Of a stretch of 35,700 bases of DNA, positions 1 to 35,700 are shown one piece after another. The notes beneath the pieces are model-generated. The model made no database searches. It was not told where the DNA came from and saw nothing but the letters and a program-made list of their open reading frames with translations. How positions within the stretch are numbered: position 1 is the stretch's first letter; every line of letters begins with the position of its first letter. Position numbers and translations under genes: made by a program. The stretch is from an uncultured Candidatus Peribacteria bacterium (lineage in GTDB: Bacteria > Patescibacteriota > Gracilibacteria > BD1-5 > UBA2023). The DNA is taken from positions 10,973 through 46,672 of the forward strand of contig CAYSEP010000002.1 in the NCBI GenBank assembly GCA_964430065.1, read 5' to 3'.

Positions 1-632
1 GTATCGAGAAGGTGGAAATTATGAGAAATAATAATAACCAACTTCGACATACTTCGCCACTTGTCGATCTCTTTCGACAGGATATCAATAGCACCAATAT
101 CGAGACCTGAGTCGATCTCATCGAGGACGATCACACGAGGATCAAGCAGAGCAATTTGGAGCATCTCTATGCGACGCTTCTCTCCTCCAGAGAATCCCAC
201 ATAGAGATCACGATCAAGGAACTTCGCATCGAGTCCATAGGTTGGCAGCATCTTCTCTACCATACGACGAAATATAAATGGCGTCGGTACCTTCTCTCCA
301 GGATGAGTACGAGTGAAATAGTGTACATAGATCGTGCGGAGATACTCGAGGAGACGTATCCCTGGGATCTCTGGAACAGATTGGAATGAGAGAAATATTC
401 CCTTCGTCGAAAGGATATCAGGACTGAGCCCTATCAGGCTCTCGTCATCGAGAGTAATATTTCCTGAGACTGTATAGCGTGGATGTCCGAAGAGGGCAAA
501 TGCGAGAGAAGATTTTCCACTTCCGTTGGTTCCGAGAAGCGCATACGTCTCTCCATGGTCGAATGTATAAGAAAAGTCTTTCACGATCTCCTTCTCTCCT
601 ACAGATACAGATATGTGATCCAAGATAAGCAT
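1..632 (-). CDS. sufC: Fe-S cluster assembly ATPase SufC; the C-terminal end runs off the window start
   Basis: ATG at 632-630. Hand translation gives MLILDHISVSVGEKEIVKDF...[26 protein letters not shown] (Walker A), VGFSGGEKRRIEMLQIALLDPRVIVLDEIDSGLDIGAI (ABC signature plus Walker B). It is collinear with E. coli SufC. It is missing from the ORF track because no stop lies inside the window. Confidence 0.85.
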   Translation of the reverse strand, partial: MLILDHISVSVGEKEIVKDFSYTFDHGETYALLGTNGSGKSSLAFALFGHPRYTVSGNITLDDESLIGLSPDILSTKGIFLSFQSVPEIPGIRLLEYLRTIYVHYFTRTHPGEKVPTPFIFRRMVEKMLPTYGLDAKFLDRDLYVGFSGGEKRRIEMLQIALLDPRVIVLDEIDSGLDIGAIDILSKEIDKWRSMSKLVIIISHNFHLLD

Positions 633-728
633 GTGCGTATGATAAGGATGCGGAGACAAAATGCAAAAGTTTTTCTCACGAGCAACAAAAAATCCCCTCA
701 TTTCTGAAGGGATTTTCTTATCTTTTCT

Positions 729-758
729 AAAAACCAAAAACCCTCGCCGAAGCGAGGG
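729..758 (-). terminator. Rho-independent terminator downstream of the S-layer gene
   Basis: On the minus strand the stem is CCCTCGC, the loop TTCG and the return arm GCGAGGG (741-758), followed by TTTTTGGTTTTT (729-740). It lies 38 nt after the stop at 796. Confidence 0.7.
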
Positions 759-795
759 AAGTTGGAAAACTTAAAGAGAAATATTCTCTAGAAAG

Positions 796-3729
796 TTAAG
801 GCATAGATGTAGCAGAAGCATTAGCCTCAGTACCAACATCGTATGATCGACTAACTGCAACACCGTTAACAACATATGAAACGTTGCTAGCAGAGATAGT
901 TACCTGATCTCCTGTCGCCCAACCTGGAACAGTATCCATATACACCTCAAAGCTCGTTGAAGAATTCTTTGTAAGTGGAACAGGTATTGTTGAAAGGTTA
1001 GCAAAGTAGAATGTGCCAGTAACACCCGCATTTACAGCAGTAACTGCGTTTGAGTATCCTGAATTCGTACAAGCATTCGTACCATTGCTTCCACCAACTT
1101 CTCTTATACAAAGAGGAGTGTTGATAGTAGGAGCAGTTCCGTTTGCAGTGTAACGATACTTGAACTCAAGGGTAATACCTGAAAGGGTAATACCAGTATT
1201 TGAGTCACCATTTGTAATAGTGATCTTAGCGATTGCCTTAGTACTTGCAAGAAGTTTTACAGAATCAACCTTGATTGAAGGTGGAACTACACTGATTGTG
1301 TATGCCTTCATAGTCGCAGTAAATGCTGGAAGTCCAACTGTAGCACCTCCATTTACTGTAGTTGCTGTAATATCTGTAGGACTGACAACACGAAGCTGTA
1401 TTCCAGAACCGTAGATTGAATCAAGAGTCTTAACTGTAGTAAATACTACCTTAATATTCTGATCTTCATCTTTAGCAATGTTATTAAACATGCCATCTAC
1501 GGTAATAGTATTACCTGAGATAGTAACAGTACCCTGAAGTTTTGCATCAGTAGCAACATTTCGAAGTTCGACACTAGAAGCATCTACAACGTTAGAAAGA
1601 AGAGCTGAACCAATGTTATTTACAACGAGTTTTGTTACACGAACCTCATCACCTTCAGCACGAAGAGCAAATCTTCCAGCTTCTTGGTTTGTTGCAGAAG
1701 AAATCTTATCATTAGAATTTCCTGTATTTACAGTAGCATTCTTAAGGGTAAGAGTAGGAGCTTGGATAGTAGTCTTATCACCTGTTACTGTATCAGTAAG
1801 GAGAGATACTGCATTATTAGCAGCATCACGAACATCCGAAAGTTTAACTTGGAATGTATAGTTCTGAGAACCAACGACAGTGTTCTTTACAGAAGAACCA
1901 ACGATCGTGATACGAGCAGCAGTAGCTGTATCCACAGGGATAGAAACTGTCTTAGTAATAGGAAGGGCCCAGTTATCACTAGAGGTGATAGTAGCAACCT
2001 CAGAACCATTTACCTTAACTGAAAGTTGATCATTCGCAAATGCAAGAACACCACTTCCAGTAGTTGGAATAGTGTTAATAATGAGCTGACGAACATTAAG
2101 CCCAACTGTAGAAGTTACCTTAGCATCGAAGAGAGTCACATTAGACGCCCCTGGAGCAACAGTAACGTTAGCAGAAGATTGTTTAGTATAAGTAACATCC
2201 ACGTTAGAGAATGTGACTAGCTCATTGAATGAAGCAAAACCAGTTGTAGTTGTAGAATAACCAGTTGCAACCTCAGTAGCTGAGACATCAGAAGATGAAT
2301 CAATCTTGAATCCGAGAGTATTAGTAGAGGCGCTTCCATCAACGAGAATGTCAGCCTTGATCTCGAATGACTGGAAGTTACCAGCAGCGAGAGCATTAGC
2401 AAGACCAGAAACAGAGAGCTTATCAGCAGTAACTGTAGCAGTACCGACAGCTACACCGTTCTTGTATACCTTAACGTTAGCAAACTTCTTCGTAAGATCG
2501 TTTGATCCGGAACGAGTAAGTGTGAATCCGTTTACAGTAACATCACGAGAACCAGCAGTAAGATCTACCTTAGCGATAGCCTGTTGAGTCTTACCTGGAG
2601 TAGCAGTGTAGTTAACAGAACCTCCAACAGTAATACTAGCTGTTACGTATGAAGTAGTGTTGAGAAGACCGAGAGTCACCGGAGCACCAGTAACCGTAGT
2701 ATTATCAGCATTTACCGCAGTAAGAGTGAACTGGTGTTGGCTATTCTCAGCACCTGAAAGGTTCACGAGGATATCTACTACCTGAGACGCACCAGCCTTA
2801 ACGACGAGAGCAGGGTAGAAGTATACAGTACCTACTTGAGAAGTAGCGTTGTAGAAGTCTGAAGAAGACGATACTACCACACCATTCTGAGCAGCACGGA
2901 TACCGTTATTTGCAGAGATATCAGCAGAGTTACCGAGACCAGAGCGAGTAACCGCAAGAGATCGAACAGTAACATCGCTAGATCCAGCCATAAGTTTAAC
3001 TGAACCAACCTTTACTGAAGATGCGTTCTTAGGAACGTATTGAGCCATAGCTGTCCCTTCGAGAGAGGCAGTAAGAGCACCCATAACAGTTCCAGTAGAA
3101 ACAACACCAGTTCCAGAAGGAGGAACAGGATCTACAGGATCGACAGGAAGCTCGAGACCTGCTGCACATGCAGCGATCTTAAATGCTTCACCGCGAGATG
3201 CAGAAGCATTTGGGCGGAAGTAGTCGTTGTCAGCTGCACATCCGAGCTCGTTAGCACGGTTTACATAACCAGCAAGGTCACCAAGGGCACTAAGGTCCAT
3301 GTAACCTGCATCTGCATCTGAAGGAAGTTCACCGAGAGCACCGAGGATCATTTTGACCATCTCAGCACGAGTGACATTCGCATCTGGGCGGAATGTAGTA
3401 GAAGCTGTAGAAACGATACCTGCGTCAGCAAGGGCCTCTACATATCCACAAAGAGAATGAGAAGCAGGAACATCTCCGTATGTATCGACACAAGTAAGTG
3501 CATCCATACCACCGAGATTAGCAACTACCTTTGCGAGTTCCGCGCGGGTGATGTTACTAGAAAGACGGTAACCAGCCTCAGTATTTGAGTTGATTACACC
3601 GTTGTCAGCAAGCAATTCAGCATAAGGAAGGAACCCAGAAGCAGCAGATACAAGTGATGCACTTGCAGAAGCAGCCACGAGAGTGACGATCCCAACACTA
3701 GAAGCAAGCTTCGTAAAGAAGTTACTCAT
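796..3729 (-). CDS. S-layer-type cell-surface protein: signal peptide, 3 N-terminal SLH-like repeats, PVDPVDPVPP linker, then about 5 Ser/Thr/Val-rich beta-domain repeats
   Basis: The track ORF is 796..3807. I prefer the internal ATG at 3729 (MSNFFTKLASSVGIVTLVAASASASLVSAAS looks like a signal peptide). There are three SLH-like units ending in ITRAELAKVV, VTRAEMVKMI and ASRGEAFKIA. Recurrent units of the type AIAKVDLTAGSRDVTVNGFTLTRSG follow. There are no in-frame TGA, a strong promoter and a terminator. Confidence 0.85.
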   Translation of the reverse strand: MSNFFTKLASSVGIVTLVAASASASLVSAASGFLPYAELLADNGVINSNTEAGYRLSSNITRAELAKVVANLGGMDALTCVDTYGDVPASHSLCGYVEALADAGIVSTASTTFRPDANVTRAEMVKMILGALGELPSDADAGYMDLSALGDLAGYVNRANELGCAADNDYFRPNASASRGEAFKIAACAAGLELPVDPVDPVPPSGTGVVSTGTVMGALTASLEGTAMAQYVPKNASSVKVGSVKLMAGSSDVTVRSLAVTRSGLGNSADISANNGIRAAQNGVVVSSSSDFYNATSQVGTVYFYPALVVKAGASQVVDILVNLSGAENSQHQFTLTAVNADNTTVTGAPVTLGLLNTTSYVTASITVGGSVNYTATPGKTQQAIAKVDLTAGSRDVTVNGFTLTRSGSNDLTKKFANVKVYKNGVAVGTATVTADKLSVSGLANALAAGNFQSFEIKADILVDGSASTNTLGFKIDSSSDVSATEVATGYSTTTTGFASFNELVTFSNVDVTYTKQSSANVTVAPGASNVTLFDAKVTSTVGLNVRQLIINTIPTTGSGVLAFANDQLSVKVNGSEVATITSSDNWALPITKTVSIPVDTATAARITIVGSSVKNTVVGSQNYTFQVKLSDVRDAANNAVSLLTDTVTGDKTTIQAPTLTLKNATVNTGNSNDKISSATNQEAGRFALRAEGDEVRVTKLVVNNIGSALLSNVVDASSVELRNVATDAKLQGTVTISGNTITVDGMFNNIAKDEDQNIKVVFTTVKTLDSIYGSGIQLRVVSPTDITATTVNGGATVGLPAFTATMKAYTISVVPPSIKVDSVKLLASTKAIAKITITNGDSNTGITLSGITLEFKYRYTANGTAPTINTPLCIREVGGSNGTNACTNSGYSNAVTAVNAGVTGTFYFANLSTIPVPLTKNSSTSFEVYMDTVPGWATGDQVTISASNVSYVVNGVAVSRSYDVGTEANASATSMP

Positions 3730-4019
3730 AATAATATATGGGTAAGAAAGTAAAAAGCGGATATCTCCGCATGACTGGAACAAAAGATAATCATGGTCAG
3801 TGATCATCAGGGTGATTTCTTCTGGTCAGGAAGAAATCGCCTTTTCTGCCACAAGGACAGAAGAGGTTAAAGCTTTAACCTCAAGTTATTTGCATAACGA
3901 GAGGATCTGGTCTCTATAAAGGAACCAAATCCTCTCCTTATACAGTGATTATCGAGGGGACCAAAGCTGAGGAAAATGATGTTAAAGAACATCTAGAGGG
4001 CGACAAGCCTCTAAAATAC
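3730..4019 (-). promoter_or_regulatory. Long (about 290 nt) hairpin-rich 5' leader of the S-layer mRNA
   Basis: Stem-loops: 3811-3841 (12 bp stem, 7-nt loop), 3841-3865, the palindrome gaggttaaag/ctttaacctc around 3863-3882, 3901-3934 (11 bp with one mismatch) and 3994-4013. The last one sits at the predicted 5' end of the transcript. No convincing ORF is present. Confidence 0.5.
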
Positions 4020-4026
4020 GCGGCTA

Positions 4027-4055
4027 ATAATATGGAAATGAGGGGGTAAAGTCAA
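4027..4055 (-). promoter_or_regulatory. Sigma70-like promoter of the S-layer gene
   Basis: On the minus strand: TTGACT (4055-4050), a 17-nt spacer, then TATTAT (4032-4027). This is a near-consensus -35/-10 with optimal spacing. The predicted TSS is around 4018-4020. Confidence 0.55.
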
Positions 4056-4119
4056 ATGAAAGTGCTCTCTCTTCACGATATTTTCACTTCGAAGTATAGG
4101 GGAAATACAGAAAATAAAA

Positions 4120-4149
4120 TTGCAATAATTATTTTTTCGCTTCTACAAA
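4120..4149 (+). promoter_or_regulatory. Candidate promoter for rny
   Basis: TTGCAA (4120-4125), an 18-nt spacer, then TACAAA (4144-4149), about 120 nt upstream of the rny ATG. It is only a weak match in an AT-rich spacer. Confidence 0.3.
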
Positions 4150-4267
4150 AGACGGTAAGAGGAAAAGAGAAAAAATAATTCCTTTTTCTACAAAAACACA
4201 TAATATGAAGCTGTCGCAGGTAAAATATGCACAAAATGAATATCCTACTCACTAAAAATCAACCTAT

Positions 4268-5782
4268 ATGGACCTTTTTTCTCTTCTTGCCCTTGTATGA
4301 GGGTCTTTTCTCGGTGCTCTCGTAGTCTGGCTCATATCCCAAAATAAAAATAAATCCCAAAGTACTCGCCTCATAAAAGAAGCTGAGGAACAGGCAAAAA
4401 CTATCATATCTCGAGCAGAAGAAACCAGAGAAAACACAAGACGCGAGATCGAAGAAGCAAAAAACGATCTTCGTGACCGCAAACAAAGCATCACCGAAAG
4501 TGAAGAGCGTCTTTCTGATAAAGAAAAACGTCTCGATGCCAAGTTCGAAGAAATCGATGGGAAACGTGTCGCTCTCCTCGAAAAAGAGAAATCGCTCGAA
4601 AATAAGCTCGAATCGGCAGACCAAAAATCTCGTGAGATCGAGGAAAAGCTCGAATCCGTAGCAAGACTTTCACAAGACGATGCCAAAGAGCTTCTGATGA
4701 AGTATACAGAAGAGCGCTACGAGAAAGATATCCTGAGCCTTATCGATAAAAAGAAAAAAGACCTAAAAACTCGTGAGCTCGAAGCCACTCGTGAGATCCT
4801 GATAAAATCTATCCAGCAATACGCTGGAGAGGTATGTGGTGAGACAACCCAAACTCTCGTAACTCTTCCGAGTGATGACCTGAAAGGAAAACTCATAGGA
4901 AAAGAAGGGCGAAATATCGTGGCATTCGAGAAGGCAACAGGAGTATCTCTTATCATAGACGATGCTCCAGATACGGTATTTCTCTCGAGCTTCGACCTGT
5001 TTCGTCGCTATATCGCCAAGAAGTCACTGGAAGAGCTCCTCGAAGATGGACGCATACAGCCAGCCCGCATAGAAGAAGTCGTCGAGAAAAACCAAAAAGA
5101 AGCAGATAAGCTCATCACGGACTTAGGGCGAAAAACCGTAGAAGAAATGAACGTGATCGGCATCCCCGACGAGATACTTCCACTCATCGGAAAGTTCCGA
5201 TTCCGCACGAGCTATGGACAAAATATCCTCATGCACTCGAAAGAGGTTGCCTATATCGCTGAAGCTATTGCCAAGATGATCGGTGCTGACCCAGTCCTTG
5301 CACTGAAGGGAGGACTTCTGCATGATCTCGGAAAAGCCATGGACCACGATATCGAGGGAACTCACCCGGAGATCGGCGGACGTATCGCTCGAAAATATGG
5401 GCTCGACGATAAGATAGTCAATATCATAGAAGGTCATCATGACGATGTGCCACAGATTTGTATAGAAACCAAGATCGTACAGATCGCCGACGCGATATCA
5501 GCAGTACGACCAGGCGCTCGTCGTATGAATGTCGAAGACTATGTGAAACGTATCCAAGAAATGGAAAATATTGCCATGAGTTACCCTGGTGTCGCGAAAG
5601 CCTATGCTCTCTCCGCAGGACGTGAAGTACGCGTATTTGTCGATGCAGACACCGTCTCTGATCTCGAGGCAGAGAAAAGAGCAGGAGAAATCGCAGCGCA
5701 GATCGAGGCGAACTGTAACTATCCAGGAGAAATCAAGGTTATTATCTTCCGCGAGAAAAGAATCGTTCAGTACGCGAAGTAA
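4268..5782 (+). CDS. rny: Ribonuclease Y (N-terminal TM helix, coiled coil, KH and HD domains)
   Basis: The track ORF 4697..5782 carries KH (LIGKEGRNIVAFEKATGV) and HD (LLHDLGKA...GHHDD) motifs. The same frame extends upstream through one TGA (4298-4300) to the ATG at 4268. This gives MDLFSLLALV-G-GSFLGALVVWLI (membrane anchor) plus a Glu/Lys-rich coiled coil, the canonical RNase Y layout. Confidence 0.9.
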
Positions 5783-5817
5783 AAACACCCTGAATCCTTT
5801 ATTCTTAAGCTCATTTC

Positions 5818-6615
5818 ATGTACCCCACGATAGAATTTCTCGGCATCACGGTATATACTTTTGGGACACTTCTCTCTATTGCTTGGCTTTTGTTCTTTGT
5901 TCTCTTGCACCGATTTTCATGGAAAAAATGATTCACGAAACCGATATTTAGCTCTATCGTTCCTTTCACACTTTCTTTGTTTTTTTTCTCGCGGATTTTC
6001 TATATATTTTCTGAATGGGTAGAGGAGAAATACGTCCTCATGGAACTCGCTTATGGGCATATATTCTCTTTTTTAAGACTGTTTTTTATCCCGCAAGACT
6101 ATCACTTTTCTCTCTTCGGAGCGATATTTGGTTTTGGTTTGGTATTTATGATACTCACGAGCAAGAATAAAAAAGAACGCCCTGCATATCTCGATGTTAT
6201 TGCTCATGCATTCCTTTGGAGCGCTCTTCTCGGGTACTTCGCGGCCCTTCTCTGAGGGCAAATCTACGGGATAGCATGGAGCTCCCCAGTATCTCTCATA
6301 TACGACCACAAAAATAGTATCGTCACTGCCCGAAGTGCACTCTTTCCTCTCCCAATCGTCTATATGATACTCTGTGGGGGGATACTTTTCGCCCTTTCGA
6401 AAGTAACAAAACACTGACATCTTCCTGATGGGTACATAGGTTCTCTCGGGCTTGGACTGTTTGGTGTCACTATTTTTCTTTTTGATTTTCTTTCTGGAAA
6501 TAGGAAAGATATATTCTACGATTACTTCTCTCTCGGGATGAACCAGATCGGATGACTCATACTTGTACTCATAGCGGTTCTCGCTATCCTCAGAATTACT
6601 GGCAAAAAAATATAA
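5818..6615 (+). CDS. lgt: Polytopic membrane protein, divergent prolipoprotein diacylglyceryl transferase (Lgt)-like
   Basis: One frame is open from ATG 5818 to TAA 6613-6615, with 4 in-frame TGA and no TAA/TAG (checked triplet by triplet). By eye it is collinear with Lgt, for example ...LLGYFAALL-G-GQIYG where Lgt has G-R-x-G-N-F-x-N-x-E-L-x-G, and ...LFPLPIVYM... where Lgt has P-x-Q-L-Y-E. Several catalytic-motif residues differ. Confidence 0.55.
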
Positions 6616-6618
6616 TCC

Positions 6619-8124
6619 ATGCCGCATTCTCGTCGTATTTTTCTGTTGTTTTCTCTTTCTCTCCTATTTGGGGTAATTTTTGGGGTAAATTTCTGGAATG
6701 GTGAATACTGGATTCCTGTTCTTATAGGAATCTCTATAATAGGTATTATTTGATACGCATTGAAAAGGGTTTTGCTGCTCAGTATCAGCATCAGTCTTTT
6801 ATGATTCTCCCTTGGGGCCATAAGTGGGTATATCTCATACCAATCACATGTGGGACACTTTCGTATACTCGAAAGGATAACACAGGGATTCGAAAAAAAG
6901 AGTCGTATAGAAGGCACCGTGGAGAAAGAAATTTCCCAAAAAGAACGATCGCGAGTTGTGCTTCTCAGGATCGACACGTTCGACAACTTCGACACAACTT
7001 CGACAATCAGTTTTTCTGGATTTTCTTTTTATAGAGAGGTTTCCAGACCTTCGATCTTTGTCGAAGTTCCCTCGAATCTCGACATCGAGGTCGGAGAACG
7101 CATCGCATTCGATGCCAAAATACGACCAAATATCACTTTTCCTCTCAGTGGATATGACCGATATGCATTTCATAAAGGTGGGTATGGATATGTGTTCCTT
7201 CCTTCGTGGAAAAACATATCCCCGAAGAAACATCCAAATTTCTGGAAAAATACTCGAACATCACTTGCCGAAAGTTACCACTCGATTTTTCCGCGCGATG
7301 TCGCAGGAGTTATCCTCGGGATGACAGTAGGATATACTGATCTTCTGAGTCCTGAGACCAAAAAAGCATTCATCCAAAGTGGAATCAGTCATATACTGGT
7401 CGTGAGTGGTTCAAATATTGCTTTTGTGATACTTTTTTTGGTATTTTTTCTGAAGTATATACCTACGAGACGCAAACTCGTACAAATACTTGTGGTAACC
7501 CTATTTCTCCTCCTCTATGGGATGCTCGTATCGTGGGAAGTATCCGTACTCCGCGCAACCATCATGGGCATACTTACCTACACCATAGCCTCTACTGGAA
7601 ACAGAGTCGCATCTCGTACGCCGCTGGCTCTGGCAATCATAGTCCTCTCACTCTCGGACCCTCTTGGTGTTCTCTATGATGCTGGATTTGCTCTCTCGTT
7701 TGGTGCTACTCTCGGGATCATTCTCTGTAAAGAACGTGTAGAATGGCTTTTATCGAAACTTGCTCTCCCGAAAAATCTGGCCCCGTATTTCTCCATCACA
7801 CTCTGAGCCTCGATCGGGAGTATACCAGCACTGGTATATCATTTTGGTACATTTTCACCACTTTCTATCATAGCAAATATCCTCATCGCATGAGTGCTTG
7901 GGTGGATTCTTTTTGGTTCTGTAGCACTTATCTTCATAGCGAAGTTCTCATCTTCTCTAAGTTTCGTATTCGGATATACTCTCTATGTTCCCGTAAAATA
8001 CCTGATGTGGGTAGGGAATTTTTTTGCTTCGTTTCCGAGTATCACATTCTCTCATGAACAAGCAATTCTCATTTCACTATTTTTGTATGGAGTTCTGATT
8101 ATGTTTTTTATACTCGATGATTAA
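6619..8124 (+). CDS. comEC: ComEC/Rec2-family DNA internalisation channel (OB/DUF4131-like N-terminus plus Competence domain, no C-terminal metallo-beta-lactamase domain)
   Basis: ATG 6619 lies 4 nt after the lgt stop. The frame runs through 4 TGA and joins track ORFs 6850..7806 and 7894..8124. It has the Competence-domain signature FIQSGISHILVVSGSNIAFV and multiple TM helices. Length is 501 aa. Confidence 0.8.
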
Positions 8125-8138
8125 GCATTATTTCCCAT

Positions 8139-8864
8139 TCAGAAAAGACTATTCACATCGACAGAGGAATTGACTCGTAGGGAGATATCTGCATCTTCGA
8201 GAAACACTTCAAGTGTCTTTCGGTATTCGCTCGTGATAAACGTAGCGTAGGTTCGTGCTGTTTTCTCAGGAAGGGTGACATTCCGGAGGGAAAGAAAAAA
8301 TGCGAAAAATGCTCCGACTGCATGGTCAGCATACATGCTCGTTTCTTTCGATGAGAGGAGAGAGAGAAGTTTCTGGGAAAGAACAATAGAAACCTCCTTT
8401 TCTCTGAGAAACTGACGAGAAAAATCTACCCAAAAACTCATCCAGTCACGTATCGCTGGATGGAGCGTCGAATCATCGAATGGTACTGGGGATCCGTAGT
8501 GGGGAAGCGCGAGAAATCGGTGAATCTCCTCATGTTTTCAGAGTTCTTTCAGGATATATTCGAGAGCTTCTGGGTAAAATAATGATATCGTCGCAAGTAT
8601 ATATCTCGATGGATACCCATGCTCGAGAAGTACTATCACCAGAGGGATAAGATCTTCATAGAGGGGATTTTGGATAAATCGGGCTAATATATGAAAGAGA
8701 GCATTATTATCTCACTTTGCTCTTTGTTCATCTTTTTGTGTTTTTTGGAGCTCTTTTTGTGCTTTTTTTGACGATTCTTTCTGGCGTTCACTTTTCTCAC
8801 TTGGGGCATCGGAAGAGGCTCCAACTCATTCGGAATTATCGAGATCCATATCATCGAGTGACAT
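8139..8864 (-). CDS. Hypothetical protein with a Lys/Glu/Gln-rich N-terminus
   Basis: The frame of track ORF 8139..8441 stays open upstream through 3 TGA to ATG 8864 (alternative ATG 8849), bounded by TAA at 8877-8879. I recognise no motif. It converges on comEC. Confidence 0.55.
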
Positions 8865-8915
8865 ACAGGAAGGGTATTATGGTATAGGATAGGCTTCACA
8901 GAGAGTCTTTACCTG

Positions 8916-10112
8916 TCATCGCAGCTTCTCTAGAACTTCATCGTTTTGGTGATTTTTGAGTGCTTCTATGATGATGCTCGTCACTTCTCGTACAGCGTCT
9001 TCTTTCATCCCACGAGTAGTTATAGCCGGCGTTCCGAGGCGGATACCAGATGGATCCATCGGTTTTCGTGGGTCGAACGGGATCATGTTTTTATTACAAG
9101 ATATTCCTGCTTTTTCCAGAGCATGTTCTGCCTCCTTTCCTGTGATTCCGAGAGAACCGAATACATCGAGCAATACTATATGGTTTTCTGTCCCTCCAGA
9201 TATGACTCTGATGTTATTTTCCTGGAATTTGTCTGACATGGCGATCGAATTGTCAATAACCTGTCGTGAGTAGCTCTGGAATTCTGGTTTTAGAGCTTCT
9301 CCGAAGGCAATAGCCTTCGCAAGGTTCGTGTGGTCATGTGGACCTCATTGGACTCATGGGAATACTGCACGAGCAATATCTGGACCATATTTTTCCTTCG
9401 CCATGATCATGGCACCACGAGGACCACGAAGCGTTTTATGGGTCGTAGTAGTTACTATATCACAGTATGGTACTGGATTTTCGAGAACTTTTCCTGCTAC
9501 GAGGCCTGCTATATGGGCAATATCAGCCATTAGTATCGCTCCTGTAGCGTCTGCTATCTCTCGGAATCGTTTCCAGTCGAGCGACCGAGAATATGCGGAG
9601 AATCCAGCAAGGATCAATTTCGGATGATGTTCTTTCGCGAGTCGTTCTACCTCGTCCATATTGATCCGCTCTGTTTCTTTATCAACAAGATAGGGAACGA
9701 TATTGTATGTCTTTCCTGAGAAGTTCAGTGGGTGACCGTGAGTGAGGTGTCCTCACTGATCGAGAGAGAGTCCGAGGATAGTATCTCCAGGAGAGAGTAC
9801 TGCGAGGAATACCGCAAGATTTGCTGGAGAACCAGAAAGTGGTTGGACATTTACATATTCAGCACCGAAAAGTGCTTTTGCTCGCTCTATAGCGAGATTT
9901 TCTGCCTGGTCGATAAATTCTTGTCCAGCATAGTAACGCTTTCCTGGGTAGCCTTCTGAGTATTTATTCGTAAGGATAGAACCATTGGCCTCGAGGACAG
10001 CATGAGACACATAGTTCTCACTCGCGATAAGTTCGAGTTCGTATTTTTGTCGATTTTCTTCTCAGATAAGGATATCGTAGGCAACGGGGTCTTGGTTTTG
10101 GATATATGACAT
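8916..10112 (-). CDS. glyA: Serine hydroxymethyltransferase
   Basis: Track fragments 8916..9239, 9354..9659 and 9753..10010 are one frame joined by TGA. Motifs include [18 protein letters not shown] and VFP-TGA-VQ-TGA-GPH, where E. coli GlyA has VFPGGQGGP. The ATG at 10112 gives [22 protein letters not shown]. Confidence 0.9.
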
Positions 10113-10194
10113 AGGAGTGAAAGTAAAGAGTAGAGAGAGAATTTTTTGGTATCTTAGTCTATATTGAGATTGGGGTTGGAGAGAAAAAACATAG

Positions 10195-11448
10195 TTATGG
10201 TGTGGTAAGAAGTTCTTTGGTATCTTTTTTTATCATTTCTACTGCTTCTCACTTCGTGAGTCTTTCTATCACTTGTTTAGCTCATTCGAGTTGTCTATCA
10301 TATCATCCGAATATATCTTTTTCTGTGAGTGGTACGAAGACATCTGGGGTGATCGCACTCTTATCGATACTCCTATCTTTTGGTGTATACCACCTTCCTA
10401 TAGTAATCTTCAGCATGCTTCCATCAGAGAGGATAAATGGGGTTTGCACTGATCATTTCCCGTACGATTTTTCTCCGATGATCACCGCTCGATCATAATC
10501 CTGAAGAGCTCATGCGACGATCTCTGTAGCAGATGCGGAGAGATTATTGATCATCATCACTATCGGTATTTTTCTTTCTCATCATGTGACTTCTGTGGTT
10601 GTGTATTTCTCTGTTTTTGTGGGATCATTTTCTCGGGTGATGACGGCAGTAGATCCTGGATCAAGAAGAAATGAGAGAATCCCGACAGCACTTTCGAGGT
10701 ACCCTCCACCATTATTACGAAAATCGAGGATAATTGCCTTGGCTCATGAGTTTGTGAGATTTTTGAGTGAGGTGGCAAACTCACGCTCTGTATGTTCTCC
10801 GAAAAATGCTACTTCCATGTATCCGACCGTTCCTCCTGTAAGGATCTTCTCATACGTAGATGGGATAATGATAGTATCACGTATAACATCTGTTTTTTTA
10901 CTTTCGTATTTCTCGCCATGAAGATAGGTAAGAGTGACTTTTGATCATTTTGGTCAACGGATTTTTTTTACCGCCTCTTCTGTCGAGAGTCATATCATAC
11001 TTATTTCTCCGACATGAGTAAGAATATCGCCATGTACCAGTCATGCTTTCTCTGCTGGTGAGGATGGGAACACTTTTCGCAACGCAATACCACGGCTCGT
11101 AGCATCTATCACAGCACCTATTCCTTCGAAATCTCACCTGAGTACCTCATCGAAATCTTTTGCTTCTTTTGGTGGAAAATAATCACTATGCTTATCACCG
11201 AGAGATCGCACCATAGCTGATACCATACCATCTTCTATTTCTTCTTTCTTTTTTTCTGAAAAATGATAATATTTTTCGACGATCATTTTTTTCACTTCTT
11301 CTATTTTATCTGACTGAAAAACATCTCACGATCATGAAAAATAATGATTTTCTCAAGTTTTTGATTCTCATTTTCAAATGAAAAATCCAAGAACAATAGC
11401 AAAAGCAATAATAATAGCACTTTGTATAAATTTTTGTGTAAAAGTCAT
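10195..11448 (-). CDS. ctp: Carboxy-terminal processing protease, S41 family, with PDZ domain
   Basis: The frame is open from ATG 11448 to TAA 10195-10197, with many TGA and no TAA/TAG (checked line by line). It has an N-terminal TM helix, a PDZ-like GIGAVIDATSRGIALRKVFPSSPAEKAGLVHGDIL segment, then ILDFRNNGGGYL and [38 protein letters not shown]. Confidence 0.85.
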
Positions 11449-11725
11449 GGAAAATGATTCTCGAAGATATATAGGAAATAAGTGTAGGAAAATATAGGAA
11501 AAACACAAATCAATATATTTTCTTTTTTCACAATTATTTGACTGTCAAAAAGTAAAATAACTTCTCTTCCAAAAAAGGATACTATAGAATAAATCTTATT
11601 TCTTTGTAGAAAACTTTTGTTTTGATTTTCCTCTCTAATGAAGAAAAGAAATGAAACAAGGATATCTTATAATAATACTATAATATAAATTATAAAAAAC
11701 AGGTATTATTCTTTATAGGCTTCTC

Positions 11726-11753
11726 TTGTAAAAAAAGCATTTTCTTATACAAT
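11726..11753 (+). promoter_or_regulatory. Candidate promoter giving a near-leaderless transcript for the 11762 ORF
   Basis: TTGTAA (11726-11731), a 16-nt spacer, then TACAAT (11748-11753). The ATG at 11762 is only 8 nt after the -10 box. Confidence 0.35.
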
Positions 11754-11761
11754 TTCGACGT

Positions 11762-11983
11762 ATGAATATATGATCTTTTTTTTCTTCGAGAAAAAATGAG
11801 GAAGAAATACTCAAAAAAATAATATACACACTCGATATATCTGATTCAGAAAAGGAACTTTACTGTATTTCTCTGGAAATACTCGATGATAAAGAATTCA
11901 CTCTGTTTTTCGACAAAATAATGAGCCAAGTGAATAATACTGGATACTCAAGAATAGCGCCACTTACATCAAATCTTCTCTAG
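11762..11983 (+). CDS. Small hypothetical protein (73 aa)
   Basis: ATG 11762 to TAG 11981-11983 with one in-frame TGA. Translation is MNI-G-SFFSSRKNEEEILKKIIYTLDISDSEKELYCISLEILDDKEF.... It sits 3 nt upstream of the next CDS. No homology recognised. Confidence 0.35.
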
Positions 11984-11986
11984 AAT

Positions 11987-13342
11987 ATGCAGTTTCGTGC
12001 CATCTGTTCAAAATGAAATCAAAAACTTACTCTTTCCCTTAGTGCCTCATCAATCGATGAAGCACGAACCATGCTGCACGGACAAGGGTATTCTATTATG
12101 GAAATTCAGGAAGAATGAGTGTCGATAAAAAAAGATGAATCCAATGATAATTTTTTCTATTTCGATGCTATTATTAACGGTCAAGTAAAATCAGGTAAAA
12201 TCCAATCTGTCGATGTTTTTAAAGCATACACCAAGCTCGTAGATGATCTCGGGTATAATATACTCTACATATACACAACCGAGGGGATGAATGAGACACA
12301 GAAAAAAGTGATCACAGCGAAAGTAAAAGATGGATATGTGATGTACAAACAGAGTATGGGTTTCGATATGAGTGAGAAAAAGGAACAAACAGAGCGTGAA
12401 ATCTCGATGGCAGAGATATCTCCTACGGTTCTCAAAGAACTTGCTCATTACAATGCTATTATTGATTCGACTGTAGAAAAAATCCAAAATCTCTTTCTCA
12501 AATACCACAAAACTATCACTCCTGAAAAAAAGAAAGAACTCGAAAATATAGAATCAAATCTTGCTCAAACCAAAGGACTTTCCAATCTCTGAAGAATGAA
12601 AATGATAGTAGAGTGAGCCCTTACGACCATAGGAAAACTTGAGTCAGAGCTTGTAAAATGAGGACTTGATACCGATAAACAGAAACTCATGGATGAGACG
12701 AATGCTCTCCTGAAACAAATCTGATCCAGTGAACGTATAGAAAGTAATGAAACAAAACCATGAGATATAGGTAAGAGTATTTCGAATTTTTTCGAATCCT
12801 TCCAAAAAAAAGATGTATCAAAATCTGAACAAAAAAAGAAGGTGGATACCAATTCGTTTATCTTCTATAAAAATCTTCGAGAACTCAATATCTATAAACA
12901 AAATCTCAATAAAGTTGTTATTGATATCATCAAAGCTATTTTTACTTTCCAATTCTCTCAAGTAAAGCGTCTCCGTCTCAAGAAAAAACTTCTCGAACAG
13001 GATATACAAATTATCGATAACCGTATCCACAATAAAAATATATCCTATACGAAAATAGTAAAATGAAGTCAGTATTATGTAAATATTTTTCTTGAATTTT
13101 TTCAAAGAATTGGTGATATTTTTCTCTATGGAATGGTTATATATACTGTTTTTTATATGTTTCTACGAGCATGAGAGCATCTCGGGTATATCACATTTTC
13201 TACGGATCTTTGATTTTTCCTCTTTCTTGCTATATTTGCAAGTATCGCTTTCTTATTTTCTTTTTTCCGATCCATTCTTTCGCTTTTTATAGGGTGAGGT
13301 TTTTTCCTATTTCTTTTTATTTTTCTTACTATTAATTTTTAG
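11987..13342 (+). CDS. Hypothetical 451-aa protein: two GspF/PilC-N-terminus-like repeats, a long coiled coil, C-terminal TM helices
   Basis: A single frame runs from ATG 11987 to TAG 13340-13342 through about 10 TGA and joins track ORFs 12119..12592 and 12842..13066. The N-terminus has FRAICSKGNQKLTLSLSASSIDEARTMLHGQGYSIMEIQE and FFYFDAIINGQVKSGKIQSVDVFKAYTKLVDDLGYNILYIY. The C-terminus is hydrophobic (IFLYGMVIYTVFYMF..., FFLFLAIFASIAFLF..., FFLFLFIFLTI). Confidence 0.65.
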
Positions 13343-13344
13343 AT

Positions 13345-14538
13345 ATGTATGCGCTTCTTATAGCTATACATGCCGTATTTATTGGGATTGCTCATATTTT
13401 TTCGTATCGGATTTTCGAAGGAGTATTTCTTCTTCTCGGCTGTTTCTTTCTTTTTTATTTTTCCCCACTCTTTTTCCTTGATAAAGAAGAGAAAAAAGAA
13501 GGTGCTTCTTTCTCACTGACTGATATATTTTCAAGCGTCTCTCTCAAAAACTCCTTTCTCATACCGATGGGTTTATTTTATGTAGGACTTTCCCTTCTTC
13601 TTTATTCTCTGTTTGGTACAAAAGAGGGACTACTTTTTATCCATGCGGTGATCGTCATCCTTCTTTATGCAGTTTTTCTTGGATATGGGCTCTTATTTTA
13701 CTGGAAACACGATGTATTCTTCGAAGCTTTACGATTCCACACTCTTTTTACCCTTCTTGGGACCATTCTTCTCATTTTTTCGAATATCCTTTCAGGAATT
13801 TCATATGAGATGCTTCACTTACTTCTCCTTATTCTTGGTATCGGTGCAAGTATATTTCTTCTCACATTTACGAGAAAAGAGGGCTATACTTTCCTTATTA
13901 CTCTTCTGTTTTCCCTCTTTCTCACTTGTATTCTCTCATTTCTTTTGGTATTTCCTAGACCTGAAATCATCACTCTATTTGCTCTGTCACTCGCCATTTC
14001 TTGTATTTTCTTCGACCTTCTTCCGCGCCTCCCCCTCCTAGAAAAATATACTGCCATAATCCGTTATTTTGCTCTCACTATTTGTCTTGTGAGCACTATC
14101 TGACTCATATCTTTCGTTTTTATCGAGTTTTCTACTCTCGGTGTTTTGGCACTTTCGCTGAGTTTCTTCTTCCTCCTTTCTATTCATATACGCTTTACCA
14201 ACTATATTGGCTATATTTTTGCGCTATTTCTCCTCTTTTTTCTCTACTCTGTACTCTTTATCGGACTTCTCGATCCTTCGACACCGATTTCCCTCTTTCT
14301 TTTTATATTTTTCCTTCCTGTACTCCTTCTCTGATCCACCTATATTATCGAAGAGGCACATACGTATGACTTTATCATTCTCCACTACTCGAGTATAGGT
14401 TTTAGTGTAGCGTATTCTCTCTATTCCCTCTTTTTTCTCGGGTGGTGAGGTGATATATTTTTTATCTTATCCTTTACCTTTTTTGGTATTGCACTCCTCT
14501 TATTTCTGAGCTATTTCCGTTTCCGTAAAATTCACTAA
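13345..14538 (+). CDS. Polytopic integral membrane protein of unknown function (397 aa)
   Basis: ATG 13345 is 2 nt after the upstream stop. The frame joins track ORFs 13345..14103 and 14146..14334 through 3 TGA and ends at TAA 14536-14538. It is almost entirely hydrophobic helices rich in Phe, Leu and Ile. Confidence 0.7.
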
Positions 14539-14549
14539 CTCATTTTCCC

Positions 14550-15941
14550 ATGATTTCTCTCATTTCTTCGCTGAAAAATCTCTCTGCACATACACTCCTT
14601 CTCGAGGTAACCGATACAAAATCGATCCAGTACTATAAAGATCTGGGTATCGATGATACAGTTCTCGATCATGCTCTCAAGAACCTCAAAAAAAAGAAAA
14701 ATGAGAAGAGTATGAGTTTTTATGGAGATTTTTTTGGTGCAGAGCGCCTCGATATGTGTTTTCCGAAAAAAGACGCACTCCTCGATGATAGGTGCGATGC
14801 GCTTCGAAATGCACCGAAAAACACCCTATTTCTTCCCGCAGGAGACTTCATAGCTGCGTATGAGGCACTTACCCTCTCTACCTACTCATACGATCGATTT
14901 ATCACGAAAAAAGAGGAGAAAAACTATAGTATGTTTGTTCCTGAGACTGAGAAAAAAAATATTGAGAAGACAAAACCCCTTCTTGACGCGATCGTACGAG
15001 CTCGAGACATCATCAATCTTCCTCCGACAGACACTCGCCCGGAAGCCCTCGTCGAGTATATAAAAAACTTCAAATGGAAAAATTTCAAACTTCGAATCAT
15101 CGATGCAAAAGAGCTACAGAAACTGTGATGTAATCTCCTCCTTGCTGTATGAGCTGGAAGCGACTACCCACCGTATATGGTCATCCTCGAGCGTATCATC
15201 GATAAAAAACTCGATACGTATGCCCTCATCGGAAAGGGTGTCACCTTCGATGCAGGAGGATTGCAAATCAAGCCAGACACGGCTATGCTCGATATGAAGT
15301 GCGATATGTCCTGAGCGGCTGGGATGCTGGGTGTAGCCGAGTACCTCGATACGCTTTCTACACTTCCTGTGAATCTGATTATCGGCCTCGGTATCACAGA
15401 AAATGTGATCAATGGAAAGGCATTCAAGCCACTTGATATCTATAAGGCTTACAATGGTACGACTGTAGAAATACATCATACTGATGCTGAGGGTCGACTG
15501 GTTCTGGCTGATGTCATGAGCTATATCGATGATCTCTACGCGCCGAAACATATGATCACCATGGCGACACTTACGGGTGCTTGTGTCTATGCTCTCGGGC
15601 ATGACATCGCTGGAATCATGGGTGATGACGAGAAAGTGATCGATGCTCTTCTTGGAGCTCAGTCTCCTTATGAAAAACTCTGGAGACTTCCCCTCAATGA
15701 AAAACTCAAAAAATCACTCAAAGCCGATATCGCTGACCTAAAAAATGTGGCTCGAAGTGAAAAGGCGGGTTCTTCTATCGGGTGAGCATTTCTCTCCTAC
15801 TTCCAAGGAAAGGCGAAACTGACACACCTGGATATCGCTGGTCCTGCCTATCGTGAGACGAACTGGGGATATATGCCGAAGTGAGCTACTGGATGGGGCG
15901 TCAAAATCCTTTCTGAATATATTCTTTCTCTCAAGAAATAA
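14550..15941 (+). CDS. pepA: Leucyl aminopeptidase, M17 family
   Basis: Track ORFs 14550..15128 and 15324..15785 plus the tail are one frame with 5 TGA. Motifs: GKGVTFDAGGLQIKP, MKCDMS-TGA-AAG (conserved DM-x-GAA), HHTDAEGRLVLAD, HLDIAG. Confidence 0.88.
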
Positions 15942-16549
15942 TGAATCTCCTTGCCCTTCTTCGTGAGATATTTATGGAGCAAGATGTTTTCTCGAAGCCA
16001 AAATTTCTCGGAGAAGACCTGACGCTTCATTACCAGAAAGAACGAGGAAATATAGAAATGGACAAGATTTTCGTCGCAACCAAGTATAGTGAGGTAGAAA
16101 AAATGGTCGAAAGATTCAAATATTTTTCTGACAGAGAACATGTCGAAGTATTTGGCGAACTATTGGCGAAGGTTGTCGAACAACGATGAATAAAAGATAG
16201 AGAAAAATCCGTCTTTGTTCCTGTTCCGATGCACTGGAGTCGGTATCTCATTAGAGGGTTTGATCATACGAACTATATTGTCGAAGATCTGTCGAAGAAG
16301 ATAGCTATTCCCGTGCAAAAACTCCTCAGTACCAAATGGTCTCGTCACCAATCTCATCTTTCCCGAGAAAAACGACTTGAAAATAAAAAAAATCGCTTTA
16401 GAATGATCCCTCACGGAGAAATTCCAGATACGGTTATCCTTGTCGATGACATTATCTCTACAGGATCGACTGCTCTGGAGTGCGCGAAGGTGCTGAAGTC
16501 ACATGGAGTCAAGCATGTCATAGGACTCTTCCTCGCTTCAAATTTCTAG
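15941..16549 (+). CDS. comF: ComF-family phosphoribosyltransferase-domain protein
   Basis: The ATG overlaps the pepA stop (TAATG). Track ORFs 15941..16189 and 16229..16549 are joined by one TGA. It has the PRTase motif VILVDDIISTGSTALECAKVL at the C-terminus. I saw no N-terminal CxxC zinc finger. Confidence 0.75.
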
Positions 16550-16603
16550 AAATAATCGTGAAAATCCCGAAATTTATCGTCTAAAACCTCATATAGAGCT
16601 ACT

Positions 16604-19453
16604 ATGTCAGAATTCATAGAAATCATCGGGGCTGAGACCCATAATCTCAAAAAAGTCGATATAAAAATCCCAAAAAATAAGCTTGTCATCATGACGGGTG
16701 TTTCTGGTTCGGGTAAATCTTCTCTGGCATTCGATACACTCTATGCTGAGTGACAGAAACGCTATCTCGAATCTCTCTCTACCTATGCTCGTATGATCGT
16801 CTCCGAGACATCGAATGAAACCAAGGTGCGAGAAATACGAGGACTTTCGCCAACGATCGCCATAAACCAAAAAACAGTGTCGAACAATCCTCGTTCGACA
16901 GTCGGAACTATCACAGAAATCTATGACTACTATCGACTTCTCTATACAACAATAGGACACGCATACTGTCCGAACCACCCACATATCGAACTCAAAAAAG
17001 ACACTATACAAGATGTTGTCAGACATGTGGCGAAGTATGGCGAAGGTTCTAAGTTCCATATACTCATCCCTCTCGATAAAGATGAGGAAATCTCTACTGT
17101 CGACGATGTGGCGAAGTATGTCGCAGATCAGGGATTTGTCCGATTCCAGATCGGTCAGGAATCTTTCTCTGTCGCAGATTCGTATCCTGGAAGAGCGTAT
17201 GATGGTGAAGGATATGTCATCATCGATCGACTCGTGGTAAAGTGAGGGGAAGATGAGAAATACCAGTTCGAAACACGACTCAAAGATTCTCTTTCACTTG
17301 CTTTTAATAAAGGGGAAGGGAACCTTTCTCTCTATATTCTCGATACAGAGGAGAAGGTTGATTTTCACCAAAATGCTTCTTGTCCTCTCTGTGGACATCA
17401 CCAAGAAGATCTTATTCTTTCGAATTTTTCTTTTAACTCTCACCACGGAGCGTGTGATGTCTGTCATGGTCTAGGTGCCTCTACGACATTTCTCGAGAAA
17501 GATGTCGTCAATCCTGATCTTACTATTGCTGAATGAGCACTTCTTCCCTGGAGTGCTCACCCTTATTATAGCCTCGTCCTCGAAGCGGTATCGGTTCGAG
17601 AAAAGATCGACATGCATGTGCCATTTGGCGAACTGAGCGATAAAGATAAGAAAAAGATCCTCTACGGTGTGACAGGCAGTTTCGAAATTCCCTATGTCGG
17701 CAAACATGACGACGGGAAAATCCATAAAGCTCGGTATGAGTGACTGATCCCAAATCTCGAGCGTCGGTATACAGAATCGGATATGGGAAATGATGCTTTT
17801 TTTAAGCGAATTGCTAACTTCGCCACAGAGCAAATCTGTCGAAGTTGTGGCGGACATAGACTGAAAAAACAGTACCTTTCCGTATTGGTATGAGGAAAGA
17901 ACATTGGCGAACTTACGAGCCTTTCTGTCGAAGATTCACTTATTTTTATGCAGTGACTCGTTTTTACGAAAGAAGAACAAGAGATCACAGTGGCGATCAT
18001 GAAAAATATCGTCGAGCGCCTCGAATTCCTTTCCTGAGTGGGACTGGACTACGTCACTCTTGCTCGTCGTGCGAACACTCTCTCGGGTGGAGAGAGTCAG
18101 CGTATCCGCCTTGCTACCCAGATTGGTACCAGACTTGAGGGGATTATTTATGTGCTCGATGAGCCATCGATCGGACTCCATCCACGAGACAATGAAATGC
18201 TCATAAAAAATCTCAAAAGGCTCGCAAGCATAGGAAATAGTGTCGTGGTTGTCGAACATGACGAGGACATCATGCGTGAAAGTGACTATATTATCGATAT
18301 TGGTCCACGCGCTGGTATACATTGAGGTGAGGTCATATTCACAGGGACATACGAAGAGATACTGAAATCCAAAAACTCTGAGACAGGAGACTATCTTGCC
18401 TGACGAAAGTATGTCGAACGTCGACACTTTGTCGATAAAGTGTCGACATCGTATATCGCCATCATGGGTGCTGAAGAAAATAACCTAAAAAATATCAATG
18501 TCCGTATCCCACTCAACTGTCTCACGGTGGTGACAGGAGTTTCTGGATCGGGTAAATCCTCACTCATCATCGACATACTGTCGAACAAACTTCTCAATCA
18601 CTTCAATGGTTCGACACTGCCTGTCGGAAAACATCGAAGTGTCGAAGGCCTCGAAAATGTCGATAAAGCCATTATCATCGATCAGTCACCAATAGGGAAG
18701 ACCCCCCACTCGAATATCGCTACCTATACAGGAGTATTTACCTATATCCGTGAAGTATTCGCAGCCTCTCACGAGGCTCAGAAGCGAGGTTATGGTCCAG
18801 GGAGATTCTCGTTCAATACCAAATGATGACGCTGTGAAGTATGTGAGGGAAGTGGGGTGAAGAAGATAGAAATGCACTTCCTACCTGATGTTTATGTAGA
18901 GTGTGAGTCGTGTGGTGGTACCAGATACAATCCCGAGACGCTCGATGTGAAGTTCAAATGAAAAAATATCGCTGAGGTTCTCGCTATGACGATCGACGAT
19001 GCGTGTGAATTTTTCATCGCATTTCCTCGTATCAAGCGTGTTCTCGATGTTCTCCAGGATGTCGGACTCGGCTATATCACTCTCGGACAATCAGCGCCGA
19101 CACTCTCGGGCTGAGAAGCTCAGCGTATCAAGCTCGCATTCGATCTTGCGAAAAGATCGACAGGGAAGACTCTCTATATCCTCGATGAGCCGACAACTGG
19201 ACTCCACTTCTCCGATGTACAAAAACTTCTCGATATTCTCGATGCTCTGGTGCAGAAATGAAACAGTGTCGTCGTGATCGAGCATAGTCTCGATATCATT
19301 GCCAATGCTGATGCTATAATCGATATAGGTCTTGAGTGAGGCGATCGGGGCGGGTGACTTCTTTTTGCTTGACCGCGAGAGAAGTTCCTCTCTGTCGAAG
19401 ATTCTTATACGGCGAAGGCTCTGAGAAAATATGTATCACAAAGAAACAAATAA
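16604..19453 (+). CDS. uvrA: Excinuclease ABC subunit A
   Basis: 949 aa in one frame with 17 in-frame TGA. Motifs: [46 protein letters not shown], a second [44 protein letters not shown] and [10 protein letters not shown]. Confidence 0.93.
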
Positions 19454-19476
19454 AAATCCCCGAAAGGGGATTTTTA
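19452..19476. terminator. Bidirectional hairpin terminator between the convergent uvrA and giant surface-protein genes
   Basis: AAAAATCCCC, loop GAAA, GGGGATTTTT. A/T runs on both sides allow it to work for both converging transcripts (uvrA stop 19451-19453; giant gene stop 19489-19491). Confidence 0.7.
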
Positions 19477-19488
19477 TAAGACGGGTTT

Positions 19489-22400
19489 TTACTCGACTTC
19501 CATCTCTTCGACGATAAGGGCTGCGGCATCTTCTCGAGAGAGGATCTCCTTATTGATTACCGGAGCATGAGCATCTCATGTTCCTTGTGCTGCATCGAGA
19601 AGCTTGAGAGCCTCACCAAGCGTGATAGCATCATTTGGACGGAATTTTTTCATATCTGGATTGATCCAACCCATGATAACTCAGAATTCGACATATTTCT
19701 GGAACTCAGATCCCCGCATATCCGTGAATGAAGTTTCACCTTCTCACATGTCCTCGAATCCATATGCAAGTGAGAGTACTTTCACGAACTCTGCACGAGT
19801 CATAGGTCTTTTGGGGTCAAATTTCTTAGTATTTTTCACATAACCCTTTTCTATAAGTGTCGTGATGGCATCATGTGATTCAGAATTGGCTATATCGTTT
19901 ACTACGATGGATATGCTTTCCACAGGACTGATCCCCTCCACTGTCTCCGAAGCTTGTGTTTCTCTGTTTGCTTTTTGTTCTCTGAGAATACGCTCGAGAG
20001 CAGTGATGCCGAGAGTCATGTTCTGGTTTTGTAGAGCAGTTTGACCATTTGGATTACTAGAAACGAGAGGACTTACAGCAGTGCTTGCTGATCCACCCCC
20101 ACCACCCCCACCAGCACCAACTGCTGGAGCCGTGACTATGGGTGCTGCGACGATCACATTCACGATACGAGAGACGGGAGTTGCTGTATTTCCGACACTA
20201 TCTGACACATTATAGGTGAGCGTATATGATCCGATAGTTGCTGTAGTCACACTGCCTGACACGGTGACTGATGGAGTGATCGTACCATCGACATTATCAG
20301 TGGCTATAACTCCCATGTCGACGTATGTCGATCACTGGCTTACTGTTGTGGGACTCACTCCCAGGAGAGTGATCACTGGTGCTGTCGTGTCGATGTTCGC
20401 CACGTTCGCCACTGTCGATCCGGTGTTTCCACCAGTCATATCTTGGAAGGTGAAAGTAAATGAACCATTTGTCGTGAATGTATATGTGGGACTTCCACCA
20501 TTATTGGTAATAACAATAGACTCACTTGCTCATGTAAGAGTTGCTGTGACACTACCACTGGTTGTCGAAAGTGTCGAATACGTCACACTTGCCGTCGGAG
20601 AAGTTGTATCAACTACGTTTACGGTACGGTTTACTGATCCAAGATTTCCCGCACCATCGGTGTAACTGTACCCCAGTACGTATGTTCCTATTGAGCCTAT
20701 ATTTACAGAACCGATAGTTGGGGTGGATATAGTCCCACTTCCATCTACATTGTCTGTCCACGAAGCTCCGAGTTCAGTATAACTACTTCCGATTTCTACA
20801 TTCAGTGCTGCAGATCCAAAGAGAGTGATCACTGGTGGTGTGGTATCAGGAGCTGAGAGGACATTTACTGTACGACTCGTCGCACCAGTATTTCCAGAAA
20901 TATCCGCATACTCGTACTCCAGAAGATAACTCCCAATAGTATTTGTATCTACACTTCCTGAGAATGGTGTCATAACCACTCCAGTTCCATCATGAATATC
21001 TGTCCATGATGCTCCACTCTCTGTATAAGTATCTCCTACTACGAGACTCACAGGACTTCATCCTATAGGAGAGAGAACTGGTGCGGTGGTGTCTACGACA
21101 TTCACACTACGGGTTGCTCCGATTCCTACATTTCCAGACAGATCAGCATATTCATATCAGATAGTGTACGTTCCGAGTGTATTCACATCGAGACTTCCAC
21201 TATTGTATCCACTGATCATACCAGTTCCGTTGAACCCATCATCCCACTCTGCTCCATCATCAACAAATGACGAACCATACTCCACATCTACAGAAGAGAC
21301 TCAGAGAAGTGAAATTGTTGGTACTGTCGTATCGACAACATTCACAGTTCGTGTGACTTGTGTTGCCGGGTTTCCACCGGCATCAGTGACATCGTAGGTG
21401 ACGATGTATGTTCCTGTGAGAGCTGTATTTACTGGATTCACAGTATTGATACTAACTGTGATATCTCCATCGATATCATCGATTGCTGTTGCCCCATCAT
21501 CAGTGTAGAGAGAACCCTGTTCTACTGTAATCGGTGAGCTTCCTGAGAGAGTAATCACGGGAGGAGTCAGGTCAGGTCCTGAAAGCACCTGTACTGTTCG
21601 AGTTACACTCCCAGTGTTTCCTGAGCTATCCGCATGGATGTAGTCGAGAAGATATGTACCAGTACTATTCGTATCGACTGTTCCTGAAGATGCTGTCAGG
21701 ATAGTTCCGTAGACACCATCGACATCTGTCCAGTATGCCCCACTCTCTGTATAGGTATCTCCGACTACTACATTCACCGTCGCTGCCCCAGAAAGAGTCA
21801 CGACAGGATCTACAGTATCTTCTACGATAACTGTACGACTCACTCCTGTTCCCATATTCCCAGCCCCATCTGTATACTCATACGATACTATATACGTTCC
21901 GAGTGTTCCTGTATTCACACTTCCACTCGTATATCCACTGATGACACCACTTCCGTCTACATTATCCGTCCATGACGCACCATCATCAACAAATGACGAA
22001 CCATACTCTACATTCACAGTAGCACTTCCTGAGAGTGTGATCACTGGTGGTGTGGTATCATTCACAGTGACAGTGCGGAATCACATACCTACATTTCCTG
22101 CTCCATCAGTATATCGGTACTCTACAAGGTACGATCCTACCGTATTGGTATCTACAGAACCTGTATATGGTACTGCGAGAAATCCTGTTCCATCCACATT
22201 ATCGGTCCATGATGCCCCACTCTCTGTATAACTATCCCCCTGAGTGAGAGTGATGAAGCTTCCATCGACGGGAGTCACGATCGGAGCAGTGTTGTCTACG
22301 ACATTCACTGTACGAGTTACACCAGAGCTATTCCCTGCTGCATCTACCTTCAGATACTCCAGAATATAGGTTCCGAGTGCTCCAGTATTTACACTTCCAG

Positions 22401-25395
22401 AAATAGCGAATGATCCTGTCTGTCCATATATACCCGCAAACGTATCTCCCGTTCAATCAATATCGTCACTCCATGATGCTCCGAGTTCCGTATATCCTGA
22501 CTGGTAGAGTATATTCATACTTGCTGCACCAGAGAGAGTCACTACTGGAGGAGTTGTATCAACAGGAGCTATATACTGTATTTCAACTCATGTTCCATAA
22601 TACTTATATAAAGGTATGTTTCCTCCAGTATATACTAATGAACCTATTGAAACGGTAAACTTATCTCATGCTGTCCATGATGGTTGAGGACTTATCTCCA
22701 TGAGGAGTTCATAATCCTTACTTCCTCATCCAGCTGCTAAGTATTGTGGTATTAACTCCATGTAAGCAAGCTCCCATCAAACTGTTGTATTTGTATTCTG
22801 GTCGATATTTATAGGAAGTGTGGTTCCGAGAGATCAACAAGGTGATAGTGATCATGATGCTCTCAAACACCCAGATCCGCTAAAAATAGCGCTTCAGGTA
22901 AATTCTATTTGCATGTATACATCAGATAGGGTAACTCATGACCACGTATCGTCGTTTTGTATATGTATAGTTGCTATTGGAGAATTCGTATCTAATTGCC
23001 CACTCGGAGTAATGCTTAGGGCCGGTGCTCAAGGAGCTAAAATAAATTGAAGAGATGGTCATTGAAGATCATCAGTTACTACTACAGAGGCACTTCAGTA
23101 GTATTTTATAGCATCTACCTGAGGTCCACTTGTCTTCAGGCTGATAGTTTCTCCATAATTCCCTGATCCGTAAGTGATATCAGCAAAGATCGTGTAATAC
23201 CGAGTTTCTCCTGGTAGTATTATATCATTCATTCCACTAAAAGTGAGGGTTTGTCCTGATATCGATACAACTGCTCATATTTCCACGCCAGAATAAAGTT
23301 CTTTTAGTTTGATTCATGTTCACACATTGATAATATTTTCCAGATTTACGGTTCATGAGTTTGCCAATTCAATCTTACGAATAATAAGAGGGTCAAGTCA
23401 TGTTGTCACAGCAAATTGGCCAATTAATGCTCCACTACTCATATCTTGGAAAATAGTTTCTTGCGTCGCTCACGAAAAAATAAGAGATAATGCACTGACT
23501 ATGTTTATTGTTCTTGTAGCAATATTGACATTACCGGCCATATCAACCTTTTTGTACTCCAGGGCATAGTTTCCCACGGCTCATGTATTGACGGTTCCAC
23601 TGACAGTAAATGATCATGCACTTCAGTAGCTTCATGTGAGAGTGTCTCATGTACCATCAGCATTGTCTGTCCATGATGCACCAGCATCTACGTAGGGGTA
23701 TCCATACTCGCCACTCACTGTAGATGAACCAGAAAGGGAAACTATAGGGGGCGTCGTGTCTGGAAGAACGCCATAGGTTGAAATCATAGTTGCACTTCCT
23801 ACTCATACATAGCTTTGAACTTGTGTATATGCTCAGACAGTGTACTCGAGATCTGTAAGAGAAGTTTGCACAACATCACCACCGATCCATAGGGGAGCGT
23901 TGTCTATATACACTTCATATTCTTCAAAACCACTATTTGGTGCAAGTATTGCTGTATTATTCAAAAGAGTTGAATTTACTATATCAAAAATGTAAGTCCC
24001 ACCATTTTCTGTAATTGTCTGACCAGTTGTCGTACCAATACCACCACAAGATGAACTAGAACCAAGATCTCGTAAACAAATACTACCAGTGAAAGTAAAT
24101 CCTCATGTCATAGATACTTGGAGTGTGACCCCTGAGACAGTGAGTCAGGTACTACTATCCACGTTTGATACTCGTATTTTTCCTATACGCGTACCGAGGG
24201 CAAGAGAGTTTGCAGTTAGATTCACTGAAGGGGGCACTATACTCACTGTATAAAGCTTCATATTCCCACTGAACATACTCTCATCTACCGCGAGAGGGCT
24301 ACTATCACCATCTTTCACGATACTTACCATTCCAGAGTTGGTAGTGAGTTGGAGGGTTTGACCGTAGTATGGGTCGAGTGTTGCTACATTTGGAAGAGTG
24401 ATCTTGAAGTTCGTCGTAGTATAGCTTGGTATGATGAAATTCACCCCAGAGAAGCTGATCGTCTGTCATGATATCGTTCCAGTTGTGAGCAATGTATTTC
24501 CCGATACTTCTCTGAGCTCTACTCCTGTAGATGATGCTGCGATGTCTGAAAGAGTGCTCGTTCCTATATTTGTGATATCAATATTTTCCAGGCGGATAGC
24601 ATCGATACCAGCACTGAGACCAAAGCGTCCTGTTTCCTGGTTTGTAATACTGGAAATCTTGTTATTCGATGGCGGAGCAACGGTTGCATTTCTCAGGTTT
24701 GCTGGACTTACGACATCGACTCGTCGAGTGGCTCATGACCCATTTCCTGCATTATCTACCTTCATATAGTCTATATAGTAGGCTCATACACTTCCTGTGT
24801 TTACGCTTCCAGAAATCGCGAACGACCCTGGTACTCCATAAATTCCTACAAATGTTTCTCCTGTTCCATCGGCATTATCTGTCCATGAAGCTCCTGGTTC
24901 TGTATAGATGCCACCAAGTGCGACTGACATGTTACCACCAGAGAGAGTTACTACTGGAGCCTCTGTATCTAGAGGGGGGAGTGTCGTGATCGTGAAAGAT
25001 CCTCATGAGACGATGTTGATAGGATCTCATGTGGACACGCTCACTCCGCTGAGGGTAACTATCGCCGTACCATCGACATAGTTTGAGCCGTCATCTTCCA
25101 TAACGGTATATATATAGGTAAATCCTGTCCCACTTCCGAGATCAGTCAGAGTATCATCCACTATATCTACCGTTCCGGGTTGGTCGATACTGATGGTTGC
25201 TCCTGGAGCAAGAGCTTCGTTGGTCTCTATACTGATTGTAAGGGATCATGTGCCAGCAGGATCACTTGAGTAGGTGATCGCCGCATCGGGCGTACCAGCA
25301 AACGCCACGTTAGCGAATGGAGAAAAAAGAGAAAACACGAACGCTGTGAGCGTCACGAGACTGATCCCTTTACGGAAAGAAGTAGAATTATACAT
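19489..25395 (-). CDS. Giant (1,968 aa) cell-surface protein: signal peptide, 11 DUF5011-like Ig repeats, two S-layer-like cassettes, poly-Gly linker, C-terminal SLH-like repeats
   Basis: I checked every line-aligned triplet from 25395 down to 19489 and found no TAA/TAG, only 42 in-frame TGA (hand count). The N-terminus is [33 protein letters not shown]. Repeats have the form [38 protein letters not shown]...[15 protein letters not shown]...RTVNVV. The C-terminus has [16 protein letters not shown] and [16 protein letters not shown] (SLH-like). Confidence 0.85.
20150..22560 (-). repeat. Tandem array of about 80-aa (about 240-nt) DUF5011-like Ig-domain coding repeats: 9 copies with one unrelated Ig-like insert near 20395-20610
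   Basis: Each unit starts with D-T-T-x-P-x-(I/V)-(T/S)-L and ends with R-T-V-(N/T/Q)-V. Two further dispersed copies lie at about 23500-23765 and about 24720-24985. Confidence 0.75.
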
Positions 25396-25502
25396 ATTTG
25401 TATGGGTTATTACCTCTTCAGACTAACATATACAAAAAAATATGGCAATTTTCTTACCATACTTTCCCCCTATTTCATATTGACAGAAGTATAAATATAT
25501 TT

Positions 25503-26417
25503 CTAATGTCCCATCCTCAATATATCCTCATGGATACTATTCGCTGCGAGACACCCTTCCGCTGCTGACATGATGGTCTGGCGAAATTTGTTGCTATTCG
25601 TCGTCACATCTCCTGCTGCATAGAGACCCTTCACACTTGTTTCCTGTCGTTTATCTACGATAAGACAACCTTCACTATCTTTCTCTGGATTCATACCATC
25701 CACGATTCGAGTGAATGGTGATGACCCTATGGCGACGAATACACCATCTATCTTGAGTGTATCGCCAGTATTGAGCTTCACGCCGGTAACTCCCATCATA
25801 CCTCCTTCGACAGATGCGACTTGAGTATTATAGTGGAAAGTGATATTATTTCGTAGATTTGCTTTCTCCACCCAAATATCCTCAGCTCGAGAGCGGTCTC
25901 CACGTATGAGGATATGGACATGAGCGCAGAGATCGGCGAGGTAGAGAGCTTCTGTAATAGCCGTATTTCCACCACCGACTACTGCCACAGTGAGTCACTT
26001 ATAGAAATTCCCATCACACGTCGCACAGTAGGATACTCACTGTCCATAGTATTCCATTTCGCCAGGAGTACCGAGTTTTTTGTACTCATTTCCTGTGGCG
26101 AGGATCACTCGTTTCGCCTCATAGGTATCTCATTTCTGTGTCTTGATCTCGAAATGATCTTCGCCAATCTTCGACACAACTTCGACACGATCTTGTATAA
26201 GTGTCGATCCAGCAGTTTCTGCATGTTTACGAAAACTCTCCATGATCTCTCCTCCCGGGGCAGAGAGGACACCTGGCCAATTCTCGACACAGTGAGAGGT
26301 CGCGAGAGCTCCACCAGGAAGCTCTCCGATGATGATATTGTCGATCTTGTAGCGAGAAGCGTACATGCCCGCAGGAAGTCCAGCTGAGCCAGCGCCGATG
26401 ATGATGAGGTCGTGCAT
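25503..26417 (-). CDS. trxB: Thioredoxin-disulfide reductase
   Basis: Track ORFs 25503..25988 and 26130..26444 are joined through 3 TGA. Motifs: DLIIIGAGSAG (FAD), VSYCATCDG (redox CxxC), VAVVGGGNTAITEALYL (NADPH), AAGDVT. I chose the start at 26417 (MHDLIIIG); ATG 26444 is an alternative. Confidence 0.88.
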
Positions 26418-26470
26418 AAAGTAGTTAATGAGATTAATTCTCATTATATATAAAAAAAGAATATTGCAAA

Positions 26471-27022
26471 TTAGACTGCTTGTTTTTCTACAATAGCTTG
26501 AGGGATATGAGCATTTCGATATGCCTGGATGACGTTATTGATCCGACGGCAGTTCTCGATAGGATCTGGAGCGTAGTTCACGATCATGTTCGATGTCTCA
26601 CTCGCTGTATGGATATGGACATCCCCGAATCCAAATATCGTCTGGAAAATCCCTGTTGTATGAGCATTGACCTCTTGTACTCGATCGAGTGAGCATTCCG
26701 TCACGCTTCGAGAAAGGGCTGAGATCTGGTCTATACCAATGATTCGAGAGTCTGTGATGATGAATATGTCGAGCTCATCATTGATCCAGTCGAGAAGGAT
26801 AAATGTGAGAAATATAATCCAGTAGAGCGCCATCCCTCACCAGTAGAGCGCACTTCCGATAATATCAATAATCCTATCCTGATAAGAGAGTAGTATCCAT
26901 GATGTCACGAACAGTGCAACGAAATATGAGAAATGGAACAATAGAATAATCCAATGACGGTGAAGCGTCATAATAATCTGTTCATTTTCTTTTAAGAGTG
27001 AGATATGTTCTTTTTTGACCAT
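26471..27022 (-). CDS. Membrane protein with a bacterial PH (bPH_2/YdbS-like) domain
   Basis: Track ORFs 26837..27022 and 26471..26833 are one frame joined by TGA at 26837-26839. It has two TM helices (HRHWIILLFHFSYFVALFV, ALYWIIFLTFILLDW) followed by ELDIFIITDSRIIGIDQ...GDVHIHTA. This is the typical bPH topology, assigned by eye only. Confidence 0.6.
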
Positions 27023-27561
27023 GTGATATGGGGGTCTTTAAGATAGATGGGAGCAAGTCTTTCTTCTCATGTTTTTTCCCGAAAGAGAGAAACGATATGG
27101 GGGAAGTCGTAGGTATATTCTATGAAGTTTTTCCCTTCTGTAAAATCATTTTTGTTCCCATATCCGACATAATCATCGTTCGCCAACTTCGACATGTCTG
27201 ACATGTCGAACATCTGTGTCGAAGATGGTCATATTTGCACTATATATTCGCGATCATTTGCCTTCAGTACTCACACTCATCTCTCGATCGTGTCGAAGAA
27301 GTGGCAAGACTTCAGTGTGATATCCCGTGTGAGCCTGAGGCTCGAGAGAGTCAATGTGACAATCCTCATACGAGTGAACGCTCCTGGTCAGACGATGCAC
27401 CATATTTCTTCTATAGCATATTTATCCAGAAGTCAGACGATGGTTTCTGGAAACTGACTAAAATCATCTCACTTTGGAAGTGAGACCTGTGTGACTATTT
27501 CAGAACCATTGAGGACGAATATTTCGATATTTTCAGATACAGGATTGATAAAGAGTTCCAT
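26992..27561 (-). CDS. tsaB: tRNA t6A37 biosynthesis protein TsaB (YeaZ)-like
   Basis: It is not in the ORF track because it carries 9 in-frame TGA. The frame is open from ATG 27561 (alternative 27597) to TAA 26992-26994. Translation is MELFINPVSENIEIFVLNG...EEIWCIV-G-PGAFTRMRIVTLTLSSL (the GPGSFTGLRIG-type motif) ...LAPIYLKDP. The 3' end overlaps the next gene by 31 nt. Confidence 0.62.
27188..27210. repeat. Perfect 23-bp palindrome inside tsaB
   Basis: TTCGACATGTC-T-GACATGTCGAA has 11-nt arms and a 1-nt centre. The arms contain the over-represented GTCGAA(G/C) word. Confidence 0.9.
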
Positions 27562-27607
27562 AGAAAAAGTATATGGAAAATCATTTTTTTGTCACATTTA
27601 TCTTGAG

Positions 27608-29119
27608 CTAGACGCCACGATAGGAGAGCGCTTCAAGGACATGGCGAACTTCGACATCTGGCGAACGATCGATATCGGCGATCGTACGAGCAACACGAAG
27701 TATCCTATAGTAGACACGAGTCGAGAGGTGGAGTCGCTCTGTCGAAGATATGGCGATCTTTCTTGCTTCTTCGGAGATTTTGGCGAAGGTGTCGATGTCG
27801 GTATTCGACATTTCTGCATTTCTGTGAAGTCTGGTTCCGTGGAATCTCCCTCTCTGGATCCCACGAGTTTCTTCTACGATTTCTGCGTAGTCTCGAGTCG
27901 TCTTTTCTCACTTCTTCCCTTCGAGTTCGCCCGGTTTCACCCGAGGAACCTGGATAAAAATATCGATACGATCGAGGATCGGACCTGAGAGGCGTCCACG
28001 ATACCGTTCGATCGCATGAGGACTACAGATGCAGGATTTCTCAGGATCTCCCATATAACCACAAGGACAGGGGTTCATAGCACCCACCAGAGAGAATCGA
28101 CTCGGATAACGACAACTCATATTCACACGGTTGATCGTGATCTCGCCGTCTTCGAGCGGCTGACGAAGGGTCTCGAGGATATGTTTGTCGAACTCGAGGA
28201 ACTCATCGAGAAAGAGCACTCACTTATGAGCGAGGGATATCTCTCCTGGTCGTGAATCTCGGCCCCCTCAGATAATCGATGCCTCGCTTGCCGTGTGGTG
28301 GATGATACGAAATGGGCGTTCTCGTACGATCGGCATATCCCGAGTCAGGAGCCCTGCGACGGAGTATATCTTCGAGAGCTCGATCTGCTCTTCGATATCC
28401 ATAGAGGGAAGTATACCAGCGAGAGCCTTCGCAAGCATCGTCTTTCCAGAACCAGGAGGACCCTGCATGAGGATATTGTGCCCGCCCGCTGCTGCGATGA
28501 GGAGAGCACGCTTCGCTTGTTCCTGACCATGGATCGAAGAGAAATCGACTATCATACGGGTTCGAGGAATACTTTCTATATCGAGTTTTTCTGCTGGTTT
28601 CATAAGCACCGTTCCCTCTAGGATATCGACGACTTCTGAGAGTCTCTCGACGGCGATGACATCGATCCCGGGAATGACGGATGCTTCTTCTCGGTTCGCT
28701 ATCGGGAGAAATACTCGCTTCATACCGATCTCTCGAGCGAGTATGGTAGCAGGGAGAGCTCACTGGACTCAGCGTATCACTCCGTCGAGTGCGAGTTCTC
28801 CGAGAAAAAGAGAACTTCCGAGTATCTCCTCGTCGAAGGCGATCTCTTTCGCGAGGATGCCGAGAGCGATCGGGAGATCGTAGATCGGTCACTTCTTACG
28901 AAGGTCTGCTGGTGCGAGATTCACGGTGATGCGTGCTCCGCCAGGGAAGCTATATCCAGAGTTCTTCACAGCAGCTCGGACACGCTCGCGAGACTCCTGT
29001 ACAGCAGTATCTCCGAGTCCGACGACCGTAAACTGTCCCATTCCTGTGATGACATCAACCTCGACTTCGACGAGCTGACCAGAGATCCCTGCGAGGGAGG
29101 TAGAAAAAAGTTTTTGCAT
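27608..29119 (-). CDS. comM: Mg-chelatase-like AAA+ protein ComM/YifB
   Basis: Four track fragments (27608.., 27908.., 28268.., 28889..) share one frame and are joined by TGA only (gaps checked). Motifs: [56 protein letters not shown] and NPCPCGY. ATG is at 29119 ([11 protein letters not shown]). Confidence 0.88.
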
Positions 29120-29339
29120 ACGAATATGGTACAAAAATTTCTAACAAATTTCTAAACTTTCGGACATATTTTTCGAAATTGTATTGCAACTTCTGTTCTT
29201 TCATGCAAAAATATATGAATTGTCTGGTAAAGTTCTTTTTTCCGCATTTCTCTCGTCTTGTAAAGTCAAAAGCAAGTACAATATTTGGTTTCATACCAGA
29301 TTTCTGATACTATGACGAGAGTTAGCCGTATTCTCTCTC

Positions 29340-32300
29340 ATGATTTTTCGTATTTTCGCATCTGTACTTCTCTTCCTCATTTCCGAGGAAACCTTTGCCA
29401 TACAAACACGAGTGGCGACGAATAGTGAGCAAGAGAAATGAGTATTTTCTGCACTCTGGGATACTATCCTCTATGTTACGGAAAACATCATCAATATCAT
29501 CATCTTTGTCCTCATCGCGTGGATGCTTCTGAAAGTTATCCGTCTTGCCTATGAGGTCCTCATGGCGGGGCGCCTGATCTATATGAAGGTGACGCTTCCC
29601 CGTGCCGACTCGAAGCTCGACAAAGAACGCGAAACCAAAAAAGACTTCAAGGAAAAGGTCGGTATCATGTCTGTCTTCTATAAGTCTGTCCATAATCTCA
29701 CTCAGTCGAGCGCGCTCGATACGATCATGAATGTGATATTTCGCCATGCGAAGATCTCTCTCGAGCTTATGTATCATGACGGACAAGTGCATTTCTACGC
29801 TGTCGGATACAAAGAGCACCTCTCGCTCGTCGTCCAGCAGATCACCTCGAACTATCCCGATGCGGAAGTGAAACTGATCGACCGAAAGGATTTTCCTGAG
29901 ATCAAACCACTTGGATTCACCCTTCAGGCGGCTTCTATCAGCAAAGACAATGACGATGTCTACCCGATAAAGACCTATAAATACTTCGAAGATGATCCAC
30001 TTTCGACTTTCACGAATAATTTCTGATCACTCAAGAAAACTGACGTCGCCTCGATCCAGCTCGTCGTGAAGCCACTCGGCCACTCATGGAACCGTAAAGC
30101 GAAAAAAGCAGCAGGTCTCGTCGCAAAAGGAGAATATAAAAAAGGAATCAAATCTGGACTTCTCGTCTCGATTTTTAAGGGTATCACCGCGCCGATAGCA
30201 TGGCTTTTCTTTCGTTTCCTAAAAAATGAGGAAACCGGAAGTAATGCTCCAGGAGCGACAGGAGGCGACTCATATAAGATATTTAACCAAGCTGAGACAG
30301 AAGCGCAAAAAATGGTCGGAGAGTCTGCGGGTCAGCCAGGATTCCGTGCGAGTATGCGTATCCTCGTCTCATCTGATACGAGTGCATCTGCCAGAAGCGC
30401 ACTCCAGAACCTGGTCGCTGCGACTTCGATATTCACGGATGAGTATAATAACCGACTCGGTAACCCTCAGATGATCGAAGATCCGCTGCGGTTTATCTTC
30501 ACTCCACTTCGCTACTTCGCGTACCGATTCCGACTTGTCTGAGTCATGCAGGGAATCAGTAATTTCTCTTGTGACGAACTCTCGACACTCTACCACTTTC
30601 CTGATATCAACTACAATAAGTCTCCCATTATCAGCTGGCTCGAATACAAAATGCTCTCACCTCCGTCGAATCTCCGATTTCCGAAAGAGCCACTTATCAT
30701 GAAGGACTATAAGCGTGATGCAAAAGGAAACATCTTCACCGAAGATGGATCACTCCTTCGGGTGGATAAAAATAAAAACCTCGAAAGAAGTGCCGACAAG
30801 GACCTCATCCTTCTCGATGGTACTATCGTCCCTGTAGCAAAAGAAGGGGAAAATATCGGAAAGCCACTCGATACCGGAAAGACTCCAATCCAGATCGACG
30901 AACAGCGCAAGCTCCAAGGATTTCCTCTCTATAAAGATGGAGTATTGATGGGATGGAACGAATACCGAAATAATAAAACTCCGATTTATTTCTCGAAAAA
31001 AGATCGTGGACGACATCACTATATCATAGGAAAGTCAGGATGAGGAAAGTCAGTATTTATCGGCTATCTTGCCCGTCAAGACCTCTGGAATGGTGAGGGT
31101 CTCTGTGTCATCGATCCGCATGGCGACCTCGTCGAAGATATCGTCGCCTTCACTCCGAAAGAGCGCGCGAAAGATATGATCATCTTCGATCCTGCCGACT
31201 ATGAGCGCCCAATGGGACTGAATATGCTCGATCTCATCGCGACGGATCCGAGTCTGCGTATGATCGAGAAAGATCGTGCGGCACTCGATGCAACCTCAAT
31301 CTTTATCAAGATGTATGGAGATGAGATATTTGGACCCCGTATCCAACACTACTTCCGAAATGGGTGTCTGACTCTCATGGATGACGAAGAAGAAGGGGGA
31401 ACACTTATCGATGTTCCACGACTTTTCGTCGATGAGGCCTTCATGAAGTATAAGACATCGAAGATCAAGAATGTGATGGTAAAAGCTTTCTGGGAACATG
31501 AATATGCTCAGACGGGAGATCGTGAGAAGCAGGAGATGATCCCATTTTTCTCAGCGAAATTCGGTCCATTTATTACCAATACGACGATGCGAAATATCAT
31601 CGGTCAGACGAAATCCGCCTTCAACATCCGACAGGTGATGGACGAACAAAAAGTCCTCATGGTGAATCTCTCGAAAGGAAAGATCGGAGATCTTAATGCA
31701 CAACTTCTGGGTCTCATCATGGTCTCGAAGATCAATATGGCGGCGATGAGTCGTGCAGACATGCGAGAAGAAGACCGAAGAGATTTCTATCTCTATGTCG
31801 ATGAGTTCCAGAATTTCGCTACTGACACGTTCGGAGAAATCCTCTCAGAAGCTCGTAAGTACCGACTGGCCCTTATCATGGCTCACCAGTTCATCGCACA
31901 GATCGGAGGATCAGGAGATAAGCAAGGGAAATGAGGGAAACCGTCGATCAAAGACGCTGTCTTCGGAAATGCGGGGACGATCATGTCGTTCAAGGTCGGT
32001 GCTGAAGATGCCGAGTATCTCGAAAAGGAATATGCACCATCCCTTTCTCAGCAAGATATCATCGGTATCGCGAACTTCACGACCTACTGTAAGCTCAATA
32101 TCGATAACGCGACGACTCGACCGTTTGACCTGAAAACCATCTGGGACAACACGTATAAAAACGCGGAAGTCAGCAAAATCATAAAAGAGTATTCTCGAAA
32201 AATGTATGGTCGCAAAAAAGAATATGTCGATATGGAGATCGAAGCCCGTATGGGAATCGTACGAGAAGAGGACAAAGAGCCTCCAGCTTGAGATACAACC

Positions 32301-32357
32301 ACTACTCCAACGATCACACCAGATACTCCTCCAGCTTCGACAGAATCTTCACAATAA
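29340..32357 (+). CDS. Type IV secretion coupling-protein-like ATPase (VirD4/TraG/TraD family) with an N-terminal extension of about 560 aa
   Basis: The frame runs from ATG 29340 to TAA 32355-32357 and joins 5 track ORFs through TGA only. The N-terminus has a signal-like segment plus a TM helix (IINIIIFVLIAWMLL). Walker A is HHYIIGKSG-TGA-GKS (TGA at 31041-31043), followed by CVIDPHGDL. Walker B is FYLYVDEFQNF, then LALIMAHQFIAQI. The tail is Thr/Pro-rich. Confidence 0.8.
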
Positions 32358-32372
32358 CTCATTCCTTCCACC

Positions 32373-33575
32373 ATGCTTCACCGCATTCTTCCCATCATCG
32401 TCCTTCTCCTTGTCATACTTGATACGACAGTGCTTTTTGGATTCGGAGGGTCTGGGCCACTTGCAGGTTTTGTGATTTCGATGAAGCCCTTTGCTTACGG
32501 TATAGTCCTCATCGGACTTCCTCTCCTCTACTTTATCGTCTATAAGGCGTATATCGGACCTGTACAGCGACTCAATCAGAGCATCGCGAAGTTCATGACG
32601 GGGATCGACGAAGAGCCCAACCTCGAAGCGAATAGCTGGAGCAAAGGAATGAACTATATTATTAATTTCTTCATAAAAAGTCTCCAAATTCTGAAAGTCT
32701 TCAAACAAGAACTCCGTGATGGTCGAAAACTCCGCTCAGAAGTCGAGATCGCCTCAGAAATCCAGAAGCGAGTGATCGCGAGTGAGACGAGTATCGTCCC
32801 ATCTCTGGAGATCGCCATGGCGAGTTGTCCCGCATCTGAAGTGGGAGGGGATTCACTCGATATCATCCCTGGAAAAAATGGAAACTACTATATCTATGTC
32901 GGTGATGTGACATGACACGGGGTTCCGAGTGGATTCGTCATGATGATGGTGAATGCTCTGGTATCAGCATTTGTCGTATCGGAAGAGAGTAGTGCTCGAG
33001 TCCTCTCCGAGACGAACCGCATCCTGAAGCCTCGTATCAAGCAAAATATGATGATGACCTGTGTCATGCTTCGCTGGAATGAACCACACAAGATGCTCTA
33101 CTATACAGGAGGCTGACATGAGTATCTTCTCGTCTATAAAGCAAAGGAGAATAAAGTCTACAAAATAAAATCAGGTTGAGTCGCCCTTGGTATGGTTCGA
33201 GATTCTTCGAAAGCGATGATAGAGCAACAGATCCTCTTCGAGAAAGAAGATATCATCATCCTCTATACTGACGGCATCACGGAAGCTCGCTACCGCAGTG
33301 AACAAAATTGACTTCTTTTCGGAATCGATAGAATAGTCGAGTCCATAATGAAAGTGGAGGTAAAAACGGCAGAAAACATATTCCGTCATCTCACTATAGA
33401 TCTCTCCTCGTTCATGGGATACAAGCACAAACAATACGACGATATCACTCTCTTCGTCGCTCGAAATGTGGGCTCCTGAGGTATCACTCTCTCCTCTATT
33501 CCCGACGCGATAGATCCTGCGAACATTACCGAATGGAACTGGTGAAAAAAACTCGCAGAACCAAAAATACTCTAA
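32373..33575 (+). CDS. Membrane-anchored PP2C/SpoIIE-family serine phosphatase with a HAMP-like linker
   Basis: It has two N-terminal TM helices and a HAMP-like YIGPVQRLNQSIAKFMTG. PPM motifs are EIASEIQKRV, SEVGGDSLDI, YVGDVT-TGA-HGVPSGFVM and ILYTDGITEA. There are 6 in-frame TGA. The start lies 15 nt after the upstream stop. Confidence 0.8.
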
Positions 33576-33587
33576 AAAATTTCTCTC

Positions 33588-35555
33588 ATGGCGGTCCCTT
33601 CTCTCGCAGAACTCATCACGAAAAACTACACCGGAGATGTCGAATGACTCGAATCTCGGGGAGTGAATTTCGTCGCGTCTTCGTGAGAAACCATGGTAGC
33701 GTCTCTAGCAGAGCCAGAAGACATCACTCCACAAATAGTGACTCTTCCTTCGCCAACTTCGACACCTTCGCCAGTCACTGTCGATCTCGAGGATCCGACT
33801 CGTAAACTCTCGAAAGAAGAAGCAGAAGAGCTCAAAAAAACGGAAAAAGAATATAAAGAAGCTCTCGCCTTCATAAAGGATATGATCGCTCCTGCGATGA
33901 TGCGTATCGATGCGACGAAGCTCCAGATCGGGGATACCTATATCCGCACGATATTTACCTATGCATACCCCGATGTACTCGAAGGGAACTGGCTCTCACC
34001 GCTCATAAACTGGGATGTGAAGTTCGATGTATCGATGTTCATCTACCCTATCGACTCTTCTCGTGTCATGAAGTATCTGAGAAAGCGTCTCACGCAACTT
34101 CGCTCTCAGTACGCGATCAACCGTGAGAAATGACTCATCAGCGATCCGCACCTCGACGCACAGATGCAAGATGTCGAAGAACTTCAGGTTTCACTGACTC
34201 GTGGTCAGGAGAAATACTTCCACTTCTCGCTCTACGTCACGACGTATGCAGAAAGCGAAGAAGAGATGAAGCGCCTCTCGAATACGCTCGATGTCATGCT
34301 TGCAGGGCGTAATATCCTCACGAAACAATCATTTCTCCGTTCCGAACAAGGATTCGTCGCGACAGGTCCGTTTGCTCGAGACGAGGTGAATGTCTTTCGA
34401 AATATATCCACAAAAGGTCTTTCGACGACTTTCCCTTTCAGTTCCAATAGCCTTTCGCAGGATGATGGTATATTCTATGGAATCAATACTCATAATAATT
34501 CGCTTATCATCTTCGATAGATTCAAAACAGAAAATGCGAATATGTGTGTCTTCGCGAAATCTGGATGAGGAAAGTCATTTGCTGTGAAGCTCGAGATCCT
34601 CCGCGCCCTCATGCTCGGGACGGATGTCATCGTCCTCGATCCAGAGAATGAATATCGTGCTCTCGTCGATACTGTCGGAGGAACATATCTGAATATCAAT
34701 CTAAACTCTGATGAGCGGATCAATCCATTTGACCTTCCACGAGGACTCAAAGACACAGAAGCACACCCAGGAGATCTCCTGCGCGGTGCGGTCGTGAATA
34801 TGCTCGGACTCCTCCATCTTATGCTCGGAGTTATCACTCCTTCCGAAGAAGCGCTTCTCGAACGAGGACTGATCACTACCTACTCACTGAAGGGGATCAC
34901 CATGGAAGATGACTCTGCAGAAGGGAAAGAAATCCCACTCATGAAAGACCTTCTCTCTGTCCTGGAGACGATGGACTGAGCTCGCGGGCTTGTCGAGCGT
35001 CTCGACAAATATGTCACAGGAATATTTGCTGGAGTTTTCTCGGAACATACGAATGTGAACCTGAAAGATGGACTCGTCGTCTTCTCGGTCCGAGATCTCG
35101 ATGATATCCTCCGACCGATCGCTATGTATATCCTCCTTGGCTACGTGTGGAATATCGCTCGTTCCTCTGAGAAAAAACGTATGCTCGTCGTGGATGAAGC
35201 GTGGAATATCATGCAGTACGAAGACTCTGCGAAGTTCCTCTTCGGTCTCGTGAAACGTGCTCGTAAATACGGACTCGGTGTCACGACGATCACACAGGAT
35301 GTCGAAGACTTCATGACGAACCAGTATGGGAAAGCGATCGTGACCAACTCCTCGATCCAACTCCTCTTGAAGCAGTCTCCTGCCTCGATCGATGTCCTCC
35401 AGGATGTCTTCAAGCTCACGGAACAAGAGAAATATATCCTCCTGAATGCCTGAGTCGGTACAGGACTCTTCTTCGCCTGAGGAGAACATGTCGGTATCCA
35501 GATCCTTGCTTCGTACTTCGAAGAGAAGATCATCACCACGAAGCCGAATGTGTAA
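33588..35555 (+). CDS. VirB4/TrbE/TraC-like type IV secretion ATPase
   Basis: The frame joins track ORFs 33693.., 34164.., 34584.. and 35055.. through TGA. Walker A is VFAKSG-TGA-GKSFAVK (TGA at 34566-34568), followed by VIVLDPENEY. Walker B is MLVVDEAWNIM, then GVTTITQDVEDF. The start is either 33588 or 33693. Confidence 0.82.
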
Positions 35556-35562
35556 ACTATAG

Positions 35563-35592
35563 AAAAATCCCCCGCAATCGCAGGGGATTTTT
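35563..35592. terminator. Hairpin terminator after the VirB4-like gene; it may also serve the converging minus-strand ORF
   Basis: AAAAATCCCCCGC, loop AATC, GCAGGGGATTTTT (one mismatch), flanked by A and T runs. It begins 8 nt after the stop at 35553-35555. Confidence 0.7.
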
Positions 35593-35598
35593 AGATTT

Positions 35599-35700
35599 TT
35601 ACGCTCCTCTCTTTTCGCACTCAGGGGTGAGGCGAGAGAGTGTGGCTATTATGTGTTTGGGTTTTTGTGTCCCTCAGCGCACGTCGACGACGTGGTAATT
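35599..35700 (-). CDS. Possible 3' end of a converging CDS that continues beyond the window
   Basis: The open frame reads ...NYHVVDVR-G-GTQKPKHIIATLSRLTPECEKRGA, stop at 35599-35601, just before the shared hairpin. It is too short to identify. Confidence 0.3.

Follow-up and report, generated by a model that had tools for sequence, protein, structure and literature searches.

Gene content and reading frames of the window

The window, i.e., the whole stretch of DNA that was analysed (35.7 kb), consists of 21 closely packed genes when TGA is taken as a sense codon. They are given below with coordinates, strand, supporting matches and number of in-frame TGA codons; L001 is the nearest retrieved relative, with 75-78% DNA identity to the window.

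3..737 (-): ABC transporter ATPase, partial, extending past the window edge (Pfam ABC_tran 1.2e-16); 0 TGA
796..3807 (-): SLH-domain surface (S-layer-like) protein, 1003 aa (Pfam SLH 5.9e-16); 0 TGA, 82 GGN
4268..5782 (+): RNase Y, 504 aa (Pfam RNase_Y_N at residues 16-188, KH, HD); 1 TGA
5818..6615 (+): prolipoprotein diacylglyceryl transferase (Lgt)-like membrane protein (Pfam LGT 9.4e-8); 4 TGA
6619..8124 (+): ComEC competence channel protein (Pfam Competence 3.1e-44); 4 TGA
8121..8864 (-): conserved protein, 247 aa (aa identity 70% to L001, 43% to L003); 4 TGA
8877..10112 (-): serine hydroxymethyltransferase, SHMT, glyA (Pfam SHMT 1.3e-153); 5 TGA, including 9354-9356 and 9345-9347
10195..11508 (-): S41 C-terminal processing peptidase with PDZ domain (Pfam Peptidase_S41 7e-47); 18 TGA, 23 GGN
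11987..13342 (+): conserved protein, 451 aa (92% aa identity to a single unbroken ORF of L001); 11 TGA
13345..14538 (+): conserved protein, 397 aa (73% aa identity to L001); 3 TGA
14550..15941 (+): M17 leucyl aminopeptidase, PepA (Pfam Peptidase_M17 1.8e-90); 5 TGA, including 15312-15314
15941..16549 (+): ComF-like phosphoribosyltransferase-domain protein (Pfam Pribosyltran / PRTase-CE, weak); 1 TGA
16604..19453 (+): UvrA, 949 aa (PDB 2r6f 1.4e-287, end to end); 17 TGA, including 16751, 18824-18829 and 19112
19489..25395 (-): giant surface protein, 1968 aa, Ig-like repeats and SLH (Pfam Bact_surface_Ig-like 1.3e-137 in 11 stretches, HYR, SLH); 42 TGA
25503..26444 (-): thioredoxin-reductase-like flavoprotein (Pfam Pyr_redox_2 1.6e-46; 94% aa identity to L001); 3 TGA
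26471..27022 (-): bacterial PH-domain (bPH_2) protein (Pfam bPH_2 3.4e-7); 1 TGA
26992..27597 (-): conserved protein, 201 aa (in L001, L002, L003, L005); 8 TGA, 5 GGN
27608..29134 (-): ComM, Mg-chelatase-like AAA+ competence helicase (Pfam Mg_chelatase 2e-88); 6 TGA, including 28220-28222
29184..32357 (+): type IV secretion coupling protein-like (TraD/VirD4-like) ATPase, 1057 aa (Pfam T4SS-DNA_transf 1.1e-10, TrwB_AAD_bind); 7 TGA
32373..33575 (+): SpoIIE/PP2C-type serine phosphatase (Pfam SpoIIE 6.5e-35); 6 TGA, including 32913-32915 in the GDVTxHG metal-binding motif
33588..35555 (+): TraG/VirB4-like P-loop ATPase (Pfam P-loop_TraG 4.2e-24); 7 TGA

The products of 8121..8864 (-) and 13345..14538 (+) gave no match in a Pfam search. 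Homologues of the protein at 11987..13342 occur also in L003, L008, L010 and L038; an antisense ORF overlapping this gene (11690-13105) was rejected as spurious, its frame being broken in L001. The ComF-like gene, whose start overlaps the stop codon of PepA, is conserved in L001-L003 and L008, and the TraG/VirB4-like ATPase is widely conserved among TGA-sense metagenome contigs.

A sequence-only reading of this DNA had claimed that the genes were interrupted solely by TGA, and that this fragmented the ORF track and altered the gene calls. Both statements held: within the 21 genes (about 11,300 codons) 153 in-frame TGA codons were counted and not a single in-frame TAA or TAG, and the share of the window covered by ORFs of at least 150 aa rose from 54% with table 11 to 99% when TGA was sense. 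With the same threshold, five standard-code loci, which served as controls, were covered to 86-92% under either code. None of the 20 complete genes terminates at TGA: 16 stop at TAA and 4 at TAG. About 16% of the glycine codons of the window are UGA. Under table 11 the ORF lists lack the N-terminal 143 aa of RNase Y, UvrA is cut at 17 places and the giant surface protein at 42.

The amino acid at TGA

Full-length proteins matched their homologues from end to end in the alignments of UvrA, SHMT, PepA and ComM, their C-termini coinciding with TAA or TAG stops. TGA specifies glycine: in PDB homologues of five proteins, Gly was present in 30 of 44 TGA columns (P about 5e-23 at a Gly background of 8%) and Trp in none. 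The individual values were 13/17 for UvrA, 3/5 for SHMT (R, G, G, G, E in PDB 3pgy), 4/5 for PepA (G, A, G, G, G in PDB 8pz0), 6/11 aligned columns for the S41 peptidase (PDB 4c2c) and 4/6 for ComM (G, G, A, G, G, L in PDB 8rxd). A weak alignment of the SpoIIE-type phosphatase with its PDB homologue had Gly at 2 of 4 TGA columns, among them site 32913, where 'vdcaGhgvp' of PDB 6k4e stands against 'gdvtXhgvp'.

UvrA was compared with 42 sequences without in-frame TGA, which were taken as standard-code. Gly made up at least 78% of the residues in 12 of the 17 TGA columns, and it occurred in 41-42 of the 42 sequences at columns 50, 741, 742 and 837. The profile log-odds for TGA were +24.5 for G, -18.3 for the next residue, N, and -38.1 for W, a lead of about 43 nats for Gly. 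The eight sites named in the sequence-only reading (UvrA, PepA, SHMT, PP2C/SpoIIE, ComM) are all in-frame TGA in the contexts described there, and all align to Gly in standard-code homologues, those of SHMT, PepA, ComM and SpoIIE in the best PDB homologue. The designation "invariant glycines" applies to these sites but not to TGA in general, since about one third of the TGA codons are in variable columns, as is to be expected of any Gly codon.

Translation of TGA as tryptophan (table 4), known from Mycoplasmatales, insect endosymbionts and some Eggerthellaceae (PMC13462651), captures the same stop codon and likewise leaves ORFs fragmented under table 11. It opens frames identical to those of table 25, so that ORF length alone cannot separate the two. 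The alignments reject it, and it is very improbable: besides the lack of Trp in the 44 PDB-aligned columns, Trp was the poorest of the listed residues in the UvrA log-odds, and its content would triple, to 1.9%, if TGA were counted as Trp. The amino acid at TGA is thus Gly, unlike in table 4 systems.

Relatives, strain variants and phylogenetic placement

When the window was aligned with 12 related loci, its TGA codons paired with GGN in 165 of 447 cases and with TGA in 131; Trp was not among the commonest residues opposite them. The GGN codons of the window showed the same alignment pattern, non-Gly columns included. Of 133 cells opposite TGG, 92 contained Trp and only 3 TGA, which excludes code 4, as had been argued earlier from the retention of TGG as a Trp codon; TGA is interchanged with GGN, not with TGG. 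The same exchange has taken place within the population. In contigs of two further data sets, X2 and X4, from wastewater or activated sludge, the TGA at 17534..17536 (+) is GGA, due to a T>G change at 17534; this codon is residue 311 of UvrA, a column with Gly in 41 of 42 standard-code sequences.

It could be supposed that the TGA codons are true stops, in pseudogenes or created by sequencing or assembly errors, since nearly every gene is fragmented under table 11. Against this, TGA alone interrupts the genes, and TAA and TAG never do. The TGA-interrupted proteins have 87-94% identity to those of the relative with 75-78% DNA identity, and many of the TGA columns have TGA in relatives too. The DNA of the window, TGAs included, recurred in no fewer than 10 different studies of wastewater or sludge, contigs from independent samples being base-identical across the TGAs, and the strain differences listed are, by frame count, nearly all at the third position of codons in the frame that reads through TGA. 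Conservation and independent assemblies led to rejection of this explanation, the probability of which is extremely small.

In a maximum-likelihood tree of UvrA the window falls inside a clade of 13 sequences with 100/100 support, 12 of which contain 6-42 in-frame TGA codons, most being labelled Candidatus Gracilibacteria; this placement is that of a single-gene tree, with taxon names as NCBI labels. No lineages other than Gracilibacteria (BD1-5) and Absconditabacteria are known to read UGA as Gly (PMC8629427, PMC13695967), and proteomics has proven this reading for a BD1-5 bacterium (PMC4032931); for table 25, PMC8629427 cites Campbell 2013 and Rinke 2013. The literature therefore agrees with the restriction of this code that the sequence-only reading had assumed, and its assignment of the organism from the code is supported by the clade of TGA-using Gracilibacteria MAGs.

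The window shares with table 25 of Gracilibacteria (BD1-5) and Absconditabacteria (SR1), GTDB class JAEDAM01, the use of UGA for Gly, UAA and UAG as the only stops, and UGG for Trp; it has compact genes like those of the CPR group, and no substantive difference was found. A Codetta screen (PMC8629427) describes an Absconditabacteria variant in which CGA/CGG, too, have become Trp codons. The window has UGA as Gly in common with this variant, but its CGG and CGA codons align to Arg/Lys, never mainly to Trp: in near relatives, CGG corresponded to R in 39 and K in 20 of 77 cells (a small sample, the window having 19 CGG codons), and CGA (116 codons) to R in 246 of 415. The additional reassignment is therefore absent, which suits BD1-5 rather than SR1. 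Judging from these comparisons, the window very probably derives from an uncultured, BD1-5-type member of the Gracilibacteria from wastewater or activated sludge, which uses table 25 with UGA as Gly.

Decoding of UGA and its uneven use

No tRNA gene was found in a tRNA gene search of the window, and no release-factor gene in a Pfam search of its genes. A related TGA-sense contig, L126, contains a tRNA with anticodon UCA and with G1:C72, C2:G71, G3:C70 and U73, the set that PMC8629427 applies for Gly identity; in this feature the relative agrees with table-25 lineages. A copy with 91% identity, in which the anticodon is inferred, was present on a single contig in X1 and X4, which are samples containing the window organism, and X5 contained a contig matching the 52 tested bases of the tRNA; in X3 the window DNA was present, and a search for the tRNA contig yielded none. 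Depths of the tRNA contig and of the window organism were 8.53 and 8.32 (X1) and 5.44 and 4-7 (X4), respectively; depth match and co-occurrence are the only ties between the two.

ARAGORN labels the UCA tRNA of L126 as tRNA-SeC, which could suggest that TGA is a signal for selenocysteine or programmed readthrough. The chance of this is practically negligible. The number of 153 TGA codons in 35.7 kb is far too high for selenocysteine or recoding, their columns contain Gly, not Cys/Sec, and a search of the window against Rfam found no family, SECIS included. The tRNA itself is of 76 nt plus CCA, with a variable region of 4 nt and Gly acceptor identity, and is devoid of the long variable arm of tRNA-Sec. 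On these grounds selenocysteine and recoding were rejected.

In the window UGA is a sense codon for glycine, UAA and UAG are the sole stops, UGG stays Trp and CGA/CGG stay Arg. Going by the established features of the lineage, a dedicated tRNA-Gly (anticodon UCA) would read UGA, and release factor 2 would have been lost, RF1 then terminating at UAA and UAG; loss of RF2 is reported generally for TGA-reassigned lineages (PMC13695967).

The use of TGA differs considerably between genes. It is absent from the Gly codons of the S-layer-like gene at 796..3807 (0/82, binomial p 1e-6) and reaches a share of 0.44 (p 3e-5) in the S41 peptidase gene at 10195..11508. Homologues of the S-layer-like gene in three relatives had TGA in 0/111, 0/78 and 9/86 of Gly codons, compared with rough backgrounds of 11%, 20% and 68%. 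A dual meaning of UGA, mostly Gly yet terminating in some contexts or at some frequency, might explain this contrast (0/82 and 18/41) and the avoidance which the S-layer homologues of relatives have in common. It is nevertheless quite improbable: no gene of the window needs a TGA stop, every conserved C-terminus is at TAA or TAG, the loss of RF2 reported for TGA-reassigned lineages speaks against it, and ordinary codon bias in highly expressed genes explains the uneven use equally well. Somewhat doubtful, although possible, is the notion that UGA for Gly is a costly or slow codon, which selection has purged clade-wide from the most highly expressed genes. If this were true, the TGA density per gene could be used as a proxy for expression, and there would be a hint that UGA in code-25 bacteria is still subject to some competition or misreading.

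The assignment of UGA to Gly is correct here but ordinary, since the code is already known for Gracilibacteria, and the importance of the finding is practical rather than conceptual. With table 11 about half of the coding sequence is fragmented or lost, and table 4 would insert 153 wrong tryptophans; table 25 is therefore required for annotation, domain search and structure prediction on this contig. The result also assigns the organism to the BD1-5 type of Gracilibacteria and shows that it occurs widely in activated sludge and wastewater.

Reading frames and gene content

Translated with the standard bacterial code (table 11), the window is divided into 66 short overlapping ORFs; taking TGA as sense gives long, non-overlapping frames. 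Coverage by ORFs of at least 150 aa was 54% with table 11 versus 99% with TGA as sense, while five standard-code control loci, taken from the search that gave the relatives, showed 86–92% with either code. When the TGA-sense ORFs were checked against Pfam and for conservation in relatives, 21 closely packed genes were obtained. It had been claimed from the sequence alone that TGA is the sole interruption within genes, and the counts bear this out, with 153 in-frame TGA and no in-frame TAA or TAG in the 21 genes. The eight sites quoted in that reading, in UvrA (16751, 18824–18829, 19112), PepA (15312), SHMT (9354, 9345), the PP2C phosphatase (32913) and ComM (28220), were each TGA, in frame and in the context given. 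Pseudogenes, or errors of sequencing or assembly, can be excluded as the origin of the interruptions, since the TGA-only pattern, the conservation and the independent assemblies all argue against them. The 20 complete genes end with TAA (16) or TAG (4), never with TGA; that UGA keeps some role as terminator is thus very improbable, as no gene of the window needs it as a stop.

Four further long TGA-sense ORFs, antisense to the genes, at 10273–11481 (+), 11690–13105 (−), 20041–22611 (+) and 30219–33434 (−), were rejected as spurious, being without a Pfam match or broken in relatives. At 15939–15943 (TAATG) the ATG that starts a ComF-like gene shares a base with the TAA that ends pepA, and several other gene pairs overlap or are 2–12 bases apart (8121–8124, 13342/13345, 26992–27022). 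Genes for DNA uptake or transfer are plentiful, namely ComEC (6619–8124), the ComF-like PRTase (15941–16549), ComM (27608–29134), a VirD4/TraD-like coupling ATPase (29184–32357) and a TraG/VirB4-like ATPase (33588–35555); ComM and the two ATPases, together with the intervening SpoIIE phosphatase, are syntenic in the related locus L003. In six relatives (L082, L083, L086, L088, L098, L102) a tRNA-Arg(CCU) is found 0.2–4 kb downstream of the TraG-like gene; the window stops 145 bases past its own TraG-like gene, and the equivalent position falls outside.

Glycine at the TGA positions

For neutrality, TGA was rendered as X before the proteins were aligned with homologues of known structure from organisms that use the standard code.

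Residues of PDB structures in the columns of in-frame TGA
UvrA (16604–19453), PDB 2r6f: glycine in 13 of 17
SHMT (8877–10112), PDB 3pgy: glycine in 3 of 5
PepA (14550–15941), PDB 8pz0: glycine in 4 of 5
S41 peptidase (10195–11508), PDB 4c2c: glycine in 6 of 11
ComM (27608–29134), PDB 8rxd: glycine in 4 of 6

Altogether, 30 of 44 columns contained glycine (binomial P ~ 5e-23 with a glycine background of 8%) and none tryptophan. In a weak alignment of the SpoIIE phosphatase to 6k4e, glycine was present at 2 of 4 TGA columns, among them the GDVTxHG site; a PDB search with the TrxB-like protein at a very strict E-value gave no match.

To obtain a column profile for UvrA, the protein of the window was aligned by MAFFT with 42 UvrA sequences that lack in-frame TGA. 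Twelve of the 17 TGA columns were at least 78% glycine, nine of these being invariant or nearly so, and the others were variable. The earlier statement that TGA falls on invariant glycines needs correction in that about a third of the TGA codons are in variable columns, as would be the case for any glycine codon. The profile likelihood for TGA was +24.5 nats for glycine, followed by asparagine with −18.3, and the ordinary codons of the window for G, W, R, N, D and C were all recovered correctly by the same procedure. Reading TGA as tryptophan (table 4) is excluded by the alignments, with tryptophan in 0/44 PDB columns and at −38.1 nats in UvrA. Selenocysteine is likewise excluded, considering the number of TGA sites and the glycine identity of their columns.

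A single scan of species-representative genomes with UvrA as query yielded L001, which is syntenic with the window over ~21 kb at 75–78% DNA identity, and a dozen further relatives. Codon by codon, window TGA was paired in the near relatives with GGN at 165 and with TGA at 131 of 447 positions, and the window's GGN codons had the same alignment profile. TGG was matched by tryptophan at 92 of 133 positions and by TGA at just 3, in agreement with the earlier argument that TGG still encodes Trp and that code 4 is unsuitable. CGG and CGA paired with Arg or Lys; the additional change of CGA/CGG to Trp described for Absconditabacteria (PMC8629427) is therefore absent, and this variant was rejected for the window.

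At least 10 separate studies of wastewater or activated sludge yielded Logan contigs with the UvrA stretch, and the contigs of the best sample were base-identical over seven TGAs. Two other data sets of this type contained a strain variant, T17534 to G, which changes the codon of UvrA residue 311 from TGA to GGA; glycine occupies this column in 41 of 42 standard-code UvrA. The variant is a synonymous TGA/GGA exchange at the population level. By our own frame count, nearly all of the strain differences listed affected the third base of a codon in the read-through frame. An exact-protein look-up gave no identical match for the S-layer-like SLH protein, nor for SHMT translated with either code 4 or code 25.

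Lineage and a probable decoding tRNA

In a maximum-likelihood tree of UvrA, the window and L001 were placed within a clade of 13 sequences with support of 100/100; 12 of these contained 6–42 in-frame TGA, and most members of the clade are labelled Candidatus Gracilibacteria. In L004, the exception, TGA is a sense codon in genes other than uvrA. Two MAGs labelled "Peribacteria" without in-frame TGA in UvrA were outside the clade. The assignment of UGA to glycine has been described in Gracilibacteria (BD1-5) and in Absconditabacteria, which together make up the GTDB class JAEDAM01 (PMC8629427, PMC13695967), and was demonstrated by proteomics for a BD1-5 bacterium (PMC4032931); the placement of the organism by its code in the sequence-only reading agrees with the tree and with these reports. 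Among entries titled "uncultured Candidatus Peribacteria" at NCBI, L001, L007, L011 and L038 use TGA as sense and belong to the Gracilibacteria clade; L026 and L056 have no in-frame TGA in UvrA, show unchanged ORF coverage and are outside the clade. The Peribacteria label is no guide to the genetic code.

The established mechanism for UGA as glycine consists of a tRNA-Gly(UCA) and loss of RF2 (PMC8629427, PMC13695967). Scans for tRNA, Rfam and Pfam revealed no tRNA gene, Rfam family or release-factor gene in the window. A metagenome search with the TraG-like protein yielded 80 related loci, and tRNA scans of 15 genome and 60 metagenome loci of relatives detected one tRNA(UCA), at 3164–3242 (−) of the metagenome contig L126, which is itself TGA-sense (ORF coverage 22% with table 11 versus 84%). 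It possesses G1:C72, C2:G71, G3:C70 and discriminator U73, the features that Shulgina and Eddy (PMC8629427) took as identity elements for glycine, and an encoded CCA. Its anticodon stem appears to have 6 bp (CUAAGG/CCUUGG), with one extra base there in cmscan; ARAGORN wrongly names it tRNA-SeC.

Five samples containing window DNA (X1–X5) were compared with this tRNA. At 100% likeness there was no match in X1 or X4; each contained exactly one contig with 7 differences in 79 nt, and the flanks of the two contigs were identical to each other. The depth of the tRNA contig was 8.53 versus 8.32 for the window's UvrA contigs in X1, and 5.44 versus 4–7 in X4. Over 52 nt of the 5' half and anticodon arm, X1, X4 and a contig of X5 differed at one base only. 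In X2, a 31-nt anticodon block was present as an exact unitig of depth 70, approximately the sum of three joining flanking variants (46.2 + 18.3 + 5.9), of which the second is close to the depth of the window organism there, about 19–24. From the single difference at most in 52 nt and the exact unitig, we infer that the copy in X1 and X4 probably carries a UCA anticodon. X3 contained window DNA and gave no contig matching the tRNA, and a search for flanking repeats common to tRNA contig and window found none. Through matching depth only, and with the anticodon in X1 so deduced, these data support, but do not prove, the presence of tRNA-Gly(UCA) in the window organism.

Uneven use of TGA

The share of TGA among glycine codons differed greatly from gene to gene. 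It was 0/82 in the S-layer-like gene (796–3807; p 1e-6) and reached 18/41 in the gene of the S41 peptidase (p 3e-5), with 11/28 and 8/13 in two genes of unknown function (11987–13342 and 26992–27597). S-layer homologues of relatives were also low in TGA (0/111 in L004, 0/78 in L013, and 9/86 in L008, against a rough background of 68% in the latter). Since homologues in three relatives avoid TGA too, recent horizontal transfer is disfavoured, and the pattern suggests that highly expressed genes are under selection against UGA, the selection probably being linked to expression. The region 10195–14538 is low in GC (0.33–0.38 per gene, ~0.44 elsewhere) and contains the genes richest in TGA; over the 21 genes GC and TGA share were weakly correlated (Spearman −0.34, p 0.13).

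The original observation and its interpretation, TGA as glycine according to table 25, are correct. This reassignment is already known for the lineage, of which the organism is an ordinary member, and annotation of contig CAYSEP010000002.1 requires table 25.

Follow-up and report, generated by a model that had tools for sequence, protein, structure and literature searches.

In the window, the whole stretch of 35,700 nucleotides analysed here, whose genes are legible only with genetic code 25 (TGA = Gly), a mark of Gracilibacteria origin, the word TGKCGAA(S), where K is T or G, is conserved beyond protein requirement and its density tracks particular genes. Our favoured reading, held tentatively and as somewhat short of probable, is that the word forms selected arrays of putative sites for a head-to-tail binding protein, in a defined gene set of two code-25 Gracilibacteria clades. 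The sampled genome space is small, comprising about 36 kb together with 20-kb loci, for which uvrA or virB4 mostly served as the anchor.

A preliminary description of the window had listed 25 copies of the 8-mer TGTCGAAG, seven of which share the 11-mer TGTCGAAGTTG, as well as a minus-strand cluster GGCGAAGGTGTCGAAGTTGGCGAAGG. All of the listed positions and strands proved exact, the seven 11-mers were recovered and the cluster lies at 33750-33773. The claimed excess over composition also stands, with 1.75-3.9 copies expected across nulls, although GC content is 43% and not about 40%. A dinucleotide shuffle of the window gave 1.75 +/- 1.3 copies, a Markov-order-3 simulation 3.9 +/- 1.9 (maximum 11), a codon shuffle within genes 1.8 +/- 1.3, and a synonymous-codon shuffle holding every protein and the codon usage of each gene fixed 3.5 +/- 1.7 (maximum 10 in 1000). 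The excess therefore survives the codon- and dipeptide-preserving shuffle against which the preliminary description had proposed to measure it and, because that shuffle yields 3.5 copies against 25, the signal resides in the DNA itself and does not arise from codon or dipeptide bias.

The 8-mer is the commonest form of a wider motif, T-G-K-C-G-A-A-(S). Under the shuffle keeping protein and codon usage TGTCGAA was observed 43 times against 8.3 expected and TGGCGAA 23 times against 3.7, and enrichment of TGKCGAA overall is 5-7 fold. Each of the seven core positions shows 5-6.5x enrichment with single-base variants mostly at <=2x. Position 3 accepts T or G equally well, and the motif has a sharp 5' edge. 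Among tetramers TCGA shows the strongest enrichment (387 vs 272) and its transition neighbours TTGA/TCAA the strongest depletion (223 vs 377), with TTGACA/TGTCAA at 4 vs 21.5. This is the direction of T-to-C correction at TCGA and would suit a word without function left by context-dependent mutation or repair, such as VSP-type T:G correction or a CpG-creating bias. Such a neutral by-product is nevertheless improbable. T1 and G2, which lie outside TCGA, are equally specific, all three G5 substitutions in TGTCGAA are depleted, the transition included, and TGGCGAA contains no TCGA while its transition neighbour TGGCAAA is not depleted. The motif survives amino-acid-changing T/G transversions, and a genome-wide process would hit neighbouring genes too and predicts no phased arrays; the gene-specific distribution largely refutes it.

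All 25 TGTCGAAG copies are within coding sequence, and the 1.6 kb of intergenic and promoter DNA in the window, terminators included, holds no motif copies. The motif is found in five frame and orientation classes, and the multi-frame reading reported earlier holds for the 8-mer, which is read in sense as V-E (11), S-K (4) and C-R-S (1) and in antisense as S-T (6) and F-D-T (2). Site occupancy is 11-60% in nearly all frame and strand classes. The commonest class, xxT-GTC-GAA-G (V-E), is on the sense strand, and there are 41 sense copies to 25 antisense ones, as might be expected of a translational effect, whether through preferred codon pairs (GTC-GAA, TCG-AAG, GGC-GAA) or through an mRNA-level signal. 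We give this explanation almost no chance, since the excess disappears on synonymous shuffling, saturation is just as high in antisense classes (TTC-GAC-A is occupied at 6/10), neighbouring copies are read in different frames and T and G are interchangeable at position 3 whatever the frame. Antisense and multi-frame enrichment refutes it, and codon-pair bias is inadequate, as had been argued.

The balanced orientation noted earlier was likewise upheld, with strand counts of 67:58 for the window itself and 275:299 when seven loci are pooled. A polar replication-oriented signal, either Chi (a recombination hotspot) or KOPS/SRS (a translocase guide), could be suggested by an over-represented short 7-8-mer near recombination and repair genes, and the action of HIP1 has been likened to that of Chi. 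It is very improbable here: strand skew is absent in 7/7 loci, a 75% skew is rejected (p = 2e-7) and the clumped, gene-specific layout is unlike Chi or KOPS. Strand balance contradicts a signal of this type.

Copies of the motif form head-to-tail arrays, mainly 9-11 bp apart. Same-strand neighbours 9-12 bp apart made up 22 pairs, where a null matched by gene and by compatible sites predicts 3.8 +/- 1.8 (0/5000 permutations). The same spacing peak recurs in six related loci (L001, L003, L002, L005, L011 and L013), alongside a secondary one at 21 bp, and in clade B a spacing of 9 bp is dominant. The range of 9-11 bp with no single register possibly reflects close packing instead of strict helical phasing. 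Towards the start of the window there is a 2-copy array (TGGCGAAG, TGTCGAAGTTG) in a SufC-like ATPase gene (42..59, minus strand) and a lone TGTCGAAG in the RNase Y gene (5530..5537, plus; N-V-E-D). In comEC a 4-copy antisense array spaced 9/9/11 bp (TGTCGAAGTTG TGTCGAAGTTG TCGAACG TGTCGAT; 6971..7005, minus) and a lone TGTCGAAG (7059..7066, plus; F-V-E-V) are both conserved in L001, and a lone antisense copy in a hypothetical membrane protein gene (14276..14283, minus) is lost there. The virB4-like gene carries the minus-strand cluster, an antisense 3-copy array spaced 9/9 bp (TGGCGAAGG TGTCGAAGT TGGCGAAGG; 33750..33773), and two plus-strand TGTCGAAG copies (34172..34179, D-V-E-E; 35300..35307, D-V-E-D).

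Two domains are motif-dense. The first (15893..19453, plus) covers a comF-like gene and uvrA at 10-12 TGKCGA per kb. The comF-like gene has a 4-copy array spaced 12/11/10 bp (16141..16181, plus), in which L001 shows two T/G swaps with protein change (HVE/YGE, FGE/LVE), and two TGTCGAAG copies 11 bp apart (16279..16297, plus) differ in frame (I-V-E-D, L-S-K-K). Within uvrA lie an antisense 2-copy TGGCGA array (16847..16862, minus), two TGGCGAAG copies spaced 10 bp in a variable segment (17028..17045, plus), a 2-copy array of TGTCGAC and TGGCGAAG (17098..17116, plus) and a both-strand cluster including the palindrome TGTCGACA (18430..18461). A copy of TGTCGAAGTTG in the C-R-S-C zinc-finger region (17837..17847, plus) keeps its core in 5/5 syntenic genomes and the TGTCGAAG at 17926..17933 (plus; S-V-E-D) is conserved in five genomes; further plus-strand TGTCGAAG copies lie at 18640..18647 (S-V-E-G) and close to the 3' end of the gene (19393..19400, S-V-E-D). 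The second domain (25503..29119, minus) runs from trxB to comM at 5-13 TGKCGA per kb. In trxB a TGTCGAAG (25805..25812, minus; S-V-E-G) is conserved in L001, and a 3-copy array spaced 11/10 bp (26161..26187, minus; R-V-E-V-V-S-K-I-G-E) is kept in the window, L001, L003 and L002; L002 and L005 show a T/G switch. A 201-aa hypothetical gene contains a convergent cluster of two minus-strand copies facing two plus-strand copies (27180..27224) and a lone antisense copy (27291..27298, plus). Then comM carries a TGTCGAAG flanked by two TCGCCA copies (27649..27656, minus; D-V-E-V) and two antisense 2-copy arrays (27740..27795, plus).

This distribution is strongly uneven, with a dispersion index of 3.7 for 1-kb bins and gaps between 8-mers of up to 7.2 kb. 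Density reaches 6-13 per kb in uvrA, trxB and comM; dense genes include uvrA, uvrB, comM, comF and a DHH/RecJ-like gene, and the array-bearing set comprises uvrA, trxB, comM, comF, virB4 and others. The share of compatible sites in use differs between genes (chi-square p = 1e-6): it is 17/34 for uvrA, 6/12 for trxB and 6/11 for comF but falls to 1/7 for SHMT, 2/20 for the T4SS coupling gene and 6/80 for the surface genes. Synonymous-compatible sites are left empty in conserved housekeeping genes, among them those for SHMT, EF-P, an S1-domain protein, ribosomal proteins and the T4SS coupling protein; the last is a motif-poor gene with a lone antisense copy at its 3' end (32335..32342, minus). 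Neighbouring housekeeping, surface and hypothetical genes are at background density, and the motif is depleted in a lineage-specific inserted surface gene, RHS genes and hypothetical genes. The two surface-protein genes had been described as devoid of the motif, which is true of the exact 8-mer, but TGKCGAA occurs in them once and five times, and nine TGKCGA form a patch at 20-21 kb, where the giant surface-protein gene, elsewhere poor in the motif, has three 2-copy arrays of TGTCGA and TGGCGAA variants in its 3' part (20316..20577, unstranded). The trxB-to-comM genes are also dense in L321, L322 and L323, and uvrA is dense in clade B too and in every motif-bearing genome, whatever its neighbours. 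Enrichment is not even across the genome: the same genes are dense in relatives, but adjacent 10-kb stretches in those three are at background (0.8-1.7 per kb). Density tracks particular genes and not the genome as a whole or chromosomal position.

These patterns bear on whether the word is a USS/DUS-like uptake tag, as had been hypothesised, whereby competence machinery (ComEC, ComF, ComM and possibly the adjacent T4SS-like system) would favour DNA with TGKCGAA and the word would accrue by biased uptake and recombination, with a preference for genes of genome maintenance. ComEC, a ComF-like protein and ComM are indeed encoded in the window, but competence genes are widespread in Patescibacteria and are therefore weak evidence. 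The word resembles the Haemophilus USS in being orientation-balanced, frame-independent and mostly coding, and its conservation beyond the protein, its lineage variants and its depletion in the inserted surface, RHS and hypothetical genes also fit. The dense repair and competence genes recall the bias of DUS towards genome-maintenance genes that Davidsen et al. reportedly found in 2004. HIP1 has been linked to transformation, and natural competence has been demonstrated in Saccharibacteria (Patescibacteria; PMC10633639). Even so, we consider an uptake tag only partly supported, possible but unlikely, given the strong clumping with flanks at background, the lack of terminator and intergenic copies and tandem arrays that are foreign to USS/DUS. 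Simple molecular drive would not leave cost-free sites empty in long-resident genes such as SHMT and the T4SS coupling gene, motif-rich genes show no excess of synonymous similarity that would signal recombinational homogenisation, and the motif is missing from the sister clade, even though ComEC is common across Patescibacteria.

Comparison with relatives confirmed that the motif is kept beyond the encoded amino acids. Where amino acids are identical it is retained at 21/27 sites in L001 (78%, against 30% for control 7-mers, p = 4e-7) and 14/20 in L003 (70%, against 21%, p = 3e-6). T/G swaps keep the motif while the protein changes, as in the comF-like array and at MAK/MSK and RSP/RST, and arrays are rebuilt in the drifting uvrA segment (17028..17045), where L003 has three TGTCGAA at 11 bp and L001 none. 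Two TGA-recoded Gracilibacteria clades carry the word, with variants; it is missing from the sister clade and from some 65 control genomes. TGTCGAA is dominant, TGGCGA dominates in L002 and L005, and TGTCGACA occurs in L011 and L013; clade B prefers this palindrome, and the clade A word is asymmetric with K at position 3.

Such patchy gain and loss across clades would fit a mobile methyltransferase gene, and the clade B preference for TGTCGACA also favours a methylation-based explanation. On this explanation TGKCGA, or the TCGA/GCGA within it, would be the target of an orphan DNA methyltransferase, and selection would retain methylated sites for a part in chromosome maintenance, replication or repair, as proposed for cyanobacterial HIP1, which is the same phenomenon of a hyper-abundant word with lineage variants conserved beyond codon and amino-acid constraint. 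Also in keeping with it is the scarcity of the word in genes with presumed high expression, such as those for the S-layer-type protein, EF-P, the S1-domain protein and ribosomal proteins. We judge it distinctly unlikely: the clade A word is asymmetric and degenerate, TGGCGAA lacks the TCGA palindrome, the window encodes no methyltransferase, methylation alone leaves head-to-tail phasing unexplained and the enrichment is far under that of HIP1.

Returning to arrays of protein-binding sites, we infer a reader, its binding mode and its downstream effects from the arrays and from conservation beyond protein need, which together make the word look like a protein-read signal. Selection would keep TGKCGAA(S) as a double-stranded DNA recognition word inside genes, in arrays of 2-4 copies placed head-to-tail at 9-11 bp (sometimes 21 bp) in either orientation to transcription. 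The likeliest mechanism is a sequence-specific protein that binds cooperatively and oligomerises head-to-tail along DNA, the putative reader resembling response-regulator-type HTH or winged-helix proteins; among candidate readers (HTH protein, response regulator, methyltransferase) none is encoded in the window. Since it is the gene and not chromosomal position that density follows, the likeliest role of the arrays is to mark or control specific genes or stretches of DNA, many of which serve DNA repair or DNA import. Candidate downstream roles include gene-body regulation or silencing and the tagging of segments for uptake, recombination or repair. Exclusively intragenic copies would be unusual for a transcription-factor site. 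The core TGTCGAA is identical to the 0A box of Spo0A, which may be coincidence because Spo0A is, to our knowledge, known only from endospore-forming Firmicutes. A protein-read signal of this kind would be unreported for uncultured Gracilibacteria.

Among known systems, Chi, KOPS and SRS are also over-represented 7-8-mers in DNA transactions, but they are strongly replication-skewed where TGKCGAA is strand-balanced and clumped. The USS of Pasteurellaceae and DUS of Neisseriaceae share more, being short over-represented conserved words in either orientation that lie in coding sequence in several frames, influence the encoded peptides, vary between lineages and are depleted in recently acquired genes of organisms with competence genes. 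They differ in being evenly spread, whereas TGKCGAA, compared here from sequence alone and in a code-25 Patescibacteria lineage, is clumped, arrayed, shorter (7-8 bp with one degenerate position) and lacking at terminators and between genes. HIP1 (GCGATCGC) is likewise an intragenic octamer conserved beyond codon and amino-acid constraint, with variants that swap between lineages and scarcity in highly expressed genes, and has a proposed role in chromosome maintenance, replication or repair (PMC5861425). Long of obscure function, it is now tentatively tied to transformation (PMC5861425; bioRxiv 10.1101/2024.09.10.611283; bioRxiv 10.64898/2026.06.24.733823). Unlike the asymmetric clade A word with its phased direct arrays, strong gene-specificity and 5-7 fold enrichment, HIP1 is a palindrome with two orphan methyltransferases, enriched 15-300 fold genome-wide (PMC5861425). 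In recognition mode, a resemblance and no evidence of homology, the arrays, as head-to-tail direct repeats with 2-4 bp spacers, share the geometry of tandem 0A boxes and PhoB Pho boxes. PhoB binds 7+4 bp direct repeats (the Pho box). Spo0A dimers bind the 0A box, 5'-TGTCGAA-3', with two boxes 3 bp apart (PMC2731898). Those boxes stand in promoters and origins at tens per genome, whereas TGKCGAA is found only in coding sequence, in both orientations and at up to 17-23 copies per gene.

The preliminary description, made from the sequence alone, reported at least 25 copies of the 8-mer TGTCGAAG over both strands and seven copies of the 11-mer TGTCGAAGTTG in the window; our recount returned every coordinate of the former exactly and the same number of the latter. 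A-rich words aside, TGTCGAAG is the most frequent 8-mer of the window, with 1.75 +/- 1.3 copies expected from dinucleotide shuffles and 3.9 +/- 1.9 (maximum 11) from Markov-3 simulation. All 25 copies lie within coding sequence and fall into five frame and orientation classes, with sense readings of V-E (11), S-K (4) and C-R-S (1) and antisense readings of S-T (6) and F-D-T (2). It had further been argued that simple codon-pair bias explains the word poorly, and a shuffle preserving codons and dipeptides had been put forward as one means of overturning the claim. We permuted synonymous codons within each gene, such that proteins, dipeptides and the codon usage of the gene were all preserved, and obtained 3.5 +/- 1.7 copies and never more than 10, so that 0 of 1000 permutations reached the observed 25; whole-codon permutation gave an expectation of 1.8. 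Codon, dipeptide, codon-pair and translational bias are ruled out by this shuffle, and the excess sits in context-specific synonymous choice, which places the signal at the DNA level.

Standard-code (table 11) ORFs of the window were badly fragmented and a code-25 gene map was made instead, with gene identities taken from the code-25 translations and Pfam. Reading TGA as sense raises ORF coverage more than 3x and opens a 1977-aa ORF at 19489-25422, and TGA falls on invariant glycines of UvrA (YAE-X-QKRY, LSG-X-EAQR and FNTK-XX-RCEVC, which we take to match the E. coli motifs) as well as on invariant glycines of SHMT and ComM. The window uses genetic code 25, in which TGA encodes glycine, so that table-11 tools break up almost every gene; close homologues carry the source name "Candidatus Gracilibacteria bacterium". 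The map opens with a SufC-like ATPase (3-701, minus strand) and an SLH surface protein (796-3807, minus strand), followed in order by RNase Y, Lgt, ComEC, a hypothetical protein and SHMT, then by an S41 peptidase (10195-11448, minus strand), three low-GC hypothetical genes, an M17 aminopeptidase, a ComF-like PRTase and UvrA. Beyond these lie a 1969-aa surface protein (19489-25395, minus strand), TrxB, a bPH_2 protein, a 201-aa hypothetical protein (26992-27597, minus strand), ComM and, in order, a VirD4-like T4SS coupling protein, a SpoIIE-type phosphatase and a VirB4-like ATPase. At 30219-33389 a long ORF on the minus strand was judged spurious, and the T4SS coupling and SpoIIE genes of the plus strand were preferred. 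No tRNA gene, and hence no tRNA-Gly(UCA), and no match to an Rfam family was found in the window, and no exact-sequence record was found for either start variant of the surface protein. The use of TGA for glycine differs enormously across Gracilibacteria, with 0 TGA in the 965 codons of uvrA in the motif-negative STA_21 genome L004 and 69 in that of L008. Within the window the TGA share of glycine codons is 0/82 in the SLH surface protein, 0/18 in the SufC-like gene, 18/41 in the S41 peptidase and 8/13 in the 201-aa hypothetical gene, differences that may reflect expression level or separate gene histories.

When all k-mers of the window were scored against the synonymous-shuffle null, the best 7-mers were TGTCGAA (43 vs 8.3) and TGGCGAA (23 vs 3.7) and the best 6-mers TGTCGA (84 vs 31) and TGGCGA (41 vs 13.7). 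A table of single-base neighbours showed all seven positions of the word to be specific, with T (5.1x) and G (6.5x) equivalent at position 3, where A reached 1.8x and C 0.8x, and with A favoured above T at position 7. The profile starts abruptly on the 5' side and favours G or C at position 8, and its information fades towards position 11. The actual motif is TGKCGAA(S), with K being T or G, and TGTCGAAG is its most frequent form. Against the same null TCGA is the most enriched 4-mer of the window (387 vs 272) and TTGA/TCAA the most depleted (223 vs 377). The sigma-70 -35 consensus TTGACA/TGTCAA is likewise strongly depleted within the genes of the window (4 vs 21.5 expected), which may represent avoidance of spurious promoters or may be tied to the motif, TTCGACA being TTGACA plus one C. 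The TCGA excess and the depletion of TTGA/TCAA and TTGACA suggested a repair bias of the VSP type, which was then tested. An origin of the word in CpG or VSP-type repair bias was rejected on the single-base neighbour table: T1 and G2, both outside TCGA, are just as specific, all three substitutions of G5 are depleted and not the transition alone, and TGGCGAA, which lacks TCGA, is enriched with its transition neighbour TGGCAAA not depleted.

Among 80 genomes gathered via UvrA the density of TGKCGA was 3.4-6.3 per kb in the window and in L001, L003, L002, L005, L011 and L013, 0.3-1.6 per kb in six other Gracilibacteria and mostly <1 per kb in the ~65 unrelated genomes. In a neighbour-joining tree built from this one gene the motif-positive genomes form a clade A (window, L001, L003, L002, L005) and a clade B (L011, L013), and the lineage directly sister to clade A (L004, L006, L007, L008) is motif-negative. 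Lineage variants were evident, TGTCGAA prevailing in the window, L001 and L003 and TGGCGA (as TTGGCGA) in L002 and L005, with L011 and L013 also favouring TGTCGAC. This patchy clade distribution is consistent with a dedicated reader or writer having been gained or lost. In 6-23 kb samples of the motif-negative Gracilibacteria we found no other hyper-abundant or phased word.

The word is balanced between strands, both in the window (the 8-mer at 14:11 and the 6-mer core at 67:58) and pooled over the seven motif-rich loci (275:299), and the 75% strand skew of a polar motif of the Chi or KOPS type was rejected (p = 2e-7). Relative to transcription, 41 copies occupy the 146 compatible sense sites and 25 the 139 compatible antisense sites, both well above expectation. 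With both orientations enriched and the strands balanced, a signal read in RNA or a polar replication signal is unlikely.

Neighbouring copies on the same strand are phased head-to-tail. At spacings of 9, 10 and 11 bp the window has 8, 6 and 7 pairs, L001 has 7, 4 and 7 and L003 has 4, 3 and 5, with a minor peak at 21 bp. We held the number of copies per gene and their orientation fixed and reshuffled them among the positions that the protein of that gene allows, which gave 3.8 +/- 1.8 pairs at 9-12 bp in the window compared with the 22 observed, a number reached in 0 of 5000 permutations. Neither 10 nor 11 bp is divisible by three, so that neighbouring copies at these spacings are read in different frames. 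The mapped arrays number 18, have 2-4 copies each and lie in comF, comEC, trxB, virB4, uvrA, comM and other genes. In clade B the 9-bp spacing prevails and the overlap palindrome TGTCGACA is also frequent; these 8 bp consist of two overlapping copies on opposite strands and occur 7 times in L011, 4 times in L013 and once in the window, and in clade B TGTCGACA is a HIP-like palindromic variant of the word.

Viral contigs scanned for such arrays yielded no convincing phage carrying the word, the matches being mostly high-GC chance matches or unrelated tandem repeats. A search of metagenomes for a 3-copy array led mostly back to the conserved trxB array in more clade A relatives (L270, L217), or else to tandem repeats of no relation (L293, L313), and it therefore supplied no independent contexts. 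Long tandem repeats with TGTCGAAG-like units and periods of 24-33 bp were seen in an IMG/VR contig (L103, 13138-13253) and in four metagenome contigs (L209, L243, L248, L267), all unrelated; we set these aside as satellite-like or repeat-protein arrays outside the Gracilibacteria signal. Across the whole locus of an unrelated control, a Fidelibacterota MAG (L034), CTCGACA occurs 8 times vs 0.8 expected and GTCGAG forms 5 pairs on the same strand 8-12 bp apart; this over-represented, phased word may be either a tandem repeat confined to the locus or a further iterated word.

The syntenic relatives L001 and L003 share 70-78% DNA identity with the window, with codon identity at identical amino acids of 0.55 and 0.47 respectively. 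Counting only sites at which the overlapping amino acids are identical, the motif was retained at 21 of 27 sites in L001 (78%, vs 30% identity of control 7-mers, p = 4e-7), 14 of 20 in L003 (70% vs 21%, p = 3e-6), 7 of 15 in L002 (control 23%) and 5 of 13 in L005 (control 24%). At several sites where the protein differs the motif is also preserved by exchange of T and G, as in HVE/TGTCGAA to YGE/TGGCGAA, with further changes of this kind in FGE to LVE, MAK to MSK and RSP to RST. Arrays are rebuilt at one and the same place in a drifting segment of uvrA (residues 136-152), which holds 2 copies in the window, 3 at exact 11-bp spacing in L003 and 0 in L001. Synonymous identity outside motif codons is equal in motif-rich and motif-poor genes (0.44-0.65) and gives no sign of recombinational homogenisation of the motif-rich ones, so that the constraint is site-specific and not regional.

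Copies are unevenly spread over the window, with 0 to 13 per 1-kb bin (dispersion index 3.7), gaps of up to 7.2 kb between successive TGTCGAAG copies and none in its 1641 intergenic bases. We expressed occupancy for each gene as TGKCGAA copies over the positions at which the protein would permit the word. It is high in uvrA (17/34), comF (6/11), trxB (6/12), the 201-aa hypothetical gene (5/6), comM (7/23) and virB4 (6/17) and low in the genes for SHMT (1/7), RNase Y (1/8), M17 (0/4), T4SS coupling protein (2/20), S41 (0/14) and the two surface proteins (1/25 and 5/55). As this grouping was made post hoc, the fair test is not a Fisher p-value but a chi-square over all genes, by which occupancy differs between genes at p = 1e-6. 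Three more relatives reached by VirB4 homology search (L321-L323) have TGKCGA densities of 13 per kb in uvrA, 10-13 in trxB, 6-11 in comM and 4-6 in virB4, and of 0.8-1.7 per kb in the next 10 kb of each locus, close to the 1.26 per kb of the synonymous null; these stretches encode EF-P, an S1-domain protein, S20, IF3, L35, YidC, an RHS protein, hypothetical proteins and a second T4SS ATPase. Clade B again has a dense uvrA, though flanked by different genes, and is likewise dense in murB, an rluB-like gene, a glycosyltransferase, a DHH phosphoesterase (DHH/RecJ-like) and uvrB, with membrane and hypothetical genes poor. Over the ~60 genes of these loci, mostly anchored on uvrA or virB4, the dense set comprises uvrA, uvrB, comM, comF and the DHH/RecJ-like gene together with trxB, murB, the rluB-like gene and the glycosyltransferase. 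Across ~36 kb of this genome and relatives' loci of up to 23 kb the word is gene-linked and not uniform.

The giant surface gene at 19489-25395 is a lineage-specific insertion between uvrA and trxB and is mostly motif-poor. This slot is nearly empty in L002, L003 and L005, holds a 251-aa gene in L321 and other large or unknown genes in L322 and L323, and looks like a hypervariable surface-protein island. A low-GC block at 10195-14538 (30-38% vs ~44% elsewhere) spans the gene for the S41 peptidase and three others that are hypothetical or encode membrane proteins. It is rich in TGA and poor in the motif, yet its synteny extends to L001, to L003 and even to L011 of clade B. All clade A relatives keep comM divergent beside a T4SS-like trio (window 27608-35555; L321-L323 4000-12000) of VirD4-like coupling protein with DUF8128, SpoIIE-type PP2C phosphatase and VirB4-like ATPase, and in L321 a second TrwB-like ATPase lies 4 kb downstream. 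No relaxase was seen in the window or L321-L323, which matches published descriptions of Patescibacteria T4SS (PMC12102498).

Taken together the base specificity, presence on both strands, head-to-tail packing at about one helical turn, site-specific purifying constraint and clade-wise presence or absence suggest that duplex DNA is recognised by a putative protein which oligomerises head-to-tail. Density goes with the gene and not with its position, which makes it probable that the arrays mark or control specific genes or segments of DNA. A more elaborate proposal, which we regard as unlikely, is that phased head-to-tail TGKCGAA arrays form an undescribed self-DNA tag in some Gracilibacteria, kept in genome-maintenance and DNA-import genes despite an amino-acid cost and read by a Spo0A/PhoB-like oligomerising protein coupled to ComEC/ComM and T4SS-like import. 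If true, this would be the first uptake or recombination signal in Patescibacteria, and one safeguarding particular genes and not the whole genome.

To our knowledge selected hyper-abundant genomic words are rare, the main examples being USS, DUS, Chi, KOPS and HIP1, and none has been reported from the Patescibacteria/CPR, a large, mostly uncultured and genetically intractable group. In our full-text searches of the literature no paper described an over-represented word or an uptake sequence for Gracilibacteria, and matches to the raw motif were all primers. The features without precedent are the direct phased arrays, the gene-specific placement and a CPR host with genetic code 25. Each of the known words exposed a basic DNA transaction, and the present one unusually combines an intragenic location, independence of frame and strand, phased direct arrays and ties to particular genes with conservation strong enough to steer amino-acid substitutions. 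The word also shows that a DNA-level code places a partial constraint on how proteins evolve in these reduced genomes. Tandem TGKCGAA is a synthesisable ligand with which the putative reader could be fished out, and presence or absence between sister clades can be used for phylogenetic profiling. Were the word to affect uptake or recombination, as HIP1 appears to, it would also offer a practical lever for transformation.

USS and DUS lie fairly evenly through their genomes at ~1 per kb, and the word resembles them in being over-represented, orientation-independent without replication skew and divided into lineage dialects but differs in being clumped. Inverted pairs of the DUS type sit in terminators or intergenic DNA, unlike the copies described here. 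A leaning towards genome-maintenance genes is a further trait of USS and DUS; the dense genes of the ~60 surveyed here are of that kind and of others. Known or predicted uptake receptors are ComP and, in Pasteurellaceae, a minor pilin; the window encodes no pilin or receptor candidate. The uptake signal put forward in the preliminary description is a possible reading, for which the balanced orientation and lineage variants hold good and to which depletion in inserted genes, the repair and import genes among the dense ones, demonstrated competence in Saccharibacteria (PMC10633639) and the recent linking of HIP1 with transformation lend weight, but it sits poorly with the clumped distribution (including the background density of the 10-kb flanks in three relatives), tandem phasing, cost-free sites left unused in conserved genes of long residence, the lack of intergenic copies and the lack of recombinational homogenisation.

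For recognition by an oligomerising protein the Bacillus 0A box offers a parallel, being 5'-TGTCGAA-3' and bound by Spo0A~P dimers at functional sites of two boxes 3 bp apart (PMC2731898). The core TGKCGAA is identical to that of the 0A box, TGTCGAA (TGNCGAA), and the head-to-tail tandem spacing of about one helical turn, here peaking at 9-11 bp, is shared; 0A boxes, however, lie at promoters and origins whereas all copies here are intragenic, and no Spo0A (Spo0A_C) regulator is encoded in the window. Pho boxes have a 7+4 bp layout which the arrays also resemble. The likeness to 0A and Pho boxes concerns the mode of recognition only. HIP1, a cyanobacterial iterated word, is a palindromic octamer linked to orphan methyltransferases and enriched genome-wide, unlike the word described here, which is asymmetric in clade A, with TGTCGACA frequent only in L011 and L013. 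The window encodes no methyltransferase. HIP1 also shows a chromosomal periodicity of 10-90 kb, the stretches compared here being <=36 kb. As a word conserved by selection, with lineage variants and scarcity in highly expressed genes (PMC5861425), HIP1 nevertheless shares with TGKCGAA a conservation beyond codon and amino-acid constraint, and is its closest conceptual precedent.

What the first reader, a model, noticed from the sequence alone, without database searches (positions are those of the whole stretch)
29340..35555. Minimal T4SS-like module: VirD4-like and VirB4-like ATPases bracketing a membrane HAMP-PP2C phosphatase
Three tightly spaced co-directional genes have gaps of 15 and 12 nt and end in a strong terminator. 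They encode a 1,005-aa coupling-protein-like ATPase, a two-TM HAMP-PP2C (SpoIIE-type) phosphatase and a VirB4-like ATPase. The window shows no relaxase, pilin, VirB6/8/9/10-like channel gene, integrase or flanking repeat, so it does not look like a conventional conjugative element.

In known T4SS and Gram-positive conjugation loci, the two ATPases are separated by channel genes, not by a signalling phosphatase. The architecture suggests phosphorylation-controlled gating of a reduced translocation or DNA-uptake machine. The host is an organism with an S-layer envelope, competence genes and presumably an episymbiotic or predatory lifestyle. This is the best candidate for an undescribed system here. 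The module may continue upstream, but not beyond the terminator at 35563-35592.
Basis: partly seen in the sequence, partly recalled or inferred. Interest (0 to 1): 0.75.

Follow-up and report, generated by a model that had tools for sequence, protein, structure and literature searches.

The report
Phosphatase embedded in T4SS ATPase operon
In a UGA-recoded Gracilibacteria-type genome, the two motor ATPases of the Patescibacteria type IV secretion system are co-transcribed with a membrane-anchored PP2C phosphatase whose link to the VirB4 ATPase is conserved across many species, pointing to an undescribed phospho-switch on a machine thought to mediate host interaction or DNA traffic.

Summary
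Three co-directional genes sit at 29340-32357, 32373-33575 and 33588-35555, with gaps of 15 and 12 nt and a perfect hairpin at 35563-35592. They encode a membrane-anchored DUF8128 + VirD4-like coupling ATPase, a two-TM SpoIIE-type PP2C with intact catalytic aspartates, and a Gram-positive-type VirB4 (CD1110 family).

The phosphatase is not a chance neighbour. Among GTDB species representatives, VirB4 follows the PP2C in 41/42 loci at ≥53% PP2C identity and 18/22 at 44-52%. The coupling ATPase is adjacent only in the closer group (42/44). Standard-code Peregrinibacteria homologs lack both ATPases and have STAS and RsbW-like genes nearby.

The module is not a minimal T4SS. Where unlinked, the coupling ATPase heads an operon with three VirB2-like pilin genes. 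Both ATPase genes share a dedicated promoter element (41/41 occurrences).

The window has no relaxase, integrase or flanking repeats, and its context is housekeeping and competence genes.

My reading is the ATPase core of the known, dispersed Patescibacteria T4SS with a previously undescribed, conserved PP2C regulator. Its substrate is unknown. I rate it a new variant of a known kind.

The parts
29259..29313 (+). Conserved composite promoter element: TGTAAAG-N3-AAA box, a TTTGG -35-like element, and an extended -10 TGATACTAT. It ends 27 nt before the gA start codon.
   Evidence: Alignment of ComM-gA intergenic regions. The composite regex hits 41 times in 1.46 Mb of loci plus window, on both strands: 36 upstream of the coupling-ATPase gene, 5 upstream of VirB4 in pair-only genomes, and 0 elsewhere. 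The box is unique in the window at 0 mismatches.
29340..32357 (+). gA: 1,005-aa membrane-anchored ATPase. It has an N-terminal hydrophobic anchor, a DUF8128 region (about residues 70-545), and a VirD4/TrwB-like coupling-protein ATPase (Walker A GKSGGGKS at 564, Walker B YLYVDE at 817). Six in-frame UGA codons.
   Evidence: PF26449 (DUF8128) is precomputed on all homologs. PDB sequence search finds TrwB at 8e-4. The ATPase half is 86-97% identical across species, median 92%. The fold search of a homolog model lists only VirB4/TrwK among its top 13 hits, at low TM-scores.
32373..33575 (+). gB: 400-aa phosphatase. It has a two-TM hairpin with a loop of about 12 residues, a HAMP-like helix-connector-helix, a SpoIIE-type PP2C domain with invariant metal-binding Asp160, 178, 300, 356 and 357, and an invariant C-terminal ITEWNW tail.
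33588..35555 (+). gC: 655-aa VirB4-like ATPase of the Gram-positive (CD1110 / MPF-FATA) type. Its P-loop is KSGGGKS at about residue 324 and its Walker B is MLVVDE at 532. A conserved N-terminal peptide L-x-ELI-x-KNYTGD-x-EG is followed by a variable S/T/P-rich linker. It lacks roughly the first 170 positions of the CD1110 profile.
   Evidence: (4ag5 VirB4 C-terminal domain, 1.4e-40).
35563..35592 (.). Palindromic G+C-rich hairpin with A-run and T-run flanks. It is an intrinsic-terminator-like site that closes the operon.
27608..29134 (-). Context, not part of the operon: ComM (Mg-chelatase-like competence helicase), divergently transcribed. This neighbourhood is conserved in the trio lineage.
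   Evidence: Mg_chelatase 2.6e-91. Conserved upstream of gA in 39 loci.

Best explanation
The trio is the cytoplasmic-membrane ATPase core of the chromosomal Patescibacteria-type T4SS, which derives from the monoderm MPF-FATA conjugation machinery. In this Gracilibacteria lineage it is arranged as one operon: a dedicated promoter (29259-29313), the coupling-protein-like ATPase gA, the PP2C phosphatase gB, the VirB4 ATPase gC, and a terminator. The rest of the apparatus (VirB2-like pilins, and the TrsD and VirB3-like parts reported in the literature) is encoded elsewhere. gB descends from RsbU/SiaA-type partner-switch phosphatases. It has almost no extracytoplasmic loop, so it is anchored beside the machine by a TM hairpin and a HAMP-like linker. 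I infer that it removes a phosphate from a Ser or Thr, either on a T4SS component or on a small partner protein, and so switches assembly or activity of the VirB4/coupling-ATPase motor in response to a membrane or host-contact signal. Shown here: gene identities, intact catalytic motifs, operon structure, deep conservation of the PP2C-VirB4 adjacency, a shared promoter type for the two ATPase genes, association of the coupling ATPase with T4SS pilins in relatives, and chromosomal non-mobile context. Inferred: that the phosphatase acts on the machine, what its substrate is, the direction of control, and the cargo (host-directed proteins or DNA).
For: Identity. Operon: gaps of 15 and 12 nt, one conserved promoter and one terminator. 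Conserved linkage: VirB4 lies within 600 nt downstream of the PP2C in 41/42 testable loci at >=53% PP2C identity and 18/22 at 44-52%. The flanks differ between groups: ComM plus coupling ATPase in one, SSB in the other, and pilin-RadA-L31 in a third. Protein features that track the linkage: the C-terminal [IV]TEWNW tail is present in 54/58 VirB4-adjacent PP2Cs and absent from the unlinked Peregrinibacteria homologs. The VirB4 N-terminal peptide is conserved in all groups. Strong constraint: the coupling-ATPase domain has median 92% identity and VirB4 82%, against 75% for ComM in the same genomes. Genuine T4SS: T4SS_pilin genes directly follow the coupling ATPase in L048 (1.1e-15) and in L083-L085 (three each). 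Both ATPase genes carry the same composite promoter element even when unlinked (41/41 occurrences). Ancestry of gB: the closest structures are SiaA, the Rv1364c RsbU domain, SpoIIE, RssB and RsbX. The Peregrinibacteria homolog has a canonical HAMP motif, with STAS and RsbW-like genes about 9 kb away. Literature: Patescibacteria VirB4 forms a clade nested in MPF-FATA, is chromosomal and mostly lacks a relaxase (PMC12102498). The T4SS is essential for epibiotic growth in a Saccharibacterium (PMC10633639).
Against: No kinase (Hanks motif), FHA or STAS gene was found in the window or in the roughly 20-kb loci of UGA-recoded relatives, so the phospho-substrate is unidentified. In pair-only genomes the shared promoter element lies between PP2C and VirB4, so there the PP2C is adjacent to the ATPase but not under its promoter. 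A few loci lack VirB4 downstream: L043 has an IS-type transposase there, and L053, L056, L059 and L067 also lack it. The HAMP is not detectable by profile. The coupling-protein assignment of gA rests on modest scores (43 bits, with NCBIfam equivalogs far below their cut-offs), and the fold search lists only VirB4 (TrwK) chains among its significant hits and no TrwB/VirD4. The synteny survey was PP2C-centred, so the fraction of VirB4 genes without a PP2C was not measured.
Confidence: 0.55

Rival explanations
1. The machine is specifically a DNA-import or DNA-exchange device, like the archaeal Ced system or the H. pylori ComB T4SS. It would feed the ComEC/ComF/ComM transformation pathway of a nucleotide-auxotrophic episymbiont, and the PP2C would switch uptake on. 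This rival concerns cargo and direction, not the identity of the parts.
For: In every lineage the module sits beside ssDNA-processing or transformation genes. ComM is divergent in the trio group (39 loci). RadA lies between the coupling ATPase and the PP2C in L046, L048, L050 and L080. SSB is divergent from the PP2C in at least 17 pair-only loci. The coupling ATPase-pilin operon lies a few kb from ComEC-Lgt-RNase Y in L083 and L085, and the same triplet is in the window at 4268-8124. There are weak NCBIfam hits to CedB (1.3e-13) and CedD. A coupling-protein-like ATPase is retained without a relaxase. PMC12102498 notes comF, recG and radA near the T4SS in class ABY1.
Against: Neighbourhood with ComM, RadA and SSB is only guilt by association, and these are also general repair or replication genes. 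Type IV pili plus ComEC already account for DNA uptake in CPR bacteria (PMC8080830; PMC10633639). In Saccharibacteria the T4SS is essential for epibiotic growth, and its function there is unresolved (DNA or protein delivery, export of proteins, or another role). The CedB and CedD scores are far below their cut-offs.
Confidence: 0.3
2. The PP2C is functionally unrelated to the ATPases: a housekeeping signalling phosphatase that happens to be a stable neighbour and was trapped in the operon when the coupling-ATPase gene moved in.
For: In pair-only genomes VirB4 has its own promoter downstream of the PP2C. No partner or substrate was found nearby. The family descends from general RsbU-type regulators. 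CPR genomes are compact, so tight spacing is common.
Against: The adjacency persists from 95% down to 44% PP2C identity while both flanks are rearranged. In the trio lineage the gene lies inside the operon with 15- and 12-nt gaps. The C-terminal ITEWNW tail and the degenerate HAMP are specific to the VirB4-linked orthologs. Unlinked Peregrinibacteria homologs look different and sit in a different context.
Confidence: 0.15
3. The genes are the decayed remnant of an integrated conjugative element, or the ATPases are FtsK/HerA-type DNA-processing or anti-phage defence ATPases rather than T4SS parts.
For: There are weak secondary hits to DUF87/HerA and to PADLOC mad8, HerA and DndH. No channel genes are in the window.
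Against: The best HMMs are VirB4 (CD1110, above its cut-off) and T4SS-DNA_transf/TrwB_AAD_bind (above gathering scores). The closest solved structure is a VirB4 C-terminal domain at 1.4e-40. T4SS pilin genes are adjacent in relatives. There is no integrase, relaxase, tRNA or flanking repeat. Synteny with housekeeping genes is conserved across dozens of species, and the ATPases are 82-92% identical, which is the opposite of decay. The PP2C has no PADLOC hit.
Confidence: 0.04

Closest known systems
Patescibacteria (CPR) chromosomal T4SS (Quinonero-Coronel et al. 2025, PMC12102498; Wang et al. 2023, PMC10633639)
   Same: A VirB4 related to monoderm MPF-FATA systems, a chromosomal location, no relaxase, and VirB2-like pilin arrays. 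VirD4-like coupling-protein homologs are abundant in these genomes. In Gracilibacteria the other components are dispersed. The window's gC and gA fit this description.
   Different: Neither paper mentions a phosphatase. Only 148 of 5,713 coupling-protein homologs were reported near virB4. Here the coupling ATPase, the PP2C and VirB4 form one operon, and the PP2C-VirB4 pair is conserved across the class. I did not place gC in their VirB4 tree.
Gram-positive conjugative T4SS ATPases (C. difficile CTn2 CD1110 VirB4-like and CD1115 VirD4-like; Thermoanaerobacter VirB4, PDB 4ag5)
   Same: gC scores above the curated cut-off of the CD1110 family and matches 4ag5 at 1.4e-40. gA's best NCBIfam hit is CD1115.
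   Different: There is no relaxase, no VirB6, VirB8 or VirB1-type genes nearby, and no mobile-element context. gC lacks about the first 170 profile positions. gA carries a roughly 475-aa DUF8128 region that these proteins do not have, and it scores far below the CD1115 cut-off (34.9 against 250 bits).
Partner-switch PP2C phosphatases: RsbU, SpoIIE, P. aeruginosa SiaA, Chlamydia RsbU, Bordetella BtrU (BtrU/V/W control type III secretion; the last two from my own knowledge)
   Same: The SpoIIE-type PP2C fold with all metal-binding aspartates. SiaA is the best structural match (Foldseek 1.8e-13). The layout is membrane anchor, HAMP(-like) linker, then PP2C. The Peregrinibacteria homolog has STAS and RsbW-like genes in its neighbourhood.
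   Different: No STAS or kinase partner was found near the module in the VirB4-linked lineages. There is no sensory ectodomain (the loop is about 12 residues). The HAMP is degenerate. The conserved ITEWNW tail is unique to this group. The conserved genomic partner is a T4SS ATPase rather than a sigma-factor module.
Threonine phosphorylation pathway of the P. aeruginosa H1-T6SS (PpkA kinase, PppA PP2C phosphatase, Fha1; from my own knowledge; the PppA structure 6jkv appears at rank 25)
   Same: A PP2C phosphatase encoded inside a secretion-system gene cluster that switches the machine post-translationally. This is the closest functional analogy to what is proposed here.
   Different: It is a different secretion system and a different PP2C subfamily (soluble PppA against membrane-anchored SpoIIE-type). 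No kinase or FHA protein was found here. Regulation by gB has not been demonstrated.
DNA-import T4SS-like systems: archaeal Ced (CedB, CedD) and H. pylori ComB
   Same: A VirB4/HerA-like ATPase used without a relaxase, chromosomal location, and association with competence or recombination genes.
   Different: The CedB and CedD scores are far below their cut-offs (50.5 against 700 and 27.5 against 600 bits). No ComB or Ced membrane components were identified. Neither system has a PP2C.

Membership tests
VirB4 family T4SS ATPase (NCBIfam NF045971 conju_CD1110; Pfam P-loop_TraG / AAA_10) | Whole-protein HMM score above the curated cut-off | tested here: met
   gC scores 344.9 bits against a cut-off of 325, covering residues 81-637 and profile positions 172-734 of 752. 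P-loop_TraG scores 86.1 against 25.8 and AAA_10 41.4 against 27.5.
VirB4 family T4SS ATPase | Intact Walker A and Walker B motifs and similarity to a solved VirB4 C-terminal domain | tested here: met
   KSGGGKS at about residue 324 and MLVVDE at 532. PDB 4ag5 matches at 1.4e-40 over residues 290-650.
VirB4 family T4SS ATPase | Full-length N-terminal domain | tested here: not met
   The alignment starts at profile position 172. The first 80 residues are a conserved 20-aa peptide plus a variable S/T/P linker. The literature reports separately encoded TrsD-like N-domain homologs in CPR bacteria. None was sought in this genome.
VirB4 family T4SS ATPase | Encoded with other T4SS membrane components (VirB3, VirB6, VirB8 or VirB2) | tested here: not met
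   None in the window. In relatives, T4SS_pilin genes lie next to the coupling ATPase.
Type IV coupling protein (VirD4/TrwB/TraD) | Pfam T4SS-DNA_transf and TrwB_AAD_bind above their gathering scores | tested here: met
   gA scores 43.1 against 20.1 bits (residues 550-897) and 24.8 against 20.5 (residues 746-855).
Type IV coupling protein (VirD4/TrwB/TraD) | Equivalog-level membership (NCBIfam CD1115, TraD) | tested here: not met
   34.9 against 250, 31.6 against 366 and 19.7 against 647 bits.
Type IV coupling protein (VirD4/TrwB/TraD) | N-terminal membrane anchor followed directly by the nucleotide-binding and all-alpha domains; fold matches TrwB | tested here: inconclusive
   An anchor is present (hydrophobic segment 41-76), but a roughly 475-aa DUF8128 region intervenes. 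The ATPase half of the model has pLDDT below 45. The top 13 Foldseek hits are VirB4/TrwK, at TM-scores of only 0.2-0.27. hhalign finds no similarity between the N-halves of gA and gC. The PDB sequence match to TrwB is 8e-4, over the P-loop region only.
Type IV coupling protein (VirD4/TrwB/TraD) | Works with a relaxase or relaxosome | tested here: not met
   No relaxase in the window. Relaxases are rare in Patescibacteria.
SpoIIE-type PP2C (PPM) phosphatase, PF07228 | HMM above its cut-off, conserved metal-binding aspartates, and a PP2C fold | tested here: met
   137.6 against 25 bits. D160, D178, D300, D356 and D357 are invariant in 28 sequences. Foldseek matches SiaA at 1.8e-13, and also Rv1364c and SpoIIE.
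HAMP domain | Profile match, or helix - ~14-residue connector - helix directly after TM2 | tested here: inconclusive
   There is no Pfam HAMP hit at E<=10. The model shows a helix to residue 74, a connector at 75-88 and a helix at 89-135, with pLDDT 81-88. The distant homolog L081 has a DEIGVLAHFFN motif.
Partner-switching module (RsbU/SpoIIE phosphatase + STAS antagonist + RsbW-type kinase) | STAS and kinase partners encoded with, or near, the phosphatase | tested here: not met
   phmmer with SpoIIAA, RsbV and SpoIIAB probes finds hits only in Peregrinibacteria loci (L072, L074, L079, L081). There are none in the window or in loci of VirB4-linked lineages. Whole genomes could not be searched with these tools.
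Secretion-system threonine phosphorylation pathway (kinase + FHA + PP2C) | Hanks-type kinase and FHA protein in the cluster | tested here: not met
   No Hanks motif in 1.46 Mb of loci plus window. No FHA or Pkinase hit on gA, gB or gC.
Integrative conjugative element or plasmid | Relaxase, integrase, att repeats or tRNA target, and patchy distribution | tested here: not met
   Synteny with ComM, bPH and TrxB is conserved across species.
Patescibacteria-clade T4SS (PMC12102498) | VirB4 falls in the monophyletic Patescibacteria clade nested in MPF-FATA | not tested
   No phylogeny was built. This is indirectly consistent: the best family is the MPF-FATA-type CD1110, and the hosts are Gracilibacteria-type genomes.
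Known anti-phage defence systems (PADLOC) | System-specific HMM hits on the components | tested here: not met
   Only generic P-loop hits (mad8, HerA, DndH), and none for the PP2C.

The most novel reading that the evidence does not exclude
gB is a dedicated, machine-bound phosphatase that directly dephosphorylates a T4SS component. Candidates are the conserved N-terminal LxELIxKNYTGDxEG peptide of VirB4 or the DUF8128 region of the coupling ATPase, with the invariant ITEWNW tail of gB serving as the docking element. This would make it the first type IV secretion system gated post-translationally by Ser/Thr phosphorylation, analogous to the T6SS threonine phosphorylation pathway. It would couple host contact to firing of the apparatus in episymbiotic or predatory Gracilibacteria and Absconditabacteria.
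Probability: 0.2. Interest if true: 0.75.

Novelty: new variant of a known kind. Interest (0 to 1): 0.55.

Why it matters
The Patescibacteria T4SS is one of the few machines shown to be essential for the epibiotic lifestyle (in a Saccharibacterium), yet its cargo and control are unknown. A phosphatase gene locked next to VirB4 across a whole class, and inside the ATPase operon in one lineage, gives a concrete and testable handle on how the machine is switched. Tests could include phosphoproteomics, phosphatase-dead alleles and pull-downs with the ITEWNW tail or the VirB4 N-peptide. No Ser/Thr-phosphatase control of a T4SS turned up in the literature searched here. The shared promoter element offers a way to define the T4SS regulon in complete Gracilibacteria genomes and so find the divergent missing channel components. 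The recurrent neighbourhood with ComM, RadA, SSB and ComEC raises the testable possibility that the system handles DNA.

Tried and rejected
1. Table-11 ORF calling gave only fragments, so all gene calls were redone under code 25.

2. Pfam HAMP on the gB linker gave no hit even at E<=10.

3. The local Pfam copy did not report DUF8128 on gA, although PF26449 is precomputed on all homologs.

Homologs P0005 (73% identical) and P0124 were used as proxies.

5. I tested the idea that DUF8128 equals the VirB4 N-terminal domain. Foldseek suggested it, but hhalign of the gA N-half against the gC N-half gave nothing. The ATPase half of the model is unreliable. It stays a weak hint only.

6. I searched the window for a T4SS pilin gene with ten pilin probes and found none.

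7. The conserved ~310-aa gene after VirB4 in about 22 relatives is not the T4SS pilin. Its N-terminus looks like a PilX or minor type IV pilin, and it is absent from the window's nearest relatives.

8. A metagenome-wide scan with the promoter element, meant to define a regulon, gave 18 hits. Only one was real (L094, a near-identical relative), so it yielded no regulon information.

9. A search for a kinase or STAS partner near the module found nothing in the VirB4-linked lineages.

10. The promoter box does not recur before competence genes in the window.

11. PADLOC gave no defence-system match.

12. Strict restriction of the linkage to UGA-recoded lineages is not supported. Seven VirB4-linked loci have no in-frame UGA in the PP2C gene.

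13. Literature searches for DUF8128, for Patescibacteria with T4SS, phosphatase and VirD4, and for T4SS with PP2C and VirB4 gave no description of this arrangement.

Full report
OBSERVATION. Under the standard bacterial code the stated region contains only fragments. Allowing UGA as a sense codon raises the summed length of ORFs of at least 150 aa in the window from 6,408 to 23,246 aa.

UGA encodes glycine, so the code is 25. Homologs that public pipelines translated with UGA = Trp show W at invariant PP2C glycines (GGD, GHG, TDG). At the window's UGA positions, homolog columns are mostly G. One UGA lies inside each Walker A motif (KSGGGKS).

The intergenic gaps are 15 and 12 nt. A perfect 13-pair hairpin with A/T-run flanks lies at 35563-35592. 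A 1,071-aa antisense ORF (30219-33434, minus strand) is an artefact of having only two stop codons. It has no family support, whereas the plus-strand genes do.

IDENTITY OF THE THREE PROTEINS.

gC is a bona fide VirB4 of the Gram-positive type. It scores 344.9 bits on NCBIfam conju_CD1110 (cut-off 325) and hits P-loop_TraG and AAA_10. It matches the solved Thermoanaerobacter VirB4 C-terminal domain at 1.4e-40. It lacks about the first 170 profile positions. In their place is a conserved N-terminal peptide (L-x-ELI-x-KNYTGD-x-EG) followed by a variable S/T/P-rich linker.

gA has an N-terminal hydrophobic anchor, a region of about 475 aa that carries Pfam DUF8128 (PF26449) in all homologs, and a C-terminal ATPase. 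The ATPase passes the gathering scores of T4SS-DNA_transf and TrwB_AAD_bind but is far below the NCBIfam equivalog cut-offs. Its only solved sequence relative is TrwB, at 8e-4. An AlphaFold model of a homolog is reasonable for the N-half (pLDDT about 80) and poor for the ATPase half. The top 13 Foldseek hits are full-length VirB4/TrwK, but at TM-scores of only 0.2-0.27. Profile-profile comparison of the gA and gC N-halves shows nothing. I therefore call gA coupling-protein-like, with an unexplained N-terminal domain.

gB is a SpoIIE-type PP2C (6.4e-40) with all metal-binding aspartates invariant. Its closest solved relatives are partner-switch phosphatases: SiaA, the Rv1364c RsbU domain, SpoIIE, RssB and RsbX. 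It has two TM helices joined by a loop of about 12 residues, so it has no sensory ectodomain. Pfam finds no HAMP. The model of a 73%-identical homolog shows the HAMP topology of helix, 14-residue connector and helix. It ends in an invariant ITEWNW motif.

CONTEXT IN THE WINDOW. Pfam on nearly all large ORFs (UvrA, GlyA and the partial SufC were named by eye only) gives this gene list:
- an SLH S-layer-type protein
- RNase Y, Lgt and ComEC
- GlyA (by eye) and an S41 peptidase
- two unknown AT-rich membrane proteins
- PepA and a ComF-like phosphoribosyltransferase
- UvrA (by eye)
- a 1,968-aa SLH-anchored protein with 11 Ig-like repeats
- TrxB, a bPH_2 protein and a TsaB-like protein (by eye)
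- ComM, transcribed divergently from gA

There is no relaxase, integrase, T4SS pilin or channel gene, tRNA, Rfam hit or flanking repeat. The locus is chromosomal and not mobile.

IS THE PHOSPHATASE JUST A NEIGHBOUR? No. The PP2C has more than 120 homolog clusters at 57-85% identity, all Gracilibacteria-type. Three sampled contigs all showed DUF8128-T4CP, then PP2C, then VirB4. A scan of GTDB species representatives with the PP2C alignment returned 79 loci. I analysed them by tblastn under code 25.

| PP2C identity to gB | VirB4 within 600 nt downstream | Coupling ATPase immediately upstream |
|---|---|---|
| ≥53% | 41/42 testable loci | 42/44 (2 more about 3 kb away) |
| 44-52% | 18/22 | 0/20 adjacent (2 about 3 kb away, 18 absent within 10 kb) |
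| <44% (standard-code Peregrinibacteria) | 1/9 | 0/9 |

The flanks differ between groups:
- In the first group, ComM lies divergently upstream.
- In at least 17 loci of the second group, SSB lies divergently upstream.
- In an intermediate group (L046, L048, L050, L080), the order is T4CP, T4SS_pilin, RadA, L31, PP2C, VirB4.

So the PP2C-VirB4 pair is the conserved unit, and bracketing by the coupling ATPase is a derived state of the window's lineage. Exceptions include a locus with an IS-type transposase where VirB4 should be (L043).

Protein features track the linkage. The [IV]TEWNW tail is present in 54/58 VirB4-adjacent PP2Cs and absent from the unlinked Peregrinibacteria homologs. This comparison is phylogenetically confounded.

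The ATPases are under unusually strong constraint. Median identity to the window is 92% for the gA ATPase half and 82% for gC, against 75% for ComM and 67% for the PP2C in the same genomes.

IT IS NOT A MINIMAL T4SS. In genomes where the coupling ATPase is unlinked (L083-L085), it heads an operon with three T4SS_pilin (PF18895) genes. This operon often lies a few kb from ComEC-Lgt-RNase Y, and the same triplet is in the window. The published survey of 3,035 Patescibacteria genomes found a VirB4 clade nested in MPF-FATA, abundant coupling-protein homologs (only 148 near virB4), VirB2-like pilin arrays and almost no relaxases. In Gracilibacteria it found TrsD and VirB3 homologs away from virB4 and no recognisable VirB6. 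The trio is therefore the ATPase core of a dispersed apparatus that is already known in outline. That paper, its held supplements, the Saccharibacteria Tn-seq paper and the two Gracilibacteria/Absconditabacteria papers I consulted do not mention a phosphatase in this context. Targeted literature searches found none either.

A SHARED PROMOTER. Aligning the ComM-gA intergenic regions revealed a conserved composite element. In the window it is at 29259-29313: TGTAAAGTCAAAAGCAAGTACAATATTTGGTTTCATACCAGATTTCTGATACTAT. It consists of a TGTAAAG-N3-AAA box, a -35-like TTTGG and an extended -10.

A regex for the composite matches 41 times in 1.46 Mb on both strands. Of these, 36 are directly upstream of the coupling-ATPase gene and 5 are directly upstream of VirB4 in pair-only genomes. 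None is elsewhere. The VirB4 cases are independent of the alignment from which the motif was derived.

The two ATPase genes therefore share a dedicated promoter type even when they are unlinked, which supports their belonging to one machine. It also shows that in pair-only genomes the PP2C lies upstream of, and not under, that promoter. This tempers the operon argument outside the trio lineage. A metagenome scan with the element found only one true match, a near-identical relative, so no regulon could be defined.

ORIGIN AND LIKELY MODE OF ACTION OF THE PHOSPHATASE. In Peregrinibacteria the homologous PP2C has a canonical HAMP motif, and a STAS protein and an RsbW-like kinase are encoded about 9 kb away. 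This points to descent from RsbU-type partner-switch phosphatases. In the VirB4-linked lineages no STAS, RsbW-like or Hanks-type kinase gene occurs in the window or in the roughly 20-kb loci. Whole genomes could not be searched here.

The most likely mechanism is therefore an inference. I propose a catalytically competent PP2C, tethered by its TM hairpin next to the inner-membrane ATPase complex. It would dephosphorylate either a T4SS component or a small partner and so control assembly or firing. The closest functional analogy is the PpkA/PppA/Fha pathway of the T6SS. The closest relatives by descent are RsbU, SiaA and SpoIIE.

The cargo is open. The recurrent neighbourhood with ComM, RadA, SSB and ComEC, the retained coupling-type ATPase and the absence of a relaxase are compatible with DNA handling, as in Ced or ComB. 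However, this is guilt by association. In Saccharibacteria the homologous system is essential for epibiotic growth and has been discussed as a DNA or protein delivery device.

VERDICT. The T4SS identity and the non-fortuitous phosphatase are right. The 'minimal module' reading and the idea that bracketing is the conserved feature are not. The T4SS itself is known. The new element is the class-wide PP2C-VirB4 coupling, its incorporation into a single ATPase operon here, and the shared promoter. I rate this a new variant of a known kind, of moderate-to-good interest, with the substrate and the effect of the phosphatase undetermined.

Noticed in passing
whole window; e.g. 30219-33434 (-): The genome uses genetic code 25 (UGA = Gly). 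With only two stop codons, long spurious antisense ORFs appear, such as a 1,071-aa ORF opposite gA and gB. Tools that translate with table 11, including the structure tool's input check, do not recognise the real proteins.
   Followed up: yes
window 19489-25395 (-) and 796-3852 (-): There are two large SLH-domain envelope proteins. One is a 1,968-aa protein with 11 Bact_surface_Ig-like repeats, a HYR domain and a C-terminal SLH. The other is a 1,018-aa SLH protein. A relative has a 3,301-aa Ig-like protein at the equivalent position (L001). They are probably S-layer or adhesin proteins for host attachment.
   Followed up: partly
window 11987-13342 (+) and 13345-14538 (+): Two adjacent genes in an AT-rich stretch (GC 0.30-0.35, against about 0.44 elsewhere) encode a 451-aa protein and a 397-aa polytopic membrane protein with no Pfam hit even at a relaxed threshold. 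By eye, the N-terminus of the first resembles the N-terminal repeat of PilC/GspF platform proteins. This was not verified.
   Followed up: partly
window 4268-8124 (+); L083 19828-22820; L085 15991-20444: The RNase Y-Lgt-ComEC triplet of the window recurs a few kb from the T4CP + 3x T4SS_pilin operon in genomes where the coupling ATPase is unlinked from PP2C-VirB4. This hints at an ancestral neighbourhood of the competence channel and T4SS genes.
   Followed up: partly
L001 13190-14128, L003 13196-14122 and about 20 further loci: In one sub-lineage a ~310-aa protein directly follows VirB4. Its N-terminus (RGSAxLxxLIxxxLL) looks like PilX or a minor type IV pilin. It is absent from the window's nearest relatives, and the window ends 108 nt after the terminator.
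   Followed up: partly
L081 94-875 (-) and 9716-10855 (+); also L072, L074, L079: Standard-code Peregrinibacteria carry a HAMP-PP2C homolog without ATPase neighbours. A STAS protein and an RsbW-like kinase gene are adjacent to each other about 9 kb away, which looks like a classical partner-switch set.
   Followed up: partly
L002 (GCA_018457335.1, JAGYHI010000028.1): This 11.6-kb contig is an inverted duplication: T4CP-PP2C-VirB4 head-to-head with VirB4-PP2C-T4CP. It is most likely an assembly artefact. L021 and L032 come from the two ends of one contig, which suggests the same problem.
   Followed up: no
L043 11872-12549 (+): An IS1595/ISXO2-like transposase (identified by eye) sits just downstream of the PP2C, where VirB4 is expected. 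This is one of the few loci that break the PP2C-VirB4 adjacency.
   Followed up: partly
L047-L076 (pair-only loci), about 3-5 kb upstream of the PP2C: A roughly 700-aa membrane protein that by eye looks like a CHASE2-adenylate/guanylate cyclase, plus a ~450-aa membrane protein, are conserved upstream of SSB-PP2C-VirB4 in at least 12 loci. It may be another signalling input or simply conserved synteny.
   Followed up: no
L094 (ERZ724527 contig, 1,623 nt): This metagenome contig has ComM 99.6% and the gA N-terminus 95% identical to the window, with an almost identical promoter element (1 mismatch in 55 nt). It is probably the same or a sister species. The GTDB genome CAYVAG01 (L004) is the closest species representative, with the PP2C 93-95% identical.
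   Followed up: no
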